A DNA stretch of 59,910 nt from Myxococcota bacterium (GTDB lineage: Bacteria; Myxococcota_A; SURF-8; G963663525). The translations under genes were made by a program, and so were the position numbers. Location: assembly GCA_963676915.2 (NCBI GenBank), contig CAXXVK010000029.1, forward strand, positions 1 to 59,910. The letters are read 5' to 3'. Of the stretch, positions 1 to 59,910 are shown piece by piece. Within the stretch, counting starts at the first letter, position 1. The number at the start of each line of letters is the position of its first letter. The notes beneath the pieces are model-generated. The model saw only the letters and a list, made by a program, of their open reading frames with translations, was not told the origin of the DNA and made no database searches.

Positions 1-1040
1 TCGTAGAGGAAGCCACCTCGAACGGCCAGGTGATCGTCGTAGAATTTGTATTCACAGCCTAGACGGACCTGAATGGCGTCGTGGTAGTCTTTGACTTCCG
101 TCTGTTTGGTCAGCACTTTGTCCGGGCCGAGAACCAAGCCTTTATCGAATTCGAAGACCAGTTTGTCATACACGGACCAGACCGTGTACCAGGCATCCAA
201 TTCAACCGAAAAGCCATCGAACGGCCAGAAGCGGACACCTGCCGAGATGAGGTGTGGTAGGTCGATGTCGGCGTCGAAGTTTTGATCCGGGAATCGCGGC
301 TCGAATTGGGGAACCACCGTGAAATCCGCTTTGCCGCCGGTCATTTTCATGTTGATCGTCGAGCGATAGGCTGCTCCGACGCGCACCCATTCCGTCGGTT
401 GGTACATCAGGCCGACGTTGCCGCCGAATCCCCAGGCCGAGCCGACGAGCCGCATACGGTTCTGGATATCTTCCGAGCCGGACGGATTCAGTCCGAGGGT
501 CAACGAACGTTTGATATCGACCTGTCCCCATTTCGCATCGAATCCCACGGCGACCACGAAACCTTTGAAGGGTCCGAAAGCCACGTTGGGATTGAATGTG
601 AACGAGTTCAGCCCCGAACGCTGCACCAGATGGTCGCCTTCCCATTCGTCGGGCCAGGTGGTACTCAGACCAAATTCGGTGAACTCCGCGAATCCCACGG
701 CGAGCCAGTCGTTGATTTTCCACGAGGAGAAGAAATGCGGGACGAAAATCGGGTCGCTACCTACGTCTTCCTTCTTTCCGTAAGCCGGATCGATGGACCC
801 GGTGGGAATGTAGGTTGTTCCGGCGAGTTCGAAGTGCATTCCGGGAATAAAGGCAATGTTCGCGGCATTCTGGAAGGCGTTGGAGGGTTTATCTCCTGCC
901 GCCACAACGGCTCCGGCTTGCGCCATACCGGAGCCGGACATTTCTTGAATGAAGAAGCCGTTGGCCCACGCGGAGCCGGTAAAACAGACCATGCACAAGC
1001 AGAGGGTCACGATGCGTACGGTGTGAAAACGTGCGTTCAT
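1..1040 (-). CDS. fadL: Outer-membrane long-chain fatty acid transporter, FadL/OmpP1 family (3' end runs off the window; absent from the ORF track)
   Basis: Manual translation from ATG at 1040 (RBS AGGAGG upstream): signal peptide ...SAWA, then NGFFIQEMSGSGMAQAGAVVAAGDKPSNAFQNAANIAF (FadL hatch, NPA-like motif), FTEFGLSTTWPDEW and FNPNVAF, all typical of FadL. Confidence 0.85.
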   Translation of the reverse strand, partial: MNARFHTVRIVTLCLCMVCFTGSAWANGFFIQEMSGSGMAQAGAVVAAGDKPSNAFQNAANIAFIPGMHFELAGTTYIPTGSIDPAYGKKEDVGSDPIFVPHFFSSWKINDWLAVGFAEFTEFGLSTTWPDEWEGDHLVQRSGLNSFTFNPNVAFGPFKGFVVAVGFDAKWGQVDIKRSLTLGLNPSGSEDIQNRMRLVGSAWGFGGNVGLMYQPTEWVRVGAAYRSTINMKMTGGKADFTVVPQFEPRFPDQNFDADIDLPHLISAGVRFWPFDGFSVELDAWYTVWSVYDKLVFEFDKGLVLGPDKVLTKQTEVKDYHDAIQVRLGCEYKFYDDHLAVRGGFLY

Positions 1041-1050
1041 GATGTACCTC

Positions 1051-2742
1051 CTACTTTCCACAGGTGCCAGTCGTAAATGTCCAGAACATCACCAGATCCT
1101 CCCTTTCGGCAAGAAATCCGTTCTCCACAAGGGCGTCGATGCTGTCCGCGTAATGCAGTCGGAATTGCTCCAGAGCGCTCAACACGCCTGAAAGCGTTGC
1201 CGTGGCTTCCGCAAGGTTGCCGGTGGAAAGTTGGTTCATATCCTGGATATCCGAGCCTAACGGGTTGTTTTTCAACAGAAACAGGGCATCCATTCGGCTG
1301 TCGAGGTTGGGAGAAAGCCACATGCCGGTTTCGTCTACCAGCGGAGTATCCACGCGGGTCAAACCGAAATAGGTTTGGTCGCCCGCCGGAAGACCGGTTT
1401 CTTTATCCAAAAGACCGTGGTTGGCTGCCACGACGTATTCGCTCTCAGCGTCGAGAGCCGCATCCGGCGTGAGCGTGATTTTCACCACGCCGTCCTCTGT
1501 CGAAAGGGCGGGCGTAGCTGCCGTTTCGGTCAGGCCATCGGTTGTTTTCTTGTAAAGTTTCACCGTCTCCGATGTGACCGTATCTTCTTGAATTTCCCTG
1601 GAAAGTTCGAATTCGATCTGCGGGCTGCAATCTGCATCGGCAAGATCGAATGCATACGTGACGTTCTCCGGGTCGGTCAGGTCGGCTTTCACGCCGTCGG
1701 AAGGCTGCGGAGCGAGGTTGTACGCGCCACCCAGCGTATCCAGAGGATTGAGAACGAAGTAGGTTGGCATCGGATTTTTTGCCACGCTGAAGTGGAAGGC
1801 TGTTACGACTTCATTGCGCTTGTGGGTGTTGCCGACGAGCGATTCCCAAAGCGTCAAACCGTAATCGGTGATCTGGCGTGCTCCCTCGGCGGTTTGAATC
1901 TCTTCCTTCGATCCCAACACGTTGTTTCGGGATGATCCATCCGGGGCGATGTACGCCAAGCCTTCATCCACGTAGCGATCTTCTTCGGCGAAGACCAGGA
2001 AGAAGGGATCGGGTTGGAAAGGCGTTCCTTCGGAGGATTTCAGTCCACTGTCATTAAATCCTGTAATTACGATTAGATAGCTGCGCCCCTGCGGGAAGTC
2101 CAAGGTTACTTCGCCGAACATCAGGTCTTCCGTTGTAAGGCGTAGTGACAGATAGTAAGGCATGCTTTCGGAAAGTCGGAAGTTGAATACTCTCAGGTAC
2201 TTGGCAGGATCGACCGCCACAGGCGCGGAAGGGTCGGTGATGTCGAGGAAGAAAAAGTTAGCTTCCTGGGTGTTGGAGCCATCGAAAGGCACCAGCGAAT
2301 CCAGGTCGATTTTCTTCGACAGCGGAATTTCCGGTACGAAATTGACCTGGAATCCGTCCAGCCGGTTCATGCCTTTTTTCAACGCCAGCGTCAGGTCACT
2401 GTCCGCGACGACGTTGTATGGCTCGGCGGTGTATCCGAGATCTGCCGCAACGGCTACCGCATCGGCGTCCACCACCGGCAAGGCAACGGTGGTCGGGATG
2501 GATTCGGGGACCGGAACCCCCGGAATCGAGACATATCCGGCTTGTTGTGCCGGATTGAGCAGATTGTTGGGAAGAGGCAAGACGCCCCAGTCGGCGTTAT
2601 AAATGGCGATGGGGTCCGTTTCGTAGCCGAACGCCTGTGGATCTTCAAGGGACAGATCCGTGCAACCGCACAACGAGAGCATCCACCACGTAATTCCCGC
2701 CGCAAAGACCGGCAAGACCAGCGGTTTGAATGAAAGACGCAT
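1051..2742 (-). CDS. Lipoprotein with Pla-1/VolA lipase N-terminal-like region and Ig-like (Big_5-type) domain
   Basis: Lipobox LSLCGC; motifs LPLPNNLL and MNRLDGF resemble the bacterial virulence lipase N-terminal domain; ITLTPDAALDAESEYVV resembles Big_5; ends 10 bp upstream of fadL. Confidence 0.6.
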   Translation of the reverse strand: MRLSFKPLVLPVFAAGITWWMLSLCGCTDLSLEDPQAFGYETDPIAIYNADWGVLPLPNNLLNPAQQAGYVSIPGVPVPESIPTTVALPVVDADAVAVAADLGYTAEPYNVVADSDLTLALKKGMNRLDGFQVNFVPEIPLSKKIDLDSLVPFDGSNTQEANFFFLDITDPSAPVAVDPAKYLRVFNFRLSESMPYYLSLRLTTEDLMFGEVTLDFPQGRSYLIVITGFNDSGLKSSEGTPFQPDPFFLVFAEEDRYVDEGLAYIAPDGSSRNNVLGSKEEIQTAEGARQITDYGLTLWESLVGNTHKRNEVVTAFHFSVAKNPMPTYFVLNPLDTLGGAYNLAPQPSDGVKADLTDPENVTYAFDLADADCSPQIEFELSREIQEDTVTSETVKLYKKTTDGLTETAATPALSTEDGVVKITLTPDAALDAESEYVVAANHGLLDKETGLPAGDQTYFGLTRVDTPLVDETGMWLSPNLDSRMDALFLLKNNPLGSDIQDMNQLSTGNLAEATATLSGVLSALEQFRLHYADSIDALVENGFLAEREDLVMFWTFTTGTCGK

Positions 2743-2971
2743 CGTATCTCCTTTCGAGGCGAAAAACGTTGGAATAAGGGTGTCGAACCCCTTGTTGCCT
2801 GAAATGATCGAAATGGTGACGAACTAACGTTTCAGGATTGTACCATAAAAAAACCGGTACAACTCCGCAATGTTTTGTTTTGGTTAAAATTGTAGATATG
2901 TGAAAGAAAATCTCGCGTAGGTCGGGCAAATTTCTTGCCCGACAATATAGAAGAGTTTTTTCGACAACGAT

Positions 2972-3104
2972 GGAGCAGGATTGTATCCTGGTCCAAACGT
3001 TTATGATTACAGCACCTCGGTCGTAAATGGGTTGTGTCGGTATTCCTAAAAACACGTATGACAACAAAATTCAAAACATGAGGAGCAGGATACAATCCTG
3101 CTCC
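2972..3104. repeat. Pair of REP-like palindromes in inverted orientation
   Basis: GGAGCAGGATTGTATCCTGGTCC (2972-2994) and GGAGCAGGATACAATCCTGCTCC (3082-3104); the second is the reverse complement of the first with one mismatch. Confidence 0.6.
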
Positions 3105-3155
3105 ATCTCCATCTCATCGGGAATATGACAGGAGCCATGTTCCAACAAAAGAGCG

Positions 3156-3201
3156 AAAAAAAAGCGCAGATTGGATTGAAAGTAACCAACCTGCGCTTTT
3201 T
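3156..3201 (-). terminator. Rho-independent terminator downstream of sulP
   Basis: AAAAAGCGCAGATTGG...CCAACCTGCGCTTTTT stem flanked by A/T runs, just after the sulP stop. Confidence 0.6.
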
Positions 3202-3218
3202 ATTTCGAGATATGCAGA

Positions 3219-5804
3219 CTATTTCTTTTCCCAGTGAGCCTGTTGAATCTTCTTGGTCAACTCCTCGATATCGCTGGGCTTTAAGACGTAATCGTAGGCT
3301 CCGTGCTTCATGGCCTCCACGGCAGAATCCACCGTTCCGTGACCCGTCAGCAGAATGATTGCCAACTCCGGTCGGATTTCCTTCATATGGATCAGCACAT
3401 CCTCGCCGCGTTCCTCACCCAAACGAAGATCGAGTACGACAGCGTCGTATTCATTGTCGTGTACCATTTGCAACGCTTCTTGGCCCGTGTGGCAGCCATC
3501 GGCACGAATTCCACGCCGTACCAGACGTTTGGACATCGTCGAAACCAGTTCGCGTTCGTCGTCCACGAGCAGTACGCGGATTTCCGCATCGCTGATTTCT
3601 TCTTCGGTGGGAACCACGTGCTTCAACGGGCAGGTTTTCTCGTCGCTTCCTTCGTGTACGATAGGCCAGATGGCTTCGACAGCCTGGGTTACGGTCATGA
3701 ATACGTGGTCCTCGCCGATTCTCTCGAACAGGTGCGAGCGGTGAAGTGCGTCTACCACACGTTCGTTCAATCCGGCGAAATAGACATCGTAGCCACCGGA
3801 ACGAAGGCGCTCGATCAGTAGAGAAAGCGTGTCTTCACCAGAGGCGTCGATTTCCGTGATGCCGTCGGCTTTGAAGAGAATCGCTTTCAATTCCGGCATC
3901 GCTCGGACGCGGTCTAAGACTTCATCTTCGAGATAGCTCGAATTGGCGAAGAAAAGAGGACCATCGAAACGGATCACGGCCAGATGTTTGCATTGCTGTA
4001 ATTTCAAACGCTTGGCGTTGTGCAGGTGACCGTCTTTCCAAAGCGACAACTCCGCAACGACCGGTTTCATTTTGCCGTATAGGAAAATACCCACCGACAG
4101 CAACACGCCAATCATGATGCCTTTGTCGAGGTGGGGAGCGAAAGCCAGCGTCGCCGCGAAAGAAACAATGCTGATGATGCCATCGCTACGCTTGACTTTG
4201 TAAGCGTGCACGACGCCTTTGAAATTGATAAGTCCGATCACGGCCATCATGATGACGGCGGCAAGCACCGATTGCGGCAGATAATACAGAACCGGCGTGA
4301 AAAACAGTAGCACGATGACGACAAGTCCGCTGGTAAACACGCTGGACAAACCGGTTACGGCTCCGGCCTGGATGTTTACGGCGGAACGTGAAAACGAACC
4401 CGATGCAGCGTAACTTTGTCCACAAGAACCCAAAATGTTCGCGATACCCTGACCGATCAGTTCCTGGTTGGGATCGAGGCGTTGGCCGGTGCGGGCCGCC
4501 ATGGCTTTGGCAATCGAAATCGCTTCCATGAACCCGAGAAGGGAAATGATGATAGCGGCGGCGAAAAGCCTTCCAGCTACCGACGAATCCCATTTGGGCA
4601 AAGACAATTTCGGCAGGCCGCTGGGGACTTTACCGACAACCGCACCACCGCCGATGAACGTAAGGTTTTCGAGATCAAGTGGTTTGTTGCCGACCTTCAA
4701 CCGCCAGATCGGAACGTTGTCTTTGTCCGAGCCGAGAAGGGCGAAGCGTACGTTTCCACCATCTTCGGTACGTTTGAACTCCAGACCTCGTAACTCGGCT
4801 CTTAAATCCGAAGCTTTTTCTTTGAGTTGTCCGACCTGTTTGTCCAGCAATCCGGCCATGGCATGGAGTTGCATGGCGGTTTTCGGCAATACCGTTTCCT
4901 CGAAACCGACGGGTTTGTCCGATCGCAGCATTTCCAAGTCAACGTCGTGTCGAGCGTGGCAAGTCATGCACACTTGCTTGTTGTTGGCAAGGTCCAGTTT
5001 GTCAACTTGTGGGCTGATAATGGCTCGTGCTTCGGAGGCCAACTCGATGTCGGCGATATCCTTGTTGAAAACACGGATTTTTTCTTGGATTTCGGGGGAT
5101 GAAATCCGACCGATACCGACGTTCTTGTTGTTCTCCAGTCCGATGGCCCAGGAAATGATGGTCGTTAGCGCCACGGCTGCCAGGACGTAAGGAATCTTCG
5201 GGTTGATCTTCTTTAATATGATCATTGTGGCGAAAGCCAATACCCCTAAGAATAGTGTTGGCCAGTGTGTGAAGTGCCAGGCTGCGACGATCACTCGCCA
5301 GATGGTTTCATAATGGTGCTCGGCTTTATCGACTGAAACGCCAAACATTTTCGATAGTTGGCTTGTCGCAATGATAATGGCCGCAGCGTTCGTGAAGCCG
5401 ATCACCACCGGATGTGAAAGGAAATTGACCACGATTCCCAGTCGTAGAATACCCAAAGAAAGCTGGAAGAGACCGACAAGCAATGCCAGGAGGATGGCAT
5501 AGGCGATATAAGCTTCTCCTCCGGCTGTAGCCAATGGTTCCAGAGTTGCCGCCGTCATGAGCGAGACGACTGCCACCGGTCCGGTAGCCAACTGGCGGCT
5601 CGATCCGAACAGCGCCGCGACCATGGGTGGAAGGAACGAAGCATAAAGACCATAGTAAGCGGGAAGACCGGCCAATTGGGCATAGGCCATGGATTGTGGA
5701 ATGAGAACCAGAGCGACGGTCAGACCTGAAATAAAGTCGGCACGTAGCGAGTTGACGTTGTAGCCTTTGAACCAGTCAAGGAAGGGAAAAATTCTCGATA
5801 GCAT
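3219..5804 (-). CDS. sulP: SulP/SLC26 anion transporter with CxxCH-containing insert, STAS domain and C-terminal receiver domain
   Basis: DFISGLTVALVLIPQSMAYAQLAGLP, GSSRQLATGPVA, NQELIGQG and GSFSRSA SulP motifs; STAS RFDGPLFFANS...IDASG; REC VLLVDDE...VLDLRL...LTGHG...KP; start taken at MLSRIF (5804). Confidence 0.93.
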   Translation of the reverse strand: MLSRIFPFLDWFKGYNVNSLRADFISGLTVALVLIPQSMAYAQLAGLPAYYGLYASFLPPMVAALFGSSRQLATGPVAVVSLMTAATLEPLATAGGEAYIAYAILLALLVGLFQLSLGILRLGIVVNFLSHPVVIGFTNAAAIIIATSQLSKMFGVSVDKAEHHYETIWRVIVAAWHFTHWPTLFLGVLAFATMIILKKINPKIPYVLAAVALTTIISWAIGLENNKNVGIGRISSPEIQEKIRVFNKDIADIELASEARAIISPQVDKLDLANNKQVCMTCHARHDVDLEMLRSDKPVGFEETVLPKTAMQLHAMAGLLDKQVGQLKEKASDLRAELRGLEFKRTEDGGNVRFALLGSDKDNVPIWRLKVGNKPLDLENLTFIGGGAVVGKVPSGLPKLSLPKWDSSVAGRLFAAAIIISLLGFMEAISIAKAMAARTGQRLDPNQELIGQGIANILGSCGQSYAASGSFSRSAVNIQAGAVTGLSSVFTSGLVVIVLLFFTPVLYYLPQSVLAAVIMMAVIGLINFKGVVHAYKVKRSDGIISIVSFAATLAFAPHLDKGIMIGVLLSVGIFLYGKMKPVVAELSLWKDGHLHNAKRLKLQQCKHLAVIRFDGPLFFANSSYLEDEVLDRVRAMPELKAILFKADGITEIDASGEDTLSLLIERLRSGGYDVYFAGLNERVVDALHRSHLFERIGEDHVFMTVTQAVEAIWPIVHEGSDEKTCPLKHVVPTEEEISDAEIRVLLVDDERELVSTMSKRLVRRGIRADGCHTGQEALQMVHDNEYDAVVLDLRLGEERGEDVLIHMKEIRPELAIILLTGHGTVDSAVEAMKHGAYDYVLKPSDIEELTKKIQQAHWEKK

Positions 5805-5951
5805 ACTTCTCGATCCTTGTATGTAGTTGTTAATCGTTCTGAAAAATTCTGACACCGGCAAAAAAGTTGTGGTACTATATCATAATAATAGGCTATGAAA
5901 AGAAGATTGTTGAAGAACTTTACCAATGAAGGAAAGCAAAAGGGAAATGCC

Positions 5952-7163
5952 ATGGCGATTGTTACCATTTTCAGTTCCGCGTTTTCACAGGCAGACGACA
6001 TTTCCGAACAAGTTGCGCAACGAACCGGATGGGAGAAGATCGACGGCACATTGCTGAAAAACGTATCGAAGCGTTTTGGAGTCGAGGAACAACGCTTGAT
6101 CCGAGCCATGGAAGGTCCGTCGTTTTTATTCAACAAGTTTACACATCAGCGTGAAAAATACTTGGCGCAGATCAAACTCGTTCTGGCAGAAATGCTCCAA
6201 GATGGACAGGTGCTTCACGGATTCGCTTCTCAAATGGTTCCTCGGGACATCAGCCACGTCTTGCGGGTATGTATCGTCAGCGACCCGGAATATCGGGCGT
6301 CCCAGTTGAAAAAAGACGGAAATTCACACCCGACTCGCACGGTTCAGGAAGAAGACCTGAAACGCGCGCAATGGACGCAAAAGTTGTTTGGAGCGCAACC
6401 CTGGGATCAAACGCTCTACGATCTCAAGATTCCGGTCAACGAAACCGGTATGGACAAAGCCGTGGATCTGATCGTCGAAAACGCCTCAAAAGAGATGATG
6501 TCTCCTTCAGAGGCTTCCCGGAAAGCGCTCGAAGATTTTCTCGTGGCCGCCAAGGGGGAAATGGCGCTTGTCGAAGCCGGTCATTATCACACCGTTTCGT
6601 GCCAAAACGGAATCCTTACCGTTATGGTCGACGAATACGTCATGCGGCTGGAAAAGCTGGAAAGCGAATTCAAGAAAATCCTCTCGAACGTGGAAGGAGC
6701 CAAAGACGTGACAGTCAAAACCGGTCCCAACTATCGTCCGACCTCGGTATTCGCTAACGTAGAATTTGAACTGCCCGAGAAAGTCCTGTTGGTCGATGAT
6801 GAAAAAGACTTCGTTCTGACGCTTTCCGAGCGCTTGCAGATGCGGGATCTTGACCCAGCCATCGCCTACAGCGGCGAGGAAGCCCTGAATCTGCTCAAAG
6901 AAGAGGAAGAACCGGAAGTAATGGTGCTTGACCTCAAAATGCCCGGAATCGACGGTATCGAAGTTCTTCGCCGCGTGAAGGCGGAGCACCCGGAGGTGGA
7001 AGTCATCGTTCTGACGGGCCACGGCAGCGAGAAAGACAAAGAATTGTGTATGGATCTCGGAGCTTTCGGGTATCTGGAAAAACCGGTGGATATCGCCGTG
7101 CTTTCCGACACCATGAAACGGGCGAAGGAAGCGTTGAAAGCGAAAAGAGAAGGCAAAGAATAA
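5952..7163 (+). CDS. Response regulator with N-terminal cytidylate-kinase-like domain and C-terminal receiver domain
   Basis: N-term MAIVTIFSSAFSQADDISEQVAQRTG...HVLRVCIV...YDLKI (cytidylate kinase-like family); C-term VLLVDDE..VLDLKMPGIDG..LTGHG..KP. Confidence 0.85.
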   Translation: MAIVTIFSSAFSQADDISEQVAQRTGWEKIDGTLLKNVSKRFGVEEQRLIRAMEGPSFLFNKFTHQREKYLAQIKLVLAEMLQDGQVLHGFASQMVPRDISHVLRVCIVSDPEYRASQLKKDGNSHPTRTVQEEDLKRAQWTQKLFGAQPWDQTLYDLKIPVNETGMDKAVDLIVENASKEMMSPSEASRKALEDFLVAAKGEMALVEAGHYHTVSCQNGILTVMVDEYVMRLEKLESEFKKILSNVEGAKDVTVKTGPNYRPTSVFANVEFELPEKVLLVDDEKDFVLTLSERLQMRDLDPAIAYSGEEALNLLKEEEEPEVMVLDLKMPGIDGIEVLRRVKAEHPEVEVIVLTGHGSEKDKELCMDLGAFGYLEKPVDIAVLSDTMKRAKEALKAKREGKE

Positions 7164-7188
7164 CGAAACGAAAATCAGGGAGTCCGAT

Positions 7189-8895
7189 TTGGGACGATTG
7201 TTAGCAAAATTCTTTTTCGTTGATGATCCAGACGTAGAAAATGAGGGGTCTTCTTCACGGTATCGCAGAATGTGGCGAAACACCGTTTTTGCCGTGGCAG
7301 CGGTGTGTATCATTCCGCTGCTGACGATCACAACGATCAACTATTATCTCTATCAACAGTCATTTCAGAAGGAAATTACCCAGCCGATTCAGCGGATTAC
7401 AGCCATCACCAAGCGGTCTTTGGAATCATTCCTGGAAGAACGTATCTCGGCAGCAAAATACGTGGTGTCCCGCGAACGTCCCGAGGACTTGTTCGACTCC
7501 GAAAAACTGGCGGGAATTTTCAAAAGAATGCGGCAGTCCTTTGGTGGGATCGTGGATATCGGTGTCGTCGATTCCGAAGGGATTATGCAGACTTACGTTG
7601 GCCCTTATGAACTGCACGGCAAGAATTACCAGGATCAGGACTGGTTTACCAAATCCCTTGTACGGGATGTTTATGTTTCCGACGTGTTTCTTGGGCACCG
7701 AAAGGTTCCACACTTCATCATTGCAATCAAACGCGATGGCGAGAAAGGCGAGCCGCTGATCTTTCGGGCGACCGTCGATATCGAGGGGATGGTTCGGCAG
7801 ATTCAAGTAGCCGGTTTGAAACGCTATAGCGATGCGGTTCTCATCAACAGGGATGGACTGCTGCAAACACCGTCGAGGCTTTGCGGTTCCGATCTCGTGC
7901 CGTTTAGCGGGGAAGTGCCTCCTTATAGTGAAGGAACGCAATTATTCGAGGATATGAAAATAAAGGACCGTACCTATTTCATGGGGTCGGCCTATATCGA
8001 GAAATCCCCGTTCATTTTCATTATTCTGGTCGAGAAAAAAGGCCTGATGGCAGGATGGCTGGCATACCAGGGAGAAATGCTTGGGATTCTTATCGCCAGT
8101 GTTTTGGCGATTATGCTGCTGATCATGCGGATCACCAACCGGTGGATTATGCGTATTCGCGAAGCGGATCTTCGCCGGGAAGCCACCCTACATAATGTAG
8201 AGCACACCAACCGGATGGCATCTATCGGACGTCTGGCGGCCGGTGTCGCACACGAAATCAACAATCCGCTGGCGATCATCAATGAAAAAGCGGGGTTGAT
8301 CAACGACATCCTCGACTATTCGGGCGATATTCCGCAGAAGGACAAGCTATCCAAACAGACCGATACGATCATCAAGTCCGTCAATCGTTGCAGCGATATT
8401 ACGCATCGGTTGCTTGGATTCGCCCGACATATGGATGTAAAGCACGAACCGGTTGCGATCGACTCGCTGATTCGGGATGTTTTGGGTTTCCTCGAAAAAG
8501 AGGCGATGTATCGGGATATCCAGGTCGATATGCAGGTAACGGAAGCTCTCCACACGATTCACAGCGACAAAGGGCAGTTGCAGCAGTTGTTTCTGAATCT
8601 GATCAACAATGCCTTCGACGCCATGAAAAAAGGTGGACGGCTGCTGATATCCATCGAGAATCGGCCTTTGGAATGCGTTTCGATCACAATCAAAGACGAT
8701 GGGGTTGGGATTCCGAAAGACGATATGGAGAAGATTTTCGAGCCGTTTTTCACCACGAAGAAAAACAAGGGGACCGGGTTGGGGTTGTCGATTACCTACG
8801 GAATCGTCAAGAAACTCCGGGGTACGATTTCGGTTGAAAGTGAAATCGGAAAAGGAACTAGTTTTATCGTTACTCTGCCCGTGAATCGGCCTTAG
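7189..8895 (+). CDS. Membrane sensor histidine kinase (Cache sensor, HisKA, HATPase)
   Basis: Two TM segments; YQDQDWF..VSDVFLGHR Cache motif; H-box LAAGVAHEINNPL; N box NLINNAFDA; G boxes DDGVGI, PFFTTK, GTGLGL. Confidence 0.95.
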   Translation: MGRLLAKFFFVDDPDVENEGSSSRYRRMWRNTVFAVAAVCIIPLLTITTINYYLYQQSFQKEITQPIQRITAITKRSLESFLEERISAAKYVVSRERPEDLFDSEKLAGIFKRMRQSFGGIVDIGVVDSEGIMQTYVGPYELHGKNYQDQDWFTKSLVRDVYVSDVFLGHRKVPHFIIAIKRDGEKGEPLIFRATVDIEGMVRQIQVAGLKRYSDAVLINRDGLLQTPSRLCGSDLVPFSGEVPPYSEGTQLFEDMKIKDRTYFMGSAYIEKSPFIFIILVEKKGLMAGWLAYQGEMLGILIASVLAIMLLIMRITNRWIMRIREADLRREATLHNVEHTNRMASIGRLAAGVAHEINNPLAIINEKAGLINDILDYSGDIPQKDKLSKQTDTIIKSVNRCSDITHRLLGFARHMDVKHEPVAIDSLIRDVLGFLEKEAMYRDIQVDMQVTEALHTIHSDKGQLQQLFLNLINNAFDAMKKGGRLLISIENRPLECVSITIKDDGVGIPKDDMEKIFEPFFTTKKNKGTGLGLSITYGIVKKLRGTISVESEIGKGTSFIVTLPVNRP

Positions 8896-8911
8896 CTAGA
8901 AAGAGATAAGA

Positions 8912-9298
8912 ATGAAAGAGGATTTGAAAGTCCTGATTGTGGATGATGAGCACGATCTTGTTTCCACGCTCGTGGAACGGCTGGAAATCCGGGGTGTCGA
9001 TGCGACGGGAGTCTGTTCCGGTACGCAGGCCATCGAACAGGTTGAGAACGATGATTTCGACGTGGTGGTGCTCGATGTGAAGCTCAAGGGGGAAGACGGC
9101 GTCGAGATCATGAAGCAGATCAAGGAGATAAAGCCGACCTTGCCGGTCCTTCTACTGACGGGGCACATGTCTCCCGAAACGAGTGAAGAAGGCTTTAAGG
9201 CCGGGGCGATCGACTACCTGCTCAAGCCGATCAACCTGAACGATCTGATGACGAAAATGCGCGAAGCGATGGCATTGTACAAGAAAAATCGAGACTGA
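8912..9298 (+). CDS. Single-domain response regulator (REC)
   Basis: VLIVDDE, VLDVKL, LTGH and KP motifs. Confidence 0.92.
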   Translation: MKEDLKVLIVDDEHDLVSTLVERLEIRGVDATGVCSGTQAIEQVENDDFDVVVLDVKLKGEDGVEIMKQIKEIKPTLPVLLLTGHMSPETSEEGFKAGAIDYLLKPINLNDLMTKMREAMALYKKNRD

Positions 9299-9981
9299 TG
9301 GACGACACGACAAACGCGAGTGAACGACGACGTTTGAACGATCTTTTCTTTTTCGGAAAGATCATGGCGAACGTTTCCCATGAATTCAACAACGTACTTA
9401 CCGTAATCACCGAACTTTCAGGACTGCTGGAGGATCTGTCTCTTCTTGCCGAACGGGGCAGGCCGATATCTCCCGAGAAATTGCAGATGATCACACGGAA
9501 ATTTTCTCAGCATCTGGCGCGTGGCAAGGAACTGATCACCAACATGAATCGTTTCTCGCACAGCGTGGATACTCCCCGTGCATCGCTGGACCTGAAAGAC
9601 GTGGTGAAAAACATGCAGGTGCTGATCCAGCGCCTGGTGGATCGTCGGCAGGCTACGTTGGAGTGTAGCTATTCCGAAAACGGAACGGACGTGACGACAG
9701 ACCCGTTTGCCGTTCGTCACGCACTTTTCGCTTGCTTTGAATGGATGATGAAGGCATCATCTCCGACACCCGCGTACAAGATCGAACTGATTTCGGGTGA
9801 GCGCGGGGCCGATATCGTGTTTTCCTGCCATTCCGAATTCGGTTCCGTCGAAAACGGACAAGAGTGGTCGGAGATGGTTGAAACGGTGGAAAGCTTTGGT
9901 GGAAGGGTCGAACTCGACCATCGCGACCAAGGTGTTTTTGTAAAAATCGCCGTCCCGAAAGATCCGGGCGAGGATGCCTGA
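9298..9981 (+). CDS. Histidine-kinase-like protein (HisKA with degenerate ATPase domain), possible phosphotransferase
   Basis: H-box GKIMANVSHEFNNVL present; no N/G1/G2 boxes recognisable; start overlaps the upstream stop. Confidence 0.75.
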   Translation: MDDTTNASERRRLNDLFFFGKIMANVSHEFNNVLTVITELSGLLEDLSLLAERGRPISPEKLQMITRKFSQHLARGKELITNMNRFSHSVDTPRASLDLKDVVKNMQVLIQRLVDRRQATLECSYSENGTDVTTDPFAVRHALFACFEWMMKASSPTPAYKIELISGERGADIVFSCHSEFGSVENGQEWSEMVETVESFGGRVELDHRDQGVFVKIAVPKDPGEDA

Positions 9982-10000
9982 TTAGGAAAGGATGATTGTT

Positions 10001-10432
10001 ATGGCCAGTGCGAAGGTTTTGCTTGTCGATGACGAAAATGACTTTACCGCTACGTTGTCCGAACGACTGGAATTGCGCGATCTCGAAGTATTTACCGCCG
10101 ACAACGGAGCCGATGCCATCAAACTTGCCGAAAACCACCGGTTCGATGCGGTGGTCCTGGATCTGCAAATGCCCGGAATGGATGGCATCGAGACGCTGAA
10201 ACGTTTGCTGTCCGGTGATGCCGATCAACAGGTTCTTATTCTGACGGGACACGGTTCCATCTCCAAAGGTGTCGAGGCCATGAAAGCCGGAGCCACGGAA
10301 TTTTTGGAAAAACCGGTGGATATCAAAGTGTTGACCGAGAAAATCGGTGAGGCTGCCGTCCAACGCATGATCATGATGGAAGAACGATCCGCCCAGGCTA
10401 TTGACGACATACTGAAGAAAAAAGGCTGGTAA
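10001..10432 (+). CDS. Single-domain response regulator (REC)
   Basis: VLLVDDE, VLDLQMPGMDG, LTGHG and KP motifs. Confidence 0.92.
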   Translation: MASAKVLLVDDENDFTATLSERLELRDLEVFTADNGADAIKLAENHRFDAVVLDLQMPGMDGIETLKRLLSGDADQQVLILTGHGSISKGVEAMKAGATEFLEKPVDIKVLTEKIGEAAVQRMIMMEERSAQAIDDILKKKGW

Positions 10433-10498
10433 AGGGAGCGGGGGATTCAAAAGGCAGTTTAATTTGGGGGGTAAAAAGGGTAGGGGATACTCTAAATG

Positions 10499-11584
10499 CT
10501 ATTGTTGTTTTTTTACACAGCGAAATCCAACTGAAAAATTCCTGTGGTCATCATACTTGGCATAGTAACGATAAGAAGCACGGGTTTCATAAACACCTGA
10601 TTGCCAGCTTCCACCTCTTAGAACTCCCCTATCTAAACTATTATACTGGATCCAGTCATTAGGGTGATCGTACTCTGATTTATAATCTTTGTCGCACCAT
10701 TCCCAAACGTTTCCAATCATATCGTAGAGACCAAAAGCGTTTGGAAGTTTTTGGCCGACCTTGTGGGTGCGTTTTTCAGAGTTTCGGTTTGTCCAGGCAA
10801 TTTCGTCCAGGCAATCGGACTCCATGCCGCAGCCATACACGGTTTCAGATCCGAGCGGGTTGGCGCGAGCGGCGTATTCCCATTGCTCCTCTGTTGGAAG
10901 ATTTCCATCAAGCAATGTACAGAAATTGCGGGCTTCTTCAAGGGTAAAGCGATCCAAAGGACAAGCAGGGCAATTTGAAAAATAGCTGGGGTTTTCTTTT
11001 GGAATACCTTCAAAATACGGAAGCAAAAACCCGCTATAATAACCCTCTGTAGCCTTTTTTATAATGTTTTCATATTGCTGTTGGGTAATTTCAGTTTCCG
11101 TCATCAGGAAGCCTTCCAATGGTACTTCGTGGGAAGGCAATTCGTCTGTATTGCAAAATCGATCTCCTTCGGCACATCCCATCATGAACTCTCCAGCAGG
11201 AATGGGAACCCAAGCAATACCAATATAGTCAATAATAGTTCCTTCGGGTCTGGGATAAAGACGTTCCTCGATATCTTCTTCCTCGTCTTCATCTCCTTCC
11301 GGTGGATTGATTAGCGGATCATTCAGACTAGAAACGCATAGACCTTCCACGCAGATGAAATCGCAGATACAGTTCCACGTTTCTTCACAGGGATCTCCGT
11401 AATGAACGTTTCCACGTTGGTTAGGGTCACAATCTTCGATTTGTGCGCATTCGATACGTTTATTTTCCTGACATGCCAAGGGCCATGAGAAAATCACGAA
11501 TAAAATCCATGACATGGATTCAATATATCGGATCAGTTTTTTCAATTCGCAATTCATAATTTTATAGGTGGCGTTATTGTACAT
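10499..11584 (-). CDS. FGE-sulfatase/SUMF1-domain lipoprotein with Cys-rich N-terminus
   Basis: Lipobox PLAC; IPAGEFMMG, TEITQQQY, LPTEEQWEYAARA, PNAFGLYDMIGNVWEW, RGGSW, GFRCV; exact start uncertain (11584, 11557 or 11515). Confidence 0.9.
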   Translation of the reverse strand: MYNNATYKIMNCELKKLIRYIESMSWILFVIFSWPLACQENKRIECAQIEDCDPNQRGNVHYGDPCEETWNCICDFICVEGLCVSSLNDPLINPPEGDEDEEEDIEERLYPRPEGTIIDYIGIAWVPIPAGEFMMGCAEGDRFCNTDELPSHEVPLEGFLMTETEITQQQYENIIKKATEGYYSGFLLPYFEGIPKENPSYFSNCPACPLDRFTLEEARNFCTLLDGNLPTEEQWEYAARANPLGSETVYGCGMESDCLDEIAWTNRNSEKRTHKVGQKLPNAFGLYDMIGNVWEWCDKDYKSEYDHPNDWIQYNSLDRGVLRGGSWQSGVYETRASYRYYAKYDDHRNFSVGFRCVKKQQ

Positions 11585-12908
11585 TCATTTGAACGACCTC
11601 ATCAATTGGTCCGGCAATGCCACGAATAACTTTTCCCTCCATATCCATGACCAGCAAATCTCCCGATTCTGTAACGGTTCCTGTCGTAGGCCATCCCATA
11701 CCATATCCCTTTACGTAAGTTCCATCAGAGCTACCTAAATATAAGGAATTATTTGTAGCACTACCTGCAACCAATTTGAAAACACGCTCTGTGTCATCAA
11801 TCAAGAAAAGGCTATGTTGATCGTAAGCCAGTACGAGGGGACCACTACTGGAAATATAAAAAAAGTTCGAATAGATCTTATTCTGATAATCGAAAGATGC
11901 ACCGTCGTGGGGGCATTCCTCTTGAGGGCATTCTTCTCCAACTTCCCCAGCAAGGAAACGGGCTTCGATTTGATTGTTTCCAACCATAACAAGCGTAACC
12001 AGAGCTTCATAAATCGTTCCAATACCCCTTCCGGAATTTTTATCGAAAACAAAACCGTCCTCGATGTGCCGTAAGGAGAAGTAAGAACAAAAACTTCCTC
12101 CTATACAATTCAACACAAGTTCCGTCAGTTCTCCATTTTCAAAGAACGCATATCCTCTATCGGTTCGGATCATCAACACATCGTCGTCAATAAATTGAAT
12201 GTGACCCAAAAGCAGTCCCCTTTCGGGATCATCGCTTTTATACAGAAGTTTTGTGCTTTTGCTCTCGATATCCAATTCGATGATCGCGGTAGTGCGTCTA
12301 AACTCACTTTCTACTAAGGACCATATGACCGTAAAAATCAGTTTGCCGTCTTTATAAAGCACCCCTTCAGAAAATATATCCCAAATCGGTTCAGAGATTC
12401 CCAACTCCTCGGGTTCAATGACCTTAAAAACACCACTTTCCTGTTCGCTTACGTAATAAACGATTAAAAATCTTCCAATATCCGAATACTGACCTCGGTC
12501 CAATACCAGAGCTTGTTTGTTTTTTTCATCGAAAGCAAAGCTGTAAGAAGATTTAGAACCTTGATCGTGATGAGGAGAAAAAGTATTTGGAATGCATCCA
12601 AGCGAAAAGTACTGACCGGTACTAACTTCGCTTCTCCATAGAGTTTTATTGGAATTATAGCTATGAAATGGATTCTGAGGAGATAAACGTTTCTCTCCAT
12701 CGTCGATATCCAATTCGTTTTCATCGAAATCTTCTTCGCTCATGTCACCATTGGTAGAAAATTCTTCGTCGCATTCTATATATTGTATAGTTTCTTTATT
12801 GCATCCATGTGAAATGCTTACGAGGAGAAAAAAGATCAAAAATCCTATTGCAGAATTAACACGAGGATCACATGCAATGAGACTTTGGTTTTGCAATAAT
12901 CTTTTCAT
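11574..12908 (-). CDS. Hypothetical lipoprotein, possibly beta-propeller
   Basis: 444-aa ORF, hydrophobic segment ending SHGC, acidic linker, NHL-like C-terminus (GDLLVMDMEGKVIRGI); AT-richer than zone 1. Confidence 0.6.
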   Translation of the reverse strand: MKRLLQNQSLIACDPRVNSAIGFLIFFLLVSISHGCNKETIQYIECDEEFSTNGDMSEEDFDENELDIDDGEKRLSPQNPFHSYNSNKTLWRSEVSTGQYFSLGCIPNTFSPHHDQGSKSSYSFAFDEKNKQALVLDRGQYSDIGRFLIVYYVSEQESGVFKVIEPEELGISEPIWDIFSEGVLYKDGKLIFTVIWSLVESEFRRTTAIIELDIESKSTKLLYKSDDPERGLLLGHIQFIDDDVLMIRTDRGYAFFENGELTELVLNCIGGSFCSYFSLRHIEDGFVFDKNSGRGIGTIYEALVTLVMVGNNQIEARFLAGEVGEECPQEECPHDGASFDYQNKIYSNFFYISSSGPLVLAYDQHSLFLIDDTERVFKLVAGSATNNSLYLGSSDGTYVKGYGMGWPTTGTVTESGDLLVMDMEGKVIRGIAGPIDEVVQMNVQ

Positions 12909-13082
12909 TCAATACAACTCTGGCATCGATCGAAGTATTAGGAAGTGGATTTGAATTCACTGCATTGTAAGTAGAAAATCTACAGAATCCAGAGTATACG
13001 AATCTTCTTAGAATAACAAGGTTTGGTGCAGATGGAAATCGTTTTCCCGGACGGGTGGCCGTGAAAATAAATATCCAATCAT

Positions 13083-13211
13083 GGGTGCCACAGCCTCACG
13101 AACGGAGTTCGTGAGGCTGTGGTCCATTTTATGACTGATAACTTATCGTAAGCCAACGTCTCTAGCAAAGCCTCGCGTCATCCTGAGGACGCCGTGAGAC
13201 TATGGCATCCC
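13083..13211. repeat. REP/REPIN-like doublet of hairpins
   Basis: Perfect 16-bp stem CCACAGCCTCACGAAC-gga-GTTCGTGAGGCTGTGG (13088-13122); a related imperfect hairpin reads GGATGCCATAGTCTCACG on the opposite strand (ending near 13211) versus GGGTGCCACAGCCTCACG. Confidence 0.55.
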
Positions 13212-13857
13212 TTTGTTTGAAAATTATTTATCCCGGCCTGTATAATTCGTAACCGCTCCAGGAATGGATCGTTGATTGTTCTCACGAAAACTATGAAGGC
13301 GCACAGACTGATGGAAGTATTTGGATGGAAGAAAACCGTGGCGATTGTACAAAGCAAATATTTAAAGGAAGTACATTCAATACTGATATCAATGCCACAG
13401 ATGAACTCTGGACGTATTGTCCCTCGGGTCGCTTCTGGGATATGATAGATATTCGGGGTGTTGCCGATGGTTTTTCGTTGTGCGAGGGAGGTGCAAAATC
13501 TTTAGACAGAATAATTCACGAGGATCGTTGCGAGACGCCGAAAGCCAACAGGAGAAACTGCAGTGCTGGGGACGTGTTTTCCATGCAGGAATTTGTATCT
13601 CGTTTCCCAGGTCATCGTAAGAAACTTTCCTCAATCGAAAAGAAATGTGCCAAAGCACCAGGAAATACCAAAGGCCAATGGCCTGAATTTACAGGACGTT
13701 TGAGTTTGAGAAAGCGAGGTTGGAGAAAGGCTTTCCTACAAACCGTACTATACCGAAAATCCTGGGTAGTGAAAGCCGAAACCAACTGTCGAACGATACC
13801 TGTACGATCATTTCATATTTATCCCTGCGTTTTGTGCTACGTAGGAGTGAATACTCA

Positions 13858-15099
13858 TCAGAAGGGTTTCAATCCGCCGGTCCCGTATTGCTCAAGGTAA
13901 AATCTATGAGGTCCGATGCAGGAATCGAAAAAAGCGCAATCCGAAAACGGACAGACGTTGCCGACTTTCCCGTCTCTCGTTCGGATCGCCGTCGCTTTCA
14001 ATTCTTCCATAGCAAGCCTGCTTCTGTACAAGCAAAGAGGTTCCTTTTGCAGAGTTCCTTTCGTTACCTCGGTGGACTTCGGAATCATCGGAATGATCTC
14101 GTCGGCAAGCTTGTTGTAAGGGACTACATGCCGCAGATACTTGGCGATCGTTGATGCTTCCATACTGTCGCGATCGCAAACCAGTGAGCGAAAGAAAGAA
14201 AGCGAAAGTTTCTCTCTTTCCAACTTTTCAAGAAAGGTTCCGAATCGGGGGATCGTCGACTTCACCGCCAGAAACTGAATGATTGGGCGTATCCCCCTGG
14301 TACGGCAGTTTTCGATGGCTTTCCAGATGGCTTCTCCGGCTCCATGTTTTCCGACCAACTTGTCATGAGTTCCGAAATCGTCGGAATACGGAGCTAGAAT
14401 ACAGGCGTATAGTCCGGCTTTCTTCAATCGCCTTACATATCCCGAATCCGCAAGCTTCAGTCCGTTGGTTTCCAGATTGACTTTTCCCACACCCTTATGT
14501 ACCGCAGCCCGTATTATTTCCGGTAGGTCCTTGAAGAAGGTCGGTTCGGCACGGGTCAGTGTCAGGGATGGTGTTTTTTCGATCAGCGGCAGATAATGTT
14601 TGACGGCAAGCGGCTCTCCGTCGACGTAGATTTTCGGAAATTTGAGATTGCAAAAGCCGCAATCGCATCGACAGTCCGCAAAGAAATACAACAGACCTGA
14701 ATTCCCACCGGTTCCGCAGGCCCGTGAGGCAAATTCTTCACGGGTAAAAAAGAGTTCCTTCGTATCTTCACCGGAACCGTCCTTTTCCCGGGCCATCAAC
14801 GAGAAGAGTTGTTCTTTTGAGAGTCCGTCGGTTCGTTTGGCGATCAGGGAAATCAGCAAATTGAAGAATTTATCGGGAAGTGGACGAGTGCTGTCCACCG
14901 CCGCATCGAAATGCACGGTCGCACCGAAGCGATTGTCGAAACCGAACGGTGACAGTTTGATTTTCACGGAAGTGTTCAAACGCGTCAAGCGGAAATCGAG
15001 AACGATTCCGGTATCGGAAAAATCCGCTTTAACCAGTGTTAGTCCATCGGCAGGACTCCAGTTCGAAGGAAATAATCTGTCGGAGTCTAACTGATTCAT
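13858..15099 (-). CDS. Radical SAM protein with N-terminal extension and C-terminal Cys cluster
   Basis: CxxxCxxC (CRCDCGFC), TRAEPT in place of GGEPT, ETNGLKL, THDKLVGKHGA, C-terminal CPFSDCAFFDSCIG. Confidence 0.75.
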   Translation of the reverse strand: MNQLDSDRLFPSNWSPADGLTLVKADFSDTGIVLDFRLTRLNTSVKIKLSPFGFDNRFGATVHFDAAVDSTRPLPDKFFNLLISLIAKRTDGLSKEQLFSLMAREKDGSGEDTKELFFTREEFASRACGTGGNSGLLYFFADCRCDCGFCNLKFPKIYVDGEPLAVKHYLPLIEKTPSLTLTRAEPTFFKDLPEIIRAAVHKGVGKVNLETNGLKLADSGYVRRLKKAGLYACILAPYSDDFGTHDKLVGKHGAGEAIWKAIENCRTRGIRPIIQFLAVKSTIPRFGTFLEKLEREKLSLSFFRSLVCDRDSMEASTIAKYLRHVVPYNKLADEIIPMIPKSTEVTKGTLQKEPLCLYRSRLAMEELKATAIRTRDGKVGNVCPFSDCAFFDSCIGPHRFYLEQYGTGGLKPF

Positions 15100-15248
15100 T
15101 GACCATTCTCTTAATATTACATGCAGATCGAAAACGGAATTAAATATAAACCATCATTATATACGAAGAACACTTCATTGTAAATGAAGCTTATCGTATT
15201 CGACACAGCGGCTTACGAGCGATGGGCGAAACCGGACGGGGCGGCCTT

Positions 15249-15792
15249 TCAAAATAGATCGCCGAGGTAGGTGAATCCCAGTCCGTGAGAGTGCATGTTT
15301 TCTTTATAGAAGCCCTGGTATCCGAAAAACCAGTCACGGCGAGACTGGTGTCTCCGATGTCTCCGGCCAATGCGTCTCCGGTCCATCCCAGTTGTAGTGC
15401 GGGATCGAAGAGTAGGCCCAGTCCTCGAAGTCGTAGGCGACAATAGCTTTGTTTCCATTGAGACTAAAGTTTCCTTGAAGTATCTCAGAAAACAAAGCTT
15501 TTGCTTCTGCAACTGATAAGGTTACCTGTAGTATCCCTAGTTTATAGTAATCGTTAATGGTAATTGGACTGGGAGTGAGAAAGACCGTCTGATTGTTATT
15601 CTCTAGTTCTGAGAAACAACCAAGTGAATAGAAATTTGAGATATTGCCAGTCTCATTTTCAATTAGAAAGACCTGAGTTATTTCAAAACTCTTGTAAAAT
15701 CCTAGAACTCCAGGTTTAACAAGGAATTCAAAATCTTTAACAGCCCGACGCCGTTTGTCGATGATTTCAACTTTTCTGTCTCTTGGATACAA
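15249..15792 (-). pseudogene. Gene remnant or chimera of unknown family
   Basis: AT-rich 5' part joined near 15445 to GC-richer sequence, with a frame change near 15335; no complete domain recognised. Confidence 0.3.
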
Positions 15793-15933
15793 TACAATTT
15801 CCTTTCAGTAGTACGACTGTGAGGCTTTTTTAGAATAAATAGACAAAGTCGAAATGACTGGGATGATACCACGAAACTATGGAATTATCCACTGAGGATA
15901 TTCAAGTTCACAACGGTGGAAAAATGTAGTAGG

Positions 15934-16581
15934 ATGAAAAACATGATGATCGACAGCAAAACGCCAATCGCAGAAATCCCTTTCGTAGCCTTTGATACAG
16001 AGACTTGTGGCTTGAACGAGGCCCGTGTCGTGGAACTGGCCGGAGTCCGGTTTCGTGGCGGTGCGGAAGAAGCCAGATTCCAAACCCTAGTGGACCCGAA
16101 GGAACCGATACCCGCTGAAGTAACAGCCATTCACGGAATTACCGACGAGATGGCGCGCGGAGCGCCGACAATACGCGAGGCGTTGATTTCGTTCCTGGAG
16201 TTTTCGAGGGGAGCTGTGTGGCTTGCCCACAATTCTCCGTTCGATGTGAAGATACTCACAGCTGAATTCTACCGGAGCGATCTGGCTATTCCGACATGGC
16301 CGGTACTATGTTCATGCCGTTTGTCAAGGAGGCTCAATGGTGGCTTGAAATCCCATAGCTTGGGCTCGGTCTGCCAGCATTTCGGTGTCCGACAGCAGGA
16401 CGCACATAGGGCTTTGGGAGACAGCCTGGACGTCATGGCCGTATTCACGCGGATGATGGCAAAACGCCCGGAAATAACGTTTGGCGAGTTATTGAAGATC
16501 CATAAAAAGCCGTACAGCTTTGACGATGCTATTGAAAAATCCCATACAATCCCCCACAAAGCACGATTAAATCGAATCTAA
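15934..16581 (+). CDS. DEDDh 3'-5' exonuclease (DNA Pol III epsilon-like)
   Basis: Exo I AFDTETCG, Exo II AHNSPFD, Exo III HRALGDS; IHGITDEM. Confidence 0.92.
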   Translation: MKNMMIDSKTPIAEIPFVAFDTETCGLNEARVVELAGVRFRGGAEEARFQTLVDPKEPIPAEVTAIHGITDEMARGAPTIREALISFLEFSRGAVWLAHNSPFDVKILTAEFYRSDLAIPTWPVLCSCRLSRRLNGGLKSHSLGSVCQHFGVRQQDAHRALGDSLDVMAVFTRMMAKRPEITFGELLKIHKKPYSFDDAIEKSHTIPHKARLNRI

Positions 16582-16655
16582 AGCGATACTCACGATCCAA
16601 AGTTCTGCAACATAAAACTACTACTTGCAAATGGTCGGGGCTGGGGAAGTGTGCC

Positions 16656-17082
16656 ATGAGGCCGAATTTCACGGCGAAGGCTGAGATGTCGCTAAATTTG
16701 GTGATCGAGGCTTTCCGCAACGGAGAAATTGCCGAGCGCTGCGCTCTGCCACATCTCCGATGTCGTTCTGATGGAACTGGAGCAACGCGCCCAAGCGCTT
16801 TCGACCCACGCCTCGACCCGCATCGAAGGCAATCCGCAGCCGCTGACCGAGGTGAACAATATTCTGAAAGCGATTCAGAAGAATCTGCGCGCCAGTGAAC
16901 GGGAGGTCGTGAACTACAATGCGGCCTTGAAGAACCTGGGCGCATTGCTTCAGGAGCGTACACCTCAGTTTTCCCACAAGCTTATTCTCGACATCCACCA
17001 AACTGTGATGAAGGGCTTGATGGAAAGGCACGATGATTGGGGTGTAGCAGGAAGCGCTGTGAGATTTGCTTCGGATGTTTAG
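16656..17082 (+). pseudogene. Truncated, frameshifted Fic-family gene (N-terminal part only)
   Basis: STHASTRIEGN, EREVVNY and ILDIHQTVMKG are Fic N-terminal motifs; frame change near 16745; ends before the HPFxDGNGR motif. Confidence 0.7.
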
Positions 17083-17279
17083 CTTTCGTGACGATCTGAT
17101 TGTGGTGGTGGATCGCGGTTATGGCAACACGCGCTGGATCGCGGATGTTCAAAGCTGGGGTGTTCGGGGACAACTTCCTAAAAGAGTCTTTATTCAATTA
17201 TTTGTAATGGTTATGTTGTTTCTCTGAACCCCGAAACTTGAGACAACGCTGTTTTTAAAACATTTAAAAAACAAATGCG

Positions 17280-17307
17280 TTGACATAATATATCCTTATC
17301 TTAAAAT
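17280..17307 (+). promoter_or_regulatory. Sigma70-type promoter upstream of the orphan cmr1
   Basis: TTGACA (17280-17285), 16-bp spacer, TAAAAT (17302-17307) in an AT-rich tract. Confidence 0.45.
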
Positions 17308-17493
17308 CGTAGGCAAATAAATTACAGAGGGCCGTTCGGTTCTTGGCGATGTTTTCCAAAGAGCCTTTTTCCCAATATTTCATTCTTACGACTTTTGGGT
17401 GTCTGGAATTTATGTGTGCAAAACTGGATTTAATCACAATCGAGGATATGCTTATGCTATTACGAATGTTAACCTAACCGGAAGGTTTAAGTC

Positions 17494-18200
17494 ATGCCAC
17501 CGAGAAAAGTCGTTCCATATAAGGAATACGTAGGATCATTCAATCTTGACACCGATTTGGAATCCTTGGCAAAAGCTCGCGAAGACTCACGGTTCCATAC
17601 CATCAACGCGAAAATCAAGGTGGTAACGCCGATTTTCGGCGGTGGTGTTGAGGCGGCGAAGAGCGACCCAGAGGATGTCATTCGTGCTTCGACGATTCGT
17701 GGCCATGTGCGCTTTTGGTGGAGGGCGCTTTATGCCTCTAACTACGATTCCATTGAAGAAATGTACAATGATGAGGCAAAAATATGGGGGGGCACGCAGT
17801 AGCGTGACCCTAGAGATGACAATAGAAAAAAAAGCCGCGCATCGATGGTCAAGGTAATGGTGGACGTTGAGAAGAAAGGAAAAAGTATTAGGGCTGGTTA
17901 TCATCGAAAAAATAAAGACAATACCAAACCACCGTCTGCAGCCGCAACATTTGAAGTTGGTCTCGATTACGCTCTTTGGACTTTACAAAGAGATGAGAAA
18001 GAGAGAAAGGCACATATTGGGAAAGAATTGAATACGCTTGATGTTCTTCAGGATGTCGAAATCAAGCTTTCGGTAACTTTTCCTAATTGCCTCGCCCATT
18101 CTTCGATGGAAACAGTTTTACAGGCGTGGCTACTGTTTGGAGGATATGGAGCACGAACTCGTAGAGGATTAGGCTCCCTAATGAATGAGGATTCATTTTT
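17494..18200 (+). pseudogene. cmr1: Orphan type III-B cmr1 with in-frame TAG and C-terminal truncation
   Basis: KVVTPIFGGG..IRASTIRGHVRFWWRA and WLLFGGYGARTRRGLGSL RAMP motifs; ORFs 17494 and 17845 share a frame and are separated by one TAG (17800-17802). Confidence 0.85.
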
Positions 18201-18299
18201 GCCTCGAGGCGGTCCATCCCCCCAACGATGCCTGAACCAGGCATGGGTTCCAAGTGACCAAGCAAGTAACATAGCAAACAGGCCGGTGAATCGAGGAAC

Positions 18300-20054
18300 C
18301 TACGTCTGGGAAATCGAACTCTCGCCGGAGCCTTGCGGCTGAAGCCGCCGAAAACGAATCCTTCTGCCGAAAACAACACCGAAAGCAAGCATGATGCAGA
18401 GAGAATTGCCCCGGAAGCGACGAGAGCGAAACCTCCGCCGCATGCTGGAGCATCCCTCATCCAGGTATTCGTCATCGTCTTCGGCATCGATGCAGCCGCC
18501 CGACTCATCGTAGGTAGTCTCTTCCTCTTCGTAACCGGAGCAACCGGACTCGCTGTCATCCCACTCGTACTCCTCTTCTTCATCATCTTGATGGCAACCG
18601 GTATCATCCTCCTCTTCCTCGTAGTCGTCCTGATGGCAGCCAGTGTCGTCGTCGTCATCCCAAAGATCATCATCATCTTCTTCGTAGTCATCCTGGTGAC
18701 AACCGGAGTCTTCAGCTTCCCAGTCGTCGTCGTCTTCCTCGTCATCTTCATGGCAGCCCGACGAGTCATCAAGCCAACTATCGGAGCAATTCCATTTGCA
18801 AAGATAATGCTCATAGGGCGCGCATTCGATACAGCTACATTCAGAAGTCTCACACTTCCACGGGTCGTTCCCCGTAGATGATGAGGAACGAGATGAGGAT
18901 GATGCCGGTTCCAGAGGCTCTTCCTCGCACGGGTTGAATTTCTCGACGATAGTGCGGCCTTCATTGTATGCTTGGGGAGATTTGTCGGGGACCAGTTTTA
19001 AGTCAACCATGTGCTTCGTAGCTTCAAAGGATCGGTAATACGAGGTGAAAAAGCTCTTGTTGCGAACGAACTCGTCCAATCGACCTCCCACAGTCCTGCT
19101 TAGATCGAATAATCCCCACGAATCCGACCGGGTTCGGCACGGCTCCAGAATGGCATCACCGCTCGAAGCGCCGAGGCTTGTACGTCGAGTGATATCCGCA
19201 TTGAACAGTTCTGCCAGCACGTAACCTCCCTGCCTTTCGAGCCAATCCTCGAAAGCTTGCCCATGATCGTCCTCGTTCGTTTTATAGTGGACACTCGCAG
19301 CCCGATAATTCCCAAAGGGATTGGGTTTCCACAGATGCCGATGATCCCCTATCATAATGGATAGCTCGCCGTTTGTAGGCTTGGCTTCTGCGGATAACCA
19401 CCCCAAGGGCAGTACGATGTTTTCGTTTTGCGACCAATCGAAGACCTTCGGCGGCAATCCGTGGAACGGCAAACGACTCCCGCCCCTACTCTCAACAACG
19501 GCTACGTAAAAGACGTAGCCACGTTTTATATAATCGTCCGCAAGGTTCAGCATGGCAGTGGCAGGTATTACCCCGAAGTCCCCAAACCATTCGCGGAACT
19601 CACGCTTGTTGTCGAATTTTTTCATATACTCCATGTTAATCGTTTCGGTATGGTTCAGTAAAAACATCCGGCCTAAGGGATACATGGAGTTGCGGGCTGC
19701 CCCATCACAGGAATCGATGATCCACTCGCAAACGTAATAGTCCGTCGCCTTGGATAGCGCGTTTAGCTGGTTGGCCGATGAGGTATCAACGGTGTTGGGA
19801 AGTTCGGGAAGCGGAACGATCCAGAAAACGCTTTCATCTTCCGGGTAGGAGGACGCCTGCACATGAAGCCGCCAGCCGGAATCGTCGATCACCACGAGAC
19901 TTCGTTGTCTGCTCGGAACATGAAGCTCTCCGTCCCTAGTAAGAAAGAGTCCCTGAGCCTGGCTGTTGGGCAGAAACGCGAAACCGAGCGAAACCGTCAC
20001 CAGCCAGCCAGCCGTTTGGATTTTCAACGCACGTGCACACCTTGCTTTTCGCAT
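18300..20054 (-). CDS. Secreted/surface protein, DUF2330-like N-terminus, Gly-Cys/acidic repeats, C-terminal sorting-signal-like tail
   Basis: Signal peptide; FWIVPLPELP and YIKRGYVFYVA resemble DUF2330; repeated (S/T)GCH(Q/E)DD-acidic units; tail GCS..RR..hydrophobic..RRIRFRR resembles MYXO-CTERM. Confidence 0.6.
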   Translation of the reverse strand: MRKARCARALKIQTAGWLVTVSLGFAFLPNSQAQGLFLTRDGELHVPSRQRSLVVIDDSGWRLHVQASSYPEDESVFWIVPLPELPNTVDTSSANQLNALSKATDYYVCEWIIDSCDGAARNSMYPLGRMFLLNHTETINMEYMKKFDNKREFREWFGDFGVIPATAMLNLADDYIKRGYVFYVAVVESRGGSRLPFHGLPPKVFDWSQNENIVLPLGWLSAEAKPTNGELSIMIGDHRHLWKPNPFGNYRAASVHYKTNEDDHGQAFEDWLERQGGYVLAELFNADITRRTSLGASSGDAILEPCRTRSDSWGLFDLSRTVGGRLDEFVRNKSFFTSYYRSFEATKHMVDLKLVPDKSPQAYNEGRTIVEKFNPCEEEPLEPASSSSRSSSSTGNDPWKCETSECSCIECAPYEHYLCKWNCSDSWLDDSSGCHEDDEEDDDDWEAEDSGCHQDDYEEDDDDLWDDDDDTGCHQDDYEEEEDDTGCHQDDEEEEYEWDDSESGCSGYEEEETTYDESGGCIDAEDDDEYLDEGCSSMRRRFRSRRFRGNSLCIMLAFGVVFGRRIRFRRLQPQGSGESSISQT

Positions 20055-20117
20055 AGCTGTCCCCTTTCTTTTCGGGTTGTGCGAAGAAGCGGCTGAGGGT
20101 AGCCAGAGGTCACCGAG

Positions 20118-21173
20118 ATGACATGGCAGGCGGTATCGCTGGATCGGTCGGTGGTTCTGCCACTCTTCGCCTTCTATTTGTTGGTTGCGATAGAAGTGGC
20201 GTTCCTTGCTTGTTTTCTTAGGGTTTCAGTGGTTTTTTCGTGTCAGTTTTCCATCTGTCGTTCGCCATTATTACATAGGCCAACAATATCAATAACTTGG
20301 CGTTTATTTGCCAATGTGTGTCAACTGTGCGTCAAATATTCAGTGTATCTGCGTGTAATCCTTCAGTCTTTTGGGGAAGATTGGCAGAACAGCAATGCTT
20401 CGCCAAAGTTTGTATGTTCGACCGCCTTCAGGAGAATCATTGTCGAAATGGTAACTAGCAATTCCAGGTACAGCACTGAAACCGGAAATAATTCCTGTAA
20501 GGCTTGTCGGCAACCAACGTCCTGGAACAGCTGGACGATATTGTACAGCGGACAAAGCTGTAATGACGGTAACGCGTGTACTTATGATGATGGCTGCGCT
20601 GCAGGAGGAATTTGCTCCGGAGCGACGTATTCCTGCAACGACCATGGTACCTGCAATGGTGATGGAACCTGCACTTGCGATGAAGGATATGCAGGTGATC
20701 TATGTGATAGTTGCACTGATCTCTATATCAATTATCCTGACTGCGAGCCATTGATAACTTGGAAATACATTCAAGAAACAGGTAGTCCATGGCCAGGGTG
20801 TTTTGGCCAGGGATGTTCAACAGGAGATCCGTATTGCGATTCATCTATCCACATGCCTCGGTGGGCCAGTCGAATCAGCCTTGAAATTGCCAACGTAAAA
20901 GTCGAACACTTGCAGGATATCACCGAAGAAGATACGATAGCCGACCGACCCGGAAAACCGCATGTCAAGCCCGAAGAACAATATCTTATCCCTACGCGCT
21001 ACATCCTGCGTCGCGTTCGGGACGGCGACTTGACAGCGGAAGTCGGCTCGATGGACGAATATATGAGAATGCAGGCCATGGGCGGCATAAAATTTGGCAA
21101 CCCACCGGAAGTTTGCAAGATGAAACCGAAATGCGAAACGGTCAAGACCCTGCAAGAAATTAAGCGGGAATAA
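20118..21173 (+). pseudogene. Chimeric remnant: EGF/Cys-rich repeats, FGE-sulfatase start and a phage protein fragment
   Basis: CNDGNACTYDD..CNDHGTC..CTCDEGYAG; GCSTGDPYC; then SIHMPRWASRISLEIANVKVEHLQDITEED, a motif common in phage proteins; the 5' part of the ORF looks non-coding. Confidence 0.55.
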
Positions 21174-21200
21174 CGTTTAGATTACAAGAACTTACACGAG

Positions 21201-21232
21201 AAAAGAAACCGGGCGAAAGCCCGGTTTCTTTT
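21201..21232. terminator. Bidirectional rho-independent terminator
   Basis: AAAAGAAACCGGGC-gaaa-GCCCGGTTTCTTTT, perfect 14-bp stem. Confidence 0.8.
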
Positions 21233-21266
21233 GCCCTATGCTTACTCATTGCTTACTCGAACAAAG

Positions 21267-21298
21267 AAAAAAGGACTTACGAAAACTCGTAAGTCCTT
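21267..21298 (-). terminator. Terminator following the tRNA 3' fragment
   Basis: AAGGACTTACGA-aaac-TCGTAAGTCCTT stem with a U tract on the minus strand, 8 bp after the CCA end. Confidence 0.75.
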
Positions 21299-21306
21299 GA
21301 TTTTCT

Positions 21307-21352
21307 TGGTGGAGCAAGGGGGAGTCGAACCCCCGGCCTTCTGAATGCCATT
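21307..21352 (-). other. 3' half of tRNA-Ala(GGC); attachment-site duplication (att) of an integrated element
   Basis: Minus strand reads AATGGCATTCAGAAGGCCGGGGGTTCGACTCCCCCTTGCTCCACCA: anticodon loop with GGC, T-arm GTTCGA, acceptor 3' strand and CCA; upstream sequence has no D-arm or 5' acceptor strand. Confidence 0.85.
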
Positions 21353-21502
21353 AAGCCTAGTGAGAAATTTTCGATAATTTTCCAACCCCTTGAAAATACC
21401 GCAAGTTATTGTTTTTGCAGGTTTTATAGTGTTTCGCGCTGTCTGGTTTCCTTTTTGTTCATCCTTCATTTTTCGTTAAAATCACCTTGTTTTCGTGCAA
21501 TT

Positions 21503-21521
21503 TTGGCACAGATTGGCACAG
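21503..21521. repeat. Tandem 9-bp direct repeat, putative tyrosine-integrase arm-type sites
   Basis: TTGGCACAG-a-TTGGCACAG about 150 bp inside the att core. Confidence 0.55.
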
Positions 21522-21614
21522 GATTTTGGAGTAAATATATTGATTAGAAACAACCTTCTTACAACACTTCTCGCATAACTTTTCGCGCTCATTCTTTTCC
21601 CTTCAATACAAAAT

Positions 21615-22683
21615 GCCCCCTGCAGAGGGATGTCCTGTTCGGACAGTAGGGGGAGAAAAGAAAATGAAGAGCAGTGTGCGTTTCCGGCCCCCTGCAGAGG
21701 GATGTCCTGTCTGGACTTTCTAAATTATTGCGAATATCCGTAATTTTCGTTTCCGGCCCCCTGCAGAGGGATGTCCTGTCTGGACCCTGGAGGCAAAGAT
21801 GAAATTCGAGAAACTCAGGTTTCCGGCCCCCTGCAGAGGGATGTCCTGTCTGGACGAATAATGAACATTTGAAGAAGGAAGACTAAGTTTCCGGCCCCCT
21901 GCAGAGGGATGTCCTGTCTGGACTTATCTTCTGAGAAACAGAATGATGATGGTTCATTTGTTTCCGGCCCCCTGCAGAGGGATGTCCTGTCTGGACTGCA
22001 CAACGCAGCCAGAGGGCAACAAGTTTCGTTTCCGGCCCCCTGCAGAGGGATGTCCTGTCTGGACAAGAAAGTATCGTTTTTTTTGTGTTTGATGGGTTTC
22101 CGGCCCCCTGCAGAGGGATGTCCTGTCTGGACATTATTTTTATCGCTATCAGTATATGAAACGGTTTCCGGCCCTCTGCAGAGGGATGTCCTGTCTGGAC
22201 TGTTGTTTTTTTGGGGATTGTCAAGGAGGAGAGTTTCCGGCCCTCTGCAGAGGGATGTCCTGTCTGGACACCAAAGAGGAACTGAGGGCGCTCGATGAGT
22301 GTTTCCGGCCCTCTGCAGAGGGATGTCCTGTCTGGACGAAGGAAGACAACCAAGCAGTGAACACCTTTGTTTCCGGCCCTCTGCAGAGGGATGTCCTGTC
22401 TGGACTTATGGAAGAAGGGGAAAAACGCTGGGACATAAGTTTCCGGCCCTCTGCAGAGGGATGTCCTATCTGGACCCATTCAGATGGCGGAAAGCTTCCT
22501 GAAAAAGTTTCCGGCCCTCTGCAGAGGGATGTCCTGTCTGGACTTTACGAGCCCCATCAAAAACGGCAGATCATGTTTCCGGCCCTCTGCAGAGGGATGT
22601 CCTGTCTGGACAGTCCTTTCTAAGAAGATTTCTTTGCAGTACCAAAGTTTCCGGCCCTCTGCAGAGGGATGTCCTGTCTGGAC
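21615..22683 (-). CRISPR. CRISPR array 1: 16 repeats (trailer degenerate), 15 spacers of 31-36 nt
   Basis: 37-bp repeat GTCCAGACAGGACATCCCTCTGCAG(G/A)GGGCCGGAAAC on the minus strand, ending GAAAC; degenerate repeat at the left end, leader at the right. Confidence 0.98.
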
Positions 22684-22789
22684 TCTAGCCTCTGTAATAT
22701 CTTGATTTCAAAGAACTTTCAAGCCTAAAATTCGGAACCTCCCTGTTAGGTGAGCCTAAAACACCCCTTTTCCGGGGAGGTTCCGAATG
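22684..22789 (-). promoter_or_regulatory. CRISPR leader 1 with IHF-consensus site and inverted repeat
   Basis: 106 bp, 4 mismatches versus 26610-26715; AATCAAGATATTA (minus strand, 22695-22707) fits WATCARNNNNTTR; TTCGGAACCTCCC...GGGAGGTTCCGAA. Confidence 0.85.
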
Positions 22790-22791
22790 AC

Positions 22792-23076
22792 TTACACAAT
22801 AAATGCTGGTCCGTCGTCTATGGCTGGTCCACCTCCGTCTCCGATAATGGGAGGATTCAAGCTATGCTCCAGACGATAAATCTTGATAAATCCGCTTTCA
22901 ATACCCAGCTTTTCCAATGCCTCTATCATGCGTTTTTTCATGGGCCGGGTCAAGCGGCATTCGAACACGCTTTTCTGTACCCGAAAGCCGTATCCTTTCA
23001 GACATTTGTCTACCCATCGCCGTTCACGATTCGAGGAAATGTCGTAAATCACTACGTAATCCGATACGCCTTTCAT
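22792..23076 (-). CDS. cas2: CRISPR-associated endoribonuclease Cas2
   Basis: YVVIYDISSNRERRWVDKCLKGYGFRVQKSVFEC; ATGA overlap with the cas1 fusion stop. Confidence 0.96.
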   Translation of the reverse strand: MKGVSDYVVIYDISSNRERRWVDKCLKGYGFRVQKSVFECRLTRPMKKRMIEALEKLGIESGFIKIYRLEHSLNPPIIGDGGGPAIDDGPAFIV

Positions 23077-25715
23077 GATTTCCACCTGTAAAAACTCAAC
23101 GAACTTTCTCCTTTTACCCATCGACTTACGATAGCGACTTGCACCTGCAACAACTCCAGCCACGATAACTCGCCCGGGTTGCGTTTCCGGGTCAGCTCCG
23201 CTTCGTAGTGCTGAAGAAACAGTTTTCTACCTTCGTGAGTCAGGTACGCGCCGCGATCCGTCGTCTGAAAATGCTTCGACGTAATGATTTTCAGGTTCAA
23301 CAGCCGCAACAACAGACGATCCACCCGAGAACGAAACGGTTCTTGCAAGTCACAGACAAGCGACTCGTAATCGTCCGCCGGACTGTGTAAAAAACCCAGG
23401 TAAGGACTCAAACCGGCACAACGAACCAAGGCATTGAGACGCATGAACAGCAGGTAATAGCCGAAATTGAACAAACTGTTCAGGGGATCCGGCTTTTTTC
23501 GACGACGACCGGTAAAAGTAAAGGCGTCGTCTTTGATTTGCGCACCGATCTTGGCAAACACACGACGAGTAGTCTGCCCCTCGATGCCGCGAATTTCATT
23601 CACCGATCCGGCCTGAAGGATGCTTTTCGCCGCCCGTTCCAACTCGTGCAGCAAACTTGCAGTTCCAGGAGTATATCGTTGCTTGAAAACCGGCAGGTAA
23701 TTCAACAATTTAGCCTGGGCTACTTCAGCCGCCATCGCCAGGCGTTCGGTATCGCTCATACTATTGTAGCGTTCGGCGTGACGACCGACGGTCAAGTAGT
23801 ATTCTTTCGAGTCGGGTTTAACCGTTACGATGTTGTACCCTGATCCGAGGGACAGACTGACCGGAACCTTGCGCTCGACACATTCGGCCAGTAAAGCCGT
23901 GGAAATTACGCTTTTTTCCAGAACCATGATTTCGCTGATACGCCCAAGGGGAATGGTTTCCAGGATTTTTCGATAGCGGGTAACATCCACGGCGCTACCG
24001 TTTTTTGCCAGAAACACAGCCGGTTCGGTCACGTACAGCGGCTTTTTCAGTCGTTTGCCTTCCTGTTCGAAATCGGGAAGCGGCTCTCCTTTCCCCAACT
24101 CCAAGCCCAGGAAACGAAATCCCTCGTCGATGCGGTGAATCGCCGTTTTGGCAGGTTTGATCTTCAGTCGAATGGCATCAAGGCTTCGTTCTACGGTTTC
24201 ACGAGCGGCCTGCGCCTGTTCTTCCGTGCGAGTCAGCACGATGAAATCGTCGGCGTAGCGGATCATCCGGGCATCCAATCGTTGCAAATCCTCGTCGAAG
24301 GCATCAAGATACAGATTCGCCAACAAGGGAGATAACGGACTTCCCTGGGCAAGTCCGGCGTCTCGATCCTGCAGGCGATTTTTGAACACGTAGCCGTTTT
24401 GCAGACAGGTTTTCAGCACATCCAGCACCTTGTGATCGGCCACGGGAAACATATCGTCCAAAAGAGTGAAAAGCCGCGTCAAATCCACCGAGGGAAAGAA
24501 ATCATCGATATCCGATTCCAGCACGTAGCGGTAGCCATCGTCGAGGGCTTTGCGAACACGCGTCTCTACCTCATGACGTGATCTCCCCGGTCGATAGCCG
24601 ATCGCTTCGTCCTCCAGCATCTTTTCGATTACCGGAGCCAGCAAACGGCGCAACAACTGGTGGATTACCAAGTCCTCGGGGCCAAGGCGCTCCACCATAC
24701 GCTCTCCTCCGTTGGATTTCGGCACGGCGAACGCCTGGTTCGGTGAAGGCTGCCAGCTTCCATCGATGAGGGACTCGTGCAGCCTTTCGGTCAGGGTATC
24801 GGCGTCGAAGGGGGTTCCGCCGTCCACTGAGGCTTGCAGCAGGGCGCGGTCGTGGCGATGGATCACCTCTCCCACCGCCTTGCGTATCGCCGCCCGTTGG
24901 GGAAAACGCCGGGAGAAAAACGGGGAGTTGCGTTGCAGCCTGTAATGTCCCTGGGCATTGGCCAGTTTCGAGCCGCAGTGCAACTCGCTTCCCAGAATGA
25001 GCCATGGGAGGAAATCGGAAAACCGCCCCTTCAGATAGAGTGGTCCAGCACAGCCCTTGACATACTGGACCGTTCCCGGCTGGGATTTCGAGGACCGGCG
25101 ACGCTCGCTGTAATGCCAGAACCAGGGGAGCACCTCGAAGTCATCTTTGGAGCTTCGATAGGTGAAGTCGATGCCGAACAGTCTTGAAAAGCGGCGTTCG
25201 AAAGCTTGGACGAAGGTTTTGCGGGATAAAAACGTTCGAGGTTTTTCTTTGGGTCGATGGAACGAAAAAGGCGTGTCGAAACGAAGACATAGCTCATCAT
25301 CCTCCAGCCAGTCTCCGTTTTCTTCCATAAGCTTTTCCAGGCTGCGTTCTTCAGGAGCAGCACAATCTTCCAATGCGTAGGTGATGCAATGGGTAGGATC
25401 GGCCATATGCGCCCGGCAGGCCGCCGCCCAGCGCCAGGCGTCGGCCCGGTCAGCCCGACAGAGAAACACGTCCGCCTCAATGAGCGTGGGACGCTCGCGT
25501 GGTTCCCAACGAACGAGATGATGGAAAATGCGCGGATGTTCGTGCTCGGAGCCGTCCGGGTCGAGCCAGCCCAGGGAATCGGTTGTCCCTTTGACGATAG
25601 CCTCCACCGCCCCTGCGTGGGGAGAGCGAAGATTCGGCTTAAGTGGTCTGAATTCCACACGAATCCGCCACCAACGTAAAGCGGAGAAATCGGGTTGTGG
25701 TTTTCGTTTCGGCAT
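23073..25715 (-). CDS. cas1: Cas6-reverse transcriptase-Cas1 fusion
   Basis: N-term Cas6-like (LRFDTPFSF, KGCAGPLYL, G-loop LHCGSKLANAQGHY); RT (PKSNGGER, GYRPGRS, SDIDDFFPSV, GLAQGSPLSPLLANLYL, RYADDF, FRFLG); Cas1 (RGIEG, NSLFNFGY, LSPYLGFLH, SLVCDLQEPFR). Confidence 0.95.
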   Translation of the reverse strand: MPKRKPQPDFSALRWWRIRVEFRPLKPNLRSPHAGAVEAIVKGTTDSLGWLDPDGSEHEHPRIFHHLVRWEPRERPTLIEADVFLCRADRADAWRWAAACRAHMADPTHCITYALEDCAAPEERSLEKLMEENGDWLEDDELCLRFDTPFSFHRPKEKPRTFLSRKTFVQAFERRFSRLFGIDFTYRSSKDDFEVLPWFWHYSERRRSSKSQPGTVQYVKGCAGPLYLKGRFSDFLPWLILGSELHCGSKLANAQGHYRLQRNSPFFSRRFPQRAAIRKAVGEVIHRHDRALLQASVDGGTPFDADTLTERLHESLIDGSWQPSPNQAFAVPKSNGGERMVERLGPEDLVIHQLLRRLLAPVIEKMLEDEAIGYRPGRSRHEVETRVRKALDDGYRYVLESDIDDFFPSVDLTRLFTLLDDMFPVADHKVLDVLKTCLQNGYVFKNRLQDRDAGLAQGSPLSPLLANLYLDAFDEDLQRLDARMIRYADDFIVLTRTEEQAQAARETVERSLDAIRLKIKPAKTAIHRIDEGFRFLGLELGKGEPLPDFEQEGKRLKKPLYVTEPAVFLAKNGSAVDVTRYRKILETIPLGRISEIMVLEKSVISTALLAECVERKVPVSLSLGSGYNIVTVKPDSKEYYLTVGRHAERYNSMSDTERLAMAAEVAQAKLLNYLPVFKQRYTPGTASLLHELERAAKSILQAGSVNEIRGIEGQTTRRVFAKIGAQIKDDAFTFTGRRRKKPDPLNSLFNFGYYLLFMRLNALVRCAGLSPYLGFLHSPADDYESLVCDLQEPFRSRVDRLLLRLLNLKIITSKHFQTTDRGAYLTHEGRKLFLQHYEAELTRKRNPGELSWLELLQVQVAIVSRWVKGESSLSFYRWKS

Positions 25716-25737
25716 TGTTTTTCTTTCTATTCAAAGA

Positions 25738-26609
25738 CCCCCTGCAGAGGGATGTCCTGTCTGGACTCACAATTATTACCCCATTTTGGAGGAATTAAGT
25801 TTCCGGCCCCCTGCAGAGGGATGTCCTGTCTGGACTCACAATTATTACCCCATTTTGGAGGAATTAAGTTTCCGGCCCCCTGCAGAGGGATGTCCTGTCT
25901 GGACTCACAATTATTACCCCATTTTGGAGGAATTAAGTTTCCGGCCCCCTGCAGAGGGATGTCCTGTCTGGACCGATTGCCGAGAGTCGGAGGAATATCC
26001 CGATAATGTTTCCGGCCCCCTGCAGAGGGATGTCCTGTCTGGACCAATGGTGCGTAATTTGGGTGAAGCCCAAAGTTTCCGGCCCCCTGCAGAGGGATGT
26101 CCTGTCTGGACACAGGTAGTTACGAGAGCTTAGCAGAGTTGACAATGAACGTTTCCGGCCCCCTGCAGAGGGATGTCCTGTCTGGACCTTGCTTGAAAGT
26201 GGGGAGGAGATTGGAAAAGTTTCCGGCCCCCTGCAGAGGGATGTCCTGTCTGGACTCAAAGTTACACTCACACAAGTGAATATACTATGTTTCCGGCCCC
26301 CTGCAGAGGGATGTCCTGTCTGGACAAACACAGAACCAACGAGAAACTGCCAAGGAGCGTTTCCGGCCCCCTGCAGAGGGATGTCCTGTCTGGACAGCAC
26401 GGTCTGGATATACACGCTCGCCTTACGGGTGTTTCCGGCCCCCTGCAGAGGGATGTCCTATCTGGACAAAATACGACGATGCGAAAAAAAATCTTGAAAT
26501 CTGTTTCCGGCCCTCTGCAGAGGGATGTCCTATCTGGACACATTCGGAATATAAAAAACTCAGCCCTAAATTGTTTCCGGCCCTCTGCAGAGGGATGTCC
26601 TATCTGGAC
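25738..26609 (-). CRISPR. CRISPR array 2: 13 repeats (trailer degenerate), 12 spacers of 30-39 nt, trailer spacer present three times
   Basis: Same 37-bp repeat as array 1; spacer TCACAATTATTACCCCATTTTGGAGGAATTAA at 25767, 25836 and 25905. Confidence 0.98.
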
Positions 26610-26715
26610 TCTAGCCTCTGTAATATCTTGATTTCAAAGAACTTTCAAGCCTAAAATTCGGAACCTCCCTGTTAGGCGGACCTAAACCACCCCTTTTCCG
26701 GGGAGGTTCCGAATG
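26610..26715 (-). promoter_or_regulatory. CRISPR leader 2 (near-identical copy of leader 1)
   Basis: 102/106 identical to 22684-22789; IHF-consensus site at 26621-26633. Confidence 0.85.
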
Positions 26716-26741
26716 GATTGCTAAAAAAAGCGGTTTCATAT

Positions 26742-27764
26742 TTATAATTTTTCCGTTAAATCCTGCTCTTGCCAAAGTATTTGCAACAAAATCCCCAAAG
26801 CACTACCAAATAAAGGGAATTGGATCAACAAAGATACATTAGATGCAATTTCCAACCATGGAGCCTGATTGAGGACATATCTCATGACCTCATGGCCTAC
26901 AAGCAGATAAAACACCTCGGATAGCAAAATCCCTTGAAGAATAAATAAAGTAACAACCACACTGCCACGCTGAAATAGCAATTTCGGATATTTGTAAGTT
27001 TTTTTTCCAACTCGTAAAAACACGAAAAAAATAATGCAGACCAAAGGAAATAGGATCCCCCAAAATAAAGGCAAAGCGGATACCATTAGCCAACCCTCCG
27101 CTACACCCATTAAAGCAAAAAGACCGATCGACGTCGCCGCCATCATACGTGGCATTAAAAAATTCCAATAGTTTAACATTTTTCTCTTAAACGAAAGACT
27201 TCTATAAATGCGTCGAGCTGAAACAAAATCATAACGTTTTAAAAACCATTCGATACCAAATTCTGCCAATTCGGCATGAGTAATAAAAAACGACCTAAGA
27301 CCGCCTTTGCCATCATCTTCGAAAAATACGGATCGTGCTTCCTTTTCTATGGCTGGACATGTATTATCATCGTTGCTTAATAAGCGAGAAAACAACAAGT
27401 CGTATCTACTTTTTTCCCTTTGTACAAAATGATTAAGCCAATTGACAACGTAGGCAAAAGCATTGCTTTTATGCTCTTCTGGCATGGAATCATTCCATTT
27501 AATCAATGCCAGTCGAGCCTGAACCTTGTCTAATACAAAGTCATAATGTGGTACTGAACGAACTGAATCAGACAAATTATCCAGTGTTTCCTGCAACAAT
27601 AAATAATCGTCGTAACCTATTTTTTTTATCCGTTCGTCATTCGAATTCCTGCAAAATTCTAGCAGTCTCTCTTTGCGATTCTCACCGGGAAATTTTAATT
27701 TTTCAGCCGCCTGGTCCAACTCATCAAAAATCAACGATGAAGCGTTCATTCTGTTGTTTGTCAT
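26742..27764 (-). CDS. CRISPR-associated membrane protein (soluble N-terminal domain plus about 4 TM helices), candidate effector
   Basis: Last gene of the cmr operon, ATGA-coupled to the CARF gene; about 200 hydrophilic residues followed by four hydrophobic stretches; family not recognised. Confidence 0.7.
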   Translation of the reverse strand: MTNNRMNASSLIFDELDQAAEKLKFPGENRKERLLEFCRNSNDERIKKIGYDDYLLLQETLDNLSDSVRSVPHYDFVLDKVQARLALIKWNDSMPEEHKSNAFAYVVNWLNHFVQREKSRYDLLFSRLLSNDDNTCPAIEKEARSVFFEDDGKGGLRSFFITHAELAEFGIEWFLKRYDFVSARRIYRSLSFKRKMLNYWNFLMPRMMAATSIGLFALMGVAEGWLMVSALPLFWGILFPLVCIIFFVFLRVGKKTYKYPKLLFQRGSVVVTLFILQGILLSEVFYLLVGHEVMRYVLNQAPWLEIASNVSLLIQFPLFGSALGILLQILWQEQDLTEKL

Positions 27765-28552
27765 GATAAGTCACTAACTTTCCGAGCCCTTGAGGTCAGA
27801 TGACTCTTTTTTGCTTCCCCAGAAGTCGTCTGGATCATTCGTTCAGACGTCGACAGAGGTTTGCAAAGCATAGTGGAATCTTCAAAAAGGTAGTAGGTCT
27901 CTCGATACCAATCAGGTTTCGTAATATCTTTCAACAGATAGTGCACAAAATGTAGCAATGTTCCTTTGTACCCACCGGTTAAATTGAAATACACTTGCGG
28001 ATCTGAAGCTTTTGCAAGCTTTTCTTCGAGAAGACTCGTCATTTTCCATAGCGCGTTATCGAAACCAATTGGATTGCAAGGATCCAATCCTTGTACTTCC
28101 AACCATTGTGATTGTATAAGTTTCGGTAAGAAGTATTGTTTTTGGTCATCAGGTAACAGGAGTTGATTCAAGATACCTTCGTTCATCGTTGCCGAGAGTC
28201 TACCCTCCTCGTCATCTCCATGGATAAAAAGCAATTCATAATTTGCAATTGTTTCATCCGGCTGGAAAATTTCTTGATCAATATAAAACAGGGACGCCAA
28301 TTCCGCACTCAAGTCCTGTCGTGGACCATACTGCCATGTGTCGACATCAAATTGATCTTGCACGCTGTCAGTATTTTTCATCAGCTTTTTTACCACTTGG
28401 TCCCGGACGGTTTCTACCTCCATCAGATTTTCCAATGAGTAGTCAGTGCGATTCAAACCAATTTTTTTTCTGTATTCTGAAACCGCTTTCCAACACGTAG
28501 CAGATCGCAAGATACTTGTGCCGCATGGAGCAACTAAAAATGTTGTTTTCAT
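27761..28552 (-). CDS. Standalone CARF protein, APE2256/SSO1393 (Crn1-like) family, probable ring nuclease
   Basis: VAPCGTSIL, SAELASL, VQGL and FNLTGGYKG motifs, YYLFED; no C-terminal HEPN RxxxxH domain. Confidence 0.8.
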   Translation of the reverse strand: MKTTFLVAPCGTSILRSATCWKAVSEYRKKIGLNRTDYSLENLMEVETVRDQVVKKLMKNTDSVQDQFDVDTWQYGPRQDLSAELASLFYIDQEIFQPDETIANYELLFIHGDDEEGRLSATMNEGILNQLLLPDDQKQYFLPKLIQSQWLEVQGLDPCNPIGFDNALWKMTSLLEEKLAKASDPQVYFNLTGGYKGTLLHFVHYLLKDITKPDWYRETYYLFEDSTMLCKPLSTSERMIQTTSGEAKKSHLTSRARKVSDLS

Positions 28553-28566
28553 GACCGTTTCTCCGT

Positions 28567-29451
28567 TTAAGTGCTCGCTGTAGATCTGAAATATCCATAA
28601 CCCGAACTGCTTTTACCACCTACGCCATAGTTCATCAGGGCCTTTTCCAGGATGCCTTTGGCGTTAGTCAACAAGGTTCTTTGACGCTCCACAGGTACCC
28701 AGTCAGATGTTCGAAGCCCGAATACAAAGGGAACTCCTTTGCAGACCGTCAAAAAGGGCACAGGATTAGGCTCATCCGATTCTTTAGGCGACTGACCGCC
28801 ATTACTGCTGTAATATTTCATATGGTGATTGGTAAGAACATCGACGGTCAATAGTTTACGACTAATGTCCTTGGGCCAAGCATCGAGAAATATTACGCTC
28901 CCTTCGGAGCCTTGCTTGCGATTGCCTTTCGCATCGATAAAAGGCGGAAAGCCAAAAATCTCTTTCCATGAGGCTTTGTCAGCATATTCTGGATGGTCCG
29001 CCCCCCAATGCGCTGCTAGACCTTTCAGCGAGGCACCGAGAAGAACCGGAAAACCGTAGAGAGGATGTAGGGTCAAGTGGGTTTCAATTACAGAAGACTC
29101 ACCCATACCCGTAACAAGCCGGCAAGCGGTTTCCAAAGAAAAAACGTACGCATCTTTATAATAACGTCTGAGTCTAACAGAATGTAACTTTCTTTGGTTA
29201 TATGCACTTTGGTTTCCTGTAAACTCAACCTGTTCAATCCCCATTTGTTTGGCACTTTTCGCAACTGGCCTTCCAAGAACTTCATCGGTAAATACAAGAT
29301 ATTTGTCCATTAAAAGGCCAGGATTTGCGTAGTTAGCTATCTGACGTAACAATTTCAGTTCCAACGACACAATTTTGCCATTATGATGTCCTACGGTATG
29401 AGGCAAATCTTCCACCCCTTGGCAACCATACAGCACATTACTAATCTCCAT
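28567..29451 (-). CDS. cmr6: Type III-B RAMP Cmr6
   Basis: RLVTGMGESSVIETHLTLHPLYGFPVLLGASLKG, FLDAWP, VDVLTNHHMKYY, PNPVPFLTV, GVGGKSSSGYG. Confidence 0.95.
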   Translation of the reverse strand: MEISNVLYGCQGVEDLPHTVGHHNGKIVSLELKLLRQIANYANPGLLMDKYLVFTDEVLGRPVAKSAKQMGIEQVEFTGNQSAYNQRKLHSVRLRRYYKDAYVFSLETACRLVTGMGESSVIETHLTLHPLYGFPVLLGASLKGLAAHWGADHPEYADKASWKEIFGFPPFIDAKGNRKQGSEGSVIFLDAWPKDISRKLLTVDVLTNHHMKYYSSNGGQSPKESDEPNPVPFLTVCKGVPFVFGLRTSDWVPVERQRTLLTNAKGILEKALMNYGVGGKSSSGYGYFRSTAST

Positions 29452-30007
29452 AGGCTTGTCCTTTCACTGTCTGACCATTCTCACCTGCTTGACCGTCGGT
29501 CTTTTTAAACGTAGCTTCAGAAAACAACTTTAACCAAGTCAACAGCTTCTGGCATTGCATGGTTGCATGCATCAGAAATATAGGATCACTATCAAGAATC
29601 GCGTTCATCATACTTTTTACGGATTGTGAGGAATCTTTATCCAAAACGCCACAATCCATTTCCCCGCGATTTACGCAACAATCCAGATAATGTAGAATCT
29701 GAGTTGCCACCAATTCACGGGACTCTTTCTTGGCCATCATGAAAGCCAGCGCCTGAGCCAATCCGGCGCGATGAATCAGCAGGGGTGCTTCACGCACAGA
29801 TGCGAAATAACTTTCTCCCATCTCACCAATCACTTTTGCTTTCCGACTGTCCGTGACTTCTTTATCTAACCATTTGATAGTGAAATTTCTCTTAGAACTT
29901 TTTAAAATCAATGTTCTTCCACTGATATCCGCCCCTGAAATCTGCTGAACAAGACCTAAAGCACATCGTGCCCTTAAATGATCTGCCGATTGAATGCTCA
30001 CACTCAT
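29441..30007 (-). CDS. cmr5: Type III-B small subunit Cmr5
   Basis: HLRARCAL..Y..VREAPLLIHRAGLAQALAFMMAK..WLKLFSEA; lies between cmr4 and cmr6. Confidence 0.88.
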   Translation of the reverse strand: MSVSIQSADHLRARCALGLVQQISGADISGRTLILKSSKRNFTIKWLDKEVTDSRKAKVIGEMGESYFASVREAPLLIHRAGLAQALAFMMAKKESRELVATQILHYLDCCVNRGEMDCGVLDKDSSQSVKSMMNAILDSDPIFLMHATMQCQKLLTWLKLFSEATFKKTDGQAGENGQTVKGQAYGD

Positions 30008-30969
30008 GACTGCACCTCGTATTTCTTGTTTTGTGATATTGCGTCACCGTGCAGTGCGAAAGTGACAATCCCTTTCCCTGTTGTTTCATCACCACCGACC
30101 TGCAGTCGCTCATCGGTGATAATTTCTTTGAAGGCATCGAATACATCATTGGCAGAGGCATAAGGATCTTTTTTAAAGGGGCATCGTGCCTGGAAAGGAA
30201 TGAACATGAGACTTTCTTGTGGAAGGTATTCGCTGTATCTCAGGCTGCCCTCTTCCGTCACACCATTTTTGCCTATGCGGATATTAGCCTGGATCTCCGT
30301 CCCAAACCGGGTAAAGTAGGTAAACATTGTATCGCTGACCACAACAAGACGATCGGTGAAGTCTTTCAACATGGAATCATCATCTGAATAGACAACATTA
30401 CCGATCAGATCTCCGAACTCTTTGAATGCTGGATTTTCGGACTTATAAGCCTTCAATGGATACTCTTCTAAAAAGACTTTACCCTTATAGGCAAGTAGAT
30501 TTTCACTAGCTGAAGTGACCAACACATGATCCTGATGTGTTGCTAGATCCCTCGTGATCTTCATGAGGGGGTCGATCATATCAATCGGGTGGGTATATTG
30601 CTTGGCGAACTGTTGCAAGCGTCTGAGAACCATGGGACAGGTAAGCAACGCGTACCCACCTACTAAAGACCTAATGGGCATAGTAAAGAGATAGGCATCC
30701 ACAAAATCAAGAAACCCGATATTTTTATCCCCCGTATTATCCATAGTCCCAAAAAGGATATTGAGTTTGTGTTCACATTGTGTGCTTGTCTCCCATTTAG
30801 TCTTGCAGTGTGCCCGAAAAACGCCTTTAAGACTACTGGACTGGACAAAGGGCAACCCGGTATGACGTTCCCGAATGATCGGACGATCGATGTAATCTAC
30901 AGTTTCACCCGCACCGTTATGCAGGGGAGTAATGCAACTCATCCAAAGCATTCCACTTTTTGCCAGCAT
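30004..30969 (-). CDS. cmr4: Type III-B RAMP Cmr4 (target RNA cleavage backbone)
   Basis: TPLHNGAG..IDRPIIRERHTGLPFVQSSSLKG, PIRSL, LRYSEYLP, QVGGDETTGKG. Confidence 0.96.
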   Translation of the reverse strand: MLAKSGMLWMSCITPLHNGAGETVDYIDRPIIRERHTGLPFVQSSSLKGVFRAHCKTKWETSTQCEHKLNILFGTMDNTGDKNIGFLDFVDAYLFTMPIRSLVGGYALLTCPMVLRRLQQFAKQYTHPIDMIDPLMKITRDLATHQDHVLVTSASENLLAYKGKVFLEEYPLKAYKSENPAFKEFGDLIGNVVYSDDDSMLKDFTDRLVVVSDTMFTYFTRFGTEIQANIRIGKNGVTEEGSLRYSEYLPQESLMFIPFQARCPFKKDPYASANDVFDAFKEIITDERLQVGGDETTGKGIVTFALHGDAISQNKKYEVQS

Positions 30970-30971
30970 AG

Positions 30972-32126
30972 TTAACTCCTTTGTTGTTCCCAGGAACCTA
31001 TCAGCGTTTGGCCGAAACCGGCACGTTGAAGTCCCGAACTACCATCAGAAACGGATTTGTTTAAAAGGTAGCAATCAACCAGATCATCAACGATCTGGTT
31101 GTCATCGATTTCGTAGAAATAAACAGACCCAGCCGGTGCAAGTCTGCGCAAAGCCTTAGCTCTACCTTTGGCATAATCCCAACCAGCCATATGGGTAGAC
31201 TTCTGAAGAGCGGCTCCTATTGGATAAAGTCCGAACATTTTATCCGGCGATGGAAACCATCCCTTGTCGAAGATTGACGGCGTGGCCAAGTAAATGAAAA
31301 ATCGACCCGAATCGTTTATGCTTTTCTTTATCTTCTTCGCAACATCACTTGAAAGCCCTGACCATGCTTCATGTTGAATCGACACCATGTGGTGCTTCCC
31401 ACCGATTGGGAAGTTTTTATAATGCGCAACAGTGGATAAATCCATACCTGTAACCATGGCCGCATAGGAGGAATCATCTGACTTAAAGCGTCTTGTGTTG
31501 ACTTGGTAGAGGCGTTCATCTTTCACAGTATGACTCTGTTCTTCGCGTTCGTGCCCATACCTAGGTTCGGAAATCCAGATCTCCGATTCGGGCAACACGC
31601 TTAAAGAACAAAGCCCAGGGGACATGTTTAGGCAAAGTTCAAGCAATTTATTGAGTGAAATCCAACTTTTCTCTGCTTTCACCTCATCACGTTTTTCGTC
31701 GGTCAGGATAGGACGTATGTTGGTGGTGCCTAAGTCGTTAAGTATGGAGTTCTCACCAGGAACGCCCAAAGTATAGGTGCCATCTTCGTTTTGAAACAGA
31801 TTGGTGGGCGCCTGAAAATATAGCCGATTAGACAAATATAAAAATGGCCCTTTTATACTCAACGTCCCTTTAACGGGTTCAGGCGTCGCTTCACCTATGA
31901 TGTCAACAAGTGGTGCGACTGTGTCGCTTAATTTTTCAGATCTGCTTTGCTTGACATAATCCGATGGCTCGACACCCGATGAGTGAAGAATCAGGCTGCG
32001 AATCGCTCCGAAAAATACTGAAGGCAACGGATAGATTCCGTCCAATATACTGCCGAGTTCGGCAGATCTAAGGTCTCTGAAAAATAGGACATCATTGGGA
32101 TGAAAAGTCATTAATTCGATTGTCAT
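30972..32126 (-). CDS. cmr3: Type III-B Cmr3
   Basis: PNDVLFFRD, PLPSVFFGAIRS, KGPFL, PIGGKHH, YLATPSIF, GWDY, PAGSVYFY, GFG. Confidence 0.95.
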   Translation of the reverse strand: MTIELMTFHPNDVLFFRDLRSAELGSILDGIYPLPSVFFGAIRSLILHSSGVEPSDYVKQSRSEKLSDTVAPLVDIIGEATPEPVKGTLSIKGPFLYLSNRLYFQAPTNLFQNEDGTYTLGVPGENSILNDLGTTNIRPILTDEKRDEVKAEKSWISLNKLLELCLNMSPGLCSLSVLPESEIWISEPRYGHEREEQSHTVKDERLYQVNTRRFKSDDSSYAAMVTGMDLSTVAHYKNFPIGGKHHMVSIQHEAWSGLSSDVAKKIKKSINDSGRFFIYLATPSIFDKGWFPSPDKMFGLYPIGAALQKSTHMAGWDYAKGRAKALRRLAPAGSVYFYEIDDNQIVDDLVDCYLLNKSVSDGSSGLQRAGFGQTLIGSWEQQRS

Positions 32127-33883
32127 CGGTCACCTGCCTCTCTGGCAATGACGGCTAATCCATGAAGAGCGTGAAGAACATTATCCAATGCCGTGCGATC
32201 CCCCGGTGGATGATATTTTGCTAATTGTACCAAGCCGTCATGAATGGCTTGTTTGGCTTCCTCTTCAGCATTCGAATCAAGGCATTGCCTCTGTATAAGG
32301 ACCGATAATACCGCACTGAACATTTCTGGTTCCAAGCGACCTTTATTCGAACAAATCAAGGCAAGTTCAGATAACCTGTAGAGAAAACGTGATGAAAGCA
32401 TAGGACTAGAACCACTAATGGCCGAGAGGATTTTTTTGCAGATATCAGTCCACTCATGGCTGTTAGTGGTGTTCCATGAGTGTCCGAAGGTGCTACTTCC
32501 TCCTGATGACTGAAGAACCGTAGTCACCAACGCATTGCGTTTGAACGTCTTTTTCGCATGGTTGGCACTTTCATAAGCAACCGAAACAGCGAGTCTAAGC
32601 GGTTGGTGAATAGGCAGAAAAACAAGAGCACCAGAAATTGTGGGGCTTTGATTCTTGGCATTGCTACAGAACTCTAACTTTTCGGCAAATGTTTTTTTCA
32701 GCTTACTGACGGCCGAGAAAACGTGCTCAGCAGGCAATAAAGCGAACAGATCATCCCCACCGGCATAAACAAGTTGGCCACCGTTCTCTGTAATAATTGT
32801 ATCAAATGCTTTAGCGATGATCGAAAGGCTTTGGCTAAATGTTTTACAATAGTCAACATAGGAGTTGTTTTTGTCGGCATACCCATCACCACCAATCCAC
32901 TTCCCGATATGATCGCCATCGAAAATCACCAAGCAATAATATTTTGATGGTGAACAGGGAAAAGCTTTTAAAAACCCTTTTTGAGCCATCAATAAAGCAT
33001 TGTAAGATTGCTTCTTACTCTCGACTATTTTTCCATCCGTGGTCAGGAGGGGCGAAATGATGTCTTCCAGACCAGACTCGTAAAACAGCGAACAGTGTTT
33101 TTTCTCCAAATCCAACCACGAGTCAGGCAGATTTACAACGGCAAGTTCGCGCTCGATCGTTTTTTTAAATTCTTTCCAATGTTTTTCAATTGAGGATTTT
33201 TCATCATCTGATGCTGTTTTAATCTCTTCCCTGAAATGAAATGAAGCCAATTCGGCGGCTGTTTTAATTGAATTTCCAAGCTTTAACATCCTCTTGCCGG
33301 TACAAACCGAACACAAACGCTCACGCTTTCTAAAACGCACATCAGATTTAAATAAGTGCTGCCAGTTAAGATCGGCAACTGGCCGCAAGCCGCATTGAGT
33401 GCATTTTTCCCCTGCTAAATGACCTGGAATTGACGAAAACTCTCTGGTCCTTTTCCTGGCTTCAAAGAGTCTGTCCAGATTTTGGATATCTTCTTGTCTT
33501 AGAGAATCATTTTCACTTAATTGCTGAGCCACCCAGCGAATAGTAAACAGGTCGTCAAACCAAAAATCATCCCCATCACGATATTGAAACGCGGAACTCA
33601 AGGATGTCTTCCATGACCTCCTTGCTGCTTCTTCCACTTGATGCACAATAGTACTTAGCTGTTCTTGCAAAAGATTAAGTATGCCCACGAAATAATTGGG
33701 ATGATGCTGATTGTCATTTGCAGGATAGAGAATATCTCCCGAATGCTTCATAAATTCCAGGCGTGCAGCATAAATAGCATTGACTAACATAGAAGAAGCC
33801 GAGCAGAGGTCCCTTGTACGTCCAGCTTGTACGATAAATTCTTGAACGGGGGAGATGGAAAGTTTTATTAGAAATCGTGCCAT
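32123..33883 (-). CDS. cmr2: Cas10/Cmr2 without HD domain, intact Palm cyclase motif
   Basis: SISPVQEFIVQAGRTRDLCSAS at the N-terminus (no HD domain), Zn finger CTQCG..CSVC, DGDHIGKWI, YAGGDDLFA. Confidence 0.96.
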   Translation of the reverse strand: MARFLIKLSISPVQEFIVQAGRTRDLCSASSMLVNAIYAARLEFMKHSGDILYPANDNQHHPNYFVGILNLLQEQLSTIVHQVEEAARRSWKTSLSSAFQYRDGDDFWFDDLFTIRWVAQQLSENDSLRQEDIQNLDRLFEARKRTREFSSIPGHLAGEKCTQCGLRPVADLNWQHLFKSDVRFRKRERLCSVCTGKRMLKLGNSIKTAAELASFHFREEIKTASDDEKSSIEKHWKEFKKTIERELAVVNLPDSWLDLEKKHCSLFYESGLEDIISPLLTTDGKIVESKKQSYNALLMAQKGFLKAFPCSPSKYYCLVIFDGDHIGKWIGGDGYADKNNSYVDYCKTFSQSLSIIAKAFDTIITENGGQLVYAGGDDLFALLPAEHVFSAVSKLKKTFAEKLEFCSNAKNQSPTISGALVFLPIHQPLRLAVSVAYESANHAKKTFKRNALVTTVLQSSGGSSTFGHSWNTTNSHEWTDICKKILSAISGSSPMLSSRFLYRLSELALICSNKGRLEPEMFSAVLSVLIQRQCLDSNAEEEAKQAIHDGLVQLAKYHPPGDRTALDNVLHALHGLAVIAREAGDR

Positions 33884-34875
33884 ACTAAATCCTCTTTTGA
33901 TAATGGTTCAAAGCCAAGATCTTTTAATAACATGCCTACAAGAGGAAGCCTTAAAGGATCAAGTGGCGAGGAAGTAATTAATTTTTTATTGACAATTGGT
34001 GGAGACCAGATGGCCACTGGCACAACCATATTATTGTTTACTGGAGTTAATCGAATCGCAAGCGGTGAAGCAAGGCGTTTTCTCTCATCACCGAGTAGAT
34101 TTCGAAATACATCGTAATTCTTATTTTTCAAGAATGAGCATTTCGACATAATCACTTCAATAGCCCCTCGAGAATTAGATATATTGGGTCTATTCAATTC
34201 ACGGCCTACAAAAACATGCTTTGGTGATGCCACATGAAAAATGCTTGATGCACGAGGTTTTGCAGTGTGAGACTTATTGCCAAGAAAGACTGAGATTAGC
34301 CTCTGAGATTGCAACAAGCTAGATTTGAGCTGAATTAATAGTTGATCACGAGTAATATTTTCTTCACATACAGGAAAGTCATCAAATTCTTGTTTCTCTG
34401 TAGTCTGGAGGTTTGTTATCGCAATCGAACCAGCTCCACGACGTCCCCGCCTGCCGAGAGAGCCAAAATTACCCCACATCCAGATGCTTGCAATAAAAGC
34501 ATTAAGCCATTCTCTAGTTGGTACATCCAAAATTTGAAATTCAATTTTAGCATTTAGTCCAGCTGGATAAGCCTTTAAAGGAAACTTTCGTTTAGGAACA
34601 ACTCGCGTATCTGTCGCCACCCATGAATCTTCGTCAATTAGCTTAATACGCATCCGAAAAGTCATCTTTTCTGTGCTACCAAAAAGCTTTTCTTCTTCTA
34701 TAAATAATGGCTCGCTTTCAAAATCCAACAAAGGAGTTGCTATTGCACGAAACCAATGCCGCAATTGTCCTCGAACTGAGGAACCACGAATTCCATCAGG
34801 ATCGGTTTTATTGGCTCCACCAATAAAAAGCGGGCTGACAAATTTAAAGTTGCAAGTGAGAATTTGCTGAACCAT
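33868..34875 (-). CDS. cmr1: Type III-B RAMP Cmr1
   Basis: FVSPLFIGGA..IRGSSVRGQLRHWFRA, EEKLFGST, FGSLGRRGRRGAGS, RLASPL; RBS GGAGAG before ATG 34875. Confidence 0.94.
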   Translation of the reverse strand: MVQQILTCNFKFVSPLFIGGANKTDPDGIRGSSVRGQLRHWFRAIATPLLDFESEPLFIEEEKLFGSTEKMTFRMRIKLIDEDSWVATDTRVVPKRKFPLKAYPAGLNAKIEFQILDVPTREWLNAFIASIWMWGNFGSLGRRGRRGAGSIAITNLQTTEKQEFDDFPVCEENITRDQLLIQLKSSLLQSQRLISVFLGNKSHTAKPRASSIFHVASPKHVFVGRELNRPNISNSRGAIEVIMSKCSFLKNKNYDVFRNLLGDERKRLASPLAIRLTPVNNNMVVPVAIWSPPIVNKKLITSSPLDPLRLPLVGMLLKDLGFEPLSKEDLVWHDF

Positions 34876-35151
34876 ATCAATCTCTCCAGCAATTGTTATT
34901 TTCGTGATTTCAATACTCTTATAAAAAACATACCAATACAAATCAAATAAATAAATCCAGAAATATCCAATTATTCCAAAAATTAACCCAGCGCGAGACA
35001 TTATAAATCGTTAATAGCAAAAACCATATAGATTAATTGATATTCTGCTAAATCATAAAAAAGAATTATAGATACACTTGCCAATTTCCCTTCAAGCGCC
35101 TTTTGTAGTATAAAAAGAAATCGAATCAATCAGATTTTGGAGCTTGTGCCC

Positions 35152-36240
35152 ATGACCCGCTTTTCTCAATATTTTCGACCCTTTGCCACCCTGACCCCGA
35201 TCATCCTTACCATCTTTCTCCTCCTGCCAATCCTCCTCCTCCCCACCGGTTGCGAGGATGACGGCGTAACCTTCAGCCCGTTGACCGACATTGATGTAGA
35301 GACCGAAACTGACGCCCCTGGGGATTATGACCAAGCCGACGTTACCGACATCCCGGAAGATTCTGATTCCACTGATTCGGACAACGACACCGACAGCTTA
35401 GACCAAACCGACATCGAAGGTACTGATTCCGACAACGAAGGTGCCGATTCCGACCGCATCGAGGTCGACCCGAACGACCCCTGCGGTCGTGAGATTTTCA
35501 ATCATCCGAATCCCTGTACCGAGCTAAACAAAACCGTCTGCATTCCCGATGGAGAAACCTATACCTGTCGCTGCGAGCCGGGCTATGTCGAAAATTCCTC
35601 GGGGAATTGTAGCCTGACCAATCCCTGCGAAATCGACCAAACTTGCTATGATGATCACCATCTCTGTCTGATTCAGGGTGGTGAGGCCACCTGTGGGGAT
35701 TGCTTGTACGGCTACCACGAGGAAAATGACGAATGCGTGCCCGACGTACATCCGGATGGGAACCCGATCTGGTCCGATGCCGGTACCGGGCTGGATTGGC
35801 AGGCCGTCCCCCCGGAAAGTGAAATGACCTGGGATTGGGCGGTCAACTATTGCGACGGATTGGATCTGGGAGGTTTTACCGACTGGCGCTTGCCGAATAT
35901 CACCGAGTTGCGCACGTTGTTGCGGGATTGCTGGACGGTTTCGGCCTATAGCGATGCCTGCCCTGTCCACGATGTGTGTTCCCACTGCGGGCCGTTCCCC
36001 TTCGATGCTTGTTTGGAGGTGGAGTGCAAAATTATGGAATTTTGTGGAAAATGCAGAAATGGAAGTGCATTTCCCGAGGATTTACCAGGAGCAGATGATG
36101 GCTATTGGTGGTCGTCCTCGGAAACCTCTTGGGGAGGAAACAATACAAGTGCATGGGAATTGAATTATCAAGGAACAATCGGGCATAATAATAAACTATC
36201 TTCTAGCACAAAAATTCGTTGTGTCCGTGGCCCCAACTAA
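35152..36240 (+). CDS. Lipoprotein with acidic linker, EGF-like Cys repeats and DUF1566 (Lcl-type C-lectin fold) domain
   Basis: Lipobox PTGC; DAGTGLDWQ, MTWDWAVNYC, GGFTDWRLPNITELRTL, YWWSSS, AW, IRCVR. Confidence 0.85.
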   Translation: MTRFSQYFRPFATLTPIILTIFLLLPILLLPTGCEDDGVTFSPLTDIDVETETDAPGDYDQADVTDIPEDSDSTDSDNDTDSLDQTDIEGTDSDNEGADSDRIEVDPNDPCGREIFNHPNPCTELNKTVCIPDGETYTCRCEPGYVENSSGNCSLTNPCEIDQTCYDDHHLCLIQGGEATCGDCLYGYHEENDECVPDVHPDGNPIWSDAGTGLDWQAVPPESEMTWDWAVNYCDGLDLGGFTDWRLPNITELRTLLRDCWTVSAYSDACPVHDVCSHCGPFPFDACLEVECKIMEFCGKCRNGSAFPEDLPGADDGYWWSSSETSWGGNNTSAWELNYQGTIGHNNKLSSSTKIRCVRGPN

Positions 36241-36242
36241 AA

Positions 36243-36268
36243 ACGCTCTCCCGTTTTCAGGAGAGCGT
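36243..36268. terminator. Hairpin between convergent genes
   Basis: ACGCTCTCC-cgttttca-GGAGAGCGT. Confidence 0.5.
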
Positions 36269-36294
36269 CACAATCCAACCCATTGAAAGCTTTT

Positions 36295-37893
36295 CTAGAC
36301 GAGCAATTTCTTACGCCGATAAATCACCTTCAGTCCTTTAAGGCATAAATGACCAGCATCCCAGCTTTCCGGTGATCCACTCCCTTCCCAGGCCATTTTG
36401 TCACCGATCCAAACACGCCAAAAGTCGGAATCTTCCATACTTTGCGGAACGGGATCGTGGCTAGGATCGTCAGTGACCATTGCGGTTACCAGTTGATCTC
36501 TTGTTCCATAGTTGATTAACTTCAAGCCGGTATTTTCGACAGTCTGGTCATTTCCACGTGCCTGTTCTTCGTCTGCCAAATCGACCGAAAAGTTGCTCTT
36601 TAGCACCCGAACATCCACCATATGATCGTTGGTATCCGTATTCTGCATGGCCGCACCAACACTCACAATCTCCGCACCGGGGATATTGGGAATGGGGATA
36701 GACACCGACCGGTTGTTGACGCCAACCCGAAGGGCACCGTGATCGCAGCAGAAATCCCACCCTCCATCTGAAGGGGCTGCGCAGGGAGGCACCATTCGCC
36801 GAAAATACACATAATCGTCGAAAGCCACGTCCTCGGCGTCGTCGGCATCCAACGTGACTTTGCCCTGGAAAGTCACATCCCCGGAAAACGTATCACCGGA
36901 TTTCAAGGCCCGATCGTTCAGACCACCGACTACAGCCGCCAACGCCTCCTGAGCGCTGCCCGCATCCAACGAAAACGGCGAGCCGGTCACCGCTCCGGCC
37001 ATGATCGCCGAAAGAAGATGCGCACCTCCCGTGTCGTTCAAATGATCGTCCACATAGGACTGAAGAGCCACGATCGCATTCGCACGATCTGTCGCTTCCT
37101 GAATAACGGCATCGGCATTGCTTTTGACGGTTTGGTCCGTTCGTCCTTCGCCGGCCAACTCCGCCAGGGCCGCTTCCACCTCTCCTGCTTCGAAACGTTC
37201 GGCGCTGTCCGTCAAGGGGATCGCCGAGGCAGCGTGGGCCGTCATCGTGTCGTTCACATGCTCGGAAAGCTGTCGAATTCCGCTACCATCGAGCGTCAAC
37301 GACGGAACGTTCAATTCCACCAGGGCACCATCGGACACTGTTCCGCTTTCCACCACGAAGATTTTCAGGGCGTTGTCGTCGTCCCGATCGTAACGGGCCA
37401 GGATCGAGGACTGGTCTCCGCAGACCACATGATAGCCGTCCCCTTCCTGGCGAAGATTGCGCATCCACAGCGGGGCGGACGCATGGAAGACATAGGACCA
37501 GGTCGTTTCTCCCGGTCGCATCAAACCGTAAGCCAACAGGATGTTGTGCTCGGGCAATTCGGGAATCGGCGGGTTCAGGTCTTCCGAGGGTGTGCCTTGA
37601 ACCACTTCGAATCGCGCTGGCGGGTTCGGCCAGGCTTCGAGATACTGATGGCGGCAGACAATCAGGTCGTAGCGATTCATTGTCGCATGACCGGGAGGCA
37701 CTTCTACGGTCGTTCCAACCGTTTCTTCGATGCGGACGCCATCGTTAGTCAACAAAACGCCAGGACCGACGGCTCCGTCCGGTTGGACACGGAAGCCGGA
37801 ATAGATCCCGGCAGGCAATGTGTCGATGAAGCGTCGGTTTTCTCCTCGGGGGTCCAAAGGAGCACGGTAGTCGATGTCGCGGATCTGTGTCAT
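36295..37893 (-). CDS. Phage tail fibre/distal structural protein
   Basis: Follows baseplate genes; N-term RYDLIVCRH..VVQGTPS..PPIPELP typical of fibre attachment domains; repeated HxASAI...EAALAEL motifs; KSGDTFSGDVTF. Confidence 0.7.
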   Translation of the reverse strand: MTQIRDIDYRAPLDPRGENRRFIDTLPAGIYSGFRVQPDGAVGPGVLLTNDGVRIEETVGTTVEVPPGHATMNRYDLIVCRHQYLEAWPNPPARFEVVQGTPSEDLNPPIPELPEHNILLAYGLMRPGETTWSYVFHASAPLWMRNLRQEGDGYHVVCGDQSSILARYDRDDDNALKIFVVESGTVSDGALVELNVPSLTLDGSGIRQLSEHVNDTMTAHAASAIPLTDSAERFEAGEVEAALAELAGEGRTDQTVKSNADAVIQEATDRANAIVALQSYVDDHLNDTGGAHLLSAIMAGAVTGSPFSLDAGSAQEALAAVVGGLNDRALKSGDTFSGDVTFQGKVTLDADDAEDVAFDDYVYFRRMVPPCAAPSDGGWDFCCDHGALRVGVNNRSVSIPIPNIPGAEIVSVGAAMQNTDTNDHMVDVRVLKSNFSVDLADEEQARGNDQTVENTGLKLINYGTRDQLVTAMVTDDPSHDPVPQSMEDSDFWRVWIGDKMAWEGSGSPESWDAGHLCLKGLKVIYRRKKLLV

Positions 37894-37916
37894 GGATTTT
37901 TCCTTTCCATAAGGGG

Positions 37917-38501
37917 TTATGAGTGGATCCACTCGTTCCAAACGCCCTGATTCCGATCGGGTTCCTCGTTCCAACAACGGGGAGCCAATTCCGATTCGAC
38001 CAGGGCCAACGTATGAGCCGGTTTCAATTTGCGTAGGGTTCTGTAAAAAACGGTCCAGTCCGAGATCAAGCCATCCCAAGCGGTGATCTTCACGACGAAA
38101 TAGGACCAGTAGGGGGTGCCTTTGTAGGGTTCGAGTACTTCCACCGTGTAGCCAATGTCAGCCAGTCCCTGAGTAATACCTGGGATGGTCCCGGCCCGAT
38201 GCTGGACCGTAAAGGCGTTGAGAACACGGACACGAAAATCTTCGTCGGTCTCGCCATCACGACGAACGAGATGGCGCAGGCGTGCCAGACGATCGAGATA
38301 GGTACCGGTGGCGGTAACAGCCATGGTTTCGGGGCAAGTGAGGGCAAGGGTTTCGCGCACATCGTCGAATTCCTCGCCCAGAATGTCGCAGATTTTCCCC
38401 AATAGTGCGCTTACCCGCTCCTTTTTCTTCATGAAGCCGGGCAATAGATACCAGAGATAATCGGCGATTTTCAGGACAGTCAGTGCGGTTCGGCTACTCA
38501 T
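37917..38501 (-). CDS. Phage tail protein I/baseplate wedge-like
   Basis: TATGTYLDRLA..RRDGETDEDFRVR..GTIPGI..LRKLKPAHT; directly after baseplate J. Confidence 0.8.
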   Translation of the reverse strand: MSSRTALTVLKIADYLWYLLPGFMKKKERVSALLGKICDILGEEFDDVRETLALTCPETMAVTATGTYLDRLARLRHLVRRDGETDEDFRVRVLNAFTVQHRAGTIPGITQGLADIGYTVEVLEPYKGTPYWSYFVVKITAWDGLISDWTVFYRTLRKLKPAHTLALVESELAPRCWNEEPDRNQGVWNEWIHS

Positions 38502-39631
38502 CGGAAGCGACCTCCATGGTGAGGGTGATGTCTCCCAATGCCGGAACCTGATTGGGCTCGATGGCAACGTCGCCAGTCGGCTGGGTGACGGAAATGGAAT
38601 AAATTCCGGGGATTTCCATGACGAGATGAATCAAGCGGGCAACCACCACGTCCTGACCTACGGCAAGCGGATCGATGTCGAGCTCGTCGTCCTCGATGTC
38701 GCCGAAGAACACGCTCAGTCGTCGGCGAATCTCCTGATCAAGAGCCTCGAGATCCTGAGAAACGCGAGGCGTGATGGTGAGATCGATATCGACAACAACT
38801 TCTTCGGGAGCACGAACCAGCACATCGGCCGTTACGGGACGCCGATCGTCGACCACGTCTTGAACGGTGGCAATCAACGTGGGACTCGGCATACCGGTTT
38901 GACCCATGATGTAGACGTCGACGGTACCCGCGCCCCGGGGTTGATCTTCGTCTACGATGACCGAGGTCACACCGTCCACCGACGCGGCCCAAGACCGCAC
39001 GGCCGCTGCCGTTCCTCCCAGGGAAAGTTCGTCCCAGGCCAGCGAGAAACGCTCGCGCAATTCGGCATCGGCTTCCTCATCAACACCCACTGTGGTGATC
39101 CAGTCGGTTTCGTTTGTCACAACCGTGATTCCGGCGAGGAAGGTTTTTCATTTCGGTGATGGACCCGGGGCCGACGTTGTAGGCCGATCCAGCTTCTTCC
39201 GCAATGACCGGAACAACGGCGGAAGCCATCCCGGGAAAAATAACGGCATCCATCGTCGTGAAAAAGCGGTATTCCTTGCCGCTTTGATCCTTCGGAGTCG
39301 TCACGATCGACCCGGCGGGAATGGGAATGCTGGTGTTTTTGGCAATGGGACGGGAATAACGCACATTGCCTTCGGTTTTGATGGCGGGCTTGCGCTCCAG
39401 TCCGAATTCCAGTGCCTTGCGGTCCAGCCACGAATCGGTGGCCGTATCGACGAAGCTCTGCTTGAGCATGTCGGCTCCGAAGGTGTAGAGTTCTCCCAAG
39501 GTTTCGGCATAGACTTCCGTCAAGGTTCGCACGACGGATCCGACGTTGAAGTTGGTCAGTCCCGTGCGTTCGCCGATGGCATCGAGCATGGATGAAACGA
39601 GTTCGGAATAGGTTTTGATGTGGATGGTCAT
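38494..39631 (-). pseudogene. Baseplate J/gp47-like gene split by a single-base frameshift
   Basis: N-part TNFNVGSVVRTL..TATDSWLDRKA..GSAYNV; C-part GVDEEADAELRER..RGAGTVDVYI..RPVTADV; removing one A from the A5 run (39144-39148) gives continuous MKTFLAGITVVTNE. Confidence 0.85.
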
Positions 39632-39649
39632 AGATTTAGCTCCTTATTT

Positions 39650-40069
39650 TTAAAGTTCAGTATTCAATCCCCAAACCATGTTGAAACGATTGGTCCATTC
39701 CTCTCCCAGCGGCACGAACGACAGGTCGAACTGAATCTGTCGTCCATCCCGCGTGGGAGTGATTGCGATAGAATCCGGCTCGATACGTGGGGCCACCGAG
39801 GGGTCATAGGTGAGAGCATCTGCGATGGCACGCACGGCAAGCTGCTCGAAATCGTTTCGATCCTCTTCACCGACCAGACGGGTGATGCCCGCGCCGTATT
39901 CCGGGTGTCCGAAAAGATCGCCCGGGAGCGTATCGAGCAGGTTGGCCACATCTTGTAAAAGCGTGGTTCTACCGGACGATGTAACGGCCAGATCTCCTGT
40001 GGATCCCACTTGAAGATCTCCCAATTCGTCCAGTTGCAAATCGATGCCGAGATTTTCGTAATCGCTCAT
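39650..40069 (-). CDS. Baseplate wedge protein, gp25/GPW-like
   Basis: GDLAVTSSG..LLQDV..LDTLPGDLFGHPEYGAGI..DP..PRI; upstream of baseplate J. Confidence 0.8.
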   Translation of the reverse strand: MSDYENLGIDLQLDELGDLQVGSTGDLAVTSSGRTTLLQDVANLLDTLPGDLFGHPEYGAGITRLVGEEDRNDFEQLAVRAIADALTYDPSVAPRIEPDSIAITPTRDGRQIQFDLSFVPLGEEWTNRFNMVWGLNTEL

Positions 40070-40070
40070 C

Positions 40071-40997
40071 TCATCCTCCAAAAAGTTCCGCCACGGGACC
40101 GAAATCCGCTGTGGCCGCTAAAAGACAGGTTCCAACGACCCAGGCTTCGCCGGTCCAAGAAGGTGCATCCATGGCCGTTTCGGCTTTCTCCTGTAGATCC
40201 GTGACACCGTTTCCATCGATCCGCAGGACGTACAATCCCGCCGATTCGATCAACGTGGTGATGTCGGTTACGAGTGCCCGGATTTCGCCGGCGATAGAGG
40301 AAAGCAATGTGGATTTTTGTTCGATCGTTTCAGAAAGGGCGTTCAACATGCCGGCGTAGTCGTCGGTGACGGAAAGCATCCCTAATGCTTGGGTCAACTG
40401 TTCGGCCAATTGTGCAAACGGAGGACAAACCTCACCCAGACGCAGGGATTCCCAATCGGGTGGCGTGCTCATGCCGTTTTCGATGCGTGTGGGAATATCC
40501 AAGTCATATTCGTCTGTTTCCCAACTCAAAGCCGGAAGTCCGAACAGAGCTGCCAACAATCCAAGCAGGCGAGTGAATTCCGGCAGATCATCGGCACCCA
40601 CCACGAAAAGCATGGCCGAAATGCTGGCGCTTCCAACTAACTGTGGCCGGTCTCCATCGCCAAGATCGTCGAAACTGGCTTTCCAGCGGGAAAGAAACCC
40701 GGAAAGACCGTCCGGGGTTTCCCCGGTGAAAAGCGGCCCTTTGTCCAAATAGAAATAGACACCGGTCTGTAACAGGTTGTGGATCTGGTTGATCAGTTCT
40801 TGGATGGCAGCAATTAACGCTTGCATCGCGGCTTGTGTGGCGTCTGCCATGGCAGAGACCATGTCGGCCAGAGTTCCAAGGATGTCTGCAAGACCATCGA
40901 GAAAGTCAGAAAGTTTGTCGGCTCCTTCACCAACGGCGTTTAGAGCAGGAGTTACGCCGGGAACCATCGACATATTGAGAGGTTGCCATTCAGGCAT
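40071..40997 (-). CDS. Phage hypothetical protein (helical, baseplate region)
   Basis: 308-aa ORF in the operon, two similar helical halves ending TGVYFY and AGLYVL. Confidence 0.65.
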   Translation of the reverse strand: MPEWQPLNMSMVPGVTPALNAVGEGADKLSDFLDGLADILGTLADMVSAMADATQAAMQALIAAIQELINQIHNLLQTGVYFYLDKGPLFTGETPDGLSGFLSRWKASFDDLGDGDRPQLVGSASISAMLFVVGADDLPEFTRLLGLLAALFGLPALSWETDEYDLDIPTRIENGMSTPPDWESLRLGEVCPPFAQLAEQLTQALGMLSVTDDYAGMLNALSETIEQKSTLLSSIAGEIRALVTDITTLIESAGLYVLRIDGNGVTDLQEKAETAMDAPSWTGEAWVVGTCLLAATADFGPVAELFGG

Positions 40998-41175
40998 CGT
41001 TTTCCTCCTCGATGGATTGCGTGGGCGAAGTGGACAACACGGCAGTTTTAGCCATGTTTGCGACGGCCTTGGCTTGGGTTTCGTACAGCTTCGGCAAGGC
41101 TTCGTTTAGGCGTTCCGTCACGTCCTTCAGTTTGTCGACAATGGGAAGGTTTTCCGGTCGTTTCCAGGTGTTCAT
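40990..41175 (-). CDS. Small phage hypothetical protein
   Basis: MNTWKRPENLP..., RBS GAGG, overlaps both neighbours. Confidence 0.55.
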   Translation of the reverse strand: MNTWKRPENLPIVDKLKDVTERLNEALPKLYETQAKAVANMAKTAVLSTSPTQSIEEENDA

Positions 41176-43093
41176 GACCGCCTCACACTTCCCGACCAAT
41201 CGATCGTGGTGGAGGCGATCCCCGTGACACGAAGCCGCACGGTTTGTGAGACTGTATCGACATCGAGCGTGCAATCGCAGCCGGACAGTGCAGTATCTTC
41301 AGCGGTGTGTTCGTCGGAAACGGAGCCTACCGCCGTTACGTTTCCACTGGTCGCACGGCGAACGGTCAGAGTACGTTCGTATCCCACCGCTGCACTTCCA
41401 TCGCTTTCAGGCCAGACACCACGGCATGGACCGTAAACGATTCGCCTTCGGTAACAGGGATTTCAAGCAAGGTCGTCGCGCTGCCATCCTCCGTCTGAAC
41501 CGTCGCTGTTTTTCCACACAATGTTTCCGAGTGATGATGATCCACCACGGCGAAGGGGATTTCATTCGTTTCGAGCGGATCGGAGAAAGCGGTTCCATCG
41601 TTGACGTGGGCCAGCAGCTCATCTAGTGGGCGTTCCACAAGTTTTTGCGAAGAAAGATTGTCGGCATCCAGTTCGCGATTATCGCTGCTCGATCCGAGGT
41701 ACGCGGCGACATCGTAACCGTCCGCCGGTTCGGGAAAGATCGCCCATGGCTTGTCCGTATGGTTGAACTCGATATCCCAGGACAAGGAAAGACCGCAATC
41801 CGCCCAAGACGTCCACGTATCGGACACGAAGAGTGAATTGAAAGAATTGCCGGATTCCGTGTGAAGGTTATCGGAAGGTGTGTGCGACGCACCGTACGCT
41901 TTCCACCAGTCGGCGGACGAATAACTGTCAATGGTATATTCGAAGACAATGTAAAAATCTTCGGCATCGTCGATCGGCGAAACGTCCACAAAAGGAAACT
42001 CGGAAATATAGCTGCTGCCTGTACCGATGCGACCGGCTAGATCGTAAGTAGAGGTTCCGACAACCTGTTTGTTGTACTCGGCAGTTTCACCCCGGATGTC
42101 GGACATATCCGGTAGGCCGTCGCCATCCACACCCACCACGTAAAACTTGAAATACAACCATGGCAGTGACGCACTGGCACAGGTTTGAACGGCCACAGCG
42201 GACACACTTGTCGGGTAAATCGGACCGGATTGGTTGGGAGAGGTTCGTGCATTGGTGAATTTCCGAGACGATTTACGGCGAGGATAGGACGCTGATCCGT
42301 TACCGTTGTTGATTCCGGTCGTACCCGTCGGATGATCATAGGTATAGTCGTTCGCGTCGGTCCAACCATACACGGGACGGAAAACGCCGGTTTCGCGGTG
42401 ATGCTCCACAATAGCGATGCGCTTTTCTCCCGCCGCCATCGGGAATCCGAACCGTTCCGGTGAATCATCCAGCGCAAGCCAGGCTTGACCATTGACCGAG
42501 GACAACGTGGAGGGATCGTCGCCATCCAGATTTCCCGTCGTCAGGTTGAGTTCGACGAGTCCCTGACTGACCAGACGTTCAGACGATAACCCGGGATAAC
42601 GACGCCCGTGAATCGTACCATCCTGAAAAGCCCTTATGGCGGGATGAATGAGAAGCTTGGATGAACCATCTCCATCTTGCAGTACGGCCGGAGAATTCAG
42701 CAGGTCCGGCAGAGTGATATGACTTTCCCAATCTTCCAGATGGTTGCCAACTGCATTTTTATCGAGTCCGGAATCGGCAAGATTTCCTTCCGAAGTCAAA
42801 GATGCCAGATGATCTGCCGTTGCCCCTTCTACTTTGTCGGCTTTCGTATCATCGCTTGTCGTTTCGCTGCCGGAACCCGTCCCTTCTTCGACATAAGCAT
42901 CGATATGATTCAACAATGGCGAAAGGATCTCTGCTACAGCCGTTCCCAGGTTGCGATACCCATCTCGAAGCTTCTCTTTCGATTCGTCGTCTTGCAACGA
43001 GGCGATCAATGTTTCGTTCAAAACATTCAACTTATCGGCCACAGCGGCAAGTGCCGTTTGTTTGAGCGTACTCAGTCCATCTGTCAAACCCAT
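41172..43093 (-). CDS. Phage structural/tail-associated protein with frameshifted C-terminus
   Basis: KADKVEGATADHLASLTSEGNLADSG fibre-like motif; adding one A at 41405-41407 joins ORF 41366-43093 to ORF 41172-41387 (GLKSDGSAAVGYERTL). Confidence 0.65.
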
Positions 43094-43096
43094 CGA

Positions 43097-44281
43097 TTAC
43101 CTCTTTGCAATGAAAATTTTCTCACTCAACAACGCCGCCATGGCCGCTTCAGCTGGTGCAAGAGCTGTAGCTACCGCAGGATTGGGAGCAATCGGTGCTC
43201 CGAGATTGCCGATACCCAGGGATATCGTTTTAAGTACCGTCAAGATCGTTTGAAGGATGGTTTGGAGAGGGAGTCCACAAGCAGCAGGTTGTCCAACAGC
43301 AGAGAACCCGCCAAGTTGCACCGGCCCGGAGGCGACCGAGCCGAGATTGATCATGAGGGGCGGCATATTCAGATTGGAACCAATATCGATCTGACCACCA
43401 AGGGAGTCGAAAGCCAGCCCACCTCCATTGACCATGACTTTGTATGCTGCAAACTGTGGACCGGTAGGACCAGGTGTGAAAGGAGGTGCAATCCCCGGTG
43501 TGGCAGCGACCAGCATTTCATAGCTGCCACCGACGACATGACGTTCATTGAACGTAACAGCGGATGATTTTCCACCGGCAACGTGCTGAGAAACGGATCC
43601 GGCGACCTTCTGACGGAGGGAGCCTCCAACATTCTGGATTACGTCGCCTCTCGTTTCTTCGGTCAAGGCACCACATTGAATTACCGCATCTCTGTTGACC
43701 TGCAGGTTCCAGGAGTCGCAGGACACGGATTCAACCCCGTCCACCTGTGATTTTCGCTTACCTTGAACCCTCTTTATTTCATCACCAACGGTATGTTCCT
43801 GGCGCTTGTCCGTCGTAACGAGCTTTAACGATGCACAAGAGAGAACGATCTCGTTTGTGTCGGCCTTCAACTCGATTTTCTGGCCTTTTTTGCCGCGAAC
43901 AGCGATGGTTCCGGACTTGAAACCGGCAGGAGCCTTGTTGCTGTGGAAAATCGGTGCTTCGACATAAGGCCGAGTTACATCACCATCATGAAAGGAAACG
44001 GTTACCTCCGCTCCTATTTCCGGCAAGGCAAAAACGCCATAGCCATCCTGGGCGAAAAGAGATGCCACCGGAACATACGGCAGAGAAAGACCCGGCTCTC
44101 CCGTTTCCTCATCGGCACCAACCACAATATCCACACGGTAATAGTGTTCTGGATCTGTATCATCATCGTGGACGGCCACGACTTCACCGAGCAAGGACGG
44201 GCGGAAAAAGGCACGTATATCGGGGCGAAGCCCTTCGACGACCTTTTTCAGTTCGCTCTCCAGATTTCCTCGGCTATTCAT
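43097..44281 (-). CDS. Baseplate assembly protein V/central spike (OB fold plus beta-helix)
   Basis: GEVVAVH..GYGVFALPEIGAEVTVSFHDGDVTRPYV; VxG repeats (TVGD, RVQG, QVDG, NVGG, KVAG). Confidence 0.85.
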   Translation of the reverse strand: MNSRGNLESELKKVVEGLRPDIRAFFRPSLLGEVVAVHDDDTDPEHYYRVDIVVGADEETGEPGLSLPYVPVASLFAQDGYGVFALPEIGAEVTVSFHDGDVTRPYVEAPIFHSNKAPAGFKSGTIAVRGKKGQKIELKADTNEIVLSCASLKLVTTDKRQEHTVGDEIKRVQGKRKSQVDGVESVSCDSWNLQVNRDAVIQCGALTEETRGDVIQNVGGSLRQKVAGSVSQHVAGGKSSAVTFNERHVVGGSYEMLVAATPGIAPPFTPGPTGPQFAAYKVMVNGGGLAFDSLGGQIDIGSNLNMPPLMINLGSVASGPVQLGGFSAVGQPAACGLPLQTILQTILTVLKTISLGIGNLGAPIAPNPAVATALAPAEAAMAALLSEKIFIAKR

Positions 44282-45366
44282 TTGAACGTTACCTTTTTCG
44301 AACAGGCAAACAGAGGTCGCCCCCAGTGATGCGTACCCAGATAGCGGACCGATCCAAACCCGACTTCATTTCTCAGCCAGCGTTCGTATTCCTCTTTATT
44401 GAGTGGGATTTTTGTAGTGGCCTTCGTTACGAATCCCTGCTTTTCATTCACTTGATCGATGAAAACCACCCAGGCTTTCTCCGCCATCGTTTGAACGGCC
44501 GCTAGGTATCGCTCGTCGTTTCCCGGCGTATTCAACCAGTGATGCAACACGGAAAGACAACTGACACTGCCAATGCTGTTGTAGGAATCGTCGACAAGAA
44601 CCTGTAAAAAGTCGTCATGCCGATAAAAAGGAATATCCAACCCGAAAACGAGGTTAAGCGTGTCGGCGATGTGGATATGGTCTTCCCGATTGTCGAGGCC
44701 ATGAACGGCAACCCCCGCTCGCTTCAATTGGCGGCAGAGATGACCGGTACAACAACCGATGTCGTAATGGACGAAAGACGGAATCTCGGAACGCATCTCC
44801 CGAAGAAAATCGATGAGTATCCGTTCCCGTTCATTTCCCCGACGAATCACCTTCCAATCGTCGAACCACGGGTGCTCGATGGGCGAATACAAGATTTTTT
44901 CACCACTGGCCGCGATCAACGTCCGTTCAAAAGCCAGCCAAGCCGGACTGACATGCTTGATACCAACGGGCAAAACCCTTTCTCCGTCAAGAAAACGCAT
45001 GGCAGCCCGATGGTGAGCATCGATCATCTCTATCGCGCCGTTTGCCTTGATTCGAACAGGAATTTCCTTGCTCGAAGGGTCTTTGAATCGTCCCTTTTCA
45101 AACGTTTCGATATCATGATCGAGCGTGTCTTTGACCCATTGTCGAATCACATCCGGTTTTCCATGTTGGGCCAGCTTGCAGGCGTATTCGACGCTTTTCA
45201 CGTAAGGGTGAGAGTTCACATCGAAATCTTTGTTCCGATATCGCTGGAGAAAATCGACAAAGGGACTTTCCGGCAATGTCAGGTTCGATCCCTCTGCAAA
45301 TAGGAGATGTACCGGCACTTGCAAGGTTTTGATCGTCGGCATTTTATGAAACAACAGCATATTCAA
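44278..45366 (-). CDS. ParB-like N-domain plus class I SAM-dependent methyltransferase
   Basis: IEMIDAHHRAA (ParB-like DGxHR); YDIGCCTGHL..HGLD; CLSVLHHW. Confidence 0.7.
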   Translation of the reverse strand: MNMLLFHKMPTIKTLQVPVHLLFAEGSNLTLPESPFVDFLQRYRNKDFDVNSHPYVKSVEYACKLAQHGKPDVIRQWVKDTLDHDIETFEKGRFKDPSSKEIPVRIKANGAIEMIDAHHRAAMRFLDGERVLPVGIKHVSPAWLAFERTLIAASGEKILYSPIEHPWFDDWKVIRRGNERERILIDFLREMRSEIPSFVHYDIGCCTGHLCRQLKRAGVAVHGLDNREDHIHIADTLNLVFGLDIPFYRHDDFLQVLVDDSYNSIGSVSCLSVLHHWLNTPGNDERYLAAVQTMAEKAWVVFIDQVNEKQGFVTKATTKIPLNKEEYERWLRNEVGFGSVRYLGTHHWGRPLFACSKKVTFK

Positions 45367-45482
45367 TTCCTCTTAAATTCCTGATTTCAAAGACAAATTC
45401 ATGGGGTTCAAAACCCTTCCCCTCATTGAAAAAAAGTGGTAGTTTGAAGATGTCGTAAGATTCGACATTGAGGAGGCACACG

Positions 45483-45689
45483 ATGAGACAAGTCGTACTC
45501 TATAAGGGTGAAGACGGATTCTGGGTGGTCGAAGTTCCTTCGTTGCCGGGATGTGTTTCCCAAGGAACGACGAAAGAAGAAGCCCTTGCCAATATTCGCG
45601 ATGCCATCGAGGGCTACCTTGAGGCATTGAGAGCTGATAATCTTCCGATTCCTGAAGAGAATTTCGACACGATGGTTGTTGCGGTATGA
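45483..45689 (+). CDS. hicB: HicB antitoxin (short form)
   Basis: VEVPSLPGCVSQGTTKEEALANIRDAIEGYL. Confidence 0.92.
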   Translation: MRQVVLYKGEDGFWVVEVPSLPGCVSQGTTKEEALANIRDAIEGYLEALRADNLPIPEENFDTMVVAV

Positions 45690-45910
45690 GTCCGTCTCTC
45701 CCCGTTATTTCAGGTGACGACGCGGTAAAAGCCCTTTCAAAATGTGGCTTTCGCTTCATTCGGCAGACGGGAAGCCACATGATTTTACGAAGGCAAGATC
45801 CTTTTTCACAGGTTACCGTTCCCAAGCACAAACGTCTCGATCGAGGCACCCTTCGAGCCATCATTCGACAAGCCCAATTGTCTGTCAGCGAATTCATTGC
45901 TCTCCTGTAA
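45686..45910 (+). CDS. hicA: HicA toxin
   Basis: LPVISGDDAVKAL..GF..RQTGSHMIL..VTVPKH..GTLRAIIRQA. Confidence 0.92.
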   Translation: MSPSLPVISGDDAVKALSKCGFRFIRQTGSHMILRRQDPFSQVTVPKHKRLDRGTLRAIIRQAQLSVSEFIALL

Positions 45911-46673
45911 TTTCGTCCAACCAAAGTCGACTTCGTGCCCCTTCATCTCCGATTCCAACGCTATGGCGCACCTGCTCCACGAAGTAGCGGGTCTCGTTCC
46001 CCTGTCGATCGAAAATCGAAACCACCTGCGAATGCCATACAGGACTGGCGAAAGCGGTTAGCAGATACCGATCGCCGGGAATTGGATGGAAATCGACGAT
46101 GTCATCACCATGTGTGAAAGAGGTAACCGGCTCTTGCGCCAAGTCACGCAGTCCCCAACGAAAGATTCCAGAGGGATCGCAACCGAAGGCATAGTCCAGT
46201 TCCAAGCGGCGATTCAGCAGGTGAAGGGCTTCGACGATCGTGTTGTTGCAAAGGGGAAGTTTATCGATTTGTTTCGAGTCAGAGGCCAGTTCACTCTCAA
46301 CAAACGGGTTTAGTGCCAATAGATTCGCAACAATGACCCCTGCTTCTTCGTTTCGATAGGTTCGTGTGATACGGGTATCGGCCAGGTATCGAGCACGACA
46401 AAGTCCTTCGACTTGCAACGTTTCTTTCAGATATGCGCTTCGAATCGACCCGTCGAATAGTGGATAAAGCTCTTTGCCGCGCCATCCCCAGCGAACTTTC
46501 AGAACATCGCCATCTTCGACTCCATCGTTCCACTCGAATCGTAGATTGGAAAGCTCCAACGAAGCCGTGGCGACAGGCTGTGAACGAGCCGCAACGACAT
46601 CCATCGTTCGAACGGATCCGATGCGTGTTTTCTCCCCGATCGTCACTTCGATTTCAGGTGCATTCCAGTTCAC
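45894..46673 (-). CDS. Baseplate hub/late control D-like protein
   Basis: TASLEL..GDVLKVRWGW..LFDGSI..YFVEQVRHSVG; lies between the tube initiator and the spike gene. Confidence 0.7.
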   Translation of the reverse strand: MNWNAPEIEVTIGEKTRIGSVRTMDVVAARSQPVATASLELSNLRFEWNDGVEDGDVLKVRWGWRGKELYPLFDGSIRSAYLKETLQVEGLCRARYLADTRITRTYRNEEAGVIVANLLALNPFVESELASDSKQIDKLPLCNNTIVEALHLLNRRLELDYAFGCDPSGIFRWGLRDLAQEPVTSFTHGDDIVDFHPIPGDRYLLTAFASPVWHSQVVSIFDRQGNETRYFVEQVRHSVGIGDEGARSRLWLDEITGEQ

Positions 46674-47359
46674 GAACCTTCTCCCATCGCTGCAGATTTC
46701 CCCTCACGAAACGCTGCAACCAACGGATCTTCCGTTCCCACAGCCTTGTCATGAGCGGTTTGGGCCGCATCGTCTTTTTTCGCAGCCGCTGAGGCTTCGG
46801 CTTGAGCCTGCTTTTTCAGAATCGCTTCTCGTCCACGTCGTTCCACCTGTCGAGCCACAGGTTCGAATTCAATAAGTGTGAGATTCGCTTCCAGGTCCGT
46901 GGACCCGGGTTGGTCGGTGACATCCAAGCTTTTGAACAACACGGTCTTGATTCCGCAGGAATCGGTTAAAGGAGACTGGATCGAATAGACGGTGGGAACA
47001 GCAAAAGATGCGTCTGCGGTGGAATCGTTGTCTCCAACGGGATCGGATCTTTCCCGAAACGCCGCCTGCAAGGTCTCGAATTGTTTCCTGGCCGATATGG
47101 TAACTTCGCCGGAGCGATCTTCCTCATTCACCAGTCCTAAGGAGATTGTGATTTCAGTATCTTCGTATCCGACCGCTTGCTTGATTTTTCCAGAGCGGCC
47201 GGGGATTTTCGCTTCGTCGATCGAGACTCCCTGACGAACGCTCATCTGTCGATGCGGTACCGGAAAACGATGCAAAACCTGTGCAATATCGGGCGTACCA
47301 TCCGATTTGACGGCACCCAGCGTCACGACCTGAAATTGTTCATTGCGGATTTCAGGCAT
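46670..47359 (-). CDS. Tail tube initiator/gpU-like protein
   Basis: EAKIPGRSG..QAVGYEDTEITISL..ANLTLIEF; follows the tape measure gene on the same strand. Confidence 0.6.
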   Translation of the reverse strand: MPEIRNEQFQVVTLGAVKSDGTPDIAQVLHRFPVPHRQMSVRQGVSIDEAKIPGRSGKIKQAVGYEDTEITISLGLVNEEDRSGEVTISARKQFETLQAAFRERSDPVGDNDSTADASFAVPTVYSIQSPLTDSCGIKTVLFKSLDVTDQPGSTDLEANLTLIEFEPVARQVERRGREAILKKQAQAEASAAAKKDDAAQTAHDKAVGTEDPLVAAFREGKSAAMGEGS

Positions 47360-47382
47360 GAGTATTCTCCGAAATATGGGTA

Positions 47383-47411
47383 TTGACAGGACAACATAAA
47401 TGTTGCATTGT
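47383..47411 (+). promoter_or_regulatory. hicA promoter with palindromic operator
   Basis: TTGACA (47383-47388), 17-bp spacer containing CAACAT-aa-ATGTTG, weak -10 CATTGT; ATG follows 6 nt later with no RBS. Confidence 0.55.
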
Positions 47412-47417
47412 TAAGAT

Positions 47418-47612
47418 ATGAAGACGAAGGAGTTGATTAAAAAACTCAAGGCTTCTGGGTGGTACTTGGATCGCATCCGAGGATCGCATCACATTTTTGT
47501 TCATCCTGAAGCCACGCGGAACGTTACCGTGCCGGTTCACGGTAAAGAAACAACGGATCGTTTTGCGAAAGCCATCCTGAAGCAAGCCGAACAAGCGGTT
47601 GGCAAGGAGTAG
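47418..47612 (+). CDS. hicA: HicA toxin
   Basis: MKTKELIKKLKASGWYLDRIRGSHHIFVHP..VTVPVHG. Confidence 0.93.
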   Translation: MKTKELIKKLKASGWYLDRIRGSHHIFVHPEATRNVTVPVHGKETTDRFAKAILKQAEQAVGKE

Positions 47613-47618
47613 AACATC

Positions 47619-48056
47619 ATGATTCCCAGTGGTTATTACGCCATTTTTGAAAAAGACGAAGATACGGTCCTTGTTCAGTTTCCGCAGCATCCCAACATTC
47701 TCACGTACGGTTTCGATTGGGAGCACGCCGAAGAAATGGCCCAGGAAGCGCTTTCCGCTTCTCTGGAGGCGGATTTCGAGCAGGGCTACGTGTTGCCACG
47801 AACGAAAAAACCACGAGCCAAAAAGGGACAAAAAGTAATCTTTATTCCTTTGGAACCTGAAGTCAGAATGGCCTACCTGTTGCGTTCTTGGCGTGAAAGT
47901 GCCGGTTTGACACAAAAGCAAATTGCCAATCGTCTTGGTGTCAGCTATCAAGCGTATCAGCGTATGGAAAGGCCCGGACGATCCAATCTGACGGTTCATA
48001 CGCTGGACCGAGTAGCTAGAGCCCTTAAGAAAGAGCTTGTCATCGAAATGCGCTGA
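47619..48056 (+). CDS. hicB: HicB antitoxin with C-terminal XRE HTH
   Basis: VQFPQHPNILTYG..EEMAQEAL; RESAGLTQKQIANRLGVSYQAYQRMER. Confidence 0.92.
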   Translation: MIPSGYYAIFEKDEDTVLVQFPQHPNILTYGFDWEHAEEMAQEALSASLEADFEQGYVLPRTKKPRAKKGQKVIFIPLEPEVRMAYLLRSWRESAGLTQKQIANRLGVSYQAYQRMERPGRSNLTVHTLDRVARALKKELVIEMR

Positions 48057-48060
48057 TTTT

Positions 48061-50460
48061 CTACGCATGACTTACCCCCAGACGCTGTGCCACATTAGAA
48101 AAAACTTTCGTCATCCGCTCTTCGAGATCGTCGAAGGGATCGGCTCCAACGAAAGTCATTTGGAAGGCTCCCTTTTGGAAAACGACCGAGGATTGATCGC
48201 TCGTTCGGGAACGATTTTGTCCTTTCCGATCGTTTTTCCTTGTCGATTCCATTCGCAATGGGGGGATTTTCGGCCCATCGAGACGAATTTCTGCGAGAGA
48301 GGACGTGACAGCCTTGATCGGAGCATCTGCCCCTTTCTCTATGCCGGCTGCAAAGGTGGGCAACAATGTGCTACCGGACTTTGTAAGCTGCGAAAGTGGT
48401 CCTTCCTTGGCGTCCGAAAACGGCAAAAACCCTCGAAAGTCACCCAGCAACCCGGTAAAACCTTCGATTAGCGTGCCCCAACCACCCTGGATTCCTTCCC
48501 AAAATGCGTCGATCAGCCCTGTTCCCGAATCCATGAGAATGGACCCCAAACCGGTGAACCAGCCGATCCAGGTCATAAACAGACCTTCGATGTCTCCCAA
48601 TACATTGGCGAAGGTAGTTTGAACGGTTTCCCAGGCTCCGGACCAATCGCCGGTCAGCAATTGCAAACCGGTTTTAAACAGTCCGGAGATCAGGTTCCAA
48701 CCCAGCGAGACAAGTCCGGAAACCATGCCCCAAGCGGTTTTAACGTTCAATACGATGCCGGACCAAACCGCCTCCGTCAGAGTACCGAGGATTCCCCAGG
48801 TGGTAACGAACACACCTTTCAATAAAGCCAGACCGGGAAGCATCGTAATCAGCAAAGGGGAAAAGGCCCGCAAGACCACGGTTCTCAACATAGGCCAAAC
48901 TTCATTGGTATAGCTGGCGATCGTCGACCAGGCGTTTGAAACAACACCTGTTAAAAATCCGATACCGTAGGCTACAGGTGTCGCCATAGCATAAAAAACG
49001 GATCTCAAACCTTCCCAGCTTTGCGCTACCCAGCTCGACGAATCGTTCATATCGTCGGCAGCGGAAGTCCACAGCAACGTCAGAGCCGTAATGCCAGTGA
49101 TCAAAGCCCCGACAACCAACAAAATGCCGCCGGTGGATACATTGACCATTGCCATGGCCGTCACGACTTGCGCCCCCATGACGAGCGCCGCGCCACCAAC
49201 GACTAGCACTCCCGCCGTGACTGCCGTCAGAATGACCACGGTTTTCGTCAAGAATGGATGAACTTCGGCAAACGTAGATATTTTATCGGACACCCAGGCG
49301 AAAGAATCCGCCAGACTACTCACGACCGGCATCAGGGTATGACCAACGGTTTCCACCAAAACGGCTGCGTTGGCCTTGGCGCGATCGAATGCTGCCGAAG
49401 CGGAAGCGTTCACCTTCTGGAAGGCTTCATCCGTAGCTCCGGCCGAGTTCCCCATTTGTTCCAAAATAGAAGAGAACGACTCCGCCTGGTTGCCGGTCAA
49501 CGCCATCACACCCGAGAGCGCTTCGACAGGACCGAATAGTTTGGCCATCGCTTCTTCATTGCCACCGGTTTTTTCTTTGACATGGGCCAGCCAATTGCCC
49601 AGCCCCATGCTTTTCACCGCCGTGCTGGAGAACTCGATCCCCAGTGATTTCGCAGTTTTCGTAGCTTCCGATGTGGGCTTGATGACGGCAGACAACATGC
49701 CTTTCAAAGACGTGACGGCCTCCGAAGTGCTCAGACCACCCAACGTCAAAGCCGAGGTGGCCGACAGTAGATGATCCAATCCGACCCCCGCTGCCGCAGC
49801 CAACGGAGTGACTTTGCCAAGCGACGAAGACAGTTCACCGATGTTCGTTTTTCCGGCCTTCATCGCCACGAACATCTGATCCGAAACGCCGGAGACCAGG
49901 TTTGCTTCCATTCCGTAGGAATTCATGATGGAGGTCAATCCATCGATGGCGGTACCGGTATCGGTAATACCGCCCCGCGCCAGTTTCATCGCTCCTTCGA
50001 GCATGACCGTTGCGTCGGCCGCGTCGCCGTAACCCGCCGAAATCGTTGTGTACAGTGCTCCGGCGGTATTCACCGGCATCTGACCGTATTCTTTGGAAAG
50101 ACTGCGAACCTCGGAGGTCAGTGCCCCCATATCGGTTGTCGCGGTATCGACGAGCGTCGAAACTTCCGCCATGGCGGAATCGAAGCCTGTAGCGGCATGA
50201 ACGGCAAGGCCCAGACCGGCAGCAACGATCCCTCCGACCATCATCGCTTTGGTACCGATTCCGGTCATTTTCGAGGCGGCTTTATCCACCGCTCCCATAT
50301 CGATATCGGCAGGTATCAAGCTGGAATTGACGGACAGGGCCGTCCGTTCGGCGGTCTTACGAAAAGACGTAAGCGAGTGCTCGGCCTTTATCAACGAGGA
50401 GCTCAAGGCATTGTTGCCTTTGACCAGAACTCCGATCGTATGGCTCATACCGCCGGACAT
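48061..50460 (-). CDS. Phage tail tape measure protein, TP901 family
   Basis: FDSAMAEVSTL, ALYTTISAG, MKLARGG, GKTNIGEL; Trp-periodic C-terminal repeats (GDWSGAWE); PFSDAKEGPLS. Confidence 0.95.
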   Translation of the reverse strand: MSGGMSHTIGVLVKGNNALSSSLIKAEHSLTSFRKTAERTALSVNSSLIPADIDMGAVDKAASKMTGIGTKAMMVGGIVAAGLGLAVHAATGFDSAMAEVSTLVDTATTDMGALTSEVRSLSKEYGQMPVNTAGALYTTISAGYGDAADATVMLEGAMKLARGGITDTGTAIDGLTSIMNSYGMEANLVSGVSDQMFVAMKAGKTNIGELSSSLGKVTPLAAAAGVGLDHLLSATSALTLGGLSTSEAVTSLKGMLSAVIKPTSEATKTAKSLGIEFSSTAVKSMGLGNWLAHVKEKTGGNEEAMAKLFGPVEALSGVMALTGNQAESFSSILEQMGNSAGATDEAFQKVNASASAAFDRAKANAAVLVETVGHTLMPVVSSLADSFAWVSDKISTFAEVHPFLTKTVVILTAVTAGVLVVGGAALVMGAQVVTAMAMVNVSTGGILLVVGALITGITALTLLWTSAADDMNDSSSWVAQSWEGLRSVFYAMATPVAYGIGFLTGVVSNAWSTIASYTNEVWPMLRTVVLRAFSPLLITMLPGLALLKGVFVTTWGILGTLTEAVWSGIVLNVKTAWGMVSGLVSLGWNLISGLFKTGLQLLTGDWSGAWETVQTTFANVLGDIEGLFMTWIGWFTGLGSILMDSGTGLIDAFWEGIQGGWGTLIEGFTGLLGDFRGFLPFSDAKEGPLSQLTKSGSTLLPTFAAGIEKGADAPIKAVTSSLAEIRLDGPKIPPLRMESTRKNDRKGQNRSRTSDQSSVVFQKGAFQMTFVGADPFDDLEERMTKVFSNVAQRLGVSHA

Positions 50461-50676
50461 TTACGACCACCACCTTCTTTTTCCAGGCTTTTTGAACGCT
50501 TTGTTTTCCAGATCACGCAACCAGAGTGCCGCACCCGCCACTTCCGCAAATTCATCGGCGCAGAGTTTTTCAACCGTATCGAAGGTGTAGCCTCCGAAGG
50601 TCGAGCAGATGAGCGCCTGCATCTGCCGATAGCCGTCCGAGCGGCAACGATGCCGCTCGGCCTCTATACGTTTTTT
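50461..50676 (-). CDS. Tail assembly chaperone frameshift extension (gpGT C-terminal part)
   Basis: The -1 frame opens at slippery A_AAA_AAC (50670-50676) and ends adjacent to the TMP start. Confidence 0.7.
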   Translation of the reverse strand, partial: KKRIEAERHRCRSDGYRQMQALICSTFGGYTFDTVEKLCADEFAEVAGAALWLRDLENKAFKKPGKRRWWS

Positions 50677-50999
50677 ATGGAAGCTCCCTGGACGAAGCCG
50701 AGACCCTTCTGGATTTGCTGGGCCAAAGTGACGACCAAACCAGGATCCCATTCGGACTGCATCGCCTCAAAATCCGGTTTGGGATGCATGAGGAATTTCT
50801 GAACCAGCAATTCATTGGCCGCCGCCTCGTCTTTCACTGCGCCAACCAGCTTCTTGTATTCGGACCACGGAGCCTTGCGAGCAATGAAAATCTCGTCCTC
50901 GCGTCCCGGTACCAGGATCCGATACAGTTTCAGATCGGGATTGTTGGCTCGAAGGGTTTCTGCGATTTCACGAATTTTGTTGTCGATTGTTTCAGACAT
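50664..50999 (-). CDS. Tail assembly chaperone (gpG-like)
   Basis: MSETIDNK...GASIKNV; upstream of the TMP gene; ends in a slippery heptamer. Confidence 0.75.
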   Translation of the reverse strand: MSETIDNKIREIAETLRANNPDLKLYRILVPGREDEIFIARKAPWSEYKKLVGAVKDEAAANELLVQKFLMHPKPDFEAMQSEWDPGLVVTLAQQIQKGLGFVQGASIKNV

Positions 51000-51378
51000 T
51001 GGTTTTTCCTTTGCGTTTGTCCCACCGGTCCGGGCCGTCTTCGCGCACGTCCAGGTGGGTGAAGGTGTCGTAGCGGCCAATGCCGCCGTTTTTAAATGCA
51101 GGAATGGTTTCGGCGATGGTAGCAACACAATCCGGATGCAGCCCTTGCACGACAATGTCGGCGGCATGACCCAGCAGATGTTGACTGTCCGGAACGCCAC
51201 CCACATCGGCGTTATGCTTTCGGCAGCGATATCCAGAGCTTATTTCGATGGGAAGGCCGATGCGATCACGAAGGATTTGCAGTGCTTCGATCAATCGTGA
51301 ATCGACCCGCACCTGCCCACAGCCACAAGGGCAACGAAATTCCCATTTGGAAAAATTCCGGCTCAAATCGCCCATCAT
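50992..51378 (-). CDS. Peptidase M15A-family endolysin
   Basis: NFSKWEFRCPCGCG, ISSGYRC..HN, SQHLLGHAADI, GIGRY..FTHLD. Confidence 0.9.
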   Translation of the reverse strand: MMGDLSRNFSKWEFRCPCGCGQVRVDSRLIEALQILRDRIGLPIEISSGYRCRKHNADVGGVPDSQHLLGHAADIVVQGLHPDCVATIAETIPAFKNGGIGRYDTFTHLDVREDGPDRWDKRKGKTNV

Positions 51379-51605
51379 GCACCTCCCAGCAATTGAAGAA
51401 GTTGTTTGACTTGCAACGCACCGGTACCCATCATCATGCCGACAAGCAGAAAGGCAGCGTTGCGCAATAGCCGGATCGTTTTTTCCAACTCGACAACTCG
51501 AGATGAAAGCTGTTCCACCGACTGAGCCAACCTTTCGGTCAGCTTGACGATGTCATCATGGGCGTTGCAGGTTTCGATCGTCCCGTCCGGGCGTCGTTCG
51601 CACAT
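51375..51605 (-). CDS. Small coiled-coil plus TM protein, holin/XhlA-like
   Basis: LSSRVVELEK coiled coil followed by one TM helix; RBS AAGGAGG; directly before the endolysin. Confidence 0.55.
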   Translation of the reverse strand: MCERRPDGTIETCNAHDDIVKLTERLAQSVEQLSSRVVELEKTIRLLRNAAFLLVGMMMGTGALQVKQLLQLLGGA

Positions 51606-51615
51606 GGCGTCCTCC

Positions 51616-52092
51616 TTAGACCAAACCTTCGGCGTCCAGAGCGAGTCCGGACAGCTTGCGCCCCACCGCCTCGTCATCCACCGAGAAGCCCCCCTCGACA
51701 TCGGTAAATTCGAAGCCCAGAAAACGTGGGTTGCGACTGACATTGTTTTTCGGCGGATAGACAATCAGGATCGTCAGGTTGCGCAGATCCAACAGATCTT
51801 CGAACTCCTGGTCCCCCACGCGAAATGTTTTGAGCTTCACTTCCCGAGAACGCTCGGAATTGACGGCTTCCTCGATGACGGCCTTGTTCAGTTCCTTGAC
51901 CTCGAAGTCGAGTTCATACTCTTTCGAACCACGTCCCATGGCATGAGGTTTCCGATACCCCGCGCCACGAATCGGCGTTTTCTTCTGACTGGCCTTCCAC
52001 GACAGGTTCTGCAAAGCCATGATTTTGATTCCGTCGACGAGGAGGCTGATTTCCTCCCCGCCGGTCCCCTGGATAAATCCTTCCTGTGACAT
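51616..52092 (-). CDS. Tail tube protein
   Basis: Follows the sheath gene; LQNLSWKASQKKTPIRGAG..GRGSKEYELDFE. Confidence 0.8.
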   Translation of the reverse strand: MSQEGFIQGTGGEEISLLVDGIKIMALQNLSWKASQKKTPIRGAGYRKPHAMGRGSKEYELDFEVKELNKAVIEEAVNSERSREVKLKTFRVGDQEFEDLLDLRNLTILIVYPPKNNVSRNPRFLGFEFTDVEGGFSVDDEAVGRKLSGLALDAEGLV

Positions 52093-52103
52093 GATTCACC
52101 TCG

Positions 52104-54401
52104 TTATTGCAGGTAGATGGTGGTATAGATCATTTCCATGGCGCGCCTCGGCTGGATACCCAACGACACGTAGACATCACCCAACAGGCGATTTTCCGTC
52201 GTGCTGACCGCGTTCAAATCGAAAGCATCGATCTGTCCGCCATCCCGCATCTGCTCCAACGGGCGTGCCATGGCCGATTCCAGTCGTCGCAATCCTTCAC
52301 CGGCAGCGTCGTTTTCCTCTCCCACGTAGGGTTGGGCTGCCTCGCGAGCCGCTTTGGCTCCGTAGTAGACCGCCCGCAGATCGTTGACCCGTGAATAGTC
52401 CGAACCTTCGGCTGCCGCCGTAAGCGAATGAGCAAGGATGTAGCCCCGTCCGGGCTTGAAACGAATGCAATTGACCCGCGCCTGAATCAGCGTTTCGATA
52501 TGTCCGGGAGGAAACTCCGGTACCAGCTTCAACACACCGTCGACGGGTTTATTGATCAGAGACTTTTGAACTTCCAGGCCGGCCATCGTGCCTCCACAGG
52601 CTGCCGTGACCGGAAGATCGATTTCGTTGCCGTCCGAATCCATGAACGTTGCACCGCCAGCAAACACACAGGCATTGCGATCGCCAACTTCTCCCATACG
52701 CTCCACGAGCTCATCCACGTAATCCTGAAGATCGGCGAGATACTCCGCGCTGCCTTCGTCGTATTCACAGTCAAAGGCCGGAGTTTCCAAAATGGCAAAG
52801 CGCTCGGCCTGAAGATCTTCACCCATTTCCGAGCAGTGCAACAAAATAGCGGTCCACAACGCATGCGACGTGGCACCGACAGCGTGAATCCAGGAAGCGT
52901 CGGTCTTGGCTTTCGAAGCTTCCAGACCCGCCAGATAGTCTCCGTTCGTCGGATCCCCTCCGTCCGAACCGCCGGTAAACGCTTCAAATGTGGTTGGATC
53001 CGGAGAGCCATCGCCATCTTCCAGAGTTGGCAAAAGGCATTGGGTCGTCCCGCTTTGCAGGATTTCCGTGTCGTAGACCCCTCCCGCCTGGATCTTGGCC
53101 GCGATCGCAGAAACCATGGTGCTCATCGTACTCGTGGCTTCATAACGGCGAGTCGTTACGGGAGAGAGGTTGCGATCCTGGATCGTCACGGCAGTTTGCA
53201 CCACAGCTTCCGCCATGAAAGAAGCCAGGCCGAACACGTTCGTGTCGAGTTCCTGCATTCCTTCATAGCTTGCATTCGACGGATCGTCCCAGTCCACATT
53301 GAAGCGCAGCAACCGAGAGTAGGGATAACTACCATCGTTACGAACGGCGACCAGCAGCTCTCCGCTTTGCCAATCGTAGGCCAAACCCTCCGGAGAGTCG
53401 CCGCCGACCCATCCCGAAAGATTCACCATGCCTTTTACGCTGGGACTGCCTTGAAGAGATCCCGCGAGAGCAACGACCGTTTTCGTCTCCCGATCGAGCA
53501 GCAACGTCAGTCGTTCGGGATCCTCTCCCCGCAACACGGCCGCAAGATCGAACGAGATGGTGGTCGAAGAGACATCCGGCGATTCAACACCGAAACTCGT
53601 GAAATCCAGCGTAACGTCCAGAGAGGGACTCGATAGATCGGAGGCATCGATTACCAACAAATGTTTGTCGGTAGTGACGTAGAAATCATCGTTGATCCCG
53701 AAAAAGTGACCGCCAAGTCCCGTCAGCGTATCTCCATCGGGGACCAACCCGGCTAGATCGAGCGTATCGGTAGAGATGATTTCGCCACTTGCGTTCAGAT
53801 GCCAGATTTTCGGGTCGCTTCCCGGAGCCGTGCCGTATCCCAATACGAAAAAGTCGAAGATGTCATCCGAGGGTGTTGTTTTCGGCAACGTCGGCACTTC
53901 GATCGCCACAGGGACGGCAATGGAGCTAGGCAGCGGAATCGACTCGATTTCTTCCATGTCTTCGTCATAAAACACAACCCGGTTGGGACTACCGTACACT
54001 GCCGCATGACTGGAAGTAATGTCGTCGAAGGTCAAGGTGACGTTCGAGAAATGGTTGTTTCCCGAAGATCCGTAATCCCCCTTGATCCGCAAAACATCCG
54101 TACCGTTATGAGTCTTGAGGGTTTGTGTCGCACGAACAGCCGTACCGATCCGGCAGGCGTAAATCCGCGTGGACCCTGCGTCGAAGGCCGCTTCGATGGC
54201 TCGAAGCAACTCTCCTCCTTTGAAAATCGTTTTCGCCTGCTTTTTGGCATCCGCACCGGACAGCGTGTAAAACTTGTACGGCTGACCGCCAAGCGCCGGG
54301 CCGATTTTGATCTCCACATTTGCAAGCGAGGCGGGAACCACCCCCAGGTGGCCATCCTCGTACTCGTTGTAGGCATCCGGAATGACACGTCGAGTAGCCA
54401 T
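52104..54401 (-). CDS. Contractile tail sheath protein with large inserted domain
   Basis: N-term IPDAYNEYEDG..IFKGGELLRAI..AGS; FTGGSDG; C-term SLINK, LIQARVN, RAVYY, IQPRRAMEMIYTTI. Confidence 0.85.
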   Translation of the reverse strand: MATRRVIPDAYNEYEDGHLGVVPASLANVEIKIGPALGGQPYKFYTLSGADAKKQAKTIFKGGELLRAIEAAFDAGSTRIYACRIGTAVRATQTLKTHNGTDVLRIKGDYGSSGNNHFSNVTLTFDDITSSHAAVYGSPNRVVFYDEDMEEIESIPLPSSIAVPVAIEVPTLPKTTPSDDIFDFFVLGYGTAPGSDPKIWHLNASGEIISTDTLDLAGLVPDGDTLTGLGGHFFGINDDFYVTTDKHLLVIDASDLSSPSLDVTLDFTSFGVESPDVSSTTISFDLAAVLRGEDPERLTLLLDRETKTVVALAGSLQGSPSVKGMVNLSGWVGGDSPEGLAYDWQSGELLVAVRNDGSYPYSRLLRFNVDWDDPSNASYEGMQELDTNVFGLASFMAEAVVQTAVTIQDRNLSPVTTRRYEATSTMSTMVSAIAAKIQAGGVYDTEILQSGTTQCLLPTLEDGDGSPDPTTFEAFTGGSDGGDPTNGDYLAGLEASKAKTDASWIHAVGATSHALWTAILLHCSEMGEDLQAERFAILETPAFDCEYDEGSAEYLADLQDYVDELVERMGEVGDRNACVFAGGATFMDSDGNEIDLPVTAACGGTMAGLEVQKSLINKPVDGVLKLVPEFPPGHIETLIQARVNCIRFKPGRGYILAHSLTAAAEGSDYSRVNDLRAVYYGAKAAREAAQPYVGEENDAAGEGLRRLESAMARPLEQMRDGGQIDAFDLNAVSTTENRLLGDVYVSLGIQPRRAMEMIYTTIYLQ

Positions 54402-54403
54402 AT

Positions 54404-54595
54404 TCAATCCTCCTTCGCAGACCCACGCAACCACTGGTCACGCAGGCGTATGAAATTTTCCTTCTGCAGCCGCGTATCGCCGGTCCAGCGATAGGCCACC
54501 TTCAAACATTCAAAAATTATGGAATCCGTCTTGGTCGAGAGCGCCAGTTGCTCCACGGAGATCAACCTCGGTCCGGATTTGCGTCGAAAATCCAT
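54404..54595 (-). CDS. Small phage hypothetical protein
   Basis: Fills the gap between the tail completion and sheath genes; RBS GGAGG. Confidence 0.5.
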   Translation of the reverse strand: MDFRRKSGPRLISVEQLALSTKTDSIIFECLKVAYRWTGDTRLQKENFIRLRDQWLRGSAKED

Positions 54596-54596
54596 C

Positions 54597-55154
54597 TCAG
54601 CCCTCCGTTACATGAATATTTTTCATGACGTGTTCGACCTCCCGTTCGGACGTTACGTAACGTCGAACGGCCAAGGTCAGTGCCCCGCGATATAAAAACG
54701 GTTTCCGATCGGTTTCCGGCGGGACGTTTTGACGACCGATCGGCTTCAAACTTTCCAAAGTAAAAATTTCGGGGGGATCCGTTTCCGGATCGGTCAATTC
54801 CAGGGAATCGGTGGATAACCAACTCGCCAGCGCTACAGCTTCAAGTTGTTGTACGATTCGATCGACGATTTCCTGACCACCCAAGGCGCGACTCGAAGGG
54901 GAAGCGATCGTCAAACGAACCTGTGTTGTCTCCAAATGAAGTTTTCCGGTTGCCGTAACGTGCCCGCTAGCTTCGTCACGCACGATATATTCGGTCTTTC
55001 CGCAACCCATCGACTGTGTATCGTGAGTCAATTCCGTTACGATCACGGATGGATAGCGATGTTTTTCATTCGCCAGATCGTCGGCATAGGCGTGCAAATC
55101 TTCCACGGACAACGTCGCCCAATGCCCGATGGCACGTTTTAAGGAAGCCGTCAT
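54597..55154 (-). CDS. Tail completion/terminator-like protein
   Basis: YPSVIV motif; position after the HK97 gp10-like gene. Confidence 0.55.
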   Translation of the reverse strand: MTASLKRAIGHWATLSVEDLHAYADDLANEKHRYPSVIVTELTHDTQSMGCGKTEYIVRDEASGHVTATGKLHLETTQVRLTIASPSSRALGGQEIVDRIVQQLEAVALASWLSTDSLELTDPETDPPEIFTLESLKPIGRQNVPPETDRKPFLYRGALTLAVRRYVTSEREVEHVMKNIHVTEG

Positions 55155-55546
55155 TTCGCCTCCTTGTCGAAACGAGCAATCGCTCGGGAAATCGCTTTAC
55201 CGAAAACCTTGCTGGCCTGCTTCTGTCCTTCCAGAAAAGCAGGTTCGAGGTAGGGTTGAGCAGCCATGTGTTTCGTGCCGAACTCGACATAGGGGGCATA
55301 CTCGGTATTGGTACCCACGTAGGCTTCCGCCCAACTCTGAATCACCGGCGTAATCGAAGCCCGCAGTTTCCCCGTATCCACCGGACATAGCTCTTTCGCC
55401 TTGGCTTCGACGATCAACATCAAATCGCGAACGGCTTTTCCCAGCTCTTCGGTGATGATCTCTGGCATTTCCCGCATCGCCTGTTGCAGACGTGCGATCT
55501 TTCTCAGATCGATGTCGATGATCGCGAGTTGACCTTTCTTACGCAC
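55151..55546 (-). CDS. HK97 gp10-like neck protein
   Basis: AKELCPVDTGKLRASI..VGTNTEYAPYVEFGTKHMAAQPYLEPA. Confidence 0.92.
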   Translation of the reverse strand: MRKKGQLAIIDIDLRKIARLQQAMREMPEIITEELGKAVRDLMLIVEAKAKELCPVDTGKLRASITPVIQSWAEAYVGTNTEYAPYVEFGTKHMAAQPYLEPAFLEGQKQASKVFGKAISRAIARFDKEAK

Positions 55547-55919
55547 CGTCCGTCTCCCGTTTCTCCAATTCCAAGTGCAGCCGGATGTGAGTCACCGCTC
55601 CGAAAAAATTTTGCGGTTTTACGTCCGTTGCCCGATACCGGATGCCTTCGATTTCCAAAATGTCCGACTCTTCCACGCCGGAATCCGGCAGCACATCGGC
55701 CACAGCATCAGCGCCGATTTCCGCCAGATCCTGTTCTTCCAAAAGCTTCTTTTCGATAGAGATCGTCCCGATTTCCGTTTCGTCCGACTCGAAGGATCCG
55801 AAAAAGGAATCTTCGCCGGCCTTTACGGGACGAAGCAGACGAGCGCTCGTTCCCGCTTTGCGAATCAACCAGGCCGTATCCTTTACGGCCTGGTGAATCT
55901 GGCGTTCCAATCGCGTCAC
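55539..55919 (-). CDS. Head closure/head-tail joining protein
   Basis: DILEIEGIRYRATDV; position in the neck module. Confidence 0.6.
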   Translation of the reverse strand: MTRLERQIHQAVKDTAWLIRKAGTSARLLRPVKAGEDSFFGSFESDETEIGTISIEKKLLEEQDLAEIGADAVADVLPDSGVEESDILEIEGIRYRATDVKPQNFFGAVTHIRLHLELEKRETDGA

Positions 55920-56530
55920 GGGCTACCCGTTTCTTTCGGAGGGTCTTCCGAAGCTTCGGTGGAGGTTTTCTCCCAACGAGCCAGCGGGTCACAGTGAAGA
56001 CCCGTCTTGCCGGTTTTGCCGTCCTGAATCGCTTCACAACGGAACTCCAGCAAGCGTCCTTTCGATTCGCATCCGGCAAAAATGCCACCGCCGTAACTCA
56101 CCTCATCATTCCAATCCACCGAAAAAGCCGGGGCGATCGTCGCCTGCTGACAACCGGATAAATAGTCTCCGGCTTGATCGAGTACGGCATGACGCGAGTC
56201 GATGACGAACTGCCTATCCACACCGCAACCCGACATCAGCACCATGGACGTCACAATCGTCGCCAACAGCACAACCATCGTGAGCAGTTGAAGTCGGATG
56301 AAACCTCCGGTTTTCTTCAGAGGGGTGTTGCTCTCTTTGACCAGCAGACGCGTCAGGTCACTCATCAGAGTGCCTTTGCCACCACCCAGCAAGGCTCCCA
56401 GGGCCAACAGCCCCGTCAAATCCCCTTGGATGGCGAAGTACACCCCCGTTGCCGCCATGGCGATCTGCAACAGAATCGTTGCCGTATCCATCTTCGTGTA
56501 GTTGAAAGGGTCCAATTTCTTCGTGTTCAT
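55916..56530 (-). CDS. Phage membrane protein: holin-like TMs followed by an internal lipobox-like segment
   Basis: Two short N-terminal TMs, KKTGGFIRL, third TM ending MSGC, Cys-containing soluble tail. Confidence 0.55.
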   Translation of the reverse strand: MNTKKLDPFNYTKMDTATILLQIAMAATGVYFAIQGDLTGLLALGALLGGGKGTLMSDLTRLLVKESNTPLKKTGGFIRLQLLTMVVLLATIVTSMVLMSGCGVDRQFVIDSRHAVLDQAGDYLSGCQQATIAPAFSVDWNDEVSYGGGIFAGCESKGRLLEFRCEAIQDGKTGKTGLHCDPLARWEKTSTEASEDPPKETGSP

Positions 56531-56532
56531 GA

Positions 56533-56997
56533 TCATTCTCCGTTTTCAGGGATAAATTCTCTCCACCAGACGGGTTGCCGGTACGTCACCGGACTCACGT
56601 CGACATGGAGAAACGCTTCGTCGTTTTCCGGGTTCTGGAGTCGAACCCGTTTCGAATAGTCCGTCGTCAAATCCTTTTCCAAGTCCGCCCAGGTCTTGGC
56701 CTCGTTGCTACGGGACATCGACTTGTCACCGGAAGAGAAGTTGACCCGCTGCGCAGCCTGGGATCGCAACAAACGACAAGCCAGGATCTTCGATCGAAGT
56801 CGCCAGATCTCTTCGTGTGCCGTAGGCATCGGTGGCTCGACATCGCCGTCCACGAGTTCGTAAGCCACGCCCAGGTCGGCAGAGACCGTCGACAATGCTC
56901 GTTCCACAAGCCTCGTCGCGACTTCTTCCGGAAGAAGAGGGGTTCCCTCATCGTCCGAAAAATCGCTTTGTAGGTCTTGTACAAGTCCCGTCAGCAT
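56533..56997 (-). CDS. Head-tail connector/adaptor
   Basis: Helical N-terminus, NFSSGDKSMSRS motif; position after the capsid genes. Confidence 0.6.
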   Translation of the reverse strand: MLTGLVQDLQSDFSDDEGTPLLPEEVATRLVERALSTVSADLGVAYELVDGDVEPPMPTAHEEIWRLRSKILACRLLRSQAAQRVNFSSGDKSMSRSNEAKTWADLEKDLTTDYSKRVRLQNPENDEAFLHVDVSPVTYRQPVWWREFIPENGE

Positions 56998-58199
56998 CCC
57001 AACCTCTTCGTGAAATAATCCACGGCAAGTTTGCCGTAGCGGTCCATCGAATAGGCTTGCTCCACCATGCGCCGCCCTTTGAGTCCCAACTCTTTCCGAT
57101 TCTCGGCTTCGGCCATCTCCACCATCTTCATGGCGAAGAAATCCCGTTCGACGTCACTCATGTCGGGACCGACCTTGGCCACCGCAACGCCACAACCGCA
57201 TTCGAGCATGTCGGGAACCGCACCCACTGCCGTGGAAACCACCGGCAAACCACTCGCCATCGCTTCCAACAGCACCAGCGGTAAACCCTCGAATTGACTG
57301 GTCAGCAGGAAAACATCCATCATCCGGTAGTAGTTTTCCGTGTCCTTCACGGCTCCGGTGATGCGAACGTCGTTGACCAGATCCATCTGGCGGATGACCT
57401 GTTCCACCGTGCGCCGCTCGGCGCTCCAGTACGCATCGTGAATCGCAACGCCGGGATCGGAACCACCGACCAGCAGCAGTTTCGCTCGCGGCAGGCGGGC
57501 TTTGATTCTTCGAAAACAGTCCACCATCGTGATCAGAGATTTTTCGCCGGAAAAGCGTCCGCAATAGCCGAACACCGGGCCTTCTCCCACCTCCCAGGCG
57601 AGATCTTCCGTCGTGGAATCATGTGGGCGAAATCGTTCGGTATCCACCGCATTGGGCAGCACGCTGACGGCATCGTGCACTATGTCGCCTCGCAAACGCC
57701 GAATCCCCATTGCAGCCTCGTTCGAAATCGTCAACACATGCGCATCATCCGGGAAGACCTCGGGAAGCAGGTCCATCGACCATCGGGAATAGCCATGCAC
57801 GAAATAACCGAGATACGACGGTTTGGAACGTCGAAGCAGAGATTCGGGATCCCGGGAGGCGAATCGGCAGTTGTTGAACAACACACCGTCCGGCTTCTCG
57901 ACCGCGATCCTCGAATACAACGCTTCGGCCTCTCCGTCTTGCAACGCCATGACCTTGACATCCTTGTGCAAACGATCCGCGAACAGACCGTTTTCGGACA
58001 AGGTCAGCAATACGCCGACGCGGACCTTGCCGCTGTTATGGAGCGCGTTCGCCAGATCGACGGTGACCTTTTCAGCGCCACCCAATCCCAGCGACTCTCC
58101 AACAAGCAGAAGATACGGACGCTTTTTGCGACTCGAACGCGACGTACGTGTTTGCTTTTTCGGCGTCTTGGTTTTCGTTTTGCTTTTTCCTCGTGGCAC
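56991..58199 (-). CDS. Glycosyltransferase family 4 (GT-B)
   Basis: GGAEKV, PNAVD..F, GRFSGEK, LLLVGG, DVFLLTSQFEGLPLVLLEAMASGLPVVSTAVG. Confidence 0.93.
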   Translation of the reverse strand: MPRGKSKTKTKTPKKQTRTSRSSRKKRPYLLLVGESLGLGGAEKVTVDLANALHNSGKVRVGVLLTLSENGLFADRLHKDVKVMALQDGEAEALYSRIAVEKPDGVLFNNCRFASRDPESLLRRSKPSYLGYFVHGYSRWSMDLLPEVFPDDAHVLTISNEAAMGIRRLRGDIVHDAVSVLPNAVDTERFRPHDSTTEDLAWEVGEGPVFGYCGRFSGEKSLITMVDCFRRIKARLPRAKLLLVGGSDPGVAIHDAYWSAERRTVEQVIRQMDLVNDVRITGAVKDTENYYRMMDVFLLTSQFEGLPLVLLEAMASGLPVVSTAVGAVPDMLECGCGVAVAKVGPDMSDVERDFFAMKMVEMAEAENRKELGLKGRRMVEQAYSMDRYGKLAVDYFTKRLGC

Positions 58200-58219
58200 G
58201 GTGAACTCTCCTTAAAAAA

Positions 58220-58624
58220 TCAAGCCAGCACCAACGGTTGGAATTTAAGACCCGCCGTTACCGTCACCTTCAGGTGGGTGTCGGTATGCGTCCCCATTTG
58301 GATTTCGTAGGGCTTTCCGCTGCCGCCGCCATAACCGGTATCCGGCACGTAGGTCACGAGCAGACCCACCGCAGAAGGCACATGGTCCAGACCGTGCGCC
58401 AGCGATTGCTCCACACCGGTAGCCACCACCTCATCCAAAACAGCGATGTCACCGGGATTGGCCACGCCGGAGACGTATTCGATCTGTTCGGCCTCGATCG
58501 CGGCATCGACCGCCAGCGTGCGTCGAGCAAAGGTTTGATCTTGGGTGCTCGATCCCGCAGGACCGAACACCGCGTTGTCCACCACGAGAGGCGTGGCCAG
58601 TTGATTTCTGTACGTCAACGCCAT
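58220..58624 (-). CDS. Phage hypothetical structural protein
   Basis: RBS GAGGTG; AHGLDHVPS motif seen in virion appendage domains; directly after the major capsid gene. Confidence 0.55.
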   Translation of the reverse strand: MALTYRNQLATPLVVDNAVFGPAGSSTQDQTFARRTLAVDAAIEAEQIEYVSGVANPGDIAVLDEVVATGVEQSLAHGLDHVPSAVGLLVTYVPDTGYGGGSGKPYEIQMGTHTDTHLKVTVTAGLKFQPLVLA

Positions 58625-58638
58625 CACGGCACCTCCTC

Positions 58639-59499
58639 TCAGGTGATCGAGATCTTCGTCAGCAGATCCGGACGAGTAATGCACTGAGCCGCTTCCATCC
58701 AGACCACCCAACCGGCTTTGAAACGCTTGGGTTCGTTGGTCGGTTCGGCAGCGATCGGTTTCCGGATCGGGAACTTGCCGATTTCCTCATCGGGAAGCAG
58801 CAACACCGTGCCTTGCGGGACCGACGCACTATTGATGATTTCAGCACCGTTGTACCGATTGAAGATGCCCTTTTGATTCAACTCTCGGGCCGTCACCGGA
58901 TCCAGGTCCGCGTCCTGACGAAGCTCCGAGATGTGCTTGCCACGCATCAAGATGTACTTGGTCGACATCTCCATGTCTTCAAGCACGGTCATCGCCTGGT
59001 CCATTCCAGCCGCCGTTAATTTTCCGCCGGCCAGCGTGATCGTGTTCGATTCCGGAACCGCCCCGGAAATCAACGTGACCGTTTTGCCGTCGATTTTCTT
59101 GCGGATCTCGTTCCCCGTCGCCACCTGCATGTCGTTCAAACGTCCGACATTGCCGTTTTGCAGCACGGACACATCGATCATCGGGTTACCCGCGATGCGA
59201 CGGATGGGGAATTCGATCTCTTCCTCGTCCAGTTCCGATTCGGCCACATTGCCGTTAGGGCTGATCCAGTAGACTCGGACCTTCGGCTTCTTCTGGTACT
59301 TGGCCGATTCACCCACCGGGAGTTTCCCCTGGGTCAACAGCAACGAAGTGATCTCTTTTTGTTTGATCGTCTGTTCGATGGGGGGCGCGATCGCCGCCGC
59401 CAATGCCCGCATTCCGTCCGGCGTTTTCAGCGCTTCGCTCATCAAAGAGCCCATCTGCCGCTGAAACTCGAAAGAATCGGCATGGATTTCGTTCGCCAT
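58639..59499 (-). CDS. Major capsid protein (HK97 fold)
   Basis: 286 aa, RBS AAGGAGG; LAAAIAPPI, IEFPIRRI, EIRKKIDG, KYILM, GWVVWMEAAQCITRP; follows a decoration-like gene. Confidence 0.75.
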   Translation of the reverse strand: MANEIHADSFEFQRQMGSLMSEALKTPDGMRALAAAIAPPIEQTIKQKEITSLLLTQGKLPVGESAKYQKKPKVRVYWISPNGNVAESELDEEEIEFPIRRIAGNPMIDVSVLQNGNVGRLNDMQVATGNEIRKKIDGKTVTLISGAVPESNTITLAGGKLTAAGMDQAMTVLEDMEMSTKYILMRGKHISELRQDADLDPVTARELNQKGIFNRYNGAEIINSASVPQGTVLLLPDEEIGKFPIRKPIAAEPTNEPKRFKAGWVVWMEAAQCITRPDLLTKISIT

Positions 59500-59512
59500 G
59501 GTGTTTCCTCCT

Positions 59513-59878
59513 TTACACCAGCAGCTTGAAGCGCAAAATGCCACCATCGACGGACATTGCGCTTGCCACCTGGAAATTGCCTTCCTCCGCTTCTTTGAGC
59601 AGCGACGTTTCCGCATCGCAGGCCAGCTTGTCACCCGCGCTCAAGTCACCGATGAAGGTGTCGGTTTCGTAAATGCCGCCGTTGCAGTAAATCGTGGGAT
59701 TCTCGCCCTCGGCGGTCGCCTTTTTGTTGATCCCGAAAATCGGAACCGTGGAACTCGCCCCGGGCGCGAACGTTCCGTCGTCGGTCACTTTTACGCACTG
59801 CACCGCTCCCAAACCGCCCGTGGCAGCCTGCCCGATGCCGTACGCAACTCCTTCGTGCAGAGGGTTGATCTGCGCCAT
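59513..59878 (-). CDS. Capsid decoration/cement-like protein
   Basis: 121 aa, Gly/Ala-rich, GGIYETD..AGDKL; directly upstream of the major capsid gene. Confidence 0.6.
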   Translation of the reverse strand: MAQINPLHEGVAYGIGQAATGGLGAVQCVKVTDDGTFAPGASSTVPIFGINKKATAEGENPTIYCNGGIYETDTFIGDLSAGDKLACDAETSLLKEAEEGNFQVASAMSVDGGILRFKLLV

Positions 59879-59910
59879 CCTCTTCCTCCTTTATTTCGCG
59901 TCGCCGTGAC

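Follow-up and report, generated by a model that had tools for sequence, protein, structure and literature searches.

A predicted type III-B CRISPR-Cas locus with reverse transcriptase-linked adaptation, situated between a tRNA-Ala boundary and a myophage late-gene block in a Myxococcota genome

Does a CRISPR-Cas locus that lies beside prophage genes belong to the phage, or to another mobile element that happens to be its neighbour? The question is raised by the DNA analysed here (the window, 59,910 nucleotides), which is the whole of contig C29 of G000, a metagenome bin of 74 contigs with 90.8% completeness and 3.8% contamination. The genome bearing the CRISPR locus is that of an uncultured member of the Myxococcota. 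A first-pass annotation had proposed that a complete type III-B system is carried as cargo by a temperate prophage integrated at a tRNA-Ala gene. As the window is the entire contig, the far end of the inserted DNA is out of view, and no contig-end overlap with C29 was detected among the other G000 contigs (k = 21-127). A separate Logan assembly, here called X1 and consisting of contigs only, was used for comparison; its run may be the window's own source.

The adaptation genes lie on the minus strand. A fusion protein of 880 aa (23073-25715) carries, in a single polypeptide, the domains PF10040 (6.9e-05), PF00078 (RVT_1, 1e-28) and PF01867 (1.3e-59) in that order, and adjoins cas2 (22792-23163; TIGR01573, 1.7e-12; PF09827, 2e-14), whose true start is probably later than the start of the open reading frame. 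The match to the Cas6 profile PF10040 is weak (23.9 bits against a cut-off of 25), and the reverse transcriptase (RT) motif YADD is intact at residue 487. The best PDB match of the fusion is the Cas6-RT-Cas1 structure 7kft (E 3.6e-51), with the alignment limited to the RT stretch at query residues 318-538. By its domains, the pair of Cas6-RT-Cas1 and Cas2 constitutes an RT-linked adaptation module. A search of INPHARED returned no full-length RT-Cas1.

The effector genes cmr6, cmr5, cmr4, cmr3, cas10/cmr2 and cmr1 (28567-35001, minus strand) were assigned with NCBIfam and Pfam profiles. Cmr1, Cmr3, Cmr4, Cmr5 and Cmr6 are encoded in one operon (TIGR01894, TIGR01888, TIGR02580, TIGR01881 and TIGR01898, respectively, with Pfam support), of which Cmr3 and Cmr5 fall slightly below the NCBIfam cut-offs and above those of Pfam. 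Cas10/Cmr2 (586 aa; TIGR02577, 5.4e-38; PF22335, 3.5e-24) displays GGDD at residue 375, and no HD domain was found in it. Judged by its sequence it appears very divergent; a word-index search of 5.8 billion proteins gave no Cas10 homologue at E<=1e-30. Two further genes on the same strand precede the operon. One encodes a CARF-domain protein of 263 aa (27761-28552; PF09651, 6.7e-08) with no recognisable effector domain, the PADLOC models CARF7 and CARF_RelE matching the CARF part only. The other (26742-27764) encodes a 340-aa protein of a rare family without a name, with a soluble N-terminal part and hydrophobic segments from residue 213 on, predicted to form three or four helices. It has no Pfam, NCBIfam, PADLOC or PDB match; its family comprises 15 representative clusters among 1.84 billion, and the ESM Atlas gave only sub-threshold matches to unnamed clusters. 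This membrane protein is a candidate signalling effector. A predicted complex of the CARF dimer with its N-terminal part scored zero, the fold of the partner being uncertain, and so speaks neither for nor against an interaction.

Two arrays accompany these genes. The 37-nt repeat occurs 27 times in the window with 0 copies expected and, together with the profiles and motifs above, confirms the RT-adaptation type III-B locus with two arrays that the first-pass annotation had described. Array 1 (21608-22683) contains 15 full repeats (21680-22683) and a degenerate terminal repeat at about 21615-21644; it is transcribed from the minus strand, so that its trailer is at the low-coordinate end, and its repeat variants show polar, ordered growth. 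Array 2 (25738-26609, minus strand) contains 12 full repeats (25799-26609) and a truncated terminal repeat (25738-25766) that lies 22 bp from the start codon of cas6-RT-cas1, and its three trailer-end spacers are identical. The two trailers are similar (21590-21644 and 25713-25766), as are the minus-strand leaders: 22667-22723, at leader 1 (22684-22790), resembles 26593-26649, at leader 2 (26610-26741), and both resemble sequence upstream of a Cas6-RT remnant in G001, the one genome of the same genus. In array 1, the newest spacer agrees at 28 of 35 nt with the sense strand of a host TonB-like gene, at the 3' end of that gene, and this alignment is the sole hint of spacer uptake from RNA. No other spacer match above chance was found in the window, in G000 or in the fetched loci, which include the adjacent phage and its relatives.

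By its gene content this is a complete type III-B system, equipped with RT-linked adaptation genes and a pair of cognate arrays. In operation, Cas6, as part of the fusion, would process the minus-strand array transcripts at their repeats, and Cmr1-6 with crRNA would bind complementary RNA. Cas10, with GGDD and no HD domain, would make cyclic oligoadenylate, and the signal would be relayed by the CARF protein, by the membrane protein encoded next to it, or by both, a role suggested by gene position only. Cas6-RT-Cas1 and Cas2 would add spacers, including RNA-copied ones, at the leader-proximal end. The type III-B system of Marinomonas mediterranea is described as acquiring spacers from RNA and DNA (PMC5576922). 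With such RT-associated III-B systems (7kft/7kfu; M. mediterranea) the locus shares the Cas6-RT-Cas1 order with cas2 beside it, the Cmr1-6 genes, two arrays, the YADD motif of the RT and the GGDD motif of Cas10. Unlike them, it aligns to 7kft in the RT only, has a Cas10 without homologue at E<=1e-30, employs as accessory pair a CARF-only protein and a membrane protein of an unnamed family, and lies in tRNA-inserted DNA of an uncultured Myxococcota genome.

The outer boundary of that DNA is the displaced 3' 46 nt of a tRNA-Ala(GGC), from anticodon to CCA (21307-21352, minus strand), with the anticodon GGC, the T-arm and an acceptor strand with U70 and ACCA. It is followed by a terminator hairpin (21264-21306, minus strand) that is 98% identical to the one after the intact tRNA-Ala(GGC) gene of G001. 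Over 92 nt (21264-21355), the identity to this intact gene and hairpin reaches 97.8%, so the displaced tRNA-Ala half with its own terminator stands as first described. As an att core it is a perfect 46-nt copy; its 43-mer occurs once in the window (0 in 100 shuffles) and once in the assembly. ARAGORN called no tRNA in the window, and no Rfam family reached its gathering score there. The hairpin is a repeated motif after several tRNAs in G000 and relatives, and similar copies in G000 follow tRNA-His (C55), tRNA-Thr (C59) and a tRNA fragment (C34). A loose end of X1 before 21238 was followed as a lead and turned out to be the hairpin after tRNA-Thr on C59. The tRNA-Ala 5' half and the intact gene are absent from the G000 assembly; an X1 contig joins the same core onward to the tRNA 5' half and could be attL or an empty site. 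The DNA inserted at tRNA-Ala does contain the CRISPR locus, which is on the inserted side of the displaced 3' half. From 21307 to the contig end the DNA is non-housekeeping, in agreement with the earlier statement that no host housekeeping gene intervenes.

Inside this boundary, an arm block (21427-21529, plus strand) contains two direct TTGGCACAG repeats (about 21503-21521), which are probable arm-type sites of an integrase. The block is 90% identical over 103 bp to G000 C55:10030-10132 and was present in only one of 41 genomes searched, namely G000. The C55 copy, to which a second X1 loose end behind 21526 was also traced, adjoins two non-phage genes and an integrase remnant abutting a tRNA-His fragment. 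The TTGGCACAG motif is also found at the 3' terminus of the gene for a 438-aa integrase that adjoins the intact G001 tRNA-Ala. Behind this integrase come a 2446-aa RHS/YD protein, orphan YD cassettes and ISL3 transposases, and phage genes are absent. The window encodes no integrase; G000 has eight PF00589 matches, none of them beside a tRNA-Ala, and the closest G000 homologue of the G001 integrase is on C17 (41% identity). An empty-site comparison between G000 and G001 was abandoned, as the genomes are too diverged and rearranged. The genes upstream of the G001 tRNA-Ala map to C60:264-266 kb of G000, and no tRNA is located there.

At its other side the CRISPR locus is separated from the phage by one gene that was added to the otherwise confirmed order of fibre gene, CRISPR locus and tRNA half. 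This lipoprotein-like gene (35137-36240, plus strand; PF07603, Lcl_C, 4.5e-17) lies between cmr1 and the fibre gene and encodes an Asp-rich repeat, an EGF-like part and an Lcl C-terminal domain. It is convergent with the fibre gene, sharing the hairpin at 36246-36268 with it, and has at least seven paralogues elsewhere in G000. The late-gene block (36295-59910, minus strand; genes at 36295-59634, PHROG matches) is cut by the contig end and runs from fibre through baseplate, tape measure, endolysin, tube-like protein, sheath, neck and glycosyltransferase to capsid. The ordered capsid, neck, sheath, tape-measure, baseplate and fibre genes point to a tailed phage of myovirus type. The cas genes are all on the same strand as these late genes.

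The closest relatives of the phage block are prophages in genomes of the same order, and the sheath was matched in 5 of 301 genomes of the phylum, G000 included. Gene-for-gene synteny, in the same capsid-to-fibre order, was observed with seven related prophages in G001, G003 and G004, and the capsid protein is 53-55% identical to its homologues in the family. Beyond these, INPHARED yielded only remote sheath matches (25-28% identity), and IMG/VR, scanned with single proteins, gave no match. Terminase, portal and Mu-F-like genes lie upstream in relative G004a, a position that is beyond the contig end in the window. No second phage copy was found when all phage proteins were searched against G000, and tblastx with the far halves of the G004a, G003a and G001c prophages did not find the rest of the phage in that assembly. 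Contig C74 was considered as the missing part owing to a 131-aa domain match (C74:497-889) collinear with the flank of G001 copy a, and was dropped because the homology extends no further and the genes around it belong to a repeated family.

With a single boundary in view, we lean somewhat towards two elements at tRNA-Ala(GGC), the phage being nested in, or adjoining, a tRNA-Ala island that holds the CRISPR locus; one phage carrying the CRISPR system looks less likely than two such neighbours. The first element would be a genomic island of the integrase type, with its outer end formed by the tRNA half at 21307-21352 and the TTGGCACAG arm, and with the self-sufficient type III-B CRISPR-Cas as cargo next to the tRNA end; the family of its integrase may be deduced from the arm sites. 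We assign the arm to a non-phage element family because the TTGGCACAG pair recurs at the G001 integrase with its RHS island and in the non-phage block of C55. The second element would be a temperate myophage whose family is common in this order of Myxococcota and brings its own small tyrosine recombinase; the phage may have inserted into or beside the island, placing the phage end at about 35.0-36.3 kb.

The relatives argue for this arrangement, since the phage family behaves as an independent element that has its own recombinase, no cas genes and no adjacent tRNA, and ends near the fibre gene. A recombinase of 295-300 aa was present in all eight relatives with the region visible, and a tRNA in none of the seven related prophages within the initial 60-80-kb regions; in the wider G001 regions, the closest were a tmRNA 22 kb and a tRNA-Ala(CGC) 10.5 kb away. 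In most relatives with a readable junction, no more than about 1 kb separates the fibre gene from the phage end. Copies b and c of G001, 92-94% identical, diverge 9 nt past the fibre stop codon, a CheB/CheR gene begins 537 bp past the fibre gene in G004a, and an FGE-sulfatase-like gene lies about 1 kb past it in the metagenome-assembled locus L091. The proposal that the cas locus travels with the phage found no support here: cas genes were found in none of the seven related prophages, where the window's cas proteins are unmatched, and in none of the 12 viral or metagenome loci tested. Instead, G001 has an adaptation remnant far from any phage, consisting of a truncated Cas6-RT (62% protein identity) and cas2 (50%) with a conserved leader; it has no cmr genes and no array, and no phage protein matched within 80 kb (40 kb on each side).

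Several observations oppose the two-element reading. No boundary between CRISPR locus and phage was found: no second att-like sequence (tRNA-Ala copy, hairpin or arm block) rose above chance at 34.9-36.4 kb, in the phage block or in the whole window, as the first-pass annotation had also held. The att sites of the related prophages could not be defined either: direct repeats were of 13 bp at most, and no shared motif follows their fibre stop codons. Two elements require a phage that sits inside the island or an island that has lost its tRNA-proximal end, and neither was seen. A single X1 contig extends unbroken over 26647-38790 and takes in cmr, the lipoprotein gene and 2.5 kb of the fibre and baseplate region; contig depths are similar (flank 7.4, cas1 6.8, cmr to fibre 6.1), and the strand common to cas and late genes points the same way. 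Phage ends also vary within the family: a small gene past the fibre gene is common to G001b and G004a and absent in G001c, and early genes directly follow the fibre gene in viral contig G302.

These same observations sustain the possible but rather doubtful alternative of one composite element, a temperate myophage integrated at tRNA-Ala(GGC) that carries the lipoprotein gene and the whole III-B locus between fibre gene and attR. The space between fibre gene and attR is a common place for accessory genes of temperate phages, and integration modules are often swapped between related phages, so that the relatives do not fix the integration module of the window phage. Only one att boundary is visible, with non-housekeeping DNA from there to the contig end, and neither the adjacent phage nor its relatives are matched by a spacer. 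Because type III targeting requires transcription, a phage-borne system could leave the silent prophage alone and attack competitors. However, the absence of cas genes and tRNAs from the relatives, their different recombinase, the arm motifs of the non-phage RHS island and C55 mini-island, and the phage-free adaptation homologue in the same genus all weigh against it. So does size: prophages of this family span about 35-45 kb, the late region is already 23.6 kb in the window versus about 19.5 kb in three relatives, and the extra 14.9 kb (21353-36294) would be a large excess for a capsid of homologous protein, creating a packaging problem. Of the cargo claim, the contiguity of CRISPR and late genes thus stands, both in the bin's contig and in X1 (26647-38790), but no finding identifies the phage as the element that the tRNA fragment delimits.

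It is improbable that the whole region is an old, fixed one in which nothing is mobile, made up of a relic tRNA half, a chromosomal CRISPR locus and a defective phage or domesticated tail-like element. Such an origin would fit an assembly with no integrase beside the site, no intact tRNA-Ala and no phage early or packaging genes, the genome-like composition of adaptation module and phage block, and the decay of such loci in the genus, as in the truncated Cas6-RT of G001 and a G001 phage copy cut at the tape-measure gene. On the other hand, the att core is perfect and the arm sites are intact, all cas and late genes examined have open frames with catalytic motifs present, and array 1 grew in order; the missing phage, integrase and tRNA parts may be simply unassembled, as G000 is 90.8% complete in 74 contigs. 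An assembly chimera that joins a phage block and a CRISPR-bearing contig from different genomes of the metagenome is very improbable: the source is a bin with some contamination and the Logan contigs past 38.8 kb are short, shallow and with holes, but the unbroken X1 contig reaches into the fibre and baseplate genes, the phage block matches the rest of the genome in tetranucleotides (0.97) and its closest relatives reside in the same order.

Comparable doubts attach to a hybrid of types III-B and I-F that Vibrio cholerae and V. metoecus carry at the 3' end of a 62-kb prophage region; according to its authors, it might only be co-localised with the prophage (PMC6360697). There, too, direct repeats bound the prophage-like region and III-B genes occupy its fibre-distal end, a precedent for the composite element as well as for the question of carriage versus co-localisation. 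The passages on that system name III-B genes, a resolvase, cas6f and a type I-F array, with adaptation genes unmentioned there (PMC6360697), whereas our window has a full RT-Cas1/Cas2 module and two cognate arrays; both ends of the Vibrio region are seen (a 156-bp repeat), and only one in the window. In the same study, a 26-kb island of V. metoecus at tRNA-Leu carries a type III-A system (PMC6360697) and resembles the island favoured here in its insertion at a tRNA 3' end and in its CRISPR-Cas cargo; in the window, the integrase and second att are unseen and the island has a phage block within it or alongside. If island-borne, the locus would be a further instance of CRISPR-Cas moving with tRNA-integrating islands, this one from a poorly sampled phylum and unusual in its very divergent Cas10, RT-linked adaptation and candidate signalling pair of a CARF-only and a rare membrane protein. 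If phage-borne, a small temperate phage would possess a complete RNA-guided adaptive system that also takes up spacers from RNA, and could write its own RNA-derived immune memory against rivals while its own genome is silent, which would bear on phage-phage competition and on the cargo tolerance of such capsids. Either way, adjacent mobile elements at a tRNA hot spot are easily misread as one when a contig ends inside them.

Composition also counts towards the two-element reading and shows the CRISPR locus to be itself a mosaic, since the cmr-CARF block is off the genome signature and its surroundings are on it. The block has a GC content of 42% versus 52% and a tetranucleotide match to the genome of 0.70, under the 5th percentile of 8-kb genome chunks, compared to 0.91 for the adaptation module and 0.97 for the flank as well as the phage block.

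The cellular DNA at the left of the inserted element was delimited by a partial tRNA gene. ARAGORN called no tRNA over the window, which is all of the 59,910-bp contig C29; on the minus strand, 21307-21352 comprises the GGC anticodon, the variable loop, the T-arm, an acceptor strand with U70 and ACCA, and the tRNA likeness breaks off at tRNA position 33/34. Alignment of 21264-21355 with the 3' half of the intact tRNA-Ala(GGC) gene and its hairpin in G001, the only same-genus genome compared, gave 97.8% identity. With the anticodon-to-ACCA reading, this showed the fragment coordinates and the 46-bp core size given in the first-pass annotation to be exact. A 43-mer of the att core is single-copy both in the window, where none of 100 shuffles gave one match, and in the assembly. 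When DNA inserts at a tRNA gene, a displaced 3' half of that tRNA with host DNA after it is left at the far end of the insertion. Here, 1-21173 carries ordinary cellular genes (encoding a FadL-type porin, a sulfate permease-receiver domain fusion, histidine kinases, an FGE-sulfatase-family protein, a radical-SAM protein and an RNase T-like exonuclease), and the inserted DNA is the 5' side of the tRNA fragment, i.e. above 21352. The degenerate last repeat of CRISPR array 1 begins only about 260 bp from the core on this inserted side, so the CRISPR locus lies within the inserted DNA and its proposed status as mobile cargo at tRNA-Ala is well supported. The core was also found on a contig of X1, the sole public sequencing run found with the window's DNA (available as contigs and possibly the window's own source), where it runs on into a tRNA 5' half identical to that of G001 (30/30 nt). 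An intact tRNA-Ala gene is therefore present in the sample, and this contig represents either attL or an empty site.

The hairpin at 21264-21306, with the stem GGACTTACG...CGTAAGTCC, recurs behind several different tRNA genes; it occurs in the window's own genome bin G000 (74 contigs, 5.18 Mb, completeness 90.8%, contamination 3.8%), in G001 and elsewhere in the order. Copies in G000 follow tRNA-His (C55:28907-28967), tRNA-Thr (C59:24067-24146) and a tRNA fragment (C34:5220-5276), the last being another orphan 3' fragment and thus a hint of one more insertion site.

The stretch between the core and array 1 forms an att arm, including a 103-bp block (21427-21529) that contains TTGGCACAG as two direct repeats. 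This block recurs on C55 of the same bin with 90% identity and is absent from every other genome among the 41 searched. In G001, the TTGGCACAG pair also occurs at the 3' terminus of a P4-type integrase gene (438 aa), which adjoins the hairpin and the intact tRNA-Ala and heads a non-phage island with a 2446-aa RHS/YD-repeat protein, orphan YD cassettes and ISL3 transposases. On C55 the block adjoins two genes without phage relatives and an integrase remnant touching a tRNA-His fragment. This part of C55 (9856-29050) contains tandem insertions at tRNA-His: the intact gene lies at 28974-29050 and a perfect 53-bp copy of its 3' end at 14950-15002, with a 397-aa integrase gene just inside. Outside this copy lie the older integrase remnant (14407-14667) and the two genes (820 and 505 aa), whose outer end is the arm block common to the window.

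Family scans identified cas2, an 880-aa Cas6-RT-Cas1 fusion, a CARF protein, Cmr6, Cmr5, Cmr4, Cmr3, Cas10 and Cmr1, which together with two arrays confirmed the complete RT-linked type III-B locus of the first-pass annotation. Among solved structures, the fusion has its best match in the Cas6-RT-Cas1 of PDB 7kft. A YADD motif is found in the RT and GGDD in Cas10, and no HD domain was found in Cas10, so DNA cleavage by Cas10 is not expected. Judged from these domains and motifs, the locus combines a Cmr complex and its cyclase-competent, HD-less Cas10 with Cas2 and an RT-competent Cas6-RT-Cas1, and immunity would probably proceed through RNA cutting by Cmr4 and cyclic-oligoadenylate signalling. 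The 263-aa CARF protein matches CARF7/APE2256-type models and carries no effector domain, so on gene position it may act as a sensor partner or a ring nuclease. The candidate effector, again on gene position, is a 340-aa membrane protein encoded between the CARF gene and the array 2 leader (26742-27764), with a soluble N-terminal part and hydrophobic C-terminal stretches of three or four predicted helices. It gave zero family or PDB matches and is a member of a very rare family, with 15 representative clusters in 1.84 billion proteins; WFLKRYD and a C-terminal W-EEKTITEPL are among its conserved motifs. For the 586-aa Cas10 (32123-33883), a word-index search of 5.8 billion proteins gave no homologue but itself at E<=1e-30.

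The two arrays hold 27 copies of a 37-nt repeat in total. Repeats can be oriented by the rule that the handle reads ...GAAAC, and on the minus strand this repeat finishes ...GGAAAC. In addition, 22667-22723 resembles 26593-26649 and a stretch upstream of a Cas6-RT remnant in G001. Because the stretches above the arrays are alike and the repeat ends in this way, the leaders are placed at the high-coordinate ends with minus-strand transcription, the strand of all the cas genes. A C-to-T variant in array 1 is common to the eight leader-side repeats and does not occur in the seven older ones, which fits ordered growth after a mutation of the first repeat. At the end of array 2, only 22 bp separate a truncated repeat from the start codon of cas6-RT-cas1 (25738-25973 region), and three identical repeat-spacer units adjoin this repeat (100% identity, period 69). 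The array 1 trailer (21590-21644) shares 82% identity with the array 2/cas6-RT-cas1 junction, a match that takes in the gene's first bases, so array 1 looks like a duplicate of array 2 with its flanks. The newest, leader-proximal spacer of array 1 (22612-22646) matches C1:100497-100524 of the same bin at 28 of 35 nt; this is the sense strand of a host gene with a TonB-C domain (C1:100513-101724, minus), at its 3' end and stop codon. The predicted crRNA would thus pair with the TonB-C mRNA except for its first 7 nt beside the 5' handle, and the match fits uptake from a host transcript. A mismatched end at the 5' handle possibly prevents self-activation.

RT-linked type III-B systems and Cas6-RT-Cas1 fusions are already established (PMC5576922, PMC5513706, PDB 7kft). 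PMC6360697 describes tRNA islands that carry CRISPR-Cas, and also a Vibrio prophage with a type III-B/I-F hybrid system at its end; the authors caution that this hybrid might only be co-localised with the prophage. Among the open-access papers listed, no title or abstract described a complete RT-linked type III-B locus in a small temperate phage.

Beyond the CRISPR locus, a lipoprotein-like gene with an Lcl C-terminal domain (35137-36240) is convergent with the fibre gene. It has at least seven paralogues in the host genome and another copy on a related viral contig, and is therefore assignable to neither island nor phage. Phage late genes then run on the minus strand from 36295 to the contig end (fibre, baseplate, tape measure, endolysin, sheath, neck, glycosyltransferase and major capsid), the contig stopping about 30 bp upstream of a small gene preceding the capsid gene. 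Neither a tRNA-Ala(GGC) nor an integrase beside one occurs in the assembly, which likewise lacks the terminase, portal and early genes of this phage. Since the phage junctions are thus absent, relatives were used as evidence. A sheath search among 300 sampled genomes of the phylum found related prophages in four others, all of the same order, and seven copies were compared (three in G001 and two each in G003 and G004, of the same order). The capsid-to-fibre order is kept in six, with protein identities of 40-87%, and the remaining one, copy a of G001, breaks off at the tape-measure gene.

We somewhat favour an island at tRNA-Ala next to a separate phage. That one myophage at tRNA-Ala(GGC) carries the CRISPR locus, as first proposed, is possible, as no boundary between the two was found, but is not the best reading given relatives without cas genes and without a tRNA, and we regard it as a tentative second choice. 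None of the seven prophages matches the cas proteins of the window, and none has a tRNA beside it in the first 60-80 kb regions; in extended G001 regions the closest are a tmRNA at 22 kb and a tRNA-Ala(CGC) at 10.5 kb. Each prophage has its own tyrosine recombinase on the far side, a 295-aa open frame (300 aa on the 56-kb viral contig G302). The arm motifs point to the integrase family that heads the non-phage island of G001. Related phages commonly swap integration modules, and att sites could be defined in none of the related copies.

The readable relatives mostly end soon after the fibre gene. G001 copies b and c (92-94% DNA identity) diverge 9 nt past the fibre stop codon, a chemotaxis CheB/CheR gene starts 537 bp beyond the fibre gene in G004a, an FGE-sulfatase-like gene lies about 1 kb beyond it at another MAG locus, and in G302 the end of the early operon (RusA, UvrD-like helicase, exonuclease, ERF) overlaps it. 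On the other side, these ends differ within the family by at least one small gene, and the gap between the fibre gene and attR is a usual location of accessory genes in temperate phages. Carriage by the phage would also agree with a single Logan contig of X1 spanning 26647-38790 with like depth on both sides, and with second copies of the tRNA-Ala, hairpin and arm block not being found in the window beyond chance. Two elements need an intact tRNA beyond the phage, which places the phage inside the island or leaves the island without its tRNA-proximal part.

Size gives a weaker argument against carriage: the extra 14.9 kb (21353-36294) would imply a genome about one-third larger with a homologous capsid protein, with CheckV-style completeness of the viral contigs at 13-48% leaving the family genome size unsettled. 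The related prophages span about 35-45 kb, and the late region is 23.6 kb here versus about 19.5 kb in three relatives. A separate island also accords with a decayed adaptation module in G001 (C3:1800451-1802171, about 75% DNA identity), in which a leader-like stretch containing a partial repeat is followed by a Cas6-RT cut near residue 487 with the Cas1 part gone, and then by cas2; the 80 kb examined around it contains no cmr genes, array or phage protein match. This remnant lies 5.5 kb from tRNA-Val and tRNA-Arg. Tetranucleotide match to the genome is 0.97 for both phage and flank, 0.91 for the adaptation module and 0.70 for the cmr-CARF block (below the 5th percentile of 8-kb chunks; GC 42% versus 52% genome-wide), so the effector module is a newcomer relative to both neighbours, which ties it to neither. 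An old fixed region is improbable, and an assembly chimera is very improbable.

The three G001 prophages (C1:1335001-1415000, C1:2646000-2745999 and C4:15001-95000) share 91-96% DNA identity, and copy b has, just beyond the fibre stop codon, a residual fibre C-terminus together with a second AATGGGGGG, which suggests an exchange of fibre ends. Relative to these prophages and those of the other genomes, the late region of the window has extra genes at 41366-43093, 44278-45924, 47352-48068 and 56991-58711, encoding a 575-aa protein (40% identical to a homologue on C73 of the bin), a methyltransferase, a group-1 glycosyltransferase and small ORFs. One IMG/VR contig, L080, also has the glycosyltransferase and two other extra genes. 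Over 38790-40500, the X1 Logan contigs are short and shallow past 38.8 kb (2.6, 1.0 and 0.01 versus about 6 before), and the assembly graph could be confused from that point by related phage variants in the same sample.

Follow-up and report, generated by a model that had tools for sequence, protein, structure and literature searches.

How does a type III-B CRISPR system act on its target when its Cas10 has no HD domain and no gene of its operon is recognisable as that of a second-messenger effector? The question is raised by a 59,910-nucleotide stretch of DNA from a Myxococcota bacterium (contig CAXXVK010000029.1; hereafter the window), where the cmr genes are followed by a gene for a stand-alone CARF protein and another for a membrane protein with four transmembrane (TM) helices. 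Two alternatives had been offered in an initial annotation of the window, namely that the membrane protein is a new cOA-gated effector, or that the CARF protein is the sensor subunit of a two-part effector. The comparative evidence described here favours the second, because the two genes are paired at 13 of 13 loci, because the sensor is swapped for others in relatives, and because the soluble part of the membrane protein has no CRISPR-specific conserved residues. We propose, with about an even chance of being right and from sequence comparison, that a cA4-sensing CARF protein and a separate membrane output form a split module, which would be the single cOA module of an HD-less, signalling-only III-B system.

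A type III-B operon with two ancillary genes

The operon runs on the minus strand in the order cmr1, cas10, cmr3-6, CARF7 gene and membrane-protein gene, and is followed by a CRISPR array, a Cas6-RT-Cas1 fusion and Cas2 (Table 1). The Cas10 is as first annotated: GGDD is at residue 375, and an HD domain is found neither by Pfam nor upstream of the Cmr2_N domain. The coupling of the last two genes also stands, as both open reading frames are present and the CARF stop codon overlaps the start of the membrane-protein gene in the sequence ATGA.

Table 1. Features of the type III-B locus, with positions in the window and the matches on which each assignment is based
Feature	Position	Strand	Evidence
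cmr1, 377 aa	33868..35001	-	TIGR01894 Cmr1 5.9e-11; PADLOC Cmr1 4.5e-19
cas10/cmr2, 586 aa, HD-less	32123..33883	-	Cmr2_N + Cas10-Cmr2_palm2; TIGR02577 5.4e-38
cmr3	30972..32126	-	Cas_Cmr3 3.4e-42
cmr4	30004..30969	-	TIGR02580 4e-55
cmr5	29441..30007	-	Cas_Cmr5 6.5e-13
cmr6	28567..29451	-	TIGR01898 3.7e-37
Stand-alone CARF7/APE2256 protein, 263 aa	27761..28552	-	PF09651 32.9 bits
Membrane protein, 340 aa, 4 TM helices	26742..27764	-	14 relatives; AF2 model; no family match
CRISPR array, 13 repeats, spacing about 69-76 nt	25728..26618	not assigned	repeat search
Cas6-RT-Cas1 fusion, 880 aa	23073..25715	-	Cas_Cas1 1.3e-59, RVT_1 1e-28, CRISPR_Cas6 6.9e-5
cas2	ORF 22792..23163	-	PF09827 match at 22867-23058, 54.1 bits

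Searches of PADLOC, Pfam and NCBIfam placed none of the eight operon proteins in a known effector family, in agreement with the initial annotation, and CorA gives no match among them at E<=0.1 in the same three libraries. While NucC and CorA were sought among the operon proteins, the search for SAVED, Csx1_HEPN and Card1 extended in six frames to the whole assembly (90.8% complete), which holds one Cas10 palm2 domain and one APE2256 domain and gave no match to Csx1_HEPN or Card1; SAVED gave none either, a weak blank since 14 control genomes were equally without a match. At this completeness, an effector encoded in trans could have escaped detection. Outside the operon, about 10 kb away on the opposite strand, is a gene for an RNase_T exonuclease (15916-16581).

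The CARF protein as a candidate cA4 sensor

The CARF protein is assigned to the Pfam family Cas_APE2256 (PF09651) at a score above the 24.8-bit cut-off, and the PADLOC models CARF_RelE and CARF7 align to its CARF part only, CARF_RelE being covered solely at positions 3-142 of 294. The protein, which ends at residue 263, carries no effector domain, no wHTH and no RelE, and has no hydrophobic segments; compared with Sso2081, of about 180 residues, it has in addition, in an AF2 model of pLDDT 72, a helical insert at about residues 40-95 and a tail at 233-263 that is predicted to be disordered. Its motifs I (G11-T12-S13) and II (G194-Y195-K196) correspond to the ring-nuclease motifs of Crn1/Sso2081, given as G9-T10-S11 and G104-R105-K106 (PMC10018336), and neither G11-T12-S13 nor G193-G194-x-K196 varies among the 10 partner CARFs compared. 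A PDB search with the single sequence returned no match, a profile search returned matches, and Foldseek with the CARF model placed Sis0811 (E 3.6e-7), Sso1393 and Cami1 highest. Pfam family, motifs and fold are thus shared with Crn1/Sis0811/Sso1393 and with the CARF of Cami1, which differs in bearing a C-terminal RelE nuclease. Crn1/Sso2081 and Cami1 are described as cA4 proteins, and so, going in part by their PDB titles, are Sis0811 and Sso1393. Since the nearest solved relatives are so described, the messenger is probably cA4, and we propose the CARF7 protein as a candidate cA4 sensor that is possibly also a ring nuclease.

With both ring-nuclease motifs intact, the CARF protein could be no more than a Crn1-like off-switch, and the membrane protein could serve to anchor or scaffold either this protein or the Cmr complex, immunity then coming from RNA cleavage by Cmr4 or from an effector encoded elsewhere. 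The invariance of the motifs, the ring nucleases Sis0811 and Sso1393 among the nearest solved structures and the 90.8% completeness of the assembly, at which a trans effector could be missed, are all in keeping with this explanation; moreover, 31 loci with a ring nuclease but no known effector are reported by Hoikkala 2025 (PMC12409355), and an anchoring role has been proposed for uncharacterised type III membrane proteins in the preprint of Shmakov 2018 (10.1101/270033). We nonetheless consider it unlikely, in part because it is hard to see what a ring nuclease would turn off beside Cas10 proteins that are HD-less in nine of nine cases, and in part because of the gene contexts described below.

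A divergent member of a membrane protein family

The outline of the 340-aa protein given initially, some 200 soluble residues and four TM helices, is borne out by four hydrophobic stretches between residues about 204 and 331 and by an all-helical AF2 model (pLDDT 79, pTM 0.78). The protein consists of a helical N-terminal part (about 1-200), a juxtamembrane WFLKRYD helix, the TM region and a conserved C-terminal tail; we propose that the N-terminal part is cytoplasmic and that the protein is a membrane output subunit. R177, P205, R206, G214, W225, Q328 and W331 are invariant across the family alignments, while residues 1-100 are little conserved and modelled with low confidence (pLDDT 46-82 in blocks of ten). 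An exhaustive phmmer search found 14 relatives at E<=1e-3, and these, together with conserved motifs and gene order, indicate that the open reading frame is a real gene. The same search contained no CARF-TM fusion protein. Word-index searches retrieved the query itself alone from the single protein, two proteins from the family alignment A4 and no longer fused forms from residues 150-319 of P0003, all three being weak negatives, and tblastn with P0003 gave no match in plasmids.

The protein was called unrecognised in the initial annotation, which holds for the window protein itself, as it matches no family in Pfam, NCBIfam or PADLOC, CARF models included; the label has to be qualified for its relatives, which weakly match the model Mem_01, and Cam3 has been described in similar terms (see below). 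Searched whole, its model finds nothing in the PDB with Foldseek at E<=1e-3, and the best hit of a wide VIA-align search (Z 6.5 over 57 residues, rmsd 2.2), to generic helical repeats, is below the level meaningful for helical proteins. In the ESM Atlas, the best feature scores (0.76-0.78) all belong to unnamed clusters and are too low to interpret.

The window protein stands furthest from the rest of its family, at 18-31% identity, and it departs from the near-invariant Y-x3-E at the end of TM2 (F247/R251), K334 (Q) and P339 (K), so that it may work differently or be decaying. Its CARF is likewise the most divergent of the partners (21-27% identity), and has the lowest PF09651 score among full-length ones, tied with those of L006 and L013. 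The window copy might on these grounds be a decaying or repurposed remnant, inherited with the locus after its cOA-dependent output was lost. Such decay seems very improbable to us, given that both open reading frames are intact and translationally coupled, that all the invariant residues listed above and both CARF motifs are retained, and that the cmr operon is complete and accompanied by an array and an adaptation module.

Pairing of the two genes across type III loci

At each of the 13 distinct loci for which upstream sequence is available (the window, L002, L003, L004, L006, L007, L009, L011, L012, L013, which equals L014, L015, L045 and L046), a Cas_APE2256 CARF gene lies directly upstream of the membrane-protein homologue. 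Most of these contexts are from MAGs and metagenome contigs, and loci that are related to one another do not count as independent cases. The paired CARFs have 227-287 aa, apart from one of 158 aa at L007 that ends at the contig edge, and the spacing of the two genes ranges from a 4-nt overlap up to 102 nt. The co-occurrence with cas10 raised in the initial annotation is found in III-B operons (the window, L011, L012 and L013) and in III-D operons (L002, L003, L004, L009, L015, L045 and L046, the call for the last two being based on gene-length synteny and RAMP, CARF7 and Cas6 matches), and nine of nine Cas10 proteins checked at pair loci, a check that covered loci other than L045 and L046, retain GGDD and are HD-less. 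According to the sequence records, the hosts include Dehalococcoidia, Chloroflexi, Nitrospirota, Thermodesulfovibrionales and an archaeal Geoglobus MAG.

Such constancy weighs against a CARF protein that is an off-switch only, since ring nucleases are described as accompanying several effector families with no fixed neighbour (PMC12409355), and since one locus, L005, also has a separate Csx3-type gene. Matrices of pairwise identity for the CARF proteins and for the membrane proteins are correlated (10 pairs; r = 0.85, Mantel p about 2e-4), as expected of co-inherited neighbours, a correlation that does not in itself prove contact. Complex prediction with the CARF and membrane-protein alignments at 1:1 gave a score of 0.00 in two runs without controls, and is neutral on binding.

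Relatives with other partners

The membrane protein is not tied to CARF7 in all its relatives. At a type III-A locus (L047), the gene directly upstream of a six-TM relative encodes a CARF1-family CARF that is too short for a HEPN domain. Read by eye, the sequence of this relative shows two additional hydrophobic helices ahead of the PR motif, and a long hydrophobic insertion at the same place is seen in the alignment (L015, P0015); the distinction between four and six TM helices is drawn from these two kinds of reading. Further afield are long non-CRISPR paralogues, aligned by hhalign to A4 columns 89-331 (probability 99.7%, E 5e-26) and present in 56 of 400 further genomes from the phylum to which the window belongs. 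Directly upstream of the long paralogue, at each of the four loci where the upstream open reading frame was scanned (L032-L035), is a REC-PAS response regulator; L030 (G127), where the gene was not recovered among the filtered open reading frames, is left out of the context count, and the scan at L031 covered downstream genes. The possibility that homologues might lie mostly outside CRISPR loci, raised at the outset, therefore has a divided answer, for type III loci hold every close, full-length homologue, and a larger set of distant paralogues is outside them.

Among the 43 columns at least 75% conserved in the CRISPR-linked family, 28 have the identical residue in the non-CRISPR paralogues, as do all the invariant residues except R177, so that the membrane protein shows no CRISPR-specific signature of ligand binding. 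Because the conserved residues are mostly common to proteins outside CRISPR loci, the CARF protein is the likelier cOA sensor. A membrane protein that senses the messenger through its own N-terminal soluble part, with CARF7 as a dedicated ring nuclease, would have precedents in the non-CARF sensors Csx23, CorA and the proposed REC of Cam2, as described in PMC11229360, and its soluble part of about 200 residues, which has no fold match, could be a new binding fold. We regard self-sensing as quite unlikely, as residues 1-100 are poorly conserved and modelled with low confidence, and as W109, E140 and the WFLxRY helix, the conserved residues of the soluble part, recur in the non-CRISPR paralogues, for which there is no cOA to be sensed. 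A protein that served as an anchor alone would likewise leave the REC-PAS and CARF1 partners unexplained. Preferring the two-part effector, we suggest more tentatively, and at somewhat less than even chances, that the membrane protein belongs to a family of portable output modules gated in trans by interchangeable soluble receivers. The C-terminal tail (WEEKTITEPL) was considered as a CARF docking peptide and rejected, being equally conserved in the non-CRISPR paralogues.

A proposed split signalling module

In the mechanism that we propose, the binding of target RNA by the Cmr complex would switch on the Cas10 palm, whose observed GGDD motif suggests cOA synthesis, and the messenger, probably cA4, would be bound by a dimer of the effector-less CARF7 protein, in which the motifs for this are seen. 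The liganded CARF would then act in trans on the product of the next, overlapping gene, the membrane protein, which would perturb the membrane through ion leak or depolarisation and so cause growth arrest. The CARF motifs may in addition slowly cleave cA4 and thereby reset the module. The membrane step is put forward by analogy with Cam1 (PMC10808066, PMC11229360), Csx23 (PMC11014256, PMC11229360), Cap1 (10.1101/2025.11.13.688252) and Chp1 (10.64898/2026.08.05.743128), each held in these sources to depolarise the membrane upon cA4 binding. The four carry sensor and TM helices in one polypeptide, as there described, whereas the recognisable sensor in the window is on a separate protein, and the family and fold searches gave no sequence or fold similarity between the membrane protein and any of them; Csx23 further has its TM helices first and its soluble cA4-binding domain C-terminal, the reverse of the order seen here. 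CorA-type SAM-AMP effectors have a CorA match and an NrN/DEDD or lyase neighbour, and differ in this from the window operon with its lack of a CorA match. The pair would thus be the split counterpart of fused sensor-TM effectors, with a portable membrane part that may answer to other receivers in other lineages.

If the membrane protein is such a portable output, the window pair would be the first cOA sensor and membrane effector to be split over two polypeptides, and CRISPR second-messenger and phosphorelay signalling would have one output device in common. Cam1, Csx23, Cap1, Chp1 and CorA each carry their own sensor in the descriptions cited, so an obligate two-protein pair would be a new cOA wiring. 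It would also give a function to 'stand-alone CARF7' genes now filed as ring nucleases or Cami1, and would account for part of the published loci in which a ring nuclease is present and an effector is missing. The paralogues paired with REC-PAS proteins suggest an output module that predates CRISPR signalling and has wider uses, and offer an independent handle on its mechanism.

Relation to catalogued membrane proteins of type III loci

Two catalogued proteins come closest to the window protein. The first, Cam3, is described as uncharacterised and encoded immediately downstream of a CARF7-type 'Cami1' gene in III-B loci, with a helix-rich, little-conserved N-terminal soluble domain, then a helical TM bundle, and uninformative structural matches; its authors raise the possibility of a role accessory to that of the CARF protein (Hoikkala, Graham, White 2024, PMC11229360). 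Compared by description only, the window protein is like it in gene order, III-B context and helical soluble part, but Cam3 is given six TM helices and a CARF-RelE partner (Cami1), where the window protein has four and a partner without RelE. The second, Mem_01 (PADLOC PDLC01155), has six TM helices and an N-terminal globular domain, and shares the type III context. Relatives of the window protein weakly match its C-terminal third (positions about 291-432 of 440), namely L047 at 1.5e-7 and, in six-frame searches, G403 at 1.8e-7, G667 at 3.8e-7 and G405 at 2.4e-6; the window protein does not match it, G401/L002 does so at only 0.065, and the subfamily of the window protein differs from Mem_01 in being without the first TM hairpin. 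We infer a link between Mem_01 and the membrane protein of Fig. 3C in Shmakov 2018; the legend of that figure in the preprint (10.1101/270033) describes uncharacterised type III membrane proteins in like terms. For proteins of the Mem_01/Cam3 type, catalogued since 2018 without a mechanism, the pair offers a candidate function.

DUF2391/TIGR02587 is unmatched by the window protein and gives a 55-residue partial match (3.7e-5, profile positions 6-60 of 275) in two of the 15 alignment members, one of which carries the NCBI name TIGR02587.

The operon and its terminal gene pair

The two genes that close the type III-B operon of the window, encoding a 263-aa CARF7 (APE2256) protein and a 340-aa membrane protein, form a conserved, translationally coupled module of HD-less type III CRISPR systems. 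The interference operon is complete and lies on the minus strand, with each cmr product matching its own family, and the anatomy read in the initial annotation, namely an HD-less GGDD Cas10, the cmr genes, the CARF gene and an ATGA-coupled 340-aa ORF, was correct. Cas10 has 586 residues, opens directly with Cmr2_N and keeps GGDD at residue 375, while no HD domain was matched in it by Pfam, NCBIfam or PADLOC. The stop codon of the CARF gene overlaps the ATG of the membrane protein gene as ATGA, and this CARF7 is the only recognisable cyclic oligoadenylate (cOA) receptor in the assembly. At 0.42-0.46, the GC content of the cmr-CARF-membrane protein block (window 26001-36000) is below that of most of the window (0.50-0.56), which is consistent with horizontal acquisition.

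Features of the type III-B locus in the window
Feature	Coordinates	Strand	Remark
cmr1	35001-33868	-	Pfam, NCBIfam, PADLOC family match
cas10/cmr2	33883-32123	-	Pfam, NCBIfam, PADLOC family match
cmr3	32126-30972	-	Pfam, NCBIfam, PADLOC family match
cmr4	30969-30004	-	Pfam, NCBIfam, PADLOC family match
cmr5	30007-29441	-	Pfam, NCBIfam, PADLOC family match
cmr6	29451-28567	-	Pfam, NCBIfam, PADLOC family match
CARF gene, 263 aa	28552-27761	-	Cas_APE2256 score above the Pfam cut-off
Membrane protein ORF, 340 aa	27764-26742	-	next after the CARF gene
CRISPR array, 13 repeats	25728-26618		downstream of the membrane protein gene
Cas6-RT-Cas1 fusion, 880 aa			downstream of the membrane protein gene
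cas2			downstream of the membrane protein gene

Within the array, three consecutive repeat-spacer units (25738-25973) are 100% identical, so that one spacer is present three times, and the repeats at the opposite end (26429-26618) carry point changes. Just beyond cmr1, the stretch at 36295-38567 (-) holds ORFs that match the phage tail families Tail_P2_I and Mu Gp48 and one of 594 aa that matches no family; it may be a prophage or tailocin region adjoining the CRISPR locus. Cysteine-rich proteins are encoded on either side of the locus (20118-21173 and 35137-36240, both +), one with EGF-like matches and the other with an Lcl C-terminal domain.

Conservation of the pair across type III loci

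Pattern scanning of JGI metagenomes and of a single genome per species gave 18 loci with relatives of the membrane protein, among which L017 and L019 duplicate L006 and L007, and the gene content of L014 is that of L013. Two more, L045 and L046, came from 401 Nitrospirota genomes searched with a profile. A Cas_APE2256 CARF gene stands immediately upstream of the membrane protein gene in all 13 distinct loci whose upstream sequence extends far enough (the window, L002, L003, L004, L006, L007, L009, L011, L012, L013, L015, L045 and L046), a count that excludes L005, L008, L010, L016 and L018, where this sequence is cut off. These CARFs have 227-287 residues, except for a 158-aa piece at a contig end in L007. 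The operons are of type III-B in the window, L011, L012 and L013 and of type III-D in L002, L003, L004, L009, L015, L045 and L046, the label of the last two being drawn from gene-length synteny together with RAMP, CARF7 and Cas6 matches; RT-Cas1 is also present in several. Cas10 keeps GGDD and lacks the HD domain in 9/9 examined, one of them partial, with those of L045 and L046 outside the count. By record title, the hosts are Dehalococcoidia/Chloroflexi, Nitrospirota/Thermodesulfovibrionales and an archaeal Geoglobus MAG, the phylum of the window being different again. For 10 pairs, the identity matrices of CARF and membrane partner correlate (r = 0.85, Mantel p ~2e-4), which shows that the two genes travel together and does not imply physical contact.

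At L005 (genome G404, contig C56), the membrane protein gene is intact, and its last ~20 codons (…IFIQVFWEEKTITEPL plus stop) are found two more times downstream of it, at 3237-3311 and 5036-5110 (62/75 and 57/75 nt identical, flank partly similar), with the accessory genes Csx3, NYN and nucleotidyltransferases between the copies and a third fragment at G404 C48:13693-13785, which suggests that cassettes have repeatedly inserted or recombined at the 3' end. In the III-B locus L011, a HEPN and nucleotidyltransferase (MNT-type) pair follows the membrane protein gene directly (8054-8739).

The CARF7 partner

Ten partner CARFs share, in window numbering, an invariant G-T-S (11-13), AExxSL (83-88), GGxK (193-196) and LxE (222-224), of which G-T-S and G-x-K are the counterparts of motifs I and II of the ring nuclease Crn1/Sso2081 (PMC10018336). 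The window CARF matches the PADLOC CARF7 and CARF_RelE models over their CARF part only. A profile search of PDB sequences placed the 406-aa APE2256 chains 8phb and 8phj first (E ~2e-16), followed by 7pq2 and 3qyf, and Foldseek titles name these chains as Cami1, Sis0811 and Sso1393. In the AlphaFold2 model of the window CARF (pLDDT 72), the domain is Rossmann-like and carries a helical insert, and the tail is disordered from residue 233, leaving no space for RelE, HEPN or wHTH. From the motifs, these structural relatives and a model without room for an effector domain, the protein is a bare CARF7, expected to bind cA4 and perhaps able to cleave it. The motifs would also suit a ring nuclease for which the membrane protein is a membrane anchor, a reading we consider unlikely, as the changing receivers described below favour a split effector.

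The membrane protein and its relatives

Four hydrophobic helices span residues ~204 to 331 of the membrane protein and, given the basic residues bordering TM1 and occupying the TM2-TM3 loop, its N-terminal part and C-terminal tail are probably both cytoplasmic. An AlphaFold2 model from a 15-row alignment is all-helical (pLDDT 79, pTM 0.78; first 70 residues of low confidence). Exhaustive phmmer against 1.84 billion representatives found 14 relatives (242-444 aa, E 3e-22 to 2e-4). Common to them are a WFLKRYD helix adjoining the membrane, a PR motif opening TM1, W225, a Y-x3-E motif closing TM2 and a C-terminal IQVFWEEKTITEPL that finishes exactly at the C-terminus. The window protein, the most divergent member, lacks Y-x3-E (F247, R251), K334 and P339, losses that a copy decaying in this genome might show; it retains the invariant R177, P205, R206, G214, W225, Q328 and W331, and we regard decay as very improbable.

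Relatives also occur beside other receivers. In the type III-A locus L047 (csm2-5), the gene for a 455-aa relative with two extra TM helices directly follows that for a 342-aa CARF1-family protein, whose match to CARF-HEPN models is confined to their CARF part. The same locus encodes a 323-aa protein (9289-10260) with an adenylate/guanylate cyclase domain and a C-terminal Csx3 (ring-nuclease-like) domain, and one CARF_m1 and one PIN_4 protein are encoded next to it. Profile matches in the phylum of the window came from 57/401 sampled genomes (56 besides that of the window); in the 49 strongest, genome G000 excepted, only profile positions ~138-324 match, mostly in open frames of ~550-750 aa, and in a further 7 the matches are shorter or weaker. 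These long paralogues align with the CRISPR-linked family by hhalign over columns 89-331 (probability 99.7%, E 5e-26), with a two-helix insertion ahead of the PR motif. A REC-PAS response regulator ORF abuts or overlaps the long gene from upstream in 4/4 upstream ORFs scanned (L032-L035); nearby are a GCS2 ligase (3/3 examined: L032, L034, L035), a gene resembling thioredoxin reductase (4/4: L031, L033-L035) and a PAS-HisKA-REC protein (4/4), and no cas family was found among 22 neighbours scanned, nor among 5 at L048, a weaker Nitrospirota relative. The L031-L035 cluster, conserved and non-CRISPR, with its GCS2 glutamate-cysteine ligase, REC-PAS regulator, 555-575-aa membrane paralogue, thioredoxin-reductase-like gene (a glutaredoxin fusion in L031) and PAS-HisKA-REC protein, suggests a redox-linked signalling device.

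In the CRISPR-linked family, 43 columns reach a conservation of ≥75%, and 28 of these hold the identical residue in the non-CRISPR family, with W109, E140, the C-terminal tail and the WFLxRY helix among them; the conserved features are thus best read as those of the membrane device itself and not of a cOA pocket. This counts against a membrane protein that would sense cOA by itself, with CARF7 as its dedicated ring nuclease, a reading we think improbable. We favour a split cA4-gated membrane effector because a soluble signal receiver always precedes the membrane protein and changes with the signalling system, because the membrane protein has no CRISPR-specific conservation, and because no cOA receptor other than CARF7 can be recognised in the assembly. 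In such an effector, cA4-bound CARF7 would gate or release the membrane protein, which would then compromise the membrane, and slow self-reset could come from the CARF motifs. We give this scheme about an even chance, every functional step beyond motif presence and gene linkage being inferred. The initial proposal, either a cOA-gated membrane effector or a CARF sensor subunit of a two-part effector, is partly supported: pairing and sensor swapping fit two parts, whose binding to each other is presumed.

Relation to known families

The membrane protein had been called unrecognised, and this stands for the window protein itself, which gave no match in Pfam, NCBIfam or PADLOC (E<=0.01) or, as a model, in the PDB by Foldseek (E<=1e-3), an exhaustive structural search reaching a Z of only 6.5, on generic helical repeats. 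It does not stand for the family: PADLOC Mem_01 (PDLC01155), which does not match the window protein, matches the last third of several relatives (1.5e-7 to 2.4e-6). PADLOC describes Mem_01 as a 6TM membrane protein with an N-terminal globular domain, to which the type III membrane protein of Shmakov et al. (2018 preprint, Fig. 3C legend) probably corresponds. One relative bears the NCBI name 'TIGR02587 family membrane protein', behind which lies a DUF2391 match of 55 residues only, in 2/15 alignment members scanned.

Hoikkala et al. 2024 (PMC11229360) report Cam3, with six TM helices behind a helix-rich soluble N-terminal domain and a Cami1 gene next to it upstream, at 12 type III-B loci in complete genomes, and term it 'enigmatic' in function, perhaps a Cami1 accessory. 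By description, Cam3 closely fits the family. CARF_RelE models give bare CARF7 proteins their highest scores, so a pipeline could call them 'Cami1'. Against identity with Cam3, the pattern scan of species-representative genomes gave MAGs only. A full-text literature search found no mention of Cam3 in other papers, and the available part of PMC12409355 describes no CARF7-membrane protein pair. The module is a member or a neighbour of a catalogued but uncharacterised family, Mem_01 and possibly, by description, Cam3, and the membrane protein family is not wholly new. New here are that it is obligately paired with CARFs lacking an effector domain, that relatives swap the sensor partner and that a large sister family outside CRISPR loci has REC-PAS regulators as partners.
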